49,649 nt of DNA from Myxococcota bacterium (lineage in GTDB: Bacteria > Myxococcota_A > Bradymonadia > UBA4248), in assembly GCA_045643185.1 (NCBI GenBank), contig JAZUKH010000083.1, positions 1-49,649 of the forward strand. The letters are read 5' to 3'. Below are positions 1 to 49,649 of this stretch, piece by piece. The notes under the pieces are model-generated. The model was not told the origin of the DNA, ran no database searches, and saw nothing but the letters and a program-made list of their open reading frames with translations. Positions within the stretch are counted from its first letter, which is position 1; each line of letters begins with the position of its first letter. A program made the position numbers and the translations under genes.

Positions 1-211
1 AGACGGCATTCGGGAAAAAACCGCGGTGGTGGCGGCAGGGGGCGGGCCCATGTTCTAAGGGCGTACTGCGCCCAGCGCGCCACCTAGCGCCTCTCGGCAT
101 CCCCAACGACGTCAAAACCGCAATTCCGGTACGAAAACACGCAAAAAAAACCGTGGAAAAGCCAAGCAAGGCGTTAAAACCGCGAAAGCCGCAAAGACTC
201 GGCCTTCAGAA

Positions 212-1396
212 TTAATTGGCGGTAATGAGAGAATCCGCTGTTTGCCACAAGATCTTACCCTGGTGAGCTTCCTGAATATCGATAGCTGCATAGCCACTGA
301 GTTGGCGCCAAGTTTTTGAGCCTTCGACGAGGTTCCAGGCTGACAGATCTGGCTCAATGACGGCGAGTTGTTGAGCATTTTCAAAGCGAAAAGCGAGGAC
401 AAAACCGGGCACAGTGGGCACAAAACCGCCGATAGAGCGATAGGTGAGACCATTGAGAACGAGGCTTTGTGAAGGCGCTTCGCCACGCACGAGCCGAACG
501 ACGCGGGTCTGAGTTTCGGCATCTTGCCAGGCAAGCATGAATTGCTTGTGCCCAGCGGCCAAAGCGGGGCGAGTGGCAGTCGCGGTACCGAGTTCCATGA
601 TGTTTTGGGGCTCGTCAGAAAACGCGGCATAGAGTTTAGCCCCAGCAGTCCAGGTGATGAGCAGATCCTGGTCGAGGCGAGCCACATCGAAGGAACGGGG
701 TTGCACGTCGAAGGACCAAATGAACAGCGTCTGACGCGACCCATCGCCCAAAAACTGTTCGCAACGGATCTGTGACGGGGAGTGTCCCTGTTCTGCGTGT
801 GACAGCGTGCAAGCGACGTAATCTTCATCACCAGCGACGAGAGCGACCTGGTCGATGATTTGATCTGCAACGTTCAGCGCGATGGTCTTATCGACTTTCG
901 CAGCCGTGTCGACGACCACGAGCGACGCATTACGCGTATCGCCAGCGTAGATACCATCCGATATGGCATAGATGAACCGGTTATTCGTCGCGACCAGATC
1001 GTCGATGCGGGCACCGGATTGTGTGTCTGACTCGTAAAGTTGAACGAACTTAGCTTCGTTCGGATTCATTCGTTCTGTGATGTAGGCGCCGCCTTTGAAA
1101 CACACAGTGAGCTGAGTCTGAGTGCACCGCGTGATGTCGCGCACATCGCCCTGAAGCGCGACGCTAAAAAAGTCTGGTGTAGCGGCCGAACCAAACACCT
1201 GTGTCGGCAGGAGTTCATTCATTTGGAGGACGAACGGACCAGGTTCACCGGGCGGCAAAACCTGTTTAGGCGGCGGCGGCAACTCAGGCTCAACTTCGAC
1301 GATCTCGTCGGCGACCTCGGGCGAAACGCTCGTTTTGTTGCAACCAGAAACCAGCAAAACCAGGCTGATCAGCCAAAGGACACGGCGATTGTTCAT
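212..1396 (-). CDS. Hypothetical lipoprotein, probably beta-rich
   Basis: 394-aa ORF; basic N-terminus, hydrophobic stretch and lipobox LVSG-C; Pro-rich linker; no recognised catalytic motif. Confidence 0.8.
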   Translation of the reverse strand: MNNRRVLWLISLVLLVSGCNKTSVSPEVADEIVEVEPELPPPPKQVLPPGEPGPFVLQMNELLPTQVFGSAATPDFFSVALQGDVRDITRCTQTQLTVCFKGGAYITERMNPNEAKFVQLYESDTQSGARIDDLVATNNRFIYAISDGIYAGDTRNASLVVVDTAAKVDKTIALNVADQIIDQVALVAGDEDYVACTLSHAEQGHSPSQIRCEQFLGDGSRQTLFIWSFDVQPRSFDVARLDQDLLITWTAGAKLYAAFSDEPQNIMELGTATATRPALAAGHKQFMLAWQDAETQTRVVRLVRGEAPSQSLVLNGLTYRSIGGFVPTVPGFVLAFRFENAQQLAVIEPDLSAWNLVEGSKTWRQLSGYAAIDIQEAHQGKILWQTADSLITAN

Positions 1397-1603
1397 AATG
1401 TAACTCGAAATAACGATATGTGCTTCGGAATAAACACGTTAACTGGCAAAGACGAAGACGAGATCAATAAGCCATGGGACGCGAACGAATGCCCGACTGA
1501 ACCTAATCGCCCCGGCCAAACACTCACCACGTAAGGCGAAGGGACGCAACCGAGTCCCGTATGATCCATTCACCCCGAATTAAATGAACCTAACAAGGCG
1601 AAG

Positions 1604-1719
1604 GGCCCTGCCAGGCGAAGGGGTAGCGGCGTATTTCGTATTTCTGTAGAGACGTGTGGTCCACAAGTCTCTACAGAAATACGAAATAGCCGCGTAGGGG
1701 GAGACTTCCCCCTTCCCAA
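1604..1719 (+). repeat. Family-1 intergenic hairpin element, copy A, with nested GTAG-type REP at 1646-1674
   Basis: GGCCCTGCCAGGCGAAGGGGTAGCGGCGTATT-[variable palindrome]-AATAGCCGCGTAGGGGGAGACTTCCCCC; same flanks at 11231, 13460 and 31334; internal 22-bp perfect inverted repeat. Confidence 0.92.
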
Positions 1720-1754
1720 GCGATCAAAGGGCGATCAAAAAAGCGCCGACAAGC

Positions 1755-2402
1755 TTAGCGACCGCTACGGAGGGCTTTCGAAAACCAACCGCCGGTGCGG
1801 CCGTCGATCTCAGCGGTGATCTGCTGGATCTGGAGTTCGATCTGCAAACGGGCCATGACATCGAGTTCGGAGTCGGTATCAACTTGAACCTGAAGCGCAC
1901 GACGTTTGAAATAGAGGTCGGAGATTTCTTTGATGAGTTTATTGCGGCTCGTCGCCGAGGAAGCCATGGCTTTGTAGACGTCCAACTGTTCTTTATTGAA
2001 CACGAGGCCGGAAAGTTCCCATTCGGCGTGGATCTTGTGCTGATCGTAATCCTGTTCCTCAATGTAATCGGTGTTGACAGTCTGAGTCAGGTTCTTGATG
2101 TCATCGGTACCGCCGTACGTGGTCTTGGTTTGAGGACGATCGGTGTCACGATAACGCCCCGTAAACTCGTAAGAGAGTTTTTTGGGAAGGGCTTTGGAAC
2201 CAGCCGCACGTTTGTACATGCTTTCGAGACGATCACCATTCAAGCCGGAGTAATCCAAAGCGGCATTGATCGTTTCGGCAGCGGTAGGTTCATTTTTGTA
2301 GTGCGCGAGAATCTCTGCAGAGGTCTCTTCCTGAGCGGAAGCAATCATCGGCGTTGCGATAAGACCAATACCGAGGGCAAAAGATACGAGGATGCGTTTC
2401 AT
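1755..2402 (-). CDS. Secreted protein, single TolC/OEP-repeat-like domain (tentative)
   Basis: Signal peptide (MKRILVSF...ASA-QE); GGAG 7 nt before the ATG at 2402 (ORF track starts at 2414); clear similarity to the C-terminal domain of 2453..4486. Confidence 0.8.
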   Translation of the reverse strand: MKRILVSFALGIGLIATPMIASAQEETSAEILAHYKNEPTAAETINAALDYSGLNGDRLESMYKRAAGSKALPKKLSYEFTGRYRDTDRPQTKTTYGGTDDIKNLTQTVNTDYIEEQDYDQHKIHAEWELSGLVFNKEQLDVYKAMASSATSRNKLIKEISDLYFKRRALQVQVDTDSELDVMARLQIELQIQQITAEIDGRTGGWFSKALRSGR

Positions 2403-2452
2403 GATGTTCTCCATGGAAGGTGATTCATTCGAATCACGAAAAATCGGTAAAA

Positions 2453-4486
2453 TTATATGAAATCTTTCGGCTTGAAGTAACCGCCGGTCATGTAATAGAG
2501 CTGAACTTCTAATTTTTCGATCTGCAGATCACGTTTGATATCGTTTTTGAGGTTTGGACGACGTTTAAGAGACTGCATTTGCAGTGCATGACGTTTATTG
2601 AACGCACGCGTGACCGCATAAATTATTTTTCGACGTTGAGTTTCCTGCTGAACGTAAAGTTGATCGAGCGTGATCTCTTGTTTGGTATACTCGTCGAAGT
2701 TGAGGTTCCAATGCGCCATGATCTGCCAATAACTGACAGTGCTGTGGTTCTGATTCCAAGTGGGCACGTCGGACCAGAAATCGTTATTTTTGAAAGTGAT
2801 GACGCGTTGAGCGCGATCGGTCACCTGCGGTTTATAGACGTAGTCAAATTTAACATCTGGCAGGACCATGGAGACCCACAAACGGCTTTTCCAGAGATTA
2901 TCGGAGCCCTGATCGAGTCCGTAGAGTCTGAGTGCCGCTTGAATAACGTCGCCTTCTGAGGGTTCCTGGGACCAAAGTCGTTTAAGGTAGTCGAGTTTAT
3001 CAGGATTGCTGAGTTTACCTCGGTTGCGGGCCGCGACCATGACGCCCTGATTCGTGACCATAATGGCGGCATTGGTGCGGTCTTTGGAAGGCGACAAAGT
3101 CATGTGACGCGTCAATTCGCCGAAAATGCCTTCATCGTGACAGAACCAGCCATGTTCGCCCAATTCGTAAACGGCGAGTTCCGTTCGCACGATGGGATGC
3201 GACGCGTCTTCGCCGGGTACGAGGTTGATCTGACGAAGCGGCTGAGTGCTGAACGGCATTCCGAGCACGCGTTCAAAACGAACGCCGTCAAAGAGATAAA
3301 GATTCGACTCCGTGATGAACATACTGTTATTCATCGCAGTCATGTCGAAGTCGACGATCATTTCACCAGAAAGCACGGGAATATTGAAAGCCTGGAGTTG
3401 TTTGCCTTCGACACTGTACGTATAAATGCCTTCGGTCGACCCGATTACGACTTCTCGATCACTGGTGACGAGAACTTTGAACACGGCACCGGGCACGGGC
3501 ACATCATTCCAGGTTTTACCAGCGTCCTCTGAGATCCTCAGCACGTTCAGACCACCGATAAAGAGCGATCTGCCATCCGGGCTCAACGCGCCTGCAAACA
3601 GCGGCTGACCATCTTGAGCCGTCAAAACGGGCTTCCATGACTTGCCTTTATCTTTGGTCATCAACAGAGCATCCGAGGTCACGGCATAGGTCGAATTCCC
3701 CTTATTGAAGAACTGCCAAGCCGCCTTGGTCTGGGCGAGCATATCGAGCGCAGCTTCCTCGGTCGCACCGAGCGACAGCAAAATGCGGTAACGATTGATA
3801 AGATCCTGATTATTCAATTCAGACAGGTCTTTATCGTCGTCCACTTCCTCTTCTTCCTGGTCGAGCGACGAAACAAGACCGTTATCATAAGCGACTGTGC
3901 TGAGGTCGAGCGAGATCTCGTAGTTTGAAAGCTCACTGATGTCATCGGTGTGCTTGGCACTCAGAATGTCATCATCGTCGAGCGTATCCATGATGGTCTC
4001 GGTAAAATCCGCTCCATAAACCGACTCAAGTTCATCCTCGATCAACGTGCGTTTTTTGTCGATGATCTCGCTGTCATCAAACGCGACATTCTCTCCTTTC
4101 GCCAAAGTCGGCACGTCTGAGCTCATCGAATACACGGGCATCCAAGTCTCACCAGCGTCGTTGCTGACCTGAATGAAGTCTACGCCACCGGCATAAAGCA
4201 CCTTTGTGCTTTGTGGATCTTCATACACTGTAATGACTTCGTCATTGAGATCGACAAAATCCTGAGTCCAGATCCAGGCACCTGTCGTCGAGTGGTCTTG
4301 AGACATTCGAGCCGAAAGTTGCTGAATATCAAAACCAGGCGCAGTCACAGCGGACGCCCCGTCATCGCCACTCATTGCAGCGTCTGCCATCTCCGGTTCC
4401 ATCATCGAATCCTGAGCGTACGCGCTGATTCCACAACAACAAATCATCAGCGACAGCAACCAACTTATCGGATTAGGGTGTTTCAT
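2453..4486 (-). CDS. Secreted BNR/Asp-box beta-propeller protein with C-terminal domain paralogous to 1755..2402
   Basis: Signal peptide ending AYA-QD; Asp-box motifs SNDAGETW, TKDKGKSW, SEDAGKTW; acidic insertion; C-terminal EP..I.AAL..GL...LP...W.L...TGG.F domain. Confidence 0.85.
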   Translation of the reverse strand: MKHPNPISWLLSLMICCCGISAYAQDSMMEPEMADAAMSGDDGASAVTAPGFDIQQLSARMSQDHSTTGAWIWTQDFVDLNDEVITVYEDPQSTKVLYAGGVDFIQVSNDAGETWMPVYSMSSDVPTLAKGENVAFDDSEIIDKKRTLIEDELESVYGADFTETIMDTLDDDDILSAKHTDDISELSNYEISLDLSTVAYDNGLVSSLDQEEEEVDDDKDLSELNNQDLINRYRILLSLGATEEAALDMLAQTKAAWQFFNKGNSTYAVTSDALLMTKDKGKSWKPVLTAQDGQPLFAGALSPDGRSLFIGGLNVLRISEDAGKTWNDVPVPGAVFKVLVTSDREVVIGSTEGIYTYSVEGKQLQAFNIPVLSGEMIVDFDMTAMNNSMFITESNLYLFDGVRFERVLGMPFSTQPLRQINLVPGEDASHPIVRTELAVYELGEHGWFCHDEGIFGELTRHMTLSPSKDRTNAAIMVTNQGVMVAARNRGKLSNPDKLDYLKRLWSQEPSEGDVIQAALRLYGLDQGSDNLWKSRLWVSMVLPDVKFDYVYKPQVTDRAQRVITFKNNDFWSDVPTWNQNHSTVSYWQIMAHWNLNFDEYTKQEITLDQLYVQQETQRRKIIYAVTRAFNKRHALQMQSLKRRPNLKNDIKRDLQIEKLEVQLYYMTGGYFKPKDFI

Positions 4487-4614
4487 GTATCTCTGTGCAC
4501 TCCGGATTAAGACTTTGCGTCAAGACTCGCAAATGAGCAATTTCACCCTAGACTTTACCACATGCGCCATCCTTTTCGTAGATTGTTTTTTGCCCCCTGC
4601 CTCAGTTTTTGAGC

Positions 4615-4658
4615 AAAAAAAACGACAAAATCGCCGTTTTCACGGCGATTTTTTCGTT
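4615..4658 (-). terminator. Intrinsic terminator after 4676..8131
   Basis: AAAATCGCCGT-TTTC-ACGGCGATTTT hairpin with flanking A/T runs, just past the stop codon. Confidence 0.65.
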
Positions 4659-4675
4659 GTTGAATCACTTAACCA

Positions 4676-7600
4676 CTAACCGCGTCGACGACGCAAAGGC
4701 ACGAGCCCGACGAGCGCCGTGAGCGCGATCCACCAGGGCGCATGCCCCGTGGGGGCTGACGGAATGGCACGACAGGAACCACCACGCGCGTCATGACCGA
4801 CAACCTCGTTCGAAGGCACTTCGTTTTCGATCGTGATCTCAATGTTATCCACATAAGCCTGAGAATCGTCAGTAAACATCACAGCTTCGAGGCGATAGTT
4901 GCCATCAGGCAGATAGGCATCCTGCGTCGCGTAGTCACCCTGAGACACGAGGCGGCAGTACCAGGTACCATCCGCACGCACCTTGGTCGTACACATGGCA
5001 GCAATCTCTTCAGCAGCCTTAGGATCTTGGTCTCTCAACGTGAGATTAACGACGTTATCTTTGATCTCACGCGATTCAGCCCAGGCTTCGCCTGAAACGA
5101 TAAGTCCTTCATAAGCATCGATCTTATCGCCATTCAACGGTGCCGTGATCGTCACGCGAGCATCATCCTGAGCAATGATCTTGATCGGATCACTCTGCTC
5201 GCTCGTGAGGTCACCATCGACCCACGTCGCGCGCAACGTGTATTCACCAGGCTGAATCGAATAAACAGGCATGCAGCTCCAATCGCCGTCAGGGTCCGCA
5301 TTCACCATGCAGAGCAAATGTGCCGTCGTATCGTCCTCTTTGTAGTACCAGACGTAGACATCCCCTTCGCCACTCGGCGAAACGCCCTTGATCAACGGCT
5401 GAAGCGTCGTCGTTTCGCCATCAGCCGGCGTCGTAATGATCGGCGCCTTCACTTCGACAGGCGGATCGACCGGTGGATCAACAGGTGGATCGACTGGCGG
5501 ATCAACAGGTGGATCAACAGGCGGTTTTTCGGCTTCAATGACGACCGTAACGATGCCTTCCGACACGTCGTTAGCCTCGTCGGTTACCGACACTTTGAAC
5601 TTGTAGGATCCCTCAGCCACGTTCTGATCCACCACGAACGCCGTGCTGGACGCAGTGACCGATGTCAAAATGCCGTTAAGTTGATCGACATTCTCCCAGT
5701 TGTAGCTCAACGCACTCGTCGCGCCGTCGGGATCATACGAGGCACTCGCGTCAAGAAACACGAGATCACCCGGTTTAGACATAATCAATTCCTGATCAAG
5801 TACCACGACCGGCGGTTCATTCTTCCAGGTCGAAGGACGAACGATGACACTGGCCGTAGCCGAGGCCGACGCCCCGTTCGGCGTCATCGCCGTAAACTTG
5901 ATCTCATACGTGACCGGTTTGGCGTCAGAATTCACATGCAACCACGTGGCCTGTTCAGTCGACGCCTCAAAATTCGCTGAGAACGACGGCGTGACTTTGG
6001 ACCAAGCAAACGTCATGTCATCGCCATCCGGATCATACGCTTCAGCAACGACGCGCACATCCATGCCTGCTTCGACCGTGAATGGGGAACCGACAATGTT
6101 GACGACAGGCGGCTCGTCGAACTTACAAACGCCAAGCTTGCACTCAGCTCCAGCCTGGCTGCAATCCGCATCGCTGTAGCACGCCACCATACAGGCTTTG
6201 TGATCCAGACTGCACTTGTAATCGCCACACGAAGTGGCGTCAGACAGACACTCACCCGCTTTGCACAAGGGAACATACAGGTTGTCATCTGAGCAACTGA
6301 TAACACCACAGGACGTGCCATCCGCCTTCGGAATGCCTTCGCACTGCGCGACCGGATCACACACCGCGCGTTCGTCTATACACGGGTTCGTATTCGAACC
6401 AGTCTTGCAGACGAACGGCTGGAAATCAAAGTTATCCTTGTTGGGATCACAAACCAGACAACGGTTATCCGCCGAAATTTCGCCTTCGTCATAGCAGACT
6501 TCGTTGACCAGGCACTTGTCAGCCGTATAACACGGCGTACTACGCGAATAGAAGACCTCCACTCGGCCTGCCGACGCTTTCGACAGATCAAATTGCCCCG
6601 GCGAGCCAATGATCAGGTCATCCCAACCCGAACCATCGAGCTGAGCAGTTAAAATACTCGCCCCGTGATTCCCCGAACTATGCATATCACTGTGATGCCA
6701 ATATGGGGCTTTGCTAAATATCGTGCCATCTTTCGTCCCAAGATAGACGTACAACTGACCTTTTTCGCGTGGCGACGCATTAAAATCACCAGCCGCAGCA
6801 ACGACCAGGTCATCCACACCATCATGGTTCATATCGGTAACGACGACATTGGAACCAAAGTGACTATTCTTATCGCCATTCGTGATCTCAAGGTCACCAA
6901 CCTTTTCAAAAGGCTTACCAGCCCCCTCATTGATGAAAGAACGCACACGACCAGCATACAAATGCGGTTTGCCATCAACAAGCTGAACGCCGCTGTAATT
7001 CGGCGCCCCGACCAACAGATCGAGTCTGCCATCGCCATTCAGGTCTTTGAAAGCGACGCTTGTGATCATTTCCCCCATCTGGCTTGAATCAACCAGGCTC
7101 TGTTCACCGATCAACGGGTCGCGCGATTGAACGAGCTGGCCCAAATCTTTGTCATATTGGAAAAAGTAGAGCGCACCTTCCCCCTTGTCGCTGTAAATCT
7201 CCGAATCGACCACATAGCCAGGTGCCGTCACGACAATCTCTTTTGAACCGTCACCATTAAGATCGGCAACATACAGACGGCGACCAAACTGGGTCGCATA
7301 TAAGTCCGCAGACGTATCCAGCATAACATGGGTATCCGACGGAAGTTCCCCAGCTTTTTCAGGGCTGGCCACATTCATAAAATGTTTACAAATGTCAAAC
7401 GCTACGTGCACACCGCGCTGCGTCGGGCCTTCGAATGCCGAATAGATCAGGTCCATCCTACCATCGCCATCCACATCCGCCATCGTCATGGCCTGACCAA
7501 CACGCATCTTCGACGTCGAGCTCAACAAGGTCGCGTAGGGTACCACCTTGCTCTCATCGCCCTCCAATGAGTACCCAAATGCGATCACGCCGCCGGCACT

Positions 7601-8131
7601 CTTTATCGTACCATTGTCCACGGTTGGCGCAGACGCGATGACCAAGTCACTTATACGCGCATTGCCACCTAGCCCCGGACAATAATCGCCAGAGATCACA
7701 CTACGACCAAAAGAATTCTTGCCTGTACTTTCTGACAGCGAAACATACAGAGAAGGCACTGCGTCCATGCCATCGTCATGCACAAAATAGCCGTAAACAC
7801 CGCCCACGACCTTGTTATCCGTCGAATTGTCGTTGACAGCCCCCCCCTGACCGACCCACAAGATCTTTGACGCCTTCGCGCTCTTCACATTCGCCAGGGT
7901 CATCGATAAGCCATAGTAACCATTCGAAATGATATCCGAATCGTTCACGCCTTTAAGCGAAGTCGAATCTTCAGCACTGACCAGCCATGGACTGCCTTCC
8001 GCACTGCCAAAGATCGCGTGCGTCTGAACAGCTAGATCCAGATTCTGGTCATCATCCACGCCATTTCCGTCCGAACATCCAGCCATGACGGCAAGCGCAA
8101 GACAAATATTCAAAAGGTTGACTCTTTTCAT
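4676..8131 (-). CDS. Large surface protein: FG-GAP (integrin-alpha-like) repeats, Cys-rich region, PKD/Ig-like domains, MYXO-CTERM-like tail
   Basis: Lipobox-like MAG-C; repeated D(V/L/M)xGDGxxDL and G(A/S)P motifs; DASASYDPDG PKD-like motifs; AP.IT.P Ig-like starts; C-terminal GGSC-linker-hydrophobic helix-RRRRG. Confidence 0.88.
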   Translation of the reverse strand: MKRVNLLNICLALAVMAGCSDGNGVDDDQNLDLAVQTHAIFGSAEGSPWLVSAEDSTSLKGVNDSDIISNGYYGLSMTLANVKSAKASKILWVGQGGAVNDNSTDNKVVGGVYGYFVHDDGMDAVPSLYVSLSESTGKNSFGRSVISGDYCPGLGGNARISDLVIASAPTVDNGTIKSAGGVIAFGYSLEGDESKVVPYATLLSSTSKMRVGQAMTMADVDGDGRMDLIYSAFEGPTQRGVHVAFDICKHFMNVASPEKAGELPSDTHVMLDTSADLYATQFGRRLYVADLNGDGSKEIVVTAPGYVVDSEIYSDKGEGALYFFQYDKDLGQLVQSRDPLIGEQSLVDSSQMGEMITSVAFKDLNGDGRLDLLVGAPNYSGVQLVDGKPHLYAGRVRSFINEGAGKPFEKVGDLEITNGDKNSHFGSNVVVTDMNHDGVDDLVVAAAGDFNASPREKGQLYVYLGTKDGTIFSKAPYWHHSDMHSSGNHGASILTAQLDGSGWDDLIIGSPGQFDLSKASAGRVEVFYSRSTPCYTADKCLVNEVCYDEGEISADNRCLVCDPNKDNFDFQPFVCKTGSNTNPCIDERAVCDPVAQCEGIPKADGTSCGVISCSDDNLYVPLCKAGECLSDATSCGDYKCSLDHKACMVACYSDADCSQAGAECKLGVCKFDEPPVVNIVGSPFTVEAGMDVRVVAEAYDPDGDDMTFAWSKVTPSFSANFEASTEQATWLHVNSDAKPVTYEIKFTAMTPNGASASATASVIVRPSTWKNEPPVVVLDQELIMSKPGDLVFLDASASYDPDGATSALSYNWENVDQLNGILTSVTASSTAFVVDQNVAEGSYKFKVSVTDEANDVSEGIVTVVIEAEKPPVDPPVDPPVDPPVDPPVDPPVEVKAPIITTPADGETTTLQPLIKGVSPSGEGDVYVWYYKEDDTTAHLLCMVNADPDGDWSCMPVYSIQPGEYTLRATWVDGDLTSEQSDPIKIIAQDDARVTITAPLNGDKIDAYEGLIVSGEAWAESREIKDNVVNLTLRDQDPKAAEEIAAMCTTKVRADGTWYCRLVSQGDYATQDAYLPDGNYRLEAVMFTDDSQAYVDNIEITIENEVPSNEVVGHDARGGSCRAIPSAPTGHAPWWIALTALVGLVPLRRRRG
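5453..5524 (-). repeat. In-frame 12-bp tandem repeat, (PPVD)5-PPVE linker
   Basis: Six units visible in DNA and protein, with synonymous divergence. Confidence 0.9.
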
Positions 8132-8279
8132 ACAAACTGTTCCTCGTTTTTACCCCTCAAGGAGGGTACTATACTTTGACAGTCTAGCATTTTGCATCAC
8201 GACATTGCAAAAACGAGCGGATTTTTTTAACCGAAACAGGTGATATCTCAGACGCGGAAGCTTTGTCTGGTCATAAATT

Positions 8280-8387
8280 CAAAATCTCAACCGTAGCGAA
8301 GCCGAAGGCAAGCAGGCTGAGATTGGGCGAGCAGGCGCGATTTGTTCAAAGCCGAAGGGTAGCGACGTAACGTGGTACGTCGTCGCG
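8280..8387 (+). repeat. Family-2 intergenic element, copy 1 (108 bp)
   Basis: Inverted copy at 40993-41100 with 8 substitutions by manual alignment; AATCTCARCC...GGCTGAGATT stem enclosing GCCGAAGGC. Confidence 0.9.
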
Positions 8388-8388
8388 T

Positions 8389-9570
8389 CTAATTGTTGAT
8401 GACCGTCACGACGACTGGAATCGTCAACTTGCTTTTTCCACGTTTGACCTTGACCTTCACGGTATCACCCGGTTTGTACATATCCAACGCATTGTAGAGC
8501 GTATCGTAGTTTTTGACCGGCTTGTCATCGATACCAATGATGATGTCGTTGATAAAAATGCCGTTCTGCGACTGAGTCAGTCCCTGCAAACCGGCTTTTT
8601 CAGCGGGCGACCCCTTGCCGACCGACTGAATGATGACGCCATTCACGCCGTTTTGACGCGCGATCTGGTCGCTGACGACGCTAATGCCGATCCCGATCTG
8701 TTCCGCATGACCGGTTTTGATGATCTGCGGCACAACGCGCTTGATAAACGTGTACGGAATGGCAAACCCAAGACCTGCCGAGGCGCCGGATTCCGAAACG
8801 AGCATGGTGTTCATGCCAATGAGCTGAGCGCTTGAGTCGAGCAGCGGGCCGCCCGAGTTGCCCTGGTTGATCGCCGCGTCGGTCTGAACGATGTCACGAA
8901 TCTTAACGCCACCGACACCAAGCATCTCGCGGCCAAGTGCCGACACAATGCCGGACGTCATCGTGTGGTCAAAACCAAGCGGATTCCCGATCGCCACTGC
9001 TTTTTGACCAACCTGAAGCTGATAGCCCTCTCCCGGAACGCGAATGGGCGTCAACTCACTGGCAGGCGCCTCGATCTTAATGACCGCGATGTCCTTTTTG
9101 GGCTCGACGCCCACAACTTTCGCGTCATACGTCTTTTTGTTGAACAACGTGACCGTAAGGCTCGACGCATCGCGGATCACGTGATAGTTCGTCACAATGT
9201 GGCCCTGCTTGTCCCACACGAAGCCAGACCCAGCGCCGGCATCGACTTCCGTCGTACGAGCCGGTTCAAACGACCAAAATCCGCCACCCGTGCGAATCTT
9301 TTGACGTTGCGTCACAAAAACCGTCGCCGGTGCCGCTTCGGCAAAAATGTCGATCGAATTCAACTCATCTTCGGTCGGGTGAAGGTGCGTGCGTCGACCT
9401 GACTTCACGGCATAGCCCTGACCAAAATTCGGGCCCTGATCCGTCACATATTGCGCCAAAATCACTGAATCGGACGCAGCACCTCCCTCGTCTGACCATT
9501 CAGACGGCTGAGACGAGCTACATCCGGCCAACATCCATACCAAGAATACAAAAAATAAGTGCTTTTTCAT
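8389..9570 (-). CDS. HtrA/DegP-family serine protease (trypsin + PDZ), lipoprotein
   Basis: GSGF, VTNYHV, DIAV, QTDAAINQGNSGGPL motifs; C-terminal PDZ (GSPAEKAGL); lipobox LAG-C; ATG at 9570 overlaps the upstream stop (ATGA). Confidence 0.93.
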   Translation of the reverse strand: MKKHLFFVFLVWMLAGCSSSQPSEWSDEGGAASDSVILAQYVTDQGPNFGQGYAVKSGRRTHLHPTEDELNSIDIFAEAAPATVFVTQRQKIRTGGGFWSFEPARTTEVDAGAGSGFVWDKQGHIVTNYHVIRDASSLTVTLFNKKTYDAKVVGVEPKKDIAVIKIEAPASELTPIRVPGEGYQLQVGQKAVAIGNPLGFDHTMTSGIVSALGREMLGVGGVKIRDIVQTDAAINQGNSGGPLLDSSAQLIGMNTMLVSESGASAGLGFAIPYTFIKRVVPQIIKTGHAEQIGIGISVVSDQIARQNGVNGVIIQSVGKGSPAEKAGLQGLTQSQNGIFINDIIIGIDDKPVKNYDTLYNALDMYKPGDTVKVKVKRGKSKLTIPVVVTVINN

Positions 9571-11207
9571 TCGTCGTTTCCTGTGATGCGCGTTGAAGTG
9601 TCTTGTAAACGCCAAAGTTCAGCGAGCGTGCCGCTGACGGTAAGAAGATATTTGCCGGTCGCATCGAACGCAAGCGCCGAAACCGGCTGATCCTGGACCG
9701 AACCGATTCGGTCGACGATCTCTCCTGCCCCATTAAACACGAGCGCCCCCCGAACTAATCCCACCGCAAACAACTGCGACGCAGAAGAGATCGACGTAAG
9801 GACCAGTTTTTCGAGCGGCGCCGACAAAAGCTTGTCAGACGGAATATCGACAAAGAGATTCAGCTTGTTCGTCTCCAAAAACATGACGCTTTTATCGTCC
9901 GAAAGGGCGACATGACGCGTGACATTCGGCACCATCACGATGCCATGTTGCGCGTAAACGTTCATAAACGGCGCCGAAACCAGCATTTTTTCGGCATTGA
10001 CGCCCAAAACCGTCGAGCCATCCGTTGTGATGCCGACCCACCGCGGTTCTTCCGGACGCACGTCGTAATAGGTGTACCCCGTCGACGCCGGGTCAACAAC
10101 GTAGCGCCGTTCGGGCGTCAGCACGCGCAAAGTGCCGCTGTACGCGTCAAACGCCATGCCGATCACGTGCTCGACGTCGCGCACGCGTTCCGTCACCGTG
10201 CCACGCCCCGTATCGAGCAACCACACAGACTTGCTCTTCTGATCAGCAAACGCAATAAAACCCTCACGATACGCCACCGCCTGAACACGACCCAGCACCA
10301 CAGGCCAGGCCCCCACGCGCTGACGCGCATCCGTCGCGAGCGAGTCACGCAAAGCCACCGCGATCTCACGATACGCCGAACGATGCTCTTTAGAAATGTA
10401 CTGGTCAAGGTCAAACGCCGCCTCGCTCACGCGGTGCGAAAACAGGTCCATCACCGCTCGATGAAACCACAACTCGCCCTCAGGCACAAAGAACGCACTG
10501 TCAAAAAACGTCAGCTTCGGATCGATCGCCACGCCGTCAAAAAAACGCGCCTGCGCCCGTGCCATGTCGCCATCGCGCACCCACGCCACCACCTGACCAA
10601 AAATGGCATGCGGATTCTTCGGATCCAGCGCGATCGCCTCCTCGTAGATCGCGATCGCCTTGTCAGGATGACCCACGATCATCTCGATCTCCGCCAAATT
10701 GCCAAGAATCGCCGACTCCGCCGACGCATTGGGCGCCTCACACTGCTCGTACGTCGCCGCAGCCTCGGCATATTGCCCCACCTTCGTCTCAAGCGTCGCC
10801 TTAAACAAACACAGATCAAAGTCCTTCGCCCATTTTTCGTCGTCCTTCAGCATCGTCTTGACGAGCCCCAGCGCCTCATCAGGCAAGTCATTGCGATCCA
10901 TCAGCTGCGCACAAATGAACGGAACCTCTTTCAGTTCGGGCGCCACGGCCATCGCATCGCGACAATGCGCCAACGCCGACGCAAACTGCTCTTTTTTGAG
11001 CGCCTCCGTCGACAATTTGATCGACTCGGTCGCCGCTTTCATCCGCTCCGTCTTGTTTTGCGGCTTCGACTTCCCTTGTTTTGCGCTTTCAGCCTTCACA
11101 CTCGCCGATTTCACGGCCGGCTTCGCCAAAACCGCCGTCGGACAAAGACTCGCCACGCAAAAACTCAGGATCAGGCCAAAAATTAGGGTGAATACACGTT
11201 GTGACAT
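9567..11207 (-). CDS. Secreted TPR protein with C-terminal beta-propeller (WD40-like)
   Basis: Signal peptide from MSQRVF; TPR motifs (AIAIYEEAIALDPKNP); C-terminal VSALAFDATGKYLLTVS...LW. The ORF-track extension to 11360 merely runs through a repeat element. Confidence 0.8.
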   Translation of the reverse strand: MSQRVFTLIFGLILSFCVASLCPTAVLAKPAVKSASVKAESAKQGKSKPQNKTERMKAATESIKLSTEALKKEQFASALAHCRDAMAVAPELKEVPFICAQLMDRNDLPDEALGLVKTMLKDDEKWAKDFDLCLFKATLETKVGQYAEAAATYEQCEAPNASAESAILGNLAEIEMIVGHPDKAIAIYEEAIALDPKNPHAIFGQVVAWVRDGDMARAQARFFDGVAIDPKLTFFDSAFFVPEGELWFHRAVMDLFSHRVSEAAFDLDQYISKEHRSAYREIAVALRDSLATDARQRVGAWPVVLGRVQAVAYREGFIAFADQKSKSVWLLDTGRGTVTERVRDVEHVIGMAFDAYSGTLRVLTPERRYVVDPASTGYTYYDVRPEEPRWVGITTDGSTVLGVNAEKMLVSAPFMNVYAQHGIVMVPNVTRHVALSDDKSVMFLETNKLNLFVDIPSDKLLSAPLEKLVLTSISSASQLFAVGLVRGALVFNGAGEIVDRIGSVQDQPVSALAFDATGKYLLTVSGTLAELWRLQDTSTRITGNDE

Positions 11208-11230
11208 AAAAATTAACCTGTTTTGTCTGT

Positions 11231-11351
11231 TTGGGAGGGGGAAGTCTCCCCCTACGCGGCTATTTGGCAATGACGCGGTAGAGACGCCCGTACCGGACGT
11301 CTCCACCGCGTCATTGCCAAATACGCCGCTACCCCTTCGCCTGGCAGGGCC
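11231..11351 (-). repeat. Family-1 element, copy B, with nested REP at 11278-11306
   Basis: Reverse complement matches the copy A/C/D flanks; lies 10 bp after the acyl-CoA dehydrogenase stop. Confidence 0.92.
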
Positions 11352-11361
11352 AACAACCACG

Positions 11362-12510
11362 TTACATCAATTTAGTCAGGTTCTTTTGCAGGGCCTCGTT
11401 GGTGCCTCCACCGATCGACAGCAAGATCGCGTCGCGGTGCAGACGCTCCACCGGGTAAGCCTGGCTGTACCCGTTCGCCCCAAGCACCTGAATGGCGTTG
11501 CGGCTCACAACTTCGCCCATCTCGGCACACATCAGCTTGACCGCGTCGGCATCCATCGACGCCGTCGGCACTTCGTCCAACAAGTCTTCCAACACGTTGT
11601 ACAAAAAACACCGACATGCGCGATACTGAGCATAAGATTCAGCAACAAGTTTCTGAATCTGTCCAAAATTCGATATTGGCTTGCCAAATGCGTATCGCTC
11701 GCGCATGTATTTTTTCATGATGTCAAGGCAGGTCTTGGCTAGCCCGCACGACTGGGCGGCCAGTCCAAGACGCTCAATGGCGAGGTTGCGAAGCATGGGA
11801 CGAAGCCCCTCGTGAAGTTTACCGACGAGCGCGTCGGCAGGCAGATGGCAATGGTCAAAGTGCAGCGCACCCGTCGGGCTTGAACGCATACCGAGCTTGT
11901 GTTCCGCTTCGCCGCGGCTAAAGCCATCGACATGGCTTTCAACCAAAAACAGGCTCAAGTCACGACGCTCTTCACCTGTACGTGCATAAACGAGAAACGC
12001 GTCGCCAACGGGCGCGTTCGTGATCCACATTTTTGAGCCATTCAGCTCAAACGAGCCATCGTCCAGCTGCGTCGCCGTCGTCGTCATGCCAAGCACGTCG
12101 GTACCGGCATTCGGCTCAGTCATGCCCATGCCCGCGATCGGACGAGTTTTAAGGATCTCCGCGTGTCGCGCGGGTATGGGCGACTGACTCGCGTGCCACG
12201 TGCGATAGAGTTGGTGCGTAAAAAGCAGTTCCTGGGCGAGGTAACTCATGGCAAAGGCCGGATCAACCTCACTCAGTGCCTCAATGACCATGACGGTCGC
12301 GGCTTCGTCCAGGTCGGCACCATTCAATGATTCGGGCAACGTCATGCCCGTGATGCCCAACTCGGTCGACAGACGCGCAAACAGCGACCGGTCAAATGTT
12401 TCCGTCTGGTCGCGTTCCGTCGCCTGGGGCGCCAAATACGCGTTGGCCCAGTCACGCACGGTGGCCTGCAACGTCACATGGATTTCTGACCGATCAAAAC
12501 GAGAAGACAT
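11362..12510 (-). CDS. Acyl-CoA dehydrogenase (isovaleryl-CoA dehydrogenase-like)
   Basis: GMTEPNAGTD, LNGSKMWITN, KLGMRSSPT, ERLGLA, R.AFGKPI..F, IQVLGANGY, RDA.L.SIGGGT.E motifs. Confidence 0.92.
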   Translation of the reverse strand: MSSRFDRSEIHVTLQATVRDWANAYLAPQATERDQTETFDRSLFARLSTELGITGMTLPESLNGADLDEAATVMVIEALSEVDPAFAMSYLAQELLFTHQLYRTWHASQSPIPARHAEILKTRPIAGMGMTEPNAGTDVLGMTTTATQLDDGSFELNGSKMWITNAPVGDAFLVYARTGEERRDLSLFLVESHVDGFSRGEAEHKLGMRSSPTGALHFDHCHLPADALVGKLHEGLRPMLRNLAIERLGLAAQSCGLAKTCLDIMKKYMRERYAFGKPISNFGQIQKLVAESYAQYRACRCFLYNVLEDLLDEVPTASMDADAVKLMCAEMGEVVSRNAIQVLGANGYSQAYPVERLHRDAILLSIGGGTNEALQKNLTKLM

Positions 12511-13285
12511 TGAGTTCTCCTTTGTTGACGCGTTGATATTGCGCCGTCACCGTCGGTGCAAAAGCCGACAGCGATGACTGTGAAAAACTCGGCTGCGGTG
12601 ACAACTCGAGCGTATTTTCATCAACTTGTTTGAGGTCGAGCGCCACATCCAAGTCGCTTTTAGAAACGATGTGGATGCCCTCTTCCGCGATCTTGCCACT
12701 CGCCGCGATCACGAACGCCGGCTCGACCGAGCGAATCGTCACCGTCAAAGCGTCGTCCATGCGATAGATCTCGAGCGACTGACCGCCCGACGCACGAAAA
12801 TAACCCTGAAATCCGTTCGACGTCTCGACCAGAACTGCGCGGTTGACCTGTTCCAGGATCTTCTCAGCGCGCATCTGCGTGGCCTTGGCAAAAGCCTCGT
12901 GAATATCGACGCCATTTTTGACGAGCGTGTTCATGTCAACACCACGTCCCTGCGATTCCCACTGCGTTTGCGCTGCTTTAAGCTGTTCAAACGCGTCGGC
13001 AGGCAAGATCGACTTGGCATACTGCATGGCATCCGTGACGGCCTTGCTCGCCTCGTTGCCTTGCTCCACGCGGTCGAGTATCTCCGTCCGGTCTTCATGC
13101 TGTTGCGCGACTTCCTCGTCCGTGAGCTCATGCTCACCGGTCACGACCATGGCCACTTTTTCCTCGCGATCCATCTGGTCGACCGGCTTTTGCGTTTTGC
13201 AGCCAAAACTCACAAAACACATAAATAAGGTTGTAGTCACAAACAAGATTCGCTTAATTTCGCATTTAGCCGAAGTTATTTTCAT
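12494..13285 (-). CDS. Hypothetical lipoprotein
   Basis: Start MKITSAK with upstream GGAG; lipobox SFG-C; stop overlaps the start region of the dehydrogenase. Confidence 0.75.
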   Translation of the reverse strand: MKITSAKCEIKRILFVTTTLFMCFVSFGCKTQKPVDQMDREEKVAMVVTGEHELTDEEVAQQHEDRTEILDRVEQGNEASKAVTDAMQYAKSILPADAFEQLKAAQTQWESQGRGVDMNTLVKNGVDIHEAFAKATQMRAEKILEQVNRAVLVETSNGFQGYFRASGGQSLEIYRMDDALTVTIRSVEPAFVIAASGKIAEEGIHIVSKSDLDVALDLKQVDENTLELSPQPSFSQSSLSAFAPTVTAQYQRVNKGELNVFSF

Positions 13286-13385
13286 AAAACCTGTTATTCT
13301 CCAAAGTTTACGTTTAACGACCAGCGTCAAAGCGCGGCCATGCCGCGCCTGGTCAGAACGCCTGTCTGAGCGACAACACATGGAC

Positions 13386-13415
13386 AAAAAAACGCGGCAA
13401 CCTGAAGTTACCGCG
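13386..13415 (-). terminator. Intrinsic terminator
   Basis: Minus strand CGCGGTAAC-TTCAG-GTTGCCGCG followed by T7. Confidence 0.6.
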
Positions 13416-13459
13416 CTTTGATGAAAACGTATGTGAAAACGCGCCATAGCACGTTTTTG

Positions 13460-13580
13460 GGCCCCGCCAGGCGAAGGGGTAGCGGCGTATTTGGCAAAGA
13501 CGCGGTGGAGACGTCCGGTCCGGGCGTCTCCACCGCATCATTGCCAAATAGCCGCGTAGGGGGAGACTTCCCCCTCCCAA
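13460..13580 (+). repeat. Family-1 element, copy C, with nested REP at 13505-13533
   Basis: Near-identical to copy B in the opposite orientation; 11 bp from the phosphatase stop. Confidence 0.92.
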
Positions 13581-13591
13581 AACATCAGCAT

Positions 13592-15445
13592 TTATTTTTT
13601 CCAGAACGGCGGCGCATTGAGCTGTCTGGTTGCATCTTCATCGTCATCATCGGATTCCCGGTAGACGTTCTGGCAGATCTCGATGGAATCGTCATCGTCT
13701 TCGTAATAATCCTTGGGCGTCGAAGCGACATTCTTAGGCGGAATATAGGTGCCAGGCCCAACAGGCGCGGAAGTTTTGACCTCAGTCGCCTCGAAAACGG
13801 CATCCTCGGAAGGCACATAACCGGGAACACTGGCCGGCTTAGGCGCAGCAACAGGCGCGGGCGCGACGACAGGTGCGGGCGCAACCCCAAGCGTGAAGTG
13901 TGAACCATGGTCAACGGCTGGATCAGACGCCTCAAGGCGTTTCACAGCCGGCAGAGCGACGGCCGTATCCGTATGAGCCTGAATGAATTCTTCAGACAGA
14001 ACGCTTTCGATCTGGGTCTTTTCGGAGCCGTCACCGCCATTCTGAGCGGCAGTCGGCGGCGCAGTGAGCAACAAGGCGGCGTTAGGACGCTCGAGCTCAT
14101 CGGCGGCGCTGTCAGCGATCTTACGCGGCGACTCGACCGCAGCGGGATTTGCTGTCGGCGCGCCAGCAGGCAGAATGCCGATCTCGCGCAAAATGTCGTT
14201 ACGATCCTGAATGCAGGTCTCGCACGACGAATCCTCGTCTTCGTAATCATCGGCCGAGGTCACCAACGGCTTTTCAGCTTCAACAGGCACGGCTTCGTTT
14301 GTCGGACGAGTTTTTGCCATGCCGGGAATAGCCGGCATCGGCGGGCGTGCGACAGGCGGCTTTGGCATGGCGCGTTTGGGCGTGACGGGCGAAACCTCAG
14401 TGATGATGTATTCACGGACGGAATGCATGCGAACGGGAGCCGGGGCCATGGCCGGAATGGGCACACCGGGTGCGGCGGGCATTCCGTTGGGACGAGCCAT
14501 CGCCATGGGCGGCATGCCGGGGCGCGAAGCCTTGGACATCGGCGTCGGCGCAGCGACAGGCATAGGCACCGCGACGGGGACGGGACGCAAAGCGCCGTCA
14601 CTCACAGAGGCGGGCGCATTCGGTGCCTTGACCGGCGCCATCGTCTGACTTGCCAGACGCGGAGCCACCGTGTTGTCTTCCTGTTCGATGCCGACCGTCA
14701 CCACGGTCACGTTATCCTTGCCACCAGCTTTGAGGGCAAGACCGATCAGCGTGTTGCACGCTTCCTGAAGATTGGGCGCAGAACTGACGGTCTGAGCGAT
14801 CTGAGCGTCGGTCACGAGGTCACTCAAACCGTCAGAGCACATGAGATAGACATCGCCCTGTTCGCGTTTGACTTCCTTCACATCGACTTCAACGCTGTCT
14901 TTCAGACCGATGGCGCGCAAAATGACGTTTTTGTTTGCGAAAGCCGGCACGTCTTCCGGTTTTAACTCACCTGTATCCAACAAATGATTCATGAGCGAGT
15001 GATCTCGGCTCATCTGCTGGATCTCGCCTTTTCGAATGCGATAGATTCGGGAGTCGCCGACATGGGCGAGTATGAAGCCGTGCGGTGCATTGAAGATCGC
15101 GGTGACGGTCGTCCCCATGCCTTCCATCGAACGGTCTTTGCATGACTGAATATAGACGCGTTCATTGGCGTACTTGATGGCATTGACCAACAAGTTGGCT
15201 TCGTAAGACAGCTTTGGATTAGCCGGATACATGAATTCGAAGCCTGGTTGATGGGCTTTTTCGCAGATGAACTGCGAGACATGCTGGACGCAAAGCGTCG
15301 AAGCGACCTGTCCGGACGAGTGCCCACCCATGCCATCGGCCAGGACATAAAGTCCCTGACTTGGAACCATGATGAAGTTATCTTCGTTTCTTGTGCGTTT
15401 GAGCCCAACGTCTGTTTTGGCTGCCCACACGAGCCTCGTTGCCAT
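13592..15445 (-). CDS. PP2C/PPM-family Ser/Thr phosphatase with long Pro/Ala-rich C-terminal tail
   Basis: TDVG..R..NED, ADGMGGH, GMGTT, HVGDSR, CSDGL, GG.DNVT motifs in the first ~250 aa. Confidence 0.93.
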   Translation of the reverse strand: MATRLVWAAKTDVGLKRTRNEDNFIMVPSQGLYVLADGMGGHSSGQVASTLCVQHVSQFICEKAHQPGFEFMYPANPKLSYEANLLVNAIKYANERVYIQSCKDRSMEGMGTTVTAIFNAPHGFILAHVGDSRIYRIRKGEIQQMSRDHSLMNHLLDTGELKPEDVPAFANKNVILRAIGLKDSVEVDVKEVKREQGDVYLMCSDGLSDLVTDAQIAQTVSSAPNLQEACNTLIGLALKAGGKDNVTVVTVGIEQEDNTVAPRLASQTMAPVKAPNAPASVSDGALRPVPVAVPMPVAAPTPMSKASRPGMPPMAMARPNGMPAAPGVPIPAMAPAPVRMHSVREYIITEVSPVTPKRAMPKPPVARPPMPAIPGMAKTRPTNEAVPVEAEKPLVTSADDYEDEDSSCETCIQDRNDILREIGILPAGAPTANPAAVESPRKIADSAADELERPNAALLLTAPPTAAQNGGDGSEKTQIESVLSEEFIQAHTDTAVALPAVKRLEASDPAVDHGSHFTLGVAPAPVVAPAPVAAPKPASVPGYVPSEDAVFEATEVKTSAPVGPGTYIPPKNVASTPKDYYEDDDDSIEICQNVYRESDDDDEDATRQLNAPPFWKK

Positions 15446-15522
15446 TGCTTTCCTCTATAGTTTTTGCACCGAAATTGTGCGGTGATACTTACTAAGTTTT
15501 CTTTTTTGATGTTGGGATGTTT

Positions 15523-15942
15523 CTAGTTCGGCAAGGATACTTCGATCGTATATTCCGACTGAAAAGAATCGCAACTGATTTCGAGGTAATAATGCCCTGG
15601 CATAGCCCTGAATTCCTGAATATTCCTCGCGCCTGGCTGGAATCGGAGGTCATACATTTCCTCACCGGTCGCTTTTCGGATGATAATGCGCCCGCCAGCA
15701 GTCGGTTCATCGAAGGCGAACGCGACGGCGACTTCCGCTTCAGATGGCACGGAGAAGTATTTCCAGTCCGTTTTATCGCCATCGATGCACGTCACATGGT
15801 CGAGGACAAGATCATTAATGTTGATCTCGATCGCGCCAATACGATCCTGATCCGTGCTCGATTTTGATTCCGGGCCAAGGGAGCACCCCTGCGTCAAGGC
15901 CAGGATCCCCGCAAGCGCAAGACCTAATCCGTATCGTTTCAT
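15523..15942 (-). CDS. Small lipoprotein, PPC-like beta-sandwich (tentative)
   Basis: RBS AAGGAG; lipobox TQG-C; DGDKTDWKYF and PGHYYLEI patterns. Confidence 0.75.
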   Translation of the reverse strand: MKRYGLGLALAGILALTQGCSLGPESKSSTDQDRIGAIEININDLVLDHVTCIDGDKTDWKYFSVPSEAEVAVAFAFDEPTAGGRIIIRKATGEEMYDLRFQPGARNIQEFRAMPGHYYLEISCDSFQSEYTIEVSLPN

Positions 15943-16093
15943 ACTATCTCCTTCTTTGGCTTCCGTTGTCGTTGGTTGAGACAATGCCTAAACATAACCA
16001 TTTTGATATTATACGCTTTTCGAACCAATCCGGTCAAGGCATGTCGAATCGACTTCACACCAACTTCTAAACCGCTTTATCCTCAAAAATTCT

Positions 16094-16122
16094 TTGACAT
16101 CACTATTCTTGTGTGTTAAAAC
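16094..16122 (+). promoter_or_regulatory. Putative sigma70 promoter of rpsT
   Basis: TTGACA-17 nt-TAAAAC with a TG extension; the -10 is imperfect. Confidence 0.4.
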
Positions 16123-16235
16123 TCGCGCCCGTTATTGGCACCCGCATTTTTAGCGGACGCTTTCTTACATCTGTCGTTTCTTTATTGACGGGACATTCCA
16201 TCGCCCCGAACTTTTACTTTTTGAGGAGATTCAAA

Positions 16236-16496
16236 GTGGCGCACCATAAATCAGCCATTAAACGTATTCGTCAGACGGCCGTCAAAACCGAACGCAATCG
16301 CGCTGGCCGTACCAAAATTAAAAACACCGTTCGCGCTTTCCGTGAAGCTTGTGCCGATGGTTCAAATACCGCCGAACAGCTCTCAAACGCCATCGCGAAT
16401 ATCGCTAAAGCCGGTTCCAAAGGCATCATCCCTGCCAAACGCGCTGCCCGCAAAATTAGCCGCATCGCTAAACTCGCTAATCGCTCCAATGGCTAA
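16236..16496 (+). CDS. rpsT: 30S ribosomal protein S20
   Basis: GTG start after GAGGAG; AHHKSAIKRIRQ...RNR...KGII...AARKISR signature. Confidence 0.96.
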   Translation: MAHHKSAIKRIRQTAVKTERNRAGRTKIKNTVRAFREACADGSNTAEQLSNAIANIAKAGSKGIIPAKRAARKISRIAKLANRSNG

Positions 16497-16545
16497 TCCA
16501 TTCCGGAGCCAGGATGCTCGGTCAATCGACCGCATCTAGCCTTCT

Positions 16546-16579
16546 AAGACAACAGGCACCGCCTGTTGTCTTTTTTTTT
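16546..16579 (+). terminator. rpsT terminator
   Basis: AAGACAACAGGC-ACC-GCCTGTTGTCTT followed by a T run. Confidence 0.85.
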
Positions 16580-16608
16580 ATCTGCGATACCTCTCAAACG
16601 GAGTGATC

Positions 16609-17370
16609 ATGACCGACTTCCTACACCATTTGTTCGCAAAAACAGCCCCACTCCTCTGCACTTGCCTCGTCGCAGGCTCCGCCTTCGCAGGCACCGTTGA
16701 CGACACAAAATATTCAAGTAACCTCGGTTACGCTTTCACACCCCCTAAAGACTGGATCCGTCTAGACGCTTCCACGGCAAAAGGTATCGATTTCATCCCA
16801 AATAATCTCGTCAATACAAACTTCTCACGCTTCGACGTCGTCTATTTCAAAGGTCCTGATGGCGCAAAACCGTTGACTCTGCAAGACGATAAAGCTCGCG
16901 CTGACGCCCGAAAAGAAGCAATCCAAAATGGCGAACGACCGGCACCAGGTACCCCAGAAGCCGATGAGTTCGAAAAAAATGAACAAAAAGAACTCAACGC
17001 CAAAAAGCCAAAAAAACTTGACTTCGCGCCCAGCCTCTCCGTTATGGTCATCGACAATCTTCCTACCAAGACCTCCACGGAACTCGCCAAAACTTATGCC
17101 AATACCATAACGAACAGCATTAAGTCCGCCTTCCAATTCAAAACACAGAATTTCCGAATCACAAAATCCACGTCCGACCGCATCAACTATATGGACGCGT
17201 TCCTCTTCAGAATGGAATATCGCTACAACAATCGGGATATCACAGTCGATCAGACCGTCTTCATCAAACACAGAAAGACCGTCATCGTCACCTGTATGGC
17301 AAGCGACAAGGATTATTTGGATGGCGACTGGTGCACCCAGATCTCAAAAACATTCGAGATCGATGATTAA
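16609..17370 (+). CDS. Secreted hypothetical protein, PsbP/DcrB-like fold (tentative)
   Basis: GGAG RBS; signal peptide ending AFA; GYAFTPPKDW and a C-terminal beta-strand/helix pattern reminiscent of PsbP-like proteins. Confidence 0.7.
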   Translation: MTDFLHHLFAKTAPLLCTCLVAGSAFAGTVDDTKYSSNLGYAFTPPKDWIRLDASTAKGIDFIPNNLVNTNFSRFDVVYFKGPDGAKPLTLQDDKARADARKEAIQNGERPAPGTPEADEFEKNEQKELNAKKPKKLDFAPSLSVMVIDNLPTKTSTELAKTYANTITNSIKSAFQFKTQNFRITKSTSDRINYMDAFLFRMEYRYNNRDITVDQTVFIKHRKTVIVTCMASDKDYLDGDWCTQISKTFEIDD

Positions 17371-17437
17371 CCAGGACGGGGCCGAGCGCCTTTCATGATC
17401 ACGATCAGGCAGACGACCACACCACCTTATGAACATT

Positions 17438-17469
17438 AAAAAAGCTCCCCAAAAAGGGGAGCTTTTTTT
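17438..17469. terminator. Bidirectional terminator
   Basis: AAAAAAGCTCCCC-AAAAA-GGGGAGCTTTTTTT between convergent genes. Confidence 0.85.
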
Positions 17470-17560
17470 GTGCCTCCAACCAAGACACACGCTCGTGCAT
17501 CAGCCTAACTTGACTGACAAGGAACGCGTCAACCAAGCTGGCTGCAAGGTCCAAAATGTT

Positions 17561-18973
17561 CTAGTGATGACGATCTTTGTCCGCCATCGTTGAACGCACG
17601 ACTTCGGGCGTCGTAAAGCTGTCGATCTCGGCTTCCGTGACCCACCCCGTCTGCAACAATTTTTCGCGGATCGTCACGCCTTCAGCCATCGCATCGATGC
17701 CGAGCTGACACGCGCGGTCATAGCCCACACGCTTGACCATCGCCGTGATCAACGCGGTCGAAGACGCCACGCCCGCACGGCACTTGTCAACGTTCGCCAC
17801 GATACCGTTGATGCACTTCGTCGCCATCATCATGCACGCTTCCTGAAGCATCACAAAGCCGTTCAGCAAACAATCCCCGATCAGCGGCAAAAACGCGTTG
17901 AGTTCAAGGTTGCCCTGGCTGATCGCGTACGAAATCGTCGTGTCGTGCCCAATGATCAACATACAAGTCTGGATCATGGATTCCGTGATGACCGGATTCA
18001 CTTTGCCCGGCATGATCGACGACCCTGCCTGGCGCGCCGGCAACGAGATCTCGCCAATGCCCGCCGTCGGCCCCGACGACATAAAGCGAAGATCCGTCGA
18101 GATCTTCACCAACGACGTCGCACAGGCTTTCAAAATGCCACTCACATACGAGAAATCATCAAGGTTCTGCGTGCCATCGATCAGGTCAGCCGCCTGAACA
18201 AGCGGCATATCCGTGATCTGCGCCAACGTGTCGACGACGTTTTCGACATACTCGTGCGAAGCACTCACACACGTGCCGATCGCCGTGCCGCCCAAGTTGA
18301 CCGTTCTCAACGCCTCACGCGCACGCGTCATGCGCACAAAGTCGCGGTTCAACGCCTCTGCATAAGCCTTGAATTCAAACCCAAGCGTCGTCAAAACGGC
18401 ATCCTGGAACTGCGTGCGGCCAACTTTCACGACATCCTCAAGACGAGCCCCCGTCTGGCGAAGCGTCAATTCCAGGGTCTTGAGCGCCGGCATGAAGTTC
18501 TCAATGCAACGCGACAACGCCACACGAAACGCCGTCGGACAAACGTCGTTCGTCGACTGCATCAGGTTGATGTCGTCAAGCGGCGAAATGTGCGCATAAT
18601 TGCCCAGCGGTTCACCCAGGATCTGCAACGCACGGTTCGCAATGACTTCGTTCACGTTCATGTTCAACGACGTGCCCGCGCCGCCCTGAAGCGCATCCAC
18701 GACCACGTATTCATCCAGTTTGCCCGACGCCATCTCGGTACACGCAGCCACGATCGCATCGGCCTTGGCCGGATCATCCTTCCAGCGACCCAACGAGATC
18801 GACGTTTTCGCGCACGCAAGCTTCACATCACCCATGGCGTGAATCCAGCTCGAATGGACGCGACGCCCCGACACCTTAAAATTGTCAAGGCTACGCGCCG
18901 TGTGAACGCCCCAAAGCGCATCCGCAGGCACTTTCAGTTCGCCAATAAGGTCATGTTCTGTGCGAAATTCCAT
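17561..18973 (-). CDS. aspA: Aspartate ammonia-lyase (fumarase/aspartase superfamily)
   Basis: R.EHDLIG, QGGAGTS.NMN.NEV, QSTND, GRTQ.QDA, GSSIMPGKVNP signature. Confidence 0.9.
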   Translation of the reverse strand: MEFRTEHDLIGELKVPADALWGVHTARSLDNFKVSGRRVHSSWIHAMGDVKLACAKTSISLGRWKDDPAKADAIVAACTEMASGKLDEYVVVDALQGGAGTSLNMNVNEVIANRALQILGEPLGNYAHISPLDDINLMQSTNDVCPTAFRVALSRCIENFMPALKTLELTLRQTGARLEDVVKVGRTQFQDAVLTTLGFEFKAYAEALNRDFVRMTRAREALRTVNLGGTAIGTCVSASHEYVENVVDTLAQITDMPLVQAADLIDGTQNLDDFSYVSGILKACATSLVKISTDLRFMSSGPTAGIGEISLPARQAGSSIMPGKVNPVITESMIQTCMLIIGHDTTISYAISQGNLELNAFLPLIGDCLLNGFVMLQEACMMMATKCINGIVANVDKCRAGVASSTALITAMVKRVGYDRACQLGIDAMAEGVTIREKLLQTGWVTEAEIDSFTTPEVVRSTMADKDRHH

Positions 18974-19103
18974 GTTATTGCTCCAATTCTTTGATGGTTA
19001 CTCGTGATTGACCGTTTTATCGGTCACATATTCCGATAAAACAAGGCGCGTATTTTAACTATTCCAGACGTTTTTTTGCTATCTTATTATGCAATTTTTT
19101 ATG

Positions 19104-19242
19104 GGGCTGGCGATTGCATTCGCCAGCCCGCGCGGCTATGGCAAAAAAAGCACGCTTCGCGCCTTTTTTGCCATACGCCGCGCCTTGATCTGGGGCCGGC
19201 TATTGCATACGCCGTCCCGCGCGGCTATGGCATACGCCGCGC
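19104..19242 (-). repeat. Cluster of four abutting hairpins, three of bulged-G type
   Basis: Hairpins at 19104-19129, 19130-19183, 19193-19218 and 19219-19242; the minus strand reads CGGC-G-TAT...ATA-GCCG in the last three. Confidence 0.85.
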
Positions 19243-19275
19243 ACTCACACACCAACTTGGATGAAGGAAAACAGA

Positions 19276-20304
19276 ATGATGATCCTCAAAAAGTTATTTG
19301 CGATGTTGGCTGGCTCGACCCTGTTGATCTGCGGTCAGGCCATGGCACAGGACGCTACGCCCGCCCCTGCCGCAGCGCCTCAACCTGCTGCTGCCGCCAA
19401 AACGCTCCCAAACGGCGTCGCTATCCGCGATTGCGTCGCCCCCATCGAAGGCATGTCATGCATACCCGGTGGACCATTCCTGCGTGGCTCCGACAACGAT
19501 CCACACGTCAAATGCAATCAGGAAAGCTATAACCGCGCTTATTTCACCAAAGAACAAAAAGAAAAGAAAAACCACATCAATACGAATCCGCAACAGCAGA
19601 TCTGGATGCAGACCTATTATATGGATGTGACCGAAGTCACCAACGAGGCTTACCAGGCCTGCGTCAAAGCCAAAAAATGCGAAAAAGACGGTCCGAAATA
19701 CGTCGATTTTGACGCCCCCAAACAGCCGATCACCGGTCTGAGCTGGTACAACGCCAAAAAGTTCTGCGAAGCGCAAGGCAAGCACCTGCCAACCGAAGCC
19801 GAGTGGGAAAAAGCCGCACGCGGTGAAAACGGCGACATCTATCCGTGGGGCAACGACCCCGTTTCGTCGTGTGACAACGCCGTCATTATGGACGACAAGG
19901 GCCGTTCCTGCGGCGAGAAAAAGCGCAAAGGCACACATCCCGAAAAAGGCCGCGTGCTGGAAGTCTGTTCAAAAGGCAAATTCCGCTATGGCCTGTGCGA
20001 CATGATGGGCAACGCCGAAGAATGGGTCGCCGACTGGTACACGCCAAGCTACGAAGCCTGCGGCGCTGACTGCCAAGGCATCGATCCCAAAGGCCCGTGC
20101 CAGGGTGAAGAAGTGGACGGCCACAAATGCGGCCGCTATCGCCACAAAATTGCGCGCGGCGGCTCCTGGTACTGGGAACCCAACCACGCAACCGGCATTC
20201 ACCGCCGCTCACACGTGCCCAGCAACGACCCGGCGCACCACTTTGGCTTCCGTTGTGCCGCCACGGCCGACGAAATGGATAAACTCGTCAACGGCAACAA
20301 GTAA
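19276..20304 (+). CDS. Secreted SUMF1/FGE-sulfatase-domain (C-type lectin fold) protein
   Basis: IPGGPF..GS, TEVTN, LPTEAEWEKAARG, YPWG, GL.DM.GNAEEW, RGGSW, GFRC motifs; signal peptide ending AMA-QD. Confidence 0.92.
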   Translation: MMILKKLFAMLAGSTLLICGQAMAQDATPAPAAAPQPAAAAKTLPNGVAIRDCVAPIEGMSCIPGGPFLRGSDNDPHVKCNQESYNRAYFTKEQKEKKNHINTNPQQQIWMQTYYMDVTEVTNEAYQACVKAKKCEKDGPKYVDFDAPKQPITGLSWYNAKKFCEAQGKHLPTEAEWEKAARGENGDIYPWGNDPVSSCDNAVIMDDKGRSCGEKKRKGTHPEKGRVLEVCSKGKFRYGLCDMMGNAEEWVADWYTPSYEACGADCQGIDPKGPCQGEEVDGHKCGRYRHKIARGGSWYWEPNHATGIHRRSHVPSNDPAHHFGFRCAATADEMDKLVNGNK

Positions 20305-20307
20305 GCC

Positions 20308-21015
20308 ATGAAACGATTCATGACGCAGACCACCGATCTGCTTCACTGCACCGAAGGGGAGCCGTTCGAGCTCCCCAGTGATATCGCGCATCACGTCGTC
20401 GACGTGATGCGACTCGGCCCCGGTGACGAGATCGAAATTACGGATGACCTGCAAAACCTCGTCGTCGCGCGCCTCAAACGCGATGGACGCGCCGATTGCC
20501 AGTCGATTCAAAAAACCGCCGAGCTCAAACGCCGTTTTCGCGTCACCCTCGCGGTCGCACTCTTCAAATGGCCGCGCTTCGAATGGATGCTCGAAAAAGT
20601 CACCGAGCTCGGCGTCGATCGCATCATACCGGTCGAGTGCGAACGAAGCGTCGTCAAAGCCTCCGACTGGGACAAAAAAGCCGACCGACTGCAAAAGATC
20701 CTCGTTGAAGCCGCACGACAAAGTCTTAATCCAAAATTGCCGGTCCTCGAAAAACCACGTGCCTTCAAAGACCTGGTCGGCGCTCCCGACGTGCCACAAC
20801 TCTACTTTGCCCATTTGGGCCAGTATCGCACACTCGCCGACGCGTTGCCCAACTGGTCGGGCGATATCGCCTTCGTCATTGGGCCGGAAGGCGGCTTTTC
20901 ACCCAACGAAGTCACCACCCTCGAACACAACGCCACCCCCGTCTCGCTCGGACCCACAGTGTTGCGCGCCGAAACGGCTGCCGTCGTCTGTGCCGGCCTG
21001 CTCGCTCTGGGCTGA
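20308..21015 (+). CDS. rsmE: 16S rRNA m3U1498 methyltransferase
   Basis: H...VMRL, EK.TELGV, EAARQS, IGPEGGFS..E, SLG..VLRAETA motifs. Confidence 0.95.
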   Translation: MKRFMTQTTDLLHCTEGEPFELPSDIAHHVVDVMRLGPGDEIEITDDLQNLVVARLKRDGRADCQSIQKTAELKRRFRVTLAVALFKWPRFEWMLEKVTELGVDRIIPVECERSVVKASDWDKKADRLQKILVEAARQSLNPKLPVLEKPRAFKDLVGAPDVPQLYFAHLGQYRTLADALPNWSGDIAFVIGPEGGFSPNEVTTLEHNATPVSLGPTVLRAETAAVVCAGLLALG

Positions 21016-21045
21016 CACCTTGCCTCCCAAGCGGCAACCAAATTT

Positions 21046-21257
21046 TTGCCGTTATCGGCAAAAAACCTAACTTTTTATGCTAAATTATCGATAATCTTTG
21101 CCGATAACGGCATTTTTTTGCCGTTATCGGCAAAAAACCTAACTTATTTGTGATAAATTATCGATAATCTTTGCCGATAACGGCATTTTTTGCCGTTACC
21201 GACAAAAACCTAACTTATTTGTGATAAATTATCGATAATCTTTGCCGATAACGGCAA
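21046..21257. repeat. Three tandem 72-bp units, each bounded by inverted TTGCCGTTATCGGCAA / TTGCCGATAACGGCA sites
   Basis: Units start at 21046, 21118 and 21190; each has a central ATTATCGATAAT palindrome; an extra degenerate site lies at 21291-21306. Confidence 0.95.
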
Positions 21258-21329
21258 TTATTCATCGGACTCTATTTCAAGCAAAGTTTTTTGCCGATAG
21301 TGGCAAAGTCAACATAAGAGCTTTATCGT

Positions 21330-22214
21330 ATGAATTGGTTAACCGTCACAGACGTTGCAAAAAAGTGGAACATTTCTGAACGCTCGGTTCGAAATTATTG
21401 CGCTCAAGGGCGCATTTCAGGCGTGATGTTAGTCGGCAAAACCTGGCTAATACCGGAAAATGCACAAAAACCCAGACACATCCAGGCGGTTAAGACGCCA
21501 AACTCAATTTTGGATCGACTCCAAAGCGAAATGCGACAACAGATTTCGGGAGGACTCTATCACAAAACCCAAATCGAATTGACGTATAACTCGAATCACA
21601 TTGAAGGCAGTCAACTGACGCATGATCAAACGCGTTATATGTTCGAAACGCGTACGATCGATTCCAAAGAAGCACCAGCGCGTATTCTTGACATTATTGA
21701 AACGGTCAATCACTTTGCCTGCGTGAATTACGTGATCGAACATGCTCGTGTACGCCTAACCCAGTCGTTGATCAAACAACTTCACGCGATGCTCAAACAA
21801 GGAACAGATGACGGAACACGGCATGTTGTAATTGGACGTTACAAGGTCACTGCCAATGAAGTGGGTAATATAGAAGCGTCTTTGCCTAAGGACGTTTCCA
21901 AAGATATGTCTGCACTGCTCAAGCGATACAACGAACTCAATACGGTGACACTGGATGATATTCTCGATTTTCACTGGCATTTTGAAACGATTCATCCATT
22001 CCAGGATGGAAACGGACGCGTTGGACGCCTCATCATGTTCAAAGAGTGTCTTCATCATCATATCGTGCCGTTTATTATCGATGACGCTATGAAGATTTAT
22101 TACTATCGCGGTCTTGAGAACTGGCCAAATGAACGTGTCTTCCTTCGCGACACCTGCCTGGCAGCTCAGGACAAATACGCTGCTTGGATGCAGTATTTTG
22201 GTGTGAAAGACTAA
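21330..22214 (+). CDS. Fic-family protein with N-terminal HTH (excisionase/MerR-like) domain
   Basis: Canonical Fic motif HPFQDGNGRVGR; inhibitory-helix motif SNHIEG; N-terminal LTV.DVAKKWNISER.VR.YC..GRI.G...GK.W.IP; AT-richer than neighbours. Confidence 0.93.
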   Translation: MNWLTVTDVAKKWNISERSVRNYCAQGRISGVMLVGKTWLIPENAQKPRHIQAVKTPNSILDRLQSEMRQQISGGLYHKTQIELTYNSNHIEGSQLTHDQTRYMFETRTIDSKEAPARILDIIETVNHFACVNYVIEHARVRLTQSLIKQLHAMLKQGTDDGTRHVVIGRYKVTANEVGNIEASLPKDVSKDMSALLKRYNELNTVTLDDILDFHWHFETIHPFQDGNGRVGRLIMFKECLHHHIVPFIIDDAMKIYYYRGLENWPNERVFLRDTCLAAQDKYAAWMQYFGVKD

Positions 22215-22215
22215 C

Positions 22216-22244
22216 GTGGAGACGTGCGGACCGCACGTTTCCAC
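22216..22244. repeat. Free-standing GTAG-type REP
   Basis: GTGGAGACG-TGCGGACCGCA-CGTTTCCAC, same 9-11-9 format as the nested REPs. Confidence 0.8.
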
Positions 22245-22264
22245 GCAAAATACACCGATCGTCG

Positions 22265-24094
22265 TTATTCTACGCGGTAAAGCGCTTCCAGTTTGTTGGC
22301 AAAGAACTTCTCGACAGCACGGCGTTTGATTTTGAGAGCCGGCGTGAGTAAGCCGTTTTGGATCGAGAACGTTTCGAGCGTGATCGCAAAGCGTTGTGGA
22401 CGTTCATAACCGCGGAAATTATTGTCAACACGAGCCATGGCCTGAGCCATGGCCGCGCGAAGGTCGGGGTGCTCTTCGATCACAGATTTGGGCGCATTTT
22501 TGAGGTTGGGATGCGCGGCCATGAACTTGTTAAGGCAACTTTCAGACGGGTGCAGCAACGCAACGTTGCAGGGTTGACCAGCGCCAAAAACGACCGAAAA
22601 CTCGATCTCAGGTGCCGTGTTAAGAACGTTTTCGAGGGCGGCCGGCACGACGTATTTGCCGTTTTGCAGTTTATATTGCTCTTTGATTCGGCCTTTGATG
22701 TGAATGAAGCCCTGTGCGTCGATGTAACCTGTGTCGCCGGTGTGCAGTCGGCCACGCTCGTCGATGGCAGCCGCCGTCGACGCGTCATCATTGTGATAGC
22801 CTCGCATGACACAGTCGCTTGAGATCACGATCTCGCCGATCTTTCGATCATCGTCATCAAAACCTTCGAGTGGCTCGATCTCGACTTTGACGCCCGGCAG
22901 AGGCACGCCGACCGAGCCGATCTTGTCGGGATCGTAATTGATCGAGATAACGGGCGAGTGTTCGGTCATGCCGTAACCTTCAAACACGCGAACGCCGAAG
23001 TCCTCAAAAAAGGTCGCGACTTCGCGTGACAATGAGGCACCACCGCTCACACAAAATTTGAGCGAATTGCCAAAGGCGCCGCGGACTTTCGACGCAACGA
23101 GTCGGTCCATCACCTTGTACTCGATGCGTTCAGTCAGACTCAGCGGATGCTTACGGGCTTTGTGCATGATCGCCTGGGCGCGTTCAAACATGTGACGCAA
23201 CACGGCATTGTTCTCGAGTTTAAGGTTCACGACGTCGTAGATGCGATTAAAGATCTTGGGGACGGCACACAACACGGTCGGATTGACCTCGGTGAGGTTG
23301 ACCGCAATGGTCTTGGCGGATTCAGCCAACCCCACAGCAGCGCCCAGTGCCGGAAAAAGCGTCAAGTCGACGGTCTTACCAAAGCCGTGTGCCCAGGGCA
23401 GAAACGACAAAATTCGGTCTTCGCAGCCATAATCGAACATTTGGGCGCAGATCATGACGTTGTGCATGACGTTTTTGTGCGTAAGCTCGACGCCGTGTGG
23501 GCGGCTGGTGGTGCCACTCGTATAAATGATGTCACAAAGTTCGTCCTCATGCGCATCATCCCACGCGTCATCGATCGGCGTCTCTGCGTCAACGCGTTCC
23601 GCGAGCGTCTGGCCGTTTTGGGCGTCGATGACGAGAATCTGTTCAAGTCCGGCTGACTGCAAACTCTCAATCTTTTCACGAATGCCCTCATTACGCACGA
23701 TCGCGATCTTGGGCTGAGCATCGCCAAAGATAAAACGCCAGTCTTCGAGCGTCTGAACTTCGTACATGGGCACGACAACAGCCCCCAAGCCGTAAGCCGC
23801 ATAAATGGCTTCAGCGTAAATAATCGAGTTGTTGGCGATCATGGCAAGTCGGTCACCATGCCCCAGACCGAGTTTGCGAAGCAAGGAACGCATTTTAAGG
23901 ACGCGTTCGTAGAACGCCGCGTAGGTCATCCACTGGTACTGGCCGGCACGTTTTTCGCCAAAGAGCGGCCTGTCTGCATATCGATGCGCTGAACGACGGA
24001 TCATCGCTGAAAGCGTCGTCAGCTGAAGATCCTGGTTGTAGTGCATGATTTGTTTGGGATCGACTTCGTAGCGATTAAGTTTGAACGCAGCCAT
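22265..24094 (-). CDS. Long-chain fatty acyl-CoA synthetase (AMP-binding)
   Basis: IIYTSGTT..P.GV.LTH.N, SFLP..H, EGYGMTE, LHTGD.G, GR.K....L.NGK motifs; the start could alternatively be 24118. Confidence 0.93.
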   Translation of the reverse strand: MAAFKLNRYEVDPKQIMHYNQDLQLTTLSAMIRRSAHRYADRPLFGEKRAGQYQWMTYAAFYERVLKMRSLLRKLGLGHGDRLAMIANNSIIYAEAIYAAYGLGAVVVPMYEVQTLEDWRFIFGDAQPKIAIVRNEGIREKIESLQSAGLEQILVIDAQNGQTLAERVDAETPIDDAWDDAHEDELCDIIYTSGTTSRPHGVELTHKNVMHNVMICAQMFDYGCEDRILSFLPWAHGFGKTVDLTLFPALGAAVGLAESAKTIAVNLTEVNPTVLCAVPKIFNRIYDVVNLKLENNAVLRHMFERAQAIMHKARKHPLSLTERIEYKVMDRLVASKVRGAFGNSLKFCVSGGASLSREVATFFEDFGVRVFEGYGMTEHSPVISINYDPDKIGSVGVPLPGVKVEIEPLEGFDDDDRKIGEIVISSDCVMRGYHNDDASTAAAIDERGRLHTGDTGYIDAQGFIHIKGRIKEQYKLQNGKYVVPAALENVLNTAPEIEFSVVFGAGQPCNVALLHPSESCLNKFMAAHPNLKNAPKSVIEEHPDLRAAMAQAMARVDNNFRGYERPQRFAITLETFSIQNGLLTPALKIKRRAVEKFFANKLEALYRVE

Positions 24095-24218
24095 GTTCGT
24101 TAGAGGGCTCCTTCCCATGTGATTGAGATAAAACCAATTTTTGGCGCAAAGCGCTCCAAAGGGCTAGTGCACCAAGTTTGTACTTGTAACATTCAAATGT
24201 CATTAAAATGTCACGAAC

Positions 24219-24277
24219 AAAAAAAAGCCCCCCGTTGTAGAGACGTGCCAAGGCATATCTTTACAACGGGAGGCTTT
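24219..24277 (-). terminator. Terminator-like hairpin with a degenerate REP (24237-24264) forming its apex
   Basis: AAAGCCCCCCGTT-GTAGAGACG...TATCTTTAC-AACGGGAGGCTTT; the A run gives a minus-strand T tail after pilY1. Confidence 0.7.
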
Positions 24278-24307
24278 ACGAGTTTATTCAAACGATGAAC
24301 GTCGTGT

Positions 24308-27300
24308 TTATTCGTAGACACTCGCCCAGGAGAGGACCTGAGCCTGCGCCTGAATGGCTTCTTCGTTAATGGCCATAACTTCGACATCAGTGGATTGTCC
24401 CGGCGTGATGTCTTTCTTATTGGTCGTGCCATTTTTGTGAGAGGCATTGGTCGTGGCGCCTTCGACGCCAGCAGCCATACCGGTCTGTGCGACGAGCATC
24501 GGAGCCGCGACGGACGTGGTCTTATTCTCGTCGTCGTAGCAGGTACTCTGCGTCGTCATGGAGAGACCATAAACGATCGTGCCGGCACCGAGGTTAATGA
24601 AGCCGCCATTCGCGAATACTTTGTTCTTGAAGGACGAAGCTTCTTTACCATGGTCGACGCTCCCCGTAACGTCATCGAACTGAGACTGGTTCTGAACGCC
24701 TGTGGTTTTAACGCTCCAACGTGATTTACCGATATAACGGTCAGCATACCAAATGGAGGCAAAGCCGCTGTCGCAGACGACCTGTGCCTCGTCTTTGTCG
24801 AGGTCTGGCGCATTGTAGGTCGGGAAATACGTTTTGAAGTTGTAGGTGAACGGTGCGCCCATGAGCTTCTGACGCGGACGAATGCTGACAAGATTATCGT
24901 CATCTTTGCCGCCAGCGTCGCGTTTGGCCGCGCGTTCGCGCGAGCCGGGACCACCCCAACGTTCTGTCGCAGCACTCGGATCACTCGGAGCGCATGCCAC
25001 ACATTTGCCGCACGATTTCGCGCAGTCTGCAGCCACGTCGGATTTGTAGCAATCGCCCTTGGCAACCAGTGGTGAACAATATTCTTCAGACTTGTTGTCC
25101 TGGCAGTCGTCGGTGCAGATCTCGTAGTGTGGTAACACACACATAGATTTGCAAGAGGCATTATTGTCGATCGTATAAGCTTTGCCTTCATAACGCGGGT
25201 TGTCGGCAAACTCACACCAGAAACTTTGAGTTTTAATGCATTCGCTATTAGCGCACTTGCCATTCTCGTTGCATTGATAAGCATGTGCGTCGTCATACAC
25301 ATGATCAGACGAACCATCTTTGCAAACCGTGCCATTTCCGCCTGTATTACACTCGCCGTGTTCCACACACGGACAGGCATCGCCGGGACACAGCCCAGTC
25401 ATATCCTGACCGTCAAGCTCGTTTCCAGGCCAATGACAAACGACTTTCTTGCCAGTGTAATCGTCGTCTGTGTCGGGCGTCTGAACGCCGTCGCAAGCGC
25501 AACTGATGTAGTTATCGGTACAGACATCAATGGCTTCCGGATCACACTTGTCGACGCATTCTCTGAAGAGCTCGTTGTCGCAATTCAGGTAGCTGGCATC
25601 GGCTTTTTGGTACGTGCACCCAGACGAGTAGAGGTGCTTGGCTGAACTGCTGATTACACCATTATCCGCAGGCGCTTCGTCGGTGCAATAGAGGATGCAG
25701 TCGAGGAACTCGTATTGTGTGGAGGAACCATCGCTGTGTTTACAACGCTGCCAGTCGACGTATTCGGTCGTGTGGCAGTCTTGACCACCGCAATACGCGT
25801 CGCGTTTTGCTTTATCGGCTTCATATTTTTCATTGACTGTATTCCTGCAGACAGAAGCGTCTCTGTCATTTTTGCCACATTTATCTAATTCTCGGTTTTT
25901 ACCTTCTTCGCCGACACAAGTGCCATCAAAGATGCGCTTGTCTTCGCCACCGCCGCCTTCACCGCATTTCCAGGCAAAGCCCGTGTCGTAAGGCTTGCAG
26001 TAGTTGTAACAACGCGAGCAGTCCTGATCTTCCGGTTTGATTTTGCTAAGATCGTTGAGTTTTTGCAGACAGGACGTGTAGGTCTTGAAGCACTGTTCAT
26101 CAAAGTGATCTTCAAGACACTTGTCGCGGTCGTCAACGCAAGCCTGTTTACAGATGTCCATTTCGCCATCGCACTTTTCATCGCAAGCATGCTGCGTCGT
26201 AGCACAGGCATCGCCGCAAGTGTTGTATTCACTCATCGCCGAGTTTTCACAGGACTCATCATCGCAACTTTCAATCGGAATGTCCTCGCAGGCCTTCTGG
26301 CACATATCGATGGCATTCTGTTTACATTTCTTTTCATAGTCATCTGTTAAACAGGATTGATATTTATTTGGATCGCCTGTTGTATTCGTTTTAGGCAGGC
26401 ATAATGTATAGTCACAGTCTTTCCCCTCTTGAACGATATTGTTTACTAAACAACTGAGAAAACCTTCTGGGTTAAGAGGTTCAGTAACGCAGAAATATTT
26501 TTTAGTAAATGGCCCATCCCATAAGTACTCACATTTTCCGACGTGTTTACACTCGTTTTCGCACGCTTCCTTACTGCTCCATTTTTCCATTTTTTCACTT
26601 TCAGTCTTAAATAACCACCAGTTCTTTTCTTTCGTAACGCTCTTTACACAATAAGACCCTGGACCAAGCTTTTGTTTACATTTACCACTATCCTGGCTAC
26701 AGTTTCTTATACAAGAATTTTTAGACTCATACTCTTTGCCTTCACCACGGCATTGCCAAACGGTATTTTCGTCCACTTGATTCGCATCTTTGCATTCATC
26801 AACGCACTGCGAAATATCTTCGTCGTAATTTCTGGTTTTACAGTCATTTTTACAGGCCTGAACCTTTTGGTCCTTTTCAGCTTTGTGTTGTTCTTCGCAT
26901 TTTGTGACTTCGTCAGCGCAAAGCTGCTGGTTCTCACTGAGTTTTTTGCCGCAATCTTCGCGGCAGAGTTCGCCGGACATATCGCAGACAGAGGCGCAGA
27001 GTTCGTCGTGTTTGTTTCGGCATTCGTTACCGCACGGGCAGAAGTCGCAGCCTTGGCACTTGGTGCGGTCACACATGGACGAGTTGCAGGAAGCATCGCA
27101 ACCACTCTTATCGTCGATGCCGTTGCACTGGAAGCAGTTAGCTTCGATGTTACAGGTGATGAGGGCGCCCTCTTCGTAGCAGTTCTTGGAACACAACTCG
27201 GTTCCCTGACCACAACAAGACGGGCATTGACCGTCTGACTGGGGCTGGTCGCAACCGCCATTGTTTTGGCAGGTATTGATCTCGTCATTCTCAATGTCGT

Positions 27301-30300
27301 GCGGATTAACAGCTTTGGAGACAACGATCTCGAAGAGCTGTTTGCCGATATCGGTCTCGAAAGTCTGGAGTTTCCCATCCGTCGAGTGAATACCGGGCGT
27401 GGGGTTAAAGACAAGCACGAGTGGTTTGAGATTACGCGTCGAGGCGTTGGTCGCCTCGGGATAGAGGTTGTTAAGATGATATTTTTTGTCCGTCGCGTTG
27501 TAGTGATCGACCATGATGGCGACGTAGTTGAGTGACTGGGCACCGATAGAGACGTTGCTGCTGTCGCCGCTGCCGAAGGCGATCTGAATGTCGGGATACC
27601 CCGTGGTCGTGAGCGCCGAAACAGCCGGTTTGTAGGTCATCTTTTCATAAGACGAGTTGTCGGGGTTAAGCGCTTTGATGTTGTTGGGATCAAAGATCGG
27701 CACCACTTTATCGCCGTCATAGTTGAGGGCGGTCTGATCCCAGTCATCAAAGTCGCCCGAAATATCGATGCGGTGCAGAGCGCCTTTTTCATCGCCGACA
27801 TAGATGAGACGCGCGATGGCGTTGAAGCCAGCGGGGAAGACGGCAGGCGTGCCGGTGATCTGGGTGTCAAAATTGAACGCCTTGACAAGCAAGTGATCTT
27901 TGTCAGCCGGTTTGAGTCGAACAATGTAGACGGCCTTACCCGTGATGTCGTCACCGCCTTTGCCCATACCACCTGAAATAATGGCGACCGGTTCAACGAC
28001 GTTGTTGACGATGACGTTGGTAATCACCGCTTCGGGGTAAGATTTACCCATACGAAGGAACGGATACTTGTCGATCAGACCAGCTTCTTTGTCTTTGGTG
28101 ATCACTTTTTCTTCGTCGATGGGCGGATAGTCAACGGCTGTACCTGGCTGCCACTGGTGATCGATCTCCCAGAGGATCTCGGGCTTTTCAGGATCGGTCA
28201 CATCAAGAGCGTAGTAGCCACGGTCAGCGTCGCGGAAGCCGCCCACGAGGATGCTTCGCCATTCGTACGTGACGTGCCCGGCGCTGTCGCGCACAGGCAC
28301 ACGCACGTCGGCCGTGACCGGCGTCGCGTTGATCATCGGTGTGCCTTCAAACTTCGTGAGTTCATGGATCTTGGGCAACACGCGTTTTGGCATGAAGGCC
28401 CAGACTTCTTCACCTTCGTTCTGTTGATTGGACTCACTCGGCGTTTCAAGTTTCGGGCTATTTGTAAAGAGCTTGTGGTAATCGGCATCGGTATCGTTTT
28501 TGCCGAGCACAAAGGCGTGCAACATACCGTCATTCGTGGGCATGTAGAGCATCGTGTCGCGGTTGCCGTATTGGTTTTTGAACGACATGTATTCGGTACT
28601 CTTATACATGTAGGAAGGCGGCGGCACGACGACGGGCGAAGCATACTCGATGGTACCAAGGGGAATACTGGAAACGAGGTCACGGATATCGCCATTGTTG
28701 AGCACGCCGGTCACACACGAACCGAGGTGGCAGACCTCGTTGTCGCTGCAGTCTTCGTGTTTGGAACAAGCCCCGCCTTTGTCACGACACTGCGTGTTGA
28801 GGCAGACTTGGTTGCCGCTGCACGTGCTCGTGCAGTAGTCGCCATTGGTTTCGGGAATGCACTTGCCCTGATCGCAGGTGTAGAGCGCACTGGAGTCACC
28901 GATGGCGTTCATCTTGGCGATGCAATCGACGTTCGTCACGCATTCATAAGGCGAAATGATGTAATCTTCGAAAGCAGAGTCGCCACTCGTAATGTATGTT
29001 TCCTTCGTTTTTTTGAGGGCATCCTCGAAGCCGACGTTTTTATCAAAAAACTTGTAGGTATCGAGCTTGGTGGATTTTTCATCTGGTTTATATTGAATCT
29101 GTCCAGCTTTTTCATTCGAAATGTGAATGATCTCGGGATACAGGGCGTAACGTCCTTTGGTGAGGCTTTCACTTGTGCTGGAATAGTCCCCGACGAAGAT
29201 GGCGCGGTTCGTGATGCAGTTACCATCGCTTTGGCAGCCGCCTTCGTAATTGCCAGCGCTGTTTTGAACGCCTTCAAGACGCGTACGGAGTTTTTTGGCC
29301 ATGTCGATCGACAAGTTTTTGTCGAATTCGAAGCTCCCCTTACGGCAAACGAAGGCTTCGCGCTGCAAGTCGGTGCGTTTGATCGCGCCAAGCGCGACGT
29401 TGTAGCCCGAATAAATGTTGTACCAGCCATTGGTCGGTTTGGAATTGTATTTCGTCGTCTGCTTACCGACCGCTGTCGTCGTCACCATTTTTGACTTCGA
29501 CACGTAGCCTTCACTGAGTTCGTTGAGGATCTGCGTGATGGATTTTCGCAGCGCGTCACCTTCGATGGCGTTGTAATAACAGGGGTCGACTTTGCGCTCG
29601 TCACCGTCGTATTTACCTTTGATGTAGGCGGTGAGATATTTGTCAAAAGCAGCTTTATCATCAGGATCGATCAAGTCGCCGATGTGACCGTATTTGTGAC
29701 AGGTGCCGCCTTTCCATGCGATCAGGTTCATAACGCCGTCGACACAGTCATTTTTACTACCATCCCAACTGATATTATCCAGACATTGCATGACGCCGAC
29801 GTCACTTGCATTTTTATTATATGTGCTTCGTCCGGGACCGAATTTGGTAATATCTTTTTCACCCTGAGCATAAAGCACAGAGTAAATTGTCATATTAGAG
29901 TTTTTTTGTCTCAAGCTCGAGACGACTTTATCCATTTCGCTCACGCGCTTACCATTAGCGATCTTTGCGCTTCGGTCATATTGTGCCGGTGACCCATCGG
30001 TCATAGCGATAACGGCTTTTTTACGACAGGACCATTGTGGATCGGTCAAATATTCAATTTGGCTCGAATTGGAATATTTGGTCCCCGATTTAGGCTGTTT
30101 GAGCAACCCCTGATCAACTTTACTCTCGTTATTGAACATATACCCGAGATCTTCGAGGTAGCCGGTGACCGGCGTCTGCATACTTGTGAGCGTGTAGCTT
30201 CGAAGATTGTTAATGAGAGCCAAATTGCTTTTACGCACAATTTCATCGTCGTCAGAAGGCGTCGGATAGATCGTGGGACTTGGTCCGTTGATAACCGCAT

Positions 30301-31132
30301 TCCAGATACCAAACCCGACCTCACCCTGTTGTCCGACTTTGCCATTATAATCTTTGATACCGTATTTTGCGTCGCTTTCGTCGGACTTAGAAATTTTGTT
30401 GACGCCACCGACAAAACCATCGACGCGATCGACTTTATAATCAGCCATAGCGACGAAACCAAATTTCGCTGCCGTTAGGTATTTATGTAAAGCCCCGTCG
30501 TTTTTATAACTTTTTTCAAATTCTTCCAAATCGCCATCGAAACCATATTTAAGGTTTCTAACGGTCGTTCGGCTACCACTTTTGGAAGACGTGGTGCAAT
30601 CGTCCCCATCATCTTCAGAATAACCGTAGTTATCACGAGTATTTGTGTTAGAAAAATTTACACAATTTTTACATATATCAACATTATGATAATCACACCT
30701 TCCTTTGCCAGTATAATGTTTTGCACAAACAAAAACGGTTTTGTAGTCGCAGATACCATTGGAGCATTCAAGCACTTGTCTCGGATAACGAGTAACTTTA
30801 TATAAAGTGTTCGCATCTGAACCTATTTTATATTTATTACAGTTATTATTTCCTCTTTCAGAACAAATATTACATGAATTCGTTGGATTATCGTCTTTGG
30901 GCGTCAGCACGGTTCCCGTTAACTGCTGAAGTGCAGACGTAAAACGGGTATTTCCATTATTACCGAAAGACGCGTTCATGGAAGACGAAGTATCGAACGC
31001 GATGAAAACGACGGGCTTGAGGAGACTGTTGACGGAGTCCTGAGCCTGGGCGTCTTGGGGTGCCGCGGCGAGTCCTGCAGAACTGGCGGCGATCATGCAC
31101 ATCAAGTAGGCGAGTGAATTACGTTTATTCAT
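24308..31132 (-). CDS. pilY1: PilY1/PilC-like type IV pilus tip adhesin with vWA domain and large Cys-rich inserts
   Basis: Signal peptide; vWA MIDAS FDTSSSM and AMTDG; PilY1 propeller motifs NDGMLHAF, GEEVWAFMP, TP..ADV, W..ILVGG, YYALDVTDP.KP..LWE, IYVGD..G.L.RID; RBS AAGGAG before 31132. Confidence 0.85.
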   Translation of the reverse strand: MNKRNSLAYLMCMIAASSAGLAAAPQDAQAQDSVNSLLKPVVFIAFDTSSSMNASFGNNGNTRFTSALQQLTGTVLTPKDDNPTNSCNICSERGNNNCNKYKIGSDANTLYKVTRYPRQVLECSNGICDYKTVFVCAKHYTGKGRCDYHNVDICKNCVNFSNTNTRDNYGYSEDDGDDCTTSSKSGSRTTVRNLKYGFDGDLEEFEKSYKNDGALHKYLTAAKFGFVAMADYKVDRVDGFVGGVNKISKSDESDAKYGIKDYNGKVGQQGEVGFGIWNAVINGPSPTIYPTPSDDDEIVRKSNLALINNLRSYTLTSMQTPVTGYLEDLGYMFNNESKVDQGLLKQPKSGTKYSNSSQIEYLTDPQWSCRKKAVIAMTDGSPAQYDRSAKIANGKRVSEMDKVVSSLRQKNSNMTIYSVLYAQGEKDITKFGPGRSTYNKNASDVGVMQCLDNISWDGSKNDCVDGVMNLIAWKGGTCHKYGHIGDLIDPDDKAAFDKYLTAYIKGKYDGDERKVDPCYYNAIEGDALRKSITQILNELSEGYVSKSKMVTTTAVGKQTTKYNSKPTNGWYNIYSGYNVALGAIKRTDLQREAFVCRKGSFEFDKNLSIDMAKKLRTRLEGVQNSAGNYEGGCQSDGNCITNRAIFVGDYSSTSESLTKGRYALYPEIIHISNEKAGQIQYKPDEKSTKLDTYKFFDKNVGFEDALKKTKETYITSGDSAFEDYIISPYECVTNVDCIAKMNAIGDSSALYTCDQGKCIPETNGDYCTSTCSGNQVCLNTQCRDKGGACSKHEDCSDNEVCHLGSCVTGVLNNGDIRDLVSSIPLGTIEYASPVVVPPPSYMYKSTEYMSFKNQYGNRDTMLYMPTNDGMLHAFVLGKNDTDADYHKLFTNSPKLETPSESNQQNEGEEVWAFMPKRVLPKIHELTKFEGTPMINATPVTADVRVPVRDSAGHVTYEWRSILVGGFRDADRGYYALDVTDPEKPEILWEIDHQWQPGTAVDYPPIDEEKVITKDKEAGLIDKYPFLRMGKSYPEAVITNVIVNNVVEPVAIISGGMGKGGDDITGKAVYIVRLKPADKDHLLVKAFNFDTQITGTPAVFPAGFNAIARLIYVGDEKGALHRIDISGDFDDWDQTALNYDGDKVVPIFDPNNIKALNPDNSSYEKMTYKPAVSALTTTGYPDIQIAFGSGDSSNVSIGAQSLNYVAIMVDHYNATDKKYHLNNLYPEATNASTRNLKPLVLVFNPTPGIHSTDGKLQTFETDIGKQLFEIVVSKAVNPHDIENDEINTCQNNGGCDQPQSDGQCPSCCGQGTELCSKNCYEEGALITCNIEANCFQCNGIDDKSGCDASCNSSMCDRTKCQGCDFCPCGNECRNKHDELCASVCDMSGELCREDCGKKLSENQQLCADEVTKCEEQHKAEKDQKVQACKNDCKTRNYDEDISQCVDECKDANQVDENTVWQCRGEGKEYESKNSCIRNCSQDSGKCKQKLGPGSYCVKSVTKEKNWWLFKTESEKMEKWSSKEACENECKHVGKCEYLWDGPFTKKYFCVTEPLNPEGFLSCLVNNIVQEGKDCDYTLCLPKTNTTGDPNKYQSCLTDDYEKKCKQNAIDMCQKACEDIPIESCDDESCENSAMSEYNTCGDACATTQHACDEKCDGEMDICKQACVDDRDKCLEDHFDEQCFKTYTSCLQKLNDLSKIKPEDQDCSRCYNYCKPYDTGFAWKCGEGGGGEDKRIFDGTCVGEEGKNRELDKCGKNDRDASVCRNTVNEKYEADKAKRDAYCGGQDCHTTEYVDWQRCKHSDGSSTQYEFLDCILYCTDEAPADNGVISSSAKHLYSSGCTYQKADASYLNCDNELFRECVDKCDPEAIDVCTDNYISCACDGVQTPDTDDDYTGKKVVCHWPGNELDGQDMTGLCPGDACPCVEHGECNTGGNGTVCKDGSSDHVYDDAHAYQCNENGKCANSECIKTQSFWCEFADNPRYEGKAYTIDNNASCKSMCVLPHYEICTDDCQDNKSEEYCSPLVAKGDCYKSDVAADCAKSCGKCVACAPSDPSAATERWGGPGSRERAAKRDAGGKDDDNLVSIRPRQKLMGAPFTYNFKTYFPTYNAPDLDKDEAQVVCDSGFASIWYADRYIGKSRWSVKTTGVQNQSQFDDVTGSVDHGKEASSFKNKVFANGGFINLGAGTIVYGLSMTTQSTCYDDENKTTSVAAPMLVAQTGMAAGVEGATTNASHKNGTTNKKDITPGQSTDVEVMAINEEAIQAQAQVLSWASVYE

Positions 31133-31333
31133 AAGTATATGCTCCTTCGCGTGCAAACTGGCATTGGCTCAATTTGCGGCGTGTTGTTTATAACGCATTA
31201 GCTTTTGGGGCTTGAACTCGATTTATCACCTTGAACAGGTGACAATACCCCAAAGGGACGTTTTAACGAATTTTGTTCGTTCAAGCAAAGATATTGCAAC
31301 ACAAAAGGTTGAAATATAACAAATTGTGTCATT

Positions 31334-31409
31334 GGCCCTGCCAGGCGAGGGGGTAGCGGCGTATTGGCGAACGCCAATAGCCGCGTAGGGGGAGACTTCC
31401 CCCGCCCAA
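31334..31409 (+). repeat. Family-1 element, copy D (minimal form, no REP)
   Basis: Same flanks; the variable part is reduced to GGCGAACGCC; 7 bp from the kinase stop. Confidence 0.92.
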
Positions 31410-31416
31410 AAGAAAG

Positions 31417-32346
31417 TTATGCAGGGTCAATGATGCATTTTGCGTCTTTTGGAACAACAAACTTGATGGCACCGGGAACGATTTCGGCTGTGAAATCATT
31501 GTTATGAATGATCTCGCCGTCCATTGAAAAGATGAAGTCCTCGGGCGCGGTGACGTGCACGACCTTGCCGCGTTTGTAGTGCATGAATTTTTGGAAGCGT
31601 GGATCGTCGAGGTGCGTGCCTTCTTTGTAGGCATTGCAGGTACGGAAGAATTTTAGATGTGAAATGGCATCCATGCAACAGCACTCGAGCAGGCCGTCGT
31701 TGTTGAGCGAGCGCGGCGCGCAGTGATAGGATCCGCCGACGTATTGCCCGTTACAGAGTGTGCACAACAGAATCTCTTTTTTTTGATTAAGTGGTTCCCC
31801 GTCGACTTCGATGTGGCATTTATGACGCATGCCAATGATGATGCTCACAAGCACGGCAAACGGGTATGCATTGCGGCCACCGATGAGGAATTTTCGTCGA
31901 TTTTGAACGATCATGTTGGCGACACACGAATCGAGTCCAAAGTGGACGGCATTCACCGCGTAACGATCGCCCACACGAATGAGGTCGATACTCTCTTCGG
32001 TACCATTCAGTTGTTTGGTGATGTCGAGAAAGTTGCTCTTGTCGCCGTAATATTTGACGAAATCGTTGCCTGAACCGCACGGGACGCAGCCCACGGCGGC
32101 GAAATCGAAGCCAACGACACCGTTAATGGCCTCGTTGAGTGTGCCGTCGCCGCCACACGCGTAAAAGCGCACAGGCGTCTGATGATCGCGGCAATAGGAC
32201 TTGATATAATTATTCGCGTCATTCGGACCTTTTGTGACATAGATCTCACAGTCAAATTCGTCACGCATCGCGTCGATCTTGGCTTGAATGCTTTTGAGCG
32301 AGTTCTTTTTGCCAGAGGCCGGATTGACGATGAAGATGTGCTTCAT
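31417..32346 (-). CDS. Diacylglycerol-kinase-family (YegS/BmrU-like) lipid kinase
   Basis: FIVNPASG, CGGDGTLNE, PCGSGNDF, NGQYVGG, DG.L, MDGE motifs. Confidence 0.92.
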   Translation of the reverse strand: MKHIFIVNPASGKKNSLKSIQAKIDAMRDEFDCEIYVTKGPNDANNYIKSYCRDHQTPVRFYACGGDGTLNEAINGVVGFDFAAVGCVPCGSGNDFVKYYGDKSNFLDITKQLNGTEESIDLIRVGDRYAVNAVHFGLDSCVANMIVQNRRKFLIGGRNAYPFAVLVSIIIGMRHKCHIEVDGEPLNQKKEILLCTLCNGQYVGGSYHCAPRSLNNDGLLECCCMDAISHLKFFRTCNAYKEGTHLDDPRFQKFMHYKRGKVVHVTAPEDFIFSMDGEIIHNNDFTAEIVPGAIKFVVPKDAKCIIDPA

Positions 32347-32432
32347 GGGTCGTTTATCCTCGTCGTAATGTAATAATGATGACACAAAAAAAGCAGGTCT
32401 TACAACCTGCAAAGCCATGATAGCACAAATAG

Positions 32433-32461
32433 AAAAAAGTGGCGTCCAAAACGGACGCCAC
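32433..32461 (-). terminator. Intrinsic terminator
   Basis: GTGGCGTCC/GGACGCCAC stem with T6 on the minus strand; a second smaller hairpin plus T7 lies at 32386-32410. Confidence 0.7.
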
Positions 32462-32489
32462 GAGATGAGATTGACTGACGCAGAGGGAT

Positions 32490-32852
32490 CTAGTCGCCCA
32501 TGCAGGTGATCCTGCCGTTGTAGCCGCTGCAAACGCCGCCAGGTATTTGCGAGCAACGGACTTCGCCGTTATAGCCGACGCAACCGTAGCCGCAAGCGAT
32601 ATCGCCATTGTAACCAAGGCATTCCGCTTTCTGGTTGGCCCAGAAGGGAGGATCCCAGCATTCGATGTCGCCGTTGTAGCCGAGGCAGGCGCCATTCGGC
32701 GTTTGTGCGCATTGAACGTCGCCATTGTAGCCAACGCAGTCGTAACCGCAGGCAGTCTTGCCGTTGTAATTGAGGCATTCAGCATCAGCAAATGCGCTCG
32801 TGCAAACGAACAAGGACAGAAGCGCAAAACACAAACCGTAAACTTTACTCAT
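32490..32852 (-). CDS. Small secreted Cys-rich repeat protein
   Basis: AAGGAG RBS; signal peptide ending AFA; six C-x-(G/N)-YNG-x3-C repeats. Confidence 0.85.
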   Translation of the reverse strand: MSKVYGLCFALLSLFVCTSAFADAECLNYNGKTACGYDCVGYNGDVQCAQTPNGACLGYNGDIECWDPPFWANQKAECLGYNGDIACGYGCVGYNGEVRCSQIPGGVCSGYNGRITCMGD

Positions 32853-32949
32853 GACGAAACTCCTTATATGATAAGCATTTAGATTCAATTGTCGCTGTGA
32901 GAGCGACCGAACGGGGCGGACTTTAGGCAGGTTGCGTGCCAAGTTTTTT

Positions 32950-34140
32950 ATGTACAAAAAAATTTTTATAGCGAATCGAGCCGATTGTGCGGTTCGTTTG
33001 ATACGTGGCGTTCATGCGTGTGGCGCGCAAGCCGTATTAGCCGTGGCACGAGCCGAGCGTTTAAGGCTTGTCGAGTCGGAGGCGGACGAGGTCGTTGTGA
33101 CGGGAGCCGGTCGCGACGCGTTTATGGACGCGCAAAACCTGATCGCAGCGGCAAAACAACGTCATTGCGAGGCGCTGTTGCCAGGTTGGGGCTTTTTGAG
33201 CGAAGAGGCGGCCTTTGCGCAACAATGTCGCTGCGCCGGTATTCATTTTATCGGCCCCTCCACAACGTCGCTTGCTCTATTTGGTGACAAGCTTGAGACA
33301 CGTCGCCAGCTGAGTGAACGTCTGGCGCTTGTCAATGACGCCGTGTCGTGCGCTGATCCCGAGTTTTTGTCGCGCGTGCGCGCCGGCGGTGACCGAGCGT
33401 GGGCGCTCAAACGCCGTAGCGGTGGCGGCGGCAAAGGCGTTTTTTTGTGCGAAAACACGGCGACGATGCTTGAAACGCTCGCGGCCCAAGTCAAAACGTC
33501 ACGAGCCGACGCGTTTTTTGTGGAACCCTTTGTTCGCGGTCGTCACATTGAGTTTCAGGTGTTTGGCGACGGACGGGGCGAGTCACGCGTGCTCGGCGTG
33601 AGAGATTGTTCAGCGCAGGAACGCTGTCAAAAAGTGATGGAGCGCCACGTGCCACTGGGAGCCGAATCGTGGCTAAGACCGTTCGCCGAGCGTGTCGCGC
33701 GCGTGTTTGGGGAACTCGGCTATTTGAGCTGGGGCACGCTCGAAACGCTCGTCGCCGCTGACGGCTCGATCCATCTGCTCGAGGTGAATCCCCGTTTACA
33801 GGTCGAACACGGGGTCACCGAAATGGCAACGGGCGTCGATCTCGTGCGCGCCGCGCTCGAGATCGCGTGTGGCGAATCGCTCACACGAGCGCTACGCGCC
33901 GACCAAGCCGTCGACAGCGAAGCCGTCGATGTCGTTGAAAACCGGTACTACGCCAAAACGACCGGCCTTGTCGACCTGCCCGTATTTGACGGCTACGCCT
34001 GGCCACATACGCCGTTCGACGACGACCCGAATTATCGTCTCGAAACCGGATATCTGCCCGGCGATATCGTCACTGGCATTTTTGATGGTATGATCGCACG
34101 CGTCATTCGTTTATCAAAAAGATCGGATAATATTGAATAA
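32950..34140 (+). CDS. Divergent biotin carboxylase-like ATP-grasp protein
   Basis: KIFIANR, PGWGFLSE, GGGGKG, RHIEFQV, RDCS.Q, EVNPRLQVEH.VTE motifs; short C-terminus. Confidence 0.85.
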   Translation: MYKKIFIANRADCAVRLIRGVHACGAQAVLAVARAERLRLVESEADEVVVTGAGRDAFMDAQNLIAAAKQRHCEALLPGWGFLSEEAAFAQQCRCAGIHFIGPSTTSLALFGDKLETRRQLSERLALVNDAVSCADPEFLSRVRAGGDRAWALKRRSGGGGKGVFLCENTATMLETLAAQVKTSRADAFFVEPFVRGRHIEFQVFGDGRGESRVLGVRDCSAQERCQKVMERHVPLGAESWLRPFAERVARVFGELGYLSWGTLETLVAADGSIHLLEVNPRLQVEHGVTEMATGVDLVRAALEIACGESLTRALRADQAVDSEAVDVVENRYYAKTTGLVDLPVFDGYAWPHTPFDDDPNYRLETGYLPGDIVTGIFDGMIARVIRLSKRSDNIE

Positions 34141-34286
34141 AACGCGGCCAAATGACGTTAGAAGCACGCCTTTTTTGTGCCTGTGGCCAAGACGCGCTTT
34201 GTCGCAATCTACGCGCTTCCAAAATACGTTGAGGCCATGCGAAATATTCAACGGTTTTTTTAAGACCGACTTTTTTTGAGGAAGAT

Positions 34287-37200
34287 ATGAGCAAATGGTT
34301 TGCCGGCGTCGACGTAGGCGCCGAGACGGTGAAATATGTCATTATTTCGTCAGAGACGTTTGAGATCGTAGATCGTGCGTCGTTTGCGCACCACAAGTGC
34401 ATGGCGGAGTGTCTTGAAAACGTCTTTGAGGTGCTTCGCGCCAAAGGTTGTGTTGGTTGCGCCGTATGTGGTCGCTTTGCGAACCACCTTTCTTTGAAAC
34501 ACTATCCCAAGCGCGCCGTTCAAACGCGTGGTCTGGATCACGAATACGGTTCACGTCCATTGACGTTTATCACAATTGGTTGCAATGGTTTTAGTGTGTT
34601 GGAACGCCGAGGTCACGGCGCGGATATTTTTCGCGAAAACGCGCGCTGTTCGCAAGGTACGGGCAACTTTTTGCGTCAGCTCGTCGAACGCTTCGACATG
34701 GATCTGAGCGAAGCTGACATCAAGTGCGAAAACGTTGAAGAGGCTTGTCCGCTTTCCGGTCGTTGCCCCGTCATTCTGAAGACGGACATGACCCACCTTG
34801 CCAATCGAGGCGAATCCCAGGAACGCATATTGGCCGGTGTTTATGACGCGATCTGTCAGAACGTCGAGGCGCTCGTTAAAACGTCGATGTGCCCGAAAGA
34901 CGTGGTTTTGGCGGGCGGTGTGACGCGTTCGCTACGCATTCGTCGCCATTTTAGCCGATTTTGCGAAAAACATGGTCTGACGCTGTTCGGCACGACCGAA
35001 GTGACACAGTTTTATTTGGAGGCACTGGGCTGCGCGTGTCTAGCCGCCGAACTTGGTGCCGACCCGTTACCAGCCCCTGGCGCGGATCTTTTGCGCACGG
35101 CAGAGGTGGCGCGTTTTGACCGCATTTCGCCGCTTTCCGACTTTTTACCGATGATCAAGCGTCTTCCGGCCGAGCCGATCCGTGTGCTCGAGGCACCCAC
35201 GCGCGTGTATATTGGCTTCGACATCGGTTCGACGGGCTCGAAAGCCGTGGCCGTCGCGGCTGACGGTGACGGGATGCTCGCCGACGTCGTCTGGGAAGGC
35301 TACATCCGCACGAACGGCAACCCCGTCGGCGCCGCCAAGTCGCTCGTTCAGGATTTCGTCGACAAAGGCCTCAACCTGGCTCATGTCGTCGGTTTTGGCG
35401 TCACCGGTTCTGGGCGCGAAATCGTCGGTTCCATGCTCGCCACGTGCTATGGTCAGGACCGCATTTATATTATGAATGAGATCGCAGCACACGCCGAAGG
35501 CGCCCGCACCATCGATCCGCGCGTTGATACGATCTTCGAGATCGGTGGTCAAGACGCGAAGTATATTCGATTGAGCGATGCAAAGATCGTAGATTGTGCC
35601 ATGAACGAGGCTTGTTCCGCCGGCACCGGTTCATTCATCGAAGAACAGGGCAAAAAGTTCAAAGACATCGATTCTTTGACGCAGCTTGCGAACATCGCAT
35701 TGCACGCGCCGTACGGCGTCAGCCTTGGCCAACACTGTTCCGTCTTTATGACCCAGGTCATCGAAGACGCAGTGGCAGCGGGCATTGAGACCCCAGCCAT
35801 TCTTGCCGGTATTTACGACTCGGTGGTGTTGAACTATTTTTACCGCGTCAAAGGCAACCGTTCGGTCGGGAATGTCGTGTTCTGTCAGGGCATGCCGTTT
35901 TCGAGTGAAGCCCTTGCCTGCGCGGTCGTTCGTCAGACCCACGCCGACGTCGTCATTCCACCTAACCCTGGCACGATCGGGGCGTTTGGTATTGCTCGTC
36001 TTGCCCGTAAAAACCGCCCGCTCGACGCGGCCGACGGTGTCGAACTCGCCGAGTTTCTGCGCGCTGAACTGCTCGAACGCAAGACGTTCGTGTGTAATGC
36101 CAACAAGGGCTGCGGCGGCGCGGGTAACCATTGTAAGATCGAAAAGATCAGTGTTCGCATTCACGGTCAGGATCTTCAATTCACCTGGGGTGGCGCGTGT
36201 TCGCTCTGGGATAAGGGCACGCTCGTCAAAAAGCTGCCCGACCTGGCGCCGGACCCATTCCGAGCCCGTGCCGAAGCGATCGACAAAGTGATCGCCGGTC
36301 TTCCGGCGCGCGGTCGCCGCACTGTCGCCATCAGCGAGGAATTTCAGAACAAAACTTTCTTCGTCTTCTTTGCCAGCTTCCTTTATCGCCTCGGTTATGA
36401 CCTCAAAGTCTTTTACAGCGAAGGCATTCAGGATCTCAAACGCGGTCTGGACGAAAGCAACGTTCAATTTTGCGCTCCAATGCAGCATTTTCACGGCATT
36501 GCCAGCCGCATGAACGCGTCTGACGCCGACTTCGTCTTTTTGCCGATGATGCGCAGCGGCAAGTTCGCCAAACAAGAAGCGTATGCGGCGATCTGCCCGG
36601 TCGTTCAGTCGAGTGCCGACATGCTGCGCCACGATCTGCAGATGGATCCCGGACGTATTTTGAGCCCGGTCATCGACCTTGGTCCCGGCAACATCCACAG
36701 CGACGCGTTCAAAAATTCTTGCAGAAAATTTGCGGAACAACTTGATGCATCGAATTTTGAAGAAGTTTTTGAACAAAGTTGCGAAGAGTTCACCAAATTT
36801 GACGAAGGTTTGAAAGAGATCGGCCGCGAAGCGATGGCGTTTGCGAAGGCCTATGCTTTACCCACGATCGTGGTGTTGGGCCGCAATTATACGATCCACA
36901 ACAACGCGCTCAACAGCAACGTGCCAGCACTTTTGCGCACGCAGGGAGCGATGGCGATCCCGGTCGACTGTTATCCCGTCGACGAAGACGAGCCGCTTTA
37001 CACGAACACGTATTGGAGTTACGGCCAGATCAACTTGCGTGCCGCCACACAGGTGCGCCGCACGCCAGGCATTTATGCGTTATGGTGCTCAAACTACGCA
37101 TGCGGACCAGACAGTTTCAACCTGCATTTCTTCCAATTCATTATGTATGGCAAGCCCTACGCGGTCATCGAGACCGACGGTCACTCGGGTGACGCGGGCA

Positions 37201-38546
37201 CCAAGACGCGTATCGAGGCGTTTTTGCACTGCGTGCGCGAATTCGAATCGGGCGCGCCCGTGCGTGAGCCGCAAAACCTTCACAAGCTAGAAAACGAGAA
37301 CCTGCCGCTCGTCGCAGCTAAAAAGCTCGACGCGAAGCTGCTGATTCCCGTGATGGGTGACGACAACAAGATCCTGGCAGCAGGCTTCCGCTCGTTTGGC
37401 GTACGCTGCGAGCCGATGCCGATCCCAACGCGTCGCACGTTGCTGCTCGGTCGTCGTCACACGTCGGGCAAGGAATGTCTGCCGGCGCTCATCACGCTCG
37501 GTGGCCTTCTTGAATATATTGAAGACCATCCCGAAGAAAAGAACATCATCTGGTTTATGCCGCGATCCAATGGCCCGTGCCGACTGGGTTGCTACAATCT
37601 GCTCGACAAGATCGTCATCGACCGCCTTGGACTGGGTGATCGCGTCAAAGTCTGGTCGATGACCGACACTGACTACAGCGAAGGCGTCCCCAAAGACCTG
37701 TTTGTGGCGATCTACACCGGATTTATTGCCACGGACGTGATGATGATGGCGCTTTACGACGTGCGTCCCGTCGAGTCACGCGCCGGAGCAGCCGACGAAA
37801 TCTATCAGCGCCACCTGAACCGCATCATTCACCTGCTCGAAACGTATAAACTTCAACCGATCTGGTCGGCCTACGTCGCCAAAGAAGTTCTTTCACAACA
37901 CTTCTTTGGCATCGCAGACATCGTGCGCGACTGTATGCGCGAAATGGCGGCGATCAAGACGGATAAACGCGTTCCGACGGTGTGTGTCACGGGCGAGATC
38001 TATGTGAGAAACGACCCATTCGCGAATGACTTTTTGATCAAGTCGCTCGAGAAACGGGGTATGCGAGTGCTGTTCTCGCACTTCATTGAGTGGATCGAAT
38101 ACGCAGATGTGATCAACCGCGAGATTCTTGGCACCGCGCGCTCCATGAGCGAGCTTTTGACGTCAGAATTCACGCGTTACATGCTTCGTGCCTTCTACAA
38201 ACCGATGGCCAAAGCACTTGGCTGGAGTGCTCGCCATGACGTGCCGGGCATTTTGGCAACGGCCAAGTCGTATTTGCGTACTGACTTGGTTGGTGAAGAG
38301 ATCCTGACGATCGGCACACCGCTCGAGGCGTATCGCCACGGTCAGATCCAAGGCGTCGTCAGCGTTGGTCCGCTCGAATGCATGCCCAGCAAGATCGCCG
38401 AGTCGCAGTTCTATCACATTGCCGAAAACGAGGGCTTGCCCTCGTTGTGTCTGTCCTTCAACGGTGACCCGATTCCTGATTCAGTACTCGATGATTTCTG
38501 TTTTACGGTGAATCAGAAGTTTCGCGCACAACACGTGAAGGCCTAG
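34287..38546 (+). CDS. CoA-substrate-specific enzyme activase (two BadF/BadG/BcrA/BcrD ATPase domains plus DUF2229-like dehydratase-related regions)
   Basis: GVDVGAETVK, CSQGTG.F, GFDIGSTGSK, EIGGQDAK, MNEACSAGTGSFIE, CGPDSF, G..TRIEAF, ECLP, GPCR.G.Y, GEIYVR, P.ECMP motifs. Confidence 0.9.
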   Translation: MSKWFAGVDVGAETVKYVIISSETFEIVDRASFAHHKCMAECLENVFEVLRAKGCVGCAVCGRFANHLSLKHYPKRAVQTRGLDHEYGSRPLTFITIGCNGFSVLERRGHGADIFRENARCSQGTGNFLRQLVERFDMDLSEADIKCENVEEACPLSGRCPVILKTDMTHLANRGESQERILAGVYDAICQNVEALVKTSMCPKDVVLAGGVTRSLRIRRHFSRFCEKHGLTLFGTTEVTQFYLEALGCACLAAELGADPLPAPGADLLRTAEVARFDRISPLSDFLPMIKRLPAEPIRVLEAPTRVYIGFDIGSTGSKAVAVAADGDGMLADVVWEGYIRTNGNPVGAAKSLVQDFVDKGLNLAHVVGFGVTGSGREIVGSMLATCYGQDRIYIMNEIAAHAEGARTIDPRVDTIFEIGGQDAKYIRLSDAKIVDCAMNEACSAGTGSFIEEQGKKFKDIDSLTQLANIALHAPYGVSLGQHCSVFMTQVIEDAVAAGIETPAILAGIYDSVVLNYFYRVKGNRSVGNVVFCQGMPFSSEALACAVVRQTHADVVIPPNPGTIGAFGIARLARKNRPLDAADGVELAEFLRAELLERKTFVCNANKGCGGAGNHCKIEKISVRIHGQDLQFTWGGACSLWDKGTLVKKLPDLAPDPFRARAEAIDKVIAGLPARGRRTVAISEEFQNKTFFVFFASFLYRLGYDLKVFYSEGIQDLKRGLDESNVQFCAPMQHFHGIASRMNASDADFVFLPMMRSGKFAKQEAYAAICPVVQSSADMLRHDLQMDPGRILSPVIDLGPGNIHSDAFKNSCRKFAEQLDASNFEEVFEQSCEEFTKFDEGLKEIGREAMAFAKAYALPTIVVLGRNYTIHNNALNSNVPALLRTQGAMAIPVDCYPVDEDEPLYTNTYWSYGQINLRAATQVRRTPGIYALWCSNYACGPDSFNLHFFQFIMYGKPYAVIETDGHSGDAGTKTRIEAFLHCVREFESGAPVREPQNLHKLENENLPLVAAKKLDAKLLIPVMGDDNKILAAGFRSFGVRCEPMPIPTRRTLLLGRRHTSGKECLPALITLGGLLEYIEDHPEEKNIIWFMPRSNGPCRLGCYNLLDKIVIDRLGLGDRVKVWSMTDTDYSEGVPKDLFVAIYTGFIATDVMMMALYDVRPVESRAGAADEIYQRHLNRIIHLLETYKLQPIWSAYVAKEVLSQHFFGIADIVRDCMREMAAIKTDKRVPTVCVTGEIYVRNDPFANDFLIKSLEKRGMRVLFSHFIEWIEYADVINREILGTARSMSELLTSEFTRYMLRAFYKPMAKALGWSARHDVPGILATAKSYLRTDLVGEEILTIGTPLEAYRHGQIQGVVSVGPLECMPSKIAESQFYHIAENEGLPSLCLSFNGDPIPDSVLDDFCFTVNQKFRAQHVKA

Positions 38547-38612
38547 CAACGACGCGCCATCCAACCGCGGACCGGCCGGTCCGCGTGTTGTTTGAAAAGG
38601 CACACCGCAAAA

Positions 38613-38717
38613 AAAAGACGCGTATTCGCGAAGCGAATAGCGTCTTTTCAAAACGCGTATCGGCGAAGCCGATAGCGTTTTGCGATCGCCGTATTGGCCG
38701 CAGGCCAATAGGCGTCG
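38613..38717 (+). repeat. Three abutting bulged-G hairpins
   Basis: AAAAGACGC-G-TATTCGC-GAA-GCGAATA-GCGTCTTTT; CAAAACGC-G-TATCGGC-GAA-GCCGATA-GCGTTTTG; CGCC-G-TATTGGCC-GCA-GGCCAATA-GGCG. Confidence 0.9.
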
Positions 38718-38735
38718 CCAGATCAGAAAAAGTAA

Positions 38736-40808
38736 TTAGTCGAGGCCTTTTTCAGCTTCATCGGAGGGTTTGGCACCGTGAGGCGGTTCGACAGGCACGA
38801 GACCAGCTTTGACGAAGAATTCCTCACCGCCGGCGACGGTAGCAGCACCGTCGAGCATGATGCCGAGCATGCTGTCGAAGAGTCTGGCGCCATCCGCGAG
38901 ATCAAGCTTGGCGTCAACGAGGACGCGGTAGGTCTGACCGGCTTTAATCTTGTCGCTAAGTACGACGAGGTTGTTGCCGCTGACGTATTCAGCAGGCACC
39001 TGCATGGCAGCGATGATATTGTCGTTGTCTTTTTCGGTGACGACGATCGCTTTTCCAGCGAGGGGGCTGTTTCCGAGGACGACCTGAGCGAAATTGGCGT
39101 TACCGTTGCCCTGAGGCGCGTTGTTGTTGCCGCTGAGCGCCATCACCGTGCCGTTGGTGTAGTAAACGTCTTCGTTGTAGTCAGCATCGAGACCGCATTC
39201 ACGACCGTGCATACCCATGGTCACGATCTGGCCGCCTTCAATGTGGAGCGTGTTGTTGGAATCGATACCATCGTTCTGAGTACTCCAGGCGATGATCTTA
39301 CCGCCTTTGATCACGATGTCGTGGCCAGCGTTGATCGCGTCATCGGCCGTGATGACGGAGATTTCGCCGCCGGTGATCGTGAGGTCGTTTTTGGCTTCAA
39401 TGCCTTCCGGGCTGAGTTTGGGCTCATCGTTTTCGTCAACGGGATCAGGACGAACGATTCCCATAGTACGAATCTTGATATTGCCGCCAGAGATCTCAAG
39501 ATCCGGCGTGGGATTGTCGTGGTCGCAGTCATTGGTGGTATCTTCTTCGATATCCCAACCAGCGGAGAGGGCTTTTGCATCGCTCTGAATCACGATGTTG
39601 CCGCCTTTGATCTTCACATAGCCTTTGCCTGCACCGTAATTTTCCTGTGAGCAATCCACATCGTCTTCAGCGCCATCGGTGCCGTCGACTTTGACGCCGC
39701 GCGGTTCAACGCCTTTGTATTCGACAGCGTCGTGCGCCAGGATGTTGAGAGCACCGCCGACCATTTCAAAGCCGTTACCAGCCTTGATACCGAAGCCTTT
39801 TTCAGGGTTGCTCGGTTTTTCCCAAACGACGTTTTCGTCACGAGAAACGTTGATATTGAGCGTACCGCCATAGATCTTAAGGACGTCATCGACGCCGACA
39901 CCGGTTTTGTATTTGGCGTTGACGTTGAGCGTGCCGGGACCGACGATATCGAGGTTACCACTGCAGCTCAAAGCTTTCTTGGTATTAACGTTAGCGCTAC
40001 CGGTAATCTCATTGTTGCCTTTAAGGAGGAGAACGTAATGGTTCTGGATGTCACCTTTTTTGATGGCAAGTCCCGACCCATCGGCATTTTCATTAATTTT
40101 GATGTTATTGAGCTTAATGGTCGCACCATATTTCTTTTTATCGGTGATGGTGACCGTACCAGAAGTTTCGCCATAGAGCTCAATGCAGCTATTTTCTTTA
40201 TCGATGGCGATATCTTTGGTCGTGCTGATATCGATCTGGGTGCAAGTACCGGGGATGGTCGGAACGACTTCGCCAGGCAGGACGACGCAATTGTTTTCGA
40301 CGCCGTTTGAGCCCTCGGTAGTGATGATGGCGTCTGGCGTGCAAGTTCCGGGGATGACCGGCGCGGTTTCGCCGTCAACGAGCGGCGCGGGGAGGGCGAC
40401 GAGGTCATCGATGGCATTCGGCGTGAGCAGTGCGGGTTCATCAAGGCAAGCGCCGTTGTAACAGAATTCACCAATTTGGCAGGGTTTGTCGACACTACAC
40501 TCAGGATCGACGCATTTTCCTTCAGCACACACTTTATTGTCTGAACAGAACTTGTCGTAAGCGCATTCAGGTTCGCTTGTGTCTACGCAAACGCCGACGC
40601 CAGCCTCATTGACCTGACACAAGGATGTTTCTCCGCAGGACTGAACCGCGAGTTTGCCCTTATGACAAACCTGGTATTCCGTCGTAGAAACACACTCTGG
40701 CGTATAGCTGTCATCGCATTCGGAATGATTCCAGAATTCCAGATCACAAGCATTAGCTGAGATAGCGAGGGTAGAAAGAAGGGCGATAAGAACAAATTTC
40801 CTGTTCAT
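38736..40808 (-). CDS. Lipoprotein with Cys-rich N-terminus and Cthe_2159/DUF4353-like beta-helix carbohydrate-binding domain
   Basis: Lipobox ANA-C; repeated L.I.GG.I.I..., EGIEAK, DDAINA, DGIDSN, GLD.D beta-helix turns. Confidence 0.85.
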   Translation of the reverse strand: MNRKFVLIALLSTLAISANACDLEFWNHSECDDSYTPECVSTTEYQVCHKGKLAVQSCGETSLCQVNEAGVGVCVDTSEPECAYDKFCSDNKVCAEGKCVDPECSVDKPCQIGEFCYNGACLDEPALLTPNAIDDLVALPAPLVDGETAPVIPGTCTPDAIITTEGSNGVENNCVVLPGEVVPTIPGTCTQIDISTTKDIAIDKENSCIELYGETSGTVTITDKKKYGATIKLNNIKINENADGSGLAIKKGDIQNHYVLLLKGNNEITGSANVNTKKALSCSGNLDIVGPGTLNVNAKYKTGVGVDDVLKIYGGTLNINVSRDENVVWEKPSNPEKGFGIKAGNGFEMVGGALNILAHDAVEYKGVEPRGVKVDGTDGAEDDVDCSQENYGAGKGYVKIKGGNIVIQSDAKALSAGWDIEEDTTNDCDHDNPTPDLEISGGNIKIRTMGIVRPDPVDENDEPKLSPEGIEAKNDLTITGGEISVITADDAINAGHDIVIKGGKIIAWSTQNDGIDSNNTLHIEGGQIVTMGMHGRECGLDADYNEDVYYTNGTVMALSGNNNAPQGNGNANFAQVVLGNSPLAGKAIVVTEKDNDNIIAAMQVPAEYVSGNNLVVLSDKIKAGQTYRVLVDAKLDLADGARLFDSMLGIMLDGAATVAGGEEFFVKAGLVPVEPPHGAKPSDEAEKGLD

Positions 40809-40992
40809 AAATAATCCTTTTGTAAAGGGAAGAGATAACGTAGTCGCCCTAAAACGACTGTGCCAACAAAGCTGAACTGTTTTCAGCCCTCAAAAAACGT
40901 AAATGATGCTAGAGATTTTCGAAATAAAAAGCAATTTTTATGTGTACAAAATTCAACAGAGATCATCGTAAACTTAAGTTGGAGTCGGCGGC

Positions 40993-41100
40993 CGCGACGA
41001 CGTACCACGTTACGTCGCAACCCTTCGGCTTCGGACAAATCGCGTCCGCTCACCCAATCTCAGCCTGCTTGCCTTCGGCTTCGCGACGGCTGAGATTTTG
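40993..41100 (-). repeat. Family-2 intergenic element, copy 2
   Basis: Reverse complement of 8280-8387 with 8 substitutions. Confidence 0.9.
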
Positions 41101-41174
41101 TATTATGAATCAGACAATAAAAGCCGCCCCGTAGAGACGGGCAGACCGACCATAGAGACGGGGCTTAAAAAAAC

Positions 41175-41228
41175 AAAACCGCCGCAGCAGAGACATGCAG
41201 ACCGCACGTCTCGACTGCGGCGGTTTTT
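41175..41228. terminator. Terminator-like hairpin with degenerate nested REP (41187-41215)
   Basis: AAAACCGCCGCAG...CTGCGGCGGTTTT; another decayed REP at 41131-41159. Confidence 0.7.
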
Positions 41229-41244
41229 AGTTCACGTGAGCCAG

Positions 41245-42072
41245 TTATCGGGCAAGTCCGATGATAAGTGAGAGCAGGACACCGTGTTGATCTTCACCGG
41301 AGTGACGGTGATATTCGTAGGTGTAACGAGCATCAAAGCCGATCTCGAATCCACTGGTGAGGAAGGAGATTCCGCCCCCGACCTGGAGACCGCCCTGAAC
41401 GACGCCGGATTCCCTGTGATGGTAATAATCATCAGGCAGGATGAGCGAGATACCGCCACCGACGAGGCCATAAACGTCGAGATTACCGTAGTCGAAGAGA
41501 TGCGCCTGGAGGTCGAGATATAACGGGACCCTGAGCAGCAATCCGTCGTAGCTGTATTCATTGAATAGATAATCGTTGACGAACTCAACAGAGATCCAGC
41601 GAACGGGTCGGATTTTGAAGTACCAGCCAACGCCGCCGCCGAAATCCGTGTCGGAAACATAAGTTCCGATGCCACGGAGTCCGTAACCGAGCGTGTAATG
41701 ATCATCTTCGGGCACAGGTGTAGCGATCATAGCGTCGAGCACGACATCATGGACTTCGTAGTGATGATGTGCGTGTGATGGCGGTGCCGGGCGAGGAGGG
41801 GCTGGACGAGCAGCGGGGGGGCGAGGCGCTGGTCGAGGCGACGGCGGGGCAGCATGACCAGGTCGACCAGCGGGCGGTCGACCGTCGCGCGTCAACCCGT
41901 TGGCGTCGAAGCCTGTCAACAGTGCCATATCGACGTTCAATGCGGCGTCAGAATCAACCAATTCGTCATAAGAAAACATCAGTTCGTCTGAGATCGCCGA
42001 CTGCGCAAAGGCACTATAGGGTGCCAACAACGCGAAAACCAGTAATGCACATAAACAAGATAGCTTTTTCAT
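41245..42072 (-). CDS. Outer-membrane beta-barrel protein with Pro-rich N-terminal segment
   Basis: Signal peptide ending AFA-Q; PAPRP-rich linker; about 8 Gly/aromatic amphipathic strands (YGLVGGGIS, GLQVGGGISF, IGFDARY). Confidence 0.78.
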   Translation of the reverse strand: MKKLSCLCALLVFALLAPYSAFAQSAISDELMFSYDELVDSDAALNVDMALLTGFDANGLTRDGRPPAGRPGHAAPPSPRPAPRPPAARPAPPRPAPPSHAHHHYEVHDVVLDAMIATPVPEDDHYTLGYGLRGIGTYVSDTDFGGGVGWYFKIRPVRWISVEFVNDYLFNEYSYDGLLLRVPLYLDLQAHLFDYGNLDVYGLVGGGISLILPDDYYHHRESGVVQGGLQVGGGISFLTSGFEIGFDARYTYEYHRHSGEDQHGVLLSLIIGLAR

Positions 42073-42408
42073 ATTGTTTGCCTTTAATCAAACGTGAAAT
42101 GGCGTGACATCAATGTGCCACAAAAGCCGGTGTATATCAAAAATCATACCAAAAACGAGACTTAGTTGGTTACTATTCAGCCGGGAAATCACATTTTGTT
42201 GTATTCTTGATATTTTGTTTTGGAGCAGGCATGGGCCTGCGGCACGCAGGGGGTTCGCAGGGCGCGCCCTTTTTTGTCGACCGTGTGGAACTCGCTTCGC
42301 TCAAACATGCCAACTTCAGGAACTATTAAGGCTGAACAAGTAACCTTAGCTGAGCTATGTGGCGCCAGAAAATAAATCGGCGAATCGCTGTGCGATCGAC
42401 GATTTGCG

Positions 42409-42438
42409 TCGGCCGTATTCGCGAAGCGAATAGGCCGA
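42409..42438 (+). repeat. Single bulged-G hairpin
   Basis: TCGGCC-G-TATTCGC-GAA-GCGAATA-GGCCGA; core identical to the hairpin at 38613 with a different outer stem. Confidence 0.85.
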
Positions 42439-42545
42439 GCCAGAAAATGATAACCAGCCCTTGTCAGACGAATCGCTGTGCCTATTTTCTTTTGCCGTTG
42501 CTTTTTTGGCCTCCAATCGGGCCCGATCTATTTTGGAGTGAGAAT

Positions 42546-44540
42546 ATGGAAACATTTGAATTTAAATCAGAAACCAAAGAACTTCTTCACATGATGGCGC
42601 ATTCGCTGTACTCGAGCAAGGATGTGTGCCTTCGCGAGCTGATTTCGAATGCGTCGGACGCGCTTGATCGTCGTCGTTTCGAAGCCGTCAAGGATCCGTC
42701 GAAACTGACGGACGGCGAAACGCTCGAAATCAAGATTTGGGCAGACAAAGCGGCGCGTACCCTCACGATTGAAGATAACGGCGATGGCATGACGCGCGAC
42801 GAGCTCATCAGCAACCTCGGCACCATCGCGCACTCCGGCACCAAGGCCTTCATGGAAAACCTCAAAAAAGCCAATGAAGCCGACAAGGCCTCGCTGATCG
42901 GTCAGTTCGGTGTTGGTTTCTACTCCGTTTTTATTCTTGCCGACGACGTGACTGTCGTGACAAAACGCATCGGTCAGGACAAAGCCTATACCTTCAAATC
43001 CAGTGGTGACGGCACTTACACCATCGAAGAATGCCAGAAAGACACGTTCGGTACGCGCATCATCATGAATCTGCGTCCGAGCGATGAAGAAGATAAACTT
43101 TCGGATTTTACCGATCAGTGGATCATTAAAGAAACCGTCAAGAAATACAGCGATTTCGTGCAGTATCCGATCATGGTCGAATGCGAACACACGCACCATC
43201 GCGAAGGCGTCGCCGAAGAGGAAGGTCATGATGCCTCGACGTGCAATGATCCGACGCATCAAGTCACCGAAAAGACCTGGGAGCAGGCCAACTCGATGAA
43301 AGCCATCTGGCTCAAGGACGAAAAAGACGTCAAAGACGAAGAATATAATGAATTCTACAAGAATCTGACCTACGACTGGACCGATCCGTTGCAGCGCATC
43401 GTCATCAAGGCCGAAGGTTCGATGGAATATCGCGGCATCATCTTCGTGCCGGCCCGCGCGCCGTTCGATATGAACTATCGCGACGCCAAATACGGTTTGC
43501 GTCTGCACGCGCAGCACGTCCTTATCATGGACAAATGCGCCGAACTGCTGCCCGATTACCTCCGCTTCGTCAAAGGTGTCGTCGATTCCAGCGACCTCAA
43601 CCTCAATATGTCGCGTGAAATTCTTCAGAAAGACCGCATGATCGGCAAAATTAAAAAGCACGTGACCAAAAAAGTTCTCGATGCCATTGAGAACCTCATG
43701 ACGAATGATGCCGATAAATACAATACGTTCTGGGAACAGTACGGACGTGCCATCAAAGAAGGTGCCGGCAGCGACTACGACAACAAAGAGCGTCTGCTCA
43801 AACTCATGAAGTTCGCTTCGACGAATACGATCGCTGAAGATGCCAAGGCCGAAGGCGACAACAAAAAAGCTTCCATGACGACGTTTGAAGCCTATGTCGC
43901 GGGTATGAAACCCGATCAGGACGCTATCTACGCCATCACGGGCGAATCGGTCGACGTTCTGCGCAATTCACCGCACCTCGAAGCCTTCACGCAGAAAGGC
44001 TACGAAGTTCTCTTCTTCACCGATCCCTACGATGAGATCCTGTTCAGCAACATTCAGCAATACAAAGAGAAGAAGATCGTCTTCATCGGTCGCGGCGAAG
44101 TCGAACTGGGCACCGAAGAAGAAAAGAAAGCCAATCGCGAAAAGCTCGAATCACAGCAGAAAGACTTCAACGACCTGATGAACGCCCTCAAAGACAAACT
44201 CGGTGACGAAGTCGAAAGTGTTCGTCTGTCGGCGCGTTTGACCTCAAGCCCGGCCTGCCTCGTGAGCCAGGATGGCGATATGTCGCCGCAGCTTCAGCGC
44301 CTCATCTCGAAGATGGGCAACAGCGCTATGCCTCAGACCAAACGCATTCTTGAGATCAACCCGAATCACCCGTTGCTCGCCAAATTGTTGACCAAATACA
44401 GCGCCAACGCCAATGATCCGTTCATCGGCAAATTCGCCCATCTGCTTTATGGTCAGTCGCTGTTGGCAGAAGGCTCGCCGCTTCCTGATCCTGTCGAATA
44501 CACCAAACTCGTCACCGAATTGATGGTCGACGCGCTTTAA
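42546..44540 (+). CDS. htpG: Chaperone HtpG (Hsp90)
   Basis: HSLYS, LRELISNASDA, DNG.GM, LGTIAHSGT, IGQFGVGFYS, LPDYLRFVKGVVDS, LNMSREILQ, LEINP.HP motifs; GGAG RBS. Confidence 0.97.
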   Translation: METFEFKSETKELLHMMAHSLYSSKDVCLRELISNASDALDRRRFEAVKDPSKLTDGETLEIKIWADKAARTLTIEDNGDGMTRDELISNLGTIAHSGTKAFMENLKKANEADKASLIGQFGVGFYSVFILADDVTVVTKRIGQDKAYTFKSSGDGTYTIEECQKDTFGTRIIMNLRPSDEEDKLSDFTDQWIIKETVKKYSDFVQYPIMVECEHTHHREGVAEEEGHDASTCNDPTHQVTEKTWEQANSMKAIWLKDEKDVKDEEYNEFYKNLTYDWTDPLQRIVIKAEGSMEYRGIIFVPARAPFDMNYRDAKYGLRLHAQHVLIMDKCAELLPDYLRFVKGVVDSSDLNLNMSREILQKDRMIGKIKKHVTKKVLDAIENLMTNDADKYNTFWEQYGRAIKEGAGSDYDNKERLLKLMKFASTNTIAEDAKAEGDNKKASMTTFEAYVAGMKPDQDAIYAITGESVDVLRNSPHLEAFTQKGYEVLFFTDPYDEILFSNIQQYKEKKIVFIGRGEVELGTEEEKKANREKLESQQKDFNDLMNALKDKLGDEVESVRLSARLTSSPACLVSQDGDMSPQLQRLISKMGNSAMPQTKRILEINPNHPLLAKLLTKYSANANDPFIGKFAHLLYGQSLLAEGSPLPDPVEYTKLVTELMVDAL

Positions 44541-44603
44541 TTGCGAGACGGCGCCCATTCCGGGCGCCGACTTATCAACATTATAATATAATGTTCCCTC
44601 GTG

Positions 44604-45569
44604 CTACGCTTCGTCCACGATGGGGATATTGTCGAACAACACGTCGTCGCCGGCCAAAAAACGTTGACAGGCTTCGACGACGGCGCGGAATTCGACGTCA
44701 TTTAACGGCATTCTGATCCAGTGCACATCTTTGTCGGCACGGAACCAGGTGAGCTGACGCTTGGCAAAGCGCCGCGTTTCACGCTTGGCATCGTCTAACG
44801 CCTGTTCAAAGCTGCATTCGCCACGAAGTGCCGCTGCGGCCTGTTTGTAACCGAGTGCCTTGACCGGCAGCTCGTTGGCGTTAAGACCGTGTTCCAGTAA
44901 CATGCGCGTTTCTTCGACGATGCCGGTCGCCCACATTTCATCAAGACGCTTCTCGATTTTTTCATAAAGCGACTCGCGTGGACGCCAACAGCCAAAGCAC
45001 AGGCGCTCGTAACGGTTTTCTTTAAACCCGTGCTCGGCCTGCTGTTCACTCAGTTTTTTGCCCGTCATAATGTAAACTTCCAGCGCTCGTTCGATACGCA
45101 CCCAGTCGGTGGGCATGATCTTGTCGGCCGCTTGCGGGTCGATCTGACGAAGGCGCTCAAACATCGCCGGTTGGCCCAATTCATCACGTTCCGCGCGCAG
45201 CCTGGCTCGAATCGCGTCGTCGCGCGACGGCGCTTCCAAAATGCCATGCAAGATCGTGCGATGATACAACCCAGTGCCGCCTGAAATCAGCGCGTGATGC
45301 CCGCGCGCCGCAATCGCTTTCAACGTGTCATCGGCATATTGCGCAAAGGCCGAGGCGTCCATAGGCGGCCCCAGTGGAATCAGGTCAATGCCGTGGATCG
45401 GCAGACGCGCTTGCTGTTCCGGGGAAGGCTTGTCCGTGCCGATCGCCAGGTCGCGGTAGACCTGCATCGAGTCGACGTTGATCATTTCGGCACCAAGCGC
45501 GACACCCAGTTCGACCGAAAAATTCGTTTTGCCACAGGCCGTCGGGCCTACGATTTGGATAATACGCAT
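44604..45569 (-). CDS. miaA: tRNA dimethylallyltransferase
   Basis: GPTACGKT, DSMQVYR...IGT.KP, GGTGLY, RI.RALEV, ALGYK, TRRFAKRQLTWFR motifs. Confidence 0.96.
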   Translation of the reverse strand: MRIIQIVGPTACGKTNFSVELGVALGAEMINVDSMQVYRDLAIGTDKPSPEQQARLPIHGIDLIPLGPPMDASAFAQYADDTLKAIAARGHHALISGGTGLYHRTILHGILEAPSRDDAIRARLRAERDELGQPAMFERLRQIDPQAADKIMPTDWVRIERALEVYIMTGKKLSEQQAEHGFKENRYERLCFGCWRPRESLYEKIEKRLDEMWATGIVEETRMLLEHGLNANELPVKALGYKQAAAALRGECSFEQALDDAKRETRRFAKRQLTWFRADKDVHWIRMPLNDVEFRAVVEACQRFLAGDDVLFDNIPIVDEA

Positions 45570-45765
45570 AACTTGTTAAAATTTTTGTTAAAAATCCGTC
45601 ACATTTTGTGACGGCTTGGCAATATATAAGATGGGGGAATGTAATTGGGCCTACATGTCGGTGTTTTTTATCTACCAACCTAGTCGGTCTTGCGCCCTGG
45701 CCCAAGGTTAAGTCACCTTCCACGGACTGCACGTCTCTGACATGGGAACAACGTGTTTTGCCAGG

Positions 45766-46338
45766 TCAAAGCCCGAAGATGCGGTCGATCTGTCGATAAA
45801 CCAGTTCGAGGTCACCGACATTGTATAAAACGGCGTCGGCGCGTCTTAGTCGTTCGGCGTCGGTGAACTGAGCGCGCAGACGTTGCACGGCGCGTTCACG
45901 CGTCGTGTGATCGCGCGCAATGATGCGCGCGATGCGCGCCGGTTCAGGAGCAACGACGACGACGGAGCGCTCAACCAGGTCCTGCCAATCGGCTTCGAAG
46001 AGCAACGCAGCATCGAGAACGACGCGGCGCGGCGCAGCCTGGATGCGCGCGGCAGCCAGCGCGCGCATGACCGGTCGCATGATCGCGTTGAGCGTCGCCA
46101 ACTGCGCAGCATCGCTAAAAACAACAAGACCGAGTCGTTTGCGGTCGATCTGACGGTCGGGCAGCATAATGTCGTCGCCAAAGGCACGCACCAAGTCATC
46201 GTGCGCCACAATGTACGCGTCGCCCGTCAGTTGGTCGGCATCCACGACGTCAAAACCGTGCTGCGCCAGGTAGCGCGAACAAACGGATTTGCCGCTGCCA
46301 ATGCCGCCCGTCAAACCAAATCTAGTAACGCTCGTCAT
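45766..46338 (-). CDS. coaE: Dephospho-CoA kinase
   Basis: GLTGGIGSGKS, VVDAD, IDRKRLG..VF.D, DAALLFE, RI.RI..RD motifs. Confidence 0.93.
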   Translation of the reverse strand: MTSVTRFGLTGGIGSGKSVCSRYLAQHGFDVVDADQLTGDAYIVAHDDLVRAFGDDIMLPDRQIDRKRLGLVVFSDAAQLATLNAIMRPVMRALAAARIQAAPRRVVLDAALLFEADWQDLVERSVVVVAPEPARIARIIARDHTTRERAVQRLRAQFTDAERLRRADAVLYNVGDLELVYRQIDRIFGL

Positions 46339-46897
46339 CTTTCTTTTCGAGCGCTTCAAGGCGCTGTTTCAGGTCGTTCACTTCGGCTTCAAGCTGCTCG
46401 ACCCGTTGAAACAACAGGTATGACAGCAATTTTTCGTCGGAAGACTGTTTGAGCGTTTCGAGACGCTGCAGAATCGAAGGCGAAGCTTCGGGCGCCTTGT
46501 CTTCGACACGGCTGTTTTCGGAAGGCGCCGGTTCTGGCGCCGCAGCCGATTCACCATCGACATGGCGTTTGAAACGCTCAACCTGCTTTTCAACCTGACG
46601 AAGCGCTTCGTCACGGATCTGCTGTACTGGCACACTGATGCGCTGCAAAAGAATTTCAGCCTGCGTCTGAACCAGGTTGTAAATGCCCTTTTGCTTCTGC
46701 TTTTGCTGCGCCATCAGGATCTGGGTCATCGTGACTTCGGTCAAGTCGGCGTGCGTGTCATTGTCGAGAACTTTGATCGTTTCACCCTGACGGATCAGTT
46801 CACCCAGTTCCGTAAGCGTGACATAGCGCGAGTGCTCGGTATCGTACAGCTTACGATTGCTATAACGTTTAATGGTGATGGTCTTGTTGTCGTCCAT
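46322..46897 (-). CDS. Protein with PhaR-type (PHB accumulation regulator) N-terminal DNA-binding domain
   Basis: IKRYSNRKLYDT..SRYVTL...G..I.V.D..T..DLT..T..QIL; C-terminal coiled coil. Confidence 0.88.
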   Translation of the reverse strand: MDDNKTITIKRYSNRKLYDTEHSRYVTLTELGELIRQGETIKVLDNDTHADLTEVTMTQILMAQQKQKQKGIYNLVQTQAEILLQRISVPVQQIRDEALRQVEKQVERFKRHVDGESAAAPEPAPSENSRVEDKAPEASPSILQRLETLKQSSDEKLLSYLLFQRVEQLEAEVNDLKQRLEALEKKDDERY

Positions 46898-46906
46898 AAT
46901 GCGTAA

Positions 46907-47290
46907 TTATTCCGGATAAACGGCGATGGCTTCGATCTCAACGAGGGCTTTTTTGGGAAGTCGCGCAACTTCGACACAGGAACGTGCCGGAGCCGCGTCT
47001 TTGAAGACCGCACCATAAAGTTCATTGACGCGGGCAAAATCGTCGAGGTCTTTCAAAAAGACCGTCGTTTTGACAACATGCGTGTAGTCGAGTCCCATCG
47101 AGTTAAGGATGGCACCAAGGTTATCGAGCGATTGACGCGTCTGGGCGTCAAGACCTTCACGAAGCGCGCCGGATTGCGGGTCCAACCCAAGGCAGCCACT
47201 CACAAAAACGAGGTTGCCAACGCGAACTGCTTGTGAATACGGACCGATCGCGCGCGGCGCGTTGTCAGTGCTAATGATGATCTTTTCCAT
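46907..47290 (-). CDS. ridA: RidA/YjgF/UK114 enamine deaminase
   Basis: [42 protein letters not shown] motifs. Confidence 0.93.
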
Positions 47291-47350
47291 AACCATTCCT
47301 TTATGCGAATTTAATTCAACAATAATCCGAGATAACGAAATATAATTTCG

Positions 47351-48055
47351 TTATTTAACCTTAAAGCTTCGTCGATGGATCGGGCAAAAGCCCAGTTCGT
47401 GAATGGCATCCCTATGAGCCTGCGTCGGGTAACCAGCGTGTTTTGCGAAGCCATAGCCCGGGTAGATTTTATCATATTCGGCCATGAGTTGATCACGGTG
47501 AACCTTAGCAATGATGGACGCAGCCGCAATGTTCCAAGAGCGCGCATCGCCTTTTACGAATGCCTCCTGAGGATAGACGAGTTCTGGAATGCGTTTATTC
47601 CCGTCGACGGCAACGAAAACGTTGGCTTTTGCGAGCGCGTCCGCATTGGGCGAGGAGAATAACGACTTTTGAATGCCACCAGCCCGGGTCACAATGAGTT
47701 TTTTTTCACTCAACCTTTTGACAACTTCGCCGACAGCCATGCGCATAGCCGTCAAACTCGCCATCAAGATATTTATGCGATCGATCTCTTCTGGCGGCAG
47801 ATCAACGATGGCATAGGCAGCCGCCGTTTGTTCGATCTGCGGAACGAGCGCTTCACGCGTTTTGGCCGTTAGTTTTTTGGAATCGTTCAACAGCGCAAAA
47901 AGCGGTGTCTGAGCATCCAGATCAATCGGAAATGCCACGCAGGCCGCCGTCACGGGTCCAGCCAGTGGGCCACGTCCCACTTCGTCACAGCCCAGGATCC
48001 AGCGATGGGCGTCGGTCTGCAAAAGTTCGTTTTCGATGCATTCTAGCGTATTCAT
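47351..48055 (-). CDS. rnhB: Ribonuclease HII
   Basis: G.DEVGRGPLAGPV, L.DSKKL, EID.INIL.A, VDGN, KGDA.S..IAAASI.AKV.RD, H.GYPT..H, HRRSF motifs. Confidence 0.96.
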   Translation of the reverse strand: MNTLECIENELLQTDAHRWILGCDEVGRGPLAGPVTAACVAFPIDLDAQTPLFALLNDSKKLTAKTREALVPQIEQTAAAYAIVDLPPEEIDRINILMASLTAMRMAVGEVVKRLSEKKLIVTRAGGIQKSLFSSPNADALAKANVFVAVDGNKRIPELVYPQEAFVKGDARSWNIAAASIIAKVHRDQLMAEYDKIYPGYGFAKHAGYPTQAHRDAIHELGFCPIHRRSFKVK

Positions 48056-48285
48056 AAGTTTTCCCAGGGTCGCATCTTACATCCGTCTCGATCTACGCGG
48101 CCGCGTTACATTAACACGATTACGCGAGCTGACAAGGACTAAAATAGTGTGTTTTTTTGGCCCTGTTCACCTTGTTTATTGGACGCGTTACGCTTATAAG
48201 GGCGCGGGTTTTTGGGCTGGCTGCACAAGGTGTGCGCCGGAACAAATAACTGGTTCCCGTACTACTTTTTTGTAAGGATTTTAAC

Positions 48286-49449
48286 ATGTCAAAAAAAGAT
48301 TTTTTGTTTACGAGTGAGTCCGTCACAGAAGGGCATCCCGATAAGATGGCTGACCAGGTCAGCGACGCCGTTCTTGATGCGATCATCGAAAAAGATCCTC
48401 ACGCCCACGTCGCGTGTGAATCGCTGCTCAAAACCGGTCTGATCATCGTTGCCGGCGAAATTACAACATCCACTTGGGTGGATATCCCTGAGATCGCGCG
48501 CAATACCGTCAAAAAGATCGGTTACGACAGCTCAAATAAAGGTTTTGACTACAGCACGTGCGGCGTGATGGTCGCGGTCGAAGGTCAGAGCCACGACATC
48601 AACCAGGGCGTCGACGTTTCGAAAGGCATCGTCAAAGAACAAGGCGCTGGCGACCAAGGCCTCATGTTCGGTTTTGCGTGCGATGACACGCCCGAATTCA
48701 TGCCCGCGCCTATCATGTATGCCCACCAGCTGACGCGCAAACTCTCCCAGATCCGTAACGACGGCAAAGTCGACTTCCTCCGTCCCGACGGCAAAAGCCA
48801 GGTGAGCGTTCGCTACGTCGACGGCAAAGTTCACTCCATCGATACCGTCGTCATTTCGACACAGCACGCGGAATCCGTGTCAAACGAAACGCTTCGTGAA
48901 GCGATCATGGATCTCGTGATCAAAGATACCCTCCCCGCCAACCTCTTGACGAAAGACACCAAGTATTTCATCAACCCGACCGGCCGCTTCGTGATCGGTG
49001 GCCCGCAGGGCGATTGCGGTCTGACCGGCCGTAAAATCATCGTCGATACCTACGGCGGTATGGGCCGTCACGGCGGTGGCGCCTTCTCGGGAAAAGACCC
49101 CTCCAAGGTCGATCGCAGCGCCTGCTATATGGCCCGTTACATTGCCAAAAACATCGTCGCAGCCGGACTCGCCCGCCGCGCCGAGGTCCAGCTCGCTTAC
49201 GCCATCGGCGTCGCTGAACCCGTGTCCGTCCTCGTCGACACCTTCGGCACCGCCACCATCGATGAAGCCATCATCGAACAGCGCGTTCGCAATACCTTCA
49301 AACTCAAACCCGCTGGCATCATCGAATCTCTCGATCTGCTCCGCCCGATCTACTCACCGACCGCTGCCTTCGGACACTTCGGACGCAAAGCCGAAAATGG
49401 CCTCTTCACATGGGAACGCACCGATAAAGTCGATGCCCTCAAAGGCTAA
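48286..49449 (+). CDS. metK: S-adenosylmethionine synthetase
   Basis: [63 protein letters not shown] motifs. Confidence 0.98.
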
Positions 49450-49509
49450 TTCACAATTCACGCGTTGCTTTGCTGCATAACGCGTACTTTTTATGAGTAG
49501 GGGGAAGTC

Positions 49510-49649
49510 GGCAGATTATCGTTTCAAATGCATAAAATGAAGAAAGACCGCATCAATCCGGTGTATGATGATTTGAACAGCTACTCATACGGAGGTTTGA
49601 TGCGATCATTTACCCATTTTACTTTAAACGAACGAGAAGTGCTACACCA
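49510..49649 (+). mobile_element. Left end of a probable IS30-family insertion sequence (truncated by window)
   Basis: Starts GGCAGATT..., resembling IS30-family inverted repeats as recalled (GGYAGATT); followed by an RBS and an IS30-like ORF start. Confidence 0.65.
49600..49649 (+). CDS. IS30-family transposase, N-terminal fragment
   Basis: GGAGG RBS, then MRSFTHFTLNEREVLH, matching the IS30 N-terminal HTH pattern (Y/F).H(L/F)T..ER; only 16 codons visible. Confidence 0.65.
   Translation, partial: MRSFTHFTLNEREVLH

Follow-up and report, generated by a model that had tools for sequence, protein, structure and literature searches.

Palindromic elements of the window

The window, the whole stretch of 49,649 nucleotides that was analysed, contains intergenic hairpins in which a single extrahelical G precedes a TAT...ATA segment of the stem, either within composite elements (type A) or as simple hairpins (type B), one of them upstream of an HSP90-family gene (Table 1). 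A script that required a perfectly paired outer stem of at least 4 bp, then G, then TAT...ATA recovered all 11 hairpins listed in a first-pass annotation, two of them with shifted starts (19197 for 19193, and 38687 for 38683), and also returned three spans bridging adjacent hairpins and one chance match at 8103. Six hairpins carry a GAA or GCA triloop on the strand with the bulged G, as had been annotated (38613, 38649, 38687, 42409, 19197 and the apex of 19130). The DNA fold of the element at 1603 has an energy of -43.4 kcal/mol (z -10). The centre of the element at 13459 is 87% like that of its inverted neighbour (hairpin at 11256), and the whole element is missing from the orthologous gap in two related genomes (G001 and G002). 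The first hairpin of the array at 38613 is flanked by an A-run and a T-run.

Table 1. Palindromic features of the window
Feature	Position	Strand	Details
Type A composite	1603..1717	+	Left arm GGGCCCTGCCAGGCGAAGGGGTA, bulged-G hairpin 1626-1693, right arm GTAGGGGGAGACTTCCCCC
Type A hairpin	1626-1693		23-bp inner stem holding the palindrome GTAGAGAC...GTCTCTAC
Type A composite	11233..11351	-	Hairpin 11256-11329; inverted relative to neighbours at 1603 and 13459
Type A composite	13459..13578	+	Hairpin 13482-13555
Intrinsic terminator	16541-16581		Ordinary
Intrinsic terminator	about 17437-17470		Ordinary
Direct array of three type B hairpins	19130..19242	-	19130-19183, 19197-19214, 19219-19242; divergent gap
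Type A composite, short centre	31334..31407	+	Hairpin 31356-31384
Direct array of three type B hairpins	38613..38714	+	38613-38648, 38649-38682, 38687-38714; convergent gap
Single type B hairpin	42409..42438	+	TCGGCC-G-TATTCGC-GAA-GCGAATA-GGCCGA, preceded by GCGT; upstream of HSP90-family gene

A constant junction between variable stems

The 3.76-Mb draft genome to which the window belongs (G000) contains 562 bulged-G hairpins, most commonly 28-34 nt long. The base 5' of TAT...ATA is G in 412 cases, A in 5, C in 5 and T in 4 (genome-wide; inner stem of at least 5, loop of at most 12), so that the conservation of the bulge claimed from the window extends to the genome; bulge-less matches number 94 on both strands, corresponding to about 47 sites. 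The base 5' of the bulge is C in 99% of copies, and the base 3' of ATA is G in 99%. The constant junction consists of a C:G pair, the extrahelical G on the 5' arm, and the pairs T:A, A:T and T:A; it alone is invariant, both stems and the loop varying while pairing is kept.

Covariation was assessed by a search that presupposes no pairing (CGTAT-N11-ATAG; 207 matches, 160 distinct). At the eight flanking stem positions the Watson-Crick fraction is 0.70-0.93, as against 0.33-0.76 in 500 shuffles, none of which equalled the observed pairing, and each position shows three to four pair types; in control cores whose bulge is A, T or C or is missing, and in reversed cores, pairing is about 0.16-0.34. 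The stems that the first-pass annotation described as differing yet paired thus covary strongly, although palindromes can come to covary without selection on structure when one arm templates repair of the other or when sub-families spread. The coupling of loop to strand likewise holds throughout the genome: loops on the G strand are GAA in 48 copies, AAC in 43, AAA in 43, GCA in 19 and GGA in 18, compared with only 2 for TTC and 13 for TTT. Such asymmetry fits the recognition of one folded strand.

Two forms of the element

About half of the hairpins lie within type A elements, composites of about 100-130 nt present in about 290 copies, in which a bulged-G hairpin with a GTAG foot stands between two conserved arms, the right one bearing a G5/C5 hairpin of its own. 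The centre of the bulged-G hairpin varies freely and is often a nested palindrome. The G-TAT...ATA centre is present in 256 of 261 type A scaffolds, so that the hairpin belongs to the element itself. Type B hairpins are simple, partly CGTC-footed, and form direct head-to-tail arrays.

The family had been annotated as distinct from GTAG and CGTC REPs, a distinction that the feet of the hairpins do not support. The foot of type A (three unpaired bases and the first base of the stem) is GTAG in 187 of 224 hairpins, and GTAG lies 3' of the stem in 178 of 224. None of the 328 type B hairpins has a GTAG foot; 41 have CGTC there, and 72 have CGTC or GCGT no more than 6 nt away. Their most frequent tail is CGCC (48 copies), not CCA. 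The elements are thus short, numerous and extragenic, as GTAG REPs are, and type A, not type B, has the GTAG end as well. No Rfam family was matched at gathering score; four matches at E of at most 1 were at chance level, none of them to a repeat family.

Lineage distribution and turnover

The core pattern was found in 14 of 16 relatives of the same family, in three of its five genera, all uncultured gut Myxococcota, but in none of 24 genomes from other families, and in none of the other genomes of the phylum that were sampled (392); a reversed-pattern control gave no match in the family and other-family genomes and one match in the 392-genome sample. The number of type A copies per genome ranges from 0 to 223.

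G000 and G001 are two species of one genus and share 89 gene adjacencies; by a strict scan the element is present in 13 of these gaps in G000 only, in 5 in G001 only and in none in both (0/18), and by eye one of the 13 G000-only gaps also has an imperfect type A element in G001. Occupancy of orthologous sites has therefore turned over between the two species. Among 148 long centres there is one near-identical cluster of 27, another of 10, and 90 singletons; the clusters suggest recent copying, and together with the unshared occupancy they fit mobility. The nearest genomes are too diverged in their intergenic DNA for insertion events, target sites or duplications of the target to be defined against them.

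With moderate confidence, the hairpins are interpreted as a lineage-specific superfamily of REP-type palindromic repeats that has multiplied and turned over between genes in three genera. Small non-coding elements would have spread in the intergenic DNA of these bacteria, and a trans-acting protein would recognise the junction in the fold of one strand, most probably of single-stranded DNA. This protein could be an HUH-Y1 enzyme like RAYT or a different enzyme with structure specificity; in G000 the elements may be orphaned, or served by a protein that was not recognised.

Candidate mobilising enzymes

The Y1_Tnp domain (PF01797) has matches in 12 of 17 genomes of the family, but none in G000, which is 97.6% complete, and none in G007, a hairpin-rich genome that is 99% complete; no match to IS110, TnpB, DDE_Tnp_1 or rve was found in G000 either, negatives that apply to draft metagenome assemblies, which often lose multi-copy genes. 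The first-pass annotation had looked to flanking copies to point out the mobilising gene. Of 24 Y1 matches in relatives, 20 loci were examined and none is flanked on both sides by bulged-G hairpins; these genes are flanked by other palindromes. Neither in G000 nor in those 20 loci was a REPtron found, that is, a RAYT flanked by the same repeats. Only two tyrosine recombinases were found in the genome, XerD above the cut-off and another that is nearest to XerC but below the cut-off. There is no integron integrase (TIGR02249 scores of 132 and 115, against a cut-off of 265).

Genomic position and orientation

By crude gene calls that cover 88% of the genome, 485 of the 562 hairpins fall between genes and a further 53 fall no more than 150 nt from the start of an over-called open reading frame (about 96% intergenic, counting both). 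Tandem, convergent and divergent gaps are occupied on either strand genome-wide, as they had been described for the window. DNA rather than RNA is favoured, because orientation is independent of transcription (113 hairpins sense and 143 antisense in tandem gaps) and G:T and A:C mismatches in the stems stand at 22 to 13. Many contigs end in an element, which partly accounts for how fragmented the assemblies of these bacteria are.

Of neighbouring hairpins separated by at most 40 nt, 122 pairs are direct and one is inverted. When the hairpins are grouped into 492 separate units, neighbouring units are in opposite orientation in 207 cases and in the same orientation in 62 (77% opposite); the ratio is 84:11 for A-A pairs, 92:28 for A-B and 31:23 for B-B, and all 33 pairs of type A neighbours separated by less than 4 kb are opposite. 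The same tendency was seen in other genomes among the matches listed (15:6 in G001, 15:9 in G011 and 6:1 in G007). The alternation most likely reflects the loss of close direct-oriented pairs by recombination between copies.

Alternation is also what would be expected if the hairpins were not transposing repeats at all but sites of a structure-reading, site-specific recombination, Xer/pdif-like or resembling folded attC, in which bulge and loop asymmetry gives direction, direct neighbours are resolved or deleted, and inverted ones persist. This is considered unlikely. XerD and the XerC-like protein are the only tyrosine recombinases found, and pdif sites alternate in Acinetobacter dif modules, according to the available text of PMC13141974. 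Two nested inversions distinguish G000 from G001 and G002 at 8.4-20.3 kb of the window, and a type A element lies at one of their four G000 breakpoints, but the other three have no family member. An excess of elements at breakpoints is significant only overall (12/43 versus 5/93, p = 0.0005) and not among gaps of at least 200 nt (12/27 versus 5/18, p = 0.35), and an integron integrase is absent from the genes found. Contigs from public runs lack the length and depth needed to reveal inversions. A wider form of this proposal is still less likely: by analogy with plasmid dif modules, some 490 alternating units might be directional sites of chromosome-wide structure-reading recombination, run by the host XerC/XerD or an unrecognised enzyme, where excision of direct neighbours and survival of inverted ones would divide the genome into modules that can be inverted and exchanged, the hairpin counterpart, on the chromosome, of those on plasmids.

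Possible host functions and palindrome growth

It is similarly improbable that the hairpins are non-mobile structures selected by the host and maintained gene by gene, as terminators, protectors of mRNA 3' ends or nucleoid-protein sites, although such roles have been reported for REPs elsewhere (PMC3733652, in its available text). An A-run lies upstream of 77 of 336 type B hairpins, so that the C-bulge strand has a T-run 3' of the hairpin; on the G strand only 6 of 336 are followed by one. A gene ends on that side in 51 of the 68 A-run hairpins that could be placed, versus 56% of other type B hairpins, and there is a mild excess in convergent gaps. Against this, 0 of 226 type A hairpins have a T-run or an A-run, orientation relative to genes follows no rule, none of the 18 occupied orthologous gaps is shared by two species of the same genus, ordinary intrinsic terminators coexist with the family in the window, and the invariant bulged G is left unexplained. 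Intrinsic terminators were rejected as the identity of the family, as only a subset of type B qualifies.

Growth in place, by which palindromes around a founder sequence would enlarge and diversify from the centre through template switching or insertion of palindromes into the apical loop, so that the family is a by-product of palindrome instability, is very doubtful as the origin of the family: GTAG...CTAC palindromes do occur in 71 of 159 long type A centres, 48 of the 102 GTAG-headed perfect palindromes of the genome are nested in bulged-G hairpins, genomes of genus g4 have an additional conserved inner layer, and neighbours within an array are identical just once in 107 cases, but neither the near-identical dispersed copies nor the same 60 nt of flanking arms in about 290 dispersed copies are explained, and growth is compatible with REP-type repeats as a secondary process rather than an alternative. 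The nested GTAG...CTAC palindromes resemble REPINs.

A superfamily of REP-type repeats would be of interest in several respects. Few kinds of non-coding element are as common in bacteria, and for very few of these repeats is it known how they spread or what proteins recognise on them; the recognition signature of the present family is very clean, a lone extrahelical G whose place in the junction is fixed, with the rest free to covary. If the alternation does reflect recombination between copies, the repeats shape gene order in little-known gut bacteria.

Comparison with known systems

Integron attC sites are read as a folded single strand, by strand-specific extrahelical bases and a variable terminal structure. 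The array copies resemble them in their direct orientation, but the analogy drawn in the first-pass annotation is not supported, as there is no integron integrase beside XerC and XerD, no cassette gene lies between array members, and copies are dispersed among housekeeping genes. Of the structure-encoded single-stranded DNA recognition site proposed there, the structure-defined family and its strand-asymmetric loops stand; the attC analogy and the distinctness from REPs are not supported. Miniature elements derived from IS200/IS605 have ends that a Y1 TnpA encoded in the genome recognises; in G000 neither Y1_Tnp nor TnpB has a match.

In Acinetobacter dif modules, inverted neighbours are the rule for pdif sites, in the available text of PMC13141974. 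The family shares with them directional sites alternating along a replicon and XerC/XerD as the sole tyrosine recombinases found. However, pdif sites are 28-bp duplexes in which a 6-bp spacer separates two unlike 11-bp arms, plasmid-borne and a handful per replicon, whereas the present units are chromosomal hairpins numbering about 490, in which alternation (77%) is a strong tendency and not a rule. Xer/dif-like sites in general have unlike 11-bp arms, bound by recombinase, on either side of a 6-8-bp spacer, and the family was compared with them in its alternating arrangement.

CGTC REPs (Di Nocera et al. 2013), as far as they are described in the available parts of PMC3733652, have an unpaired 5' CGTC, an 8-9 bp stem starting with A/T pairs and a CCA tail, form mainly head-to-head dimers, were found mostly in Alphaproteobacteria, and have no dedicated transposase known. 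Part of type B shares the CGTC foot and a stem segment opening with A/T pairs, but here the tag overlaps a G+C-rich outer stem and the tails are CGCC. The occurrence of GTAG-footed and CGTC-footed forms around the same core bears on whether the two superfamilies are related.

The GTAG REPs of RAYT systems (E. coli REP/BIME, Pseudomonas REPINs) are likewise short, extragenic, high-copy palindromes with an irregular stem and GTAG at the 5' foot (here in type A only), persist vertically in one lineage with very unequal copy number between species, and form sub-families with compensatory stem changes (PMC3733652, available text). The E. coli REP nuclease reads the GTAG at the 5' foot and the stem bulge, and removal of the mismatched bulge abolished binding (PMC3479197, available text). 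Unlike in these REPs, the stem irregularity of the present family is one extrahelical G, always at the same junction far inside the stem; the hairpin is set between two conserved arms, and no RAYT was found, either in its own genome or flanked by these repeats in the relatives' loci examined. Known REP families form head-to-head or tail-to-tail pairs, head-to-tail dimers being "negligible" in the available text of PMC3733652, and a REPIN is two inverted REPs in one long hairpin, whereas close copies here are head-to-tail (122:1); no report of orientation alternating at the kilobase scale was found in the REP literature searched. Neither head-to-tail arrays nor such alternation is seen in REP or REPIN families as described in that literature, which speaks against the REP-type interpretation, and two traits, the invariant bulged G and the alternating orientation of neighbours, make this family unusual among known REPs.

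Conservation of the bulged-G junction

All 11 hairpins named in the first-pass annotation are present in the window where it had described them, and its observation is fully confirmed. The draft genome of which the window is one contig (3.76 Mb, 282 contigs, 51% G+C, 97.6% completeness) was scanned for perfect outer stems with one 5' bulged base followed by TAT...ATA, with an inner stem of at least 5 bp and a loop of no more than 12 nt. In this strict scan the bulged base was G in 412 cases, A in 5, C in 5 and T in 4; approximately 47 palindromes had no bulge, the pair adjacent to the bulge was C:G in 99% of copies, and the most frequent unit was GCGGC-G-TATTCGC-GAA-GCGAATA-GCCGC. Under a looser criterion, by which the inner part must fold as one hairpin, the catalogue contains 562 members, of which 485 are intergenic; 53 further members lie within the first 150 nt of open reading frames called with too early a start (gene calls were crude longest-ORF calls with a coverage of 88% of the genome).

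Covariation was judged by regular-expression scans with control cores and shuffles. The pairing-free pattern CGTAT-N11-ATAG has 207 matches in the genome (160 distinct), and the Watson-Crick share at all eight flanking stem positions is 70-93%, versus 33-76% in shuffled sequences. The observed pairing was equalled by none of 500 shuffles, and 3-4 pair types occur at each flanking stem position, which bears out the proposed covariation of the stems; around control cores (with another bulge, with no bulge or in reversed order), flanking pairing was at the background level. Loops on the G strand are asymmetric (GAA 48 versus TTC 2; AAA 43 versus TTT 13; AAC 43; GCA 19), so that the coupling of bulge and loop claimed for the window extends genome-wide. 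Single stem mismatches (22 G:T and 13 A:C) give no clear sign of RNA selection. The constant feature is the extrahelical G at a fixed junction, which is probably recognised on one folded strand of DNA.

Two forms of the repeat

Flank logos and listings place approximately half of the hairpins inside a conserved composite element (type A) with the consensus ..GT...gGGCCCtGCCAGGcGAAGGGGTA-GCGGC-G-TAT[centre]ATA-GCCGC-GTAGGGGGAGACTTCCCCCtccc-aaaa. Matching of both arms found 293 type A elements, and many contigs terminate within one. The G-TAT...ATA centre is present in 256 of 261 type A scaffolds, among which there was no usable empty scaffold. The centre is variable, with lengths between about 17 nt and over 70 nt. 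A GTAG...CTAC palindrome is found inside 71 of 159 long centres; of the 102 such palindromes present genome-wide, 48 lie within a bulged-G hairpin. There is also a second family of palindromes, GTAGAGACG...CGTCTCTAC, GTAG-headed and REPIN-like, with 77 perfect copies in the genome, about half of them nested at the apex of bulged-G hairpins. In two relatives of genus g4 (G007 and G011), many of the type A centres listed contain a further conserved layer with imperfect pairing, TATGCGCGCAG...CGAGCACATA, which surrounds a variable palindrome and gives three nested levels.

Type B comprises all other hairpins, whose outer stems vary and which are arranged in direct arrays: neighbours no more than 40 nt apart have the same orientation in 122 cases and opposite orientations in 1. 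There are 345 arrays of one member, 73 of two, 15 of three, 4 of four and 2 of five; members are identical in only 1 of 107, and the most frequent spacers are none (15) and GCGT (15). An A-run lies upstream of 77 of 336 type B hairpins (about a quarter), equivalent to a hairpin followed by a T-run on the other strand, and 51 of the 68 placeable cases have the end of a gene on that side; this feature is never present in type A elements. Judging from these sequence features, some type B copies probably act as terminators. Ordinary intrinsic terminators coexist with the family in the window, and therefore termination in this genome is not reliant on it.

Features of the window and of contig C13 of the same genome
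Contig	Position	Feature	Remarks
Window	1603; 13459	Type A elements	No counterpart in G001 (same genus) or G002 (a relative)
Window	1647-1672	Palindrome GTAGAGACG...CGTCTCTAC	Example of the second palindromic family
Window	8256-8390	Different dispersed repeat ending in palindrome GGGTAGCGACGTAACGTGGTACGTCGTCGC	Near-identical copies on contigs C124 and C133; public contig depth ~79 vs ~4 nearby
Window	8389-11360; 17561-20304	Blocks compared with G001 and G002	Swapped, both inverted
Window	11362-17370	Block compared with G001 and G002	Orientation retained
Window	11233-11351	Inversion breakpoint	Has type A element
Window	16541-16581	Ordinary intrinsic terminator	Stem and T-run
Window	17437-17470	Ordinary intrinsic terminator	Stem with both A-run and T-run
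Window	19103-19129	Unbulged palindrome GGGCTGGCGA-TTGCAT-TCGCCAGCCC	Adjoins three-hairpin bulged array
Window	24308-31156 (-)	ORF	2282 aa
C13	7901-10681	Fic-like gene and Cas1-like gene	Judged by eye from translation only
C13	7901-7929; 9381-9417	Mutually inverted bulged hairpins	Bracket the Fic-like gene; 9381-9417 overlaps the start of the Cas1-like ORF, which is called too far 5'

Distribution and turnover

Of 16 relatives within the family, 14 have the core pattern, and these fall in three of five genera. The pattern has no match in 24 genomes that represent different families within the order and class, or in a further 392 genomes drawn from the phylum; a reversed-pattern control gave no matches in the set comprising the relatives and the 24 genomes, and one in the phylum sample. 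Among the relatives, G013 has only two matches, and G003 and G004 have none. Type A is carried by 14 of the 17 family genomes (the present one included), with counts per genome from 0 to 223. Public records with type A are titled as metagenome genomes of uncultured Myxococcota or Myxococcales (some as 'Proteobacteria'), and several are from ruminant guts.

Genes called in 426 kb of G001, a genome of the same genus, were matched to the present genome, giving 89 pairs adjacent in both. By the strict scan, an element occurs solely in the present genome at 13 of these conserved adjacencies, solely in G001 at 5 and in the two genomes alike at none; on visual inspection, G001 too has an imperfect type A element in one of the 13. 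In another orthologous gap, type A scaffolds are oppositely oriented in the two genomes. Among the long centres, 27 copies form one near-identical cluster and 10 form another, alongside 90 singletons. Taken together, the turnover in orthologous gaps, the window elements lacking counterparts in relatives and the near-identical clusters show that elements have been gained and lost over the time that separates species of one genus, and that elements have been copied recently. Neither a target site nor a duplication was definable from filled versus empty gaps of these two genomes, in which intergenic DNA is too diverged, and a metagenome scan with the acyl-CoA dehydrogenase gene that adjoins two elements yielded no close strain for such a comparison (best matches no more than 40% identical).

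Search for a mobiliser

The draft genome has no match to Y1_Tnp (PF01797, the HUH nuclease), the IS110 DEDD domain, TnpB, DDE_Tnp_1 or rve, which does not prove the absence of a mobiliser because metagenome-derived drafts can lose repeated genes. Tyrosine recombinases are limited to two: XerD, which exceeds its cut-off with 343 bits, and an XerC-like protein, which with 294 bits falls short of the required 335. Y1 genes are found in 12 of 17 family genomes, but not in the hairpin-rich present genome, G007 (99% complete), G008 or G016, and at the loci inspected they are flanked by other inverted repeats. At 20 Y1 loci examined out of 24, bulged-G hairpins are on one side of the gene at most. 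A candidate Y1 coding remnant in the present genome was rejected, as the tblastn matches to ORFs of relatives' Y1 loci come from translation of a DNA repeat that precedes the gene in G002. The inverted repeat (GCGGCTGGAAGCCGC...) that flanks a RAYT-like (REP-associated Y1 type) gene in G002 has copies in the present genome (contigs C228, C46, C257, C167, C281, C36, C71, C232 and C86), where no RAYT gene was found. This genome has at least 30 close inverted pairs; no transposase lies between those inspected, which by eye enclose genes for housekeeping functions and surface proteins, as well as one Fic-like and one Cas1-like gene.

Orientation of copies and tests for recombination

Hairpins in tandem gaps are sense in 113 cases and antisense in 143, and no rule relating orientation to the direction of flanking genes was found for type A or type B separately. 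A replication-strand rule was also rejected: the relation of orientation to contig GC skew is weak (rank correlation, rho 0.20) and pooled counts are flat (84/82 and 114/130). When members were merged into 492 units, separate neighbouring loci had opposite orientations in 207 cases and the same in 62. The ratio of opposite to same is 84:11 for A-A neighbours, 92:28 for A-B and 31:23 for B-B, and the opposite share changes with distance (82% below 2 kb, 83% at 2-4 kb, 80% at 4-8 kb, 64% at 8-16 kb and 57% beyond 16 kb); at distances below 4 kb, all 33 of 33 pairs of type A neighbours are opposite. The centres of opposite type A neighbours resemble each other more often than those of random pairs, 13% exceeding the random 95th percentile. 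Hand counts among the units listed in other genomes gave opposite to same ratios of 15:6 (G001), 15:9 (G011) and 6:1 (G007). We know of no mode of transposition that directly yields alternating orientation; most simply, recombination between copies would cause the loss of close direct pairs, either through deletion or because pairs prone to deletion are selected against. The orientation pattern is possibly important.

Hairpins are commoner at synteny breakpoints between the present genome and G001 (12/43 versus 5/93), but this enrichment is gone among gaps of at least 200 nt (12/27 versus 5/18, p = 0.35). Logan contigs from four public runs, short and with a depth of 3-8, were mapped on window positions 1-20000. 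Apparent joints at elements have other centres between the same arms and therefore represent copies from elsewhere in the genome that map by way of their arms. A single opposite-strand joint (11316/13543; seen in one contig, with 32 nt on the shorter side) is indistinguishable from such mapping, and the public contigs are too fragmentary to reveal inversions. The arrangement of blocks in window positions 8389-20304 amounts to a pair of nested inversions. Of its four breakpoints, one has a type A element, and at two others there is either just an ordinary terminator or not even a gap.

Relation to known repeats

The family has no relevant Rfam match at the gathering score or at E no more than 1, and corresponds to no family catalogued there. 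A text search of the literature for REPs in Myxococcota gave nothing relevant, and a term search of the accessible text of the RepRanger paper did not find the phylum. According to the accessible text of Di Nocera et al. (PMC3733652), most REPs are sorted by two tags, GTAG and CGTC. GTAG, formed by the three bases 5' of the stem and the first stem base, is found in 187 of 224 type A hairpins, and 3' of the stem in 178 of 224; at the same foot position, 41 of 328 type B hairpins have CGTC and 20 of 328 have CGTG, and CGTC or GCGT lies no more than 6 nt away in 72 of 328. The family therefore falls within the GTAG/CGTC scheme, from which the first-pass annotation had held it distinct. Its interpretation as a structure-defined family with an extrahelical G at a fixed junction stands, but not its placement outside the REPs or its likeness to attC sites: the bulged-G hairpins are not attC-like and belong to the broad REP world.

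In the alternation of orientation along the replicon, the family resembles the directional pdif sites of Acinetobacter dif modules, on which XerC and XerD act, as described in the accessible text of PMC13141974. In comparison with GTAG/CGTC REPs, it is unusual in the internal bulged-G junction common to both forms, in the conserved arms of type A and in its head-to-tail arrays.
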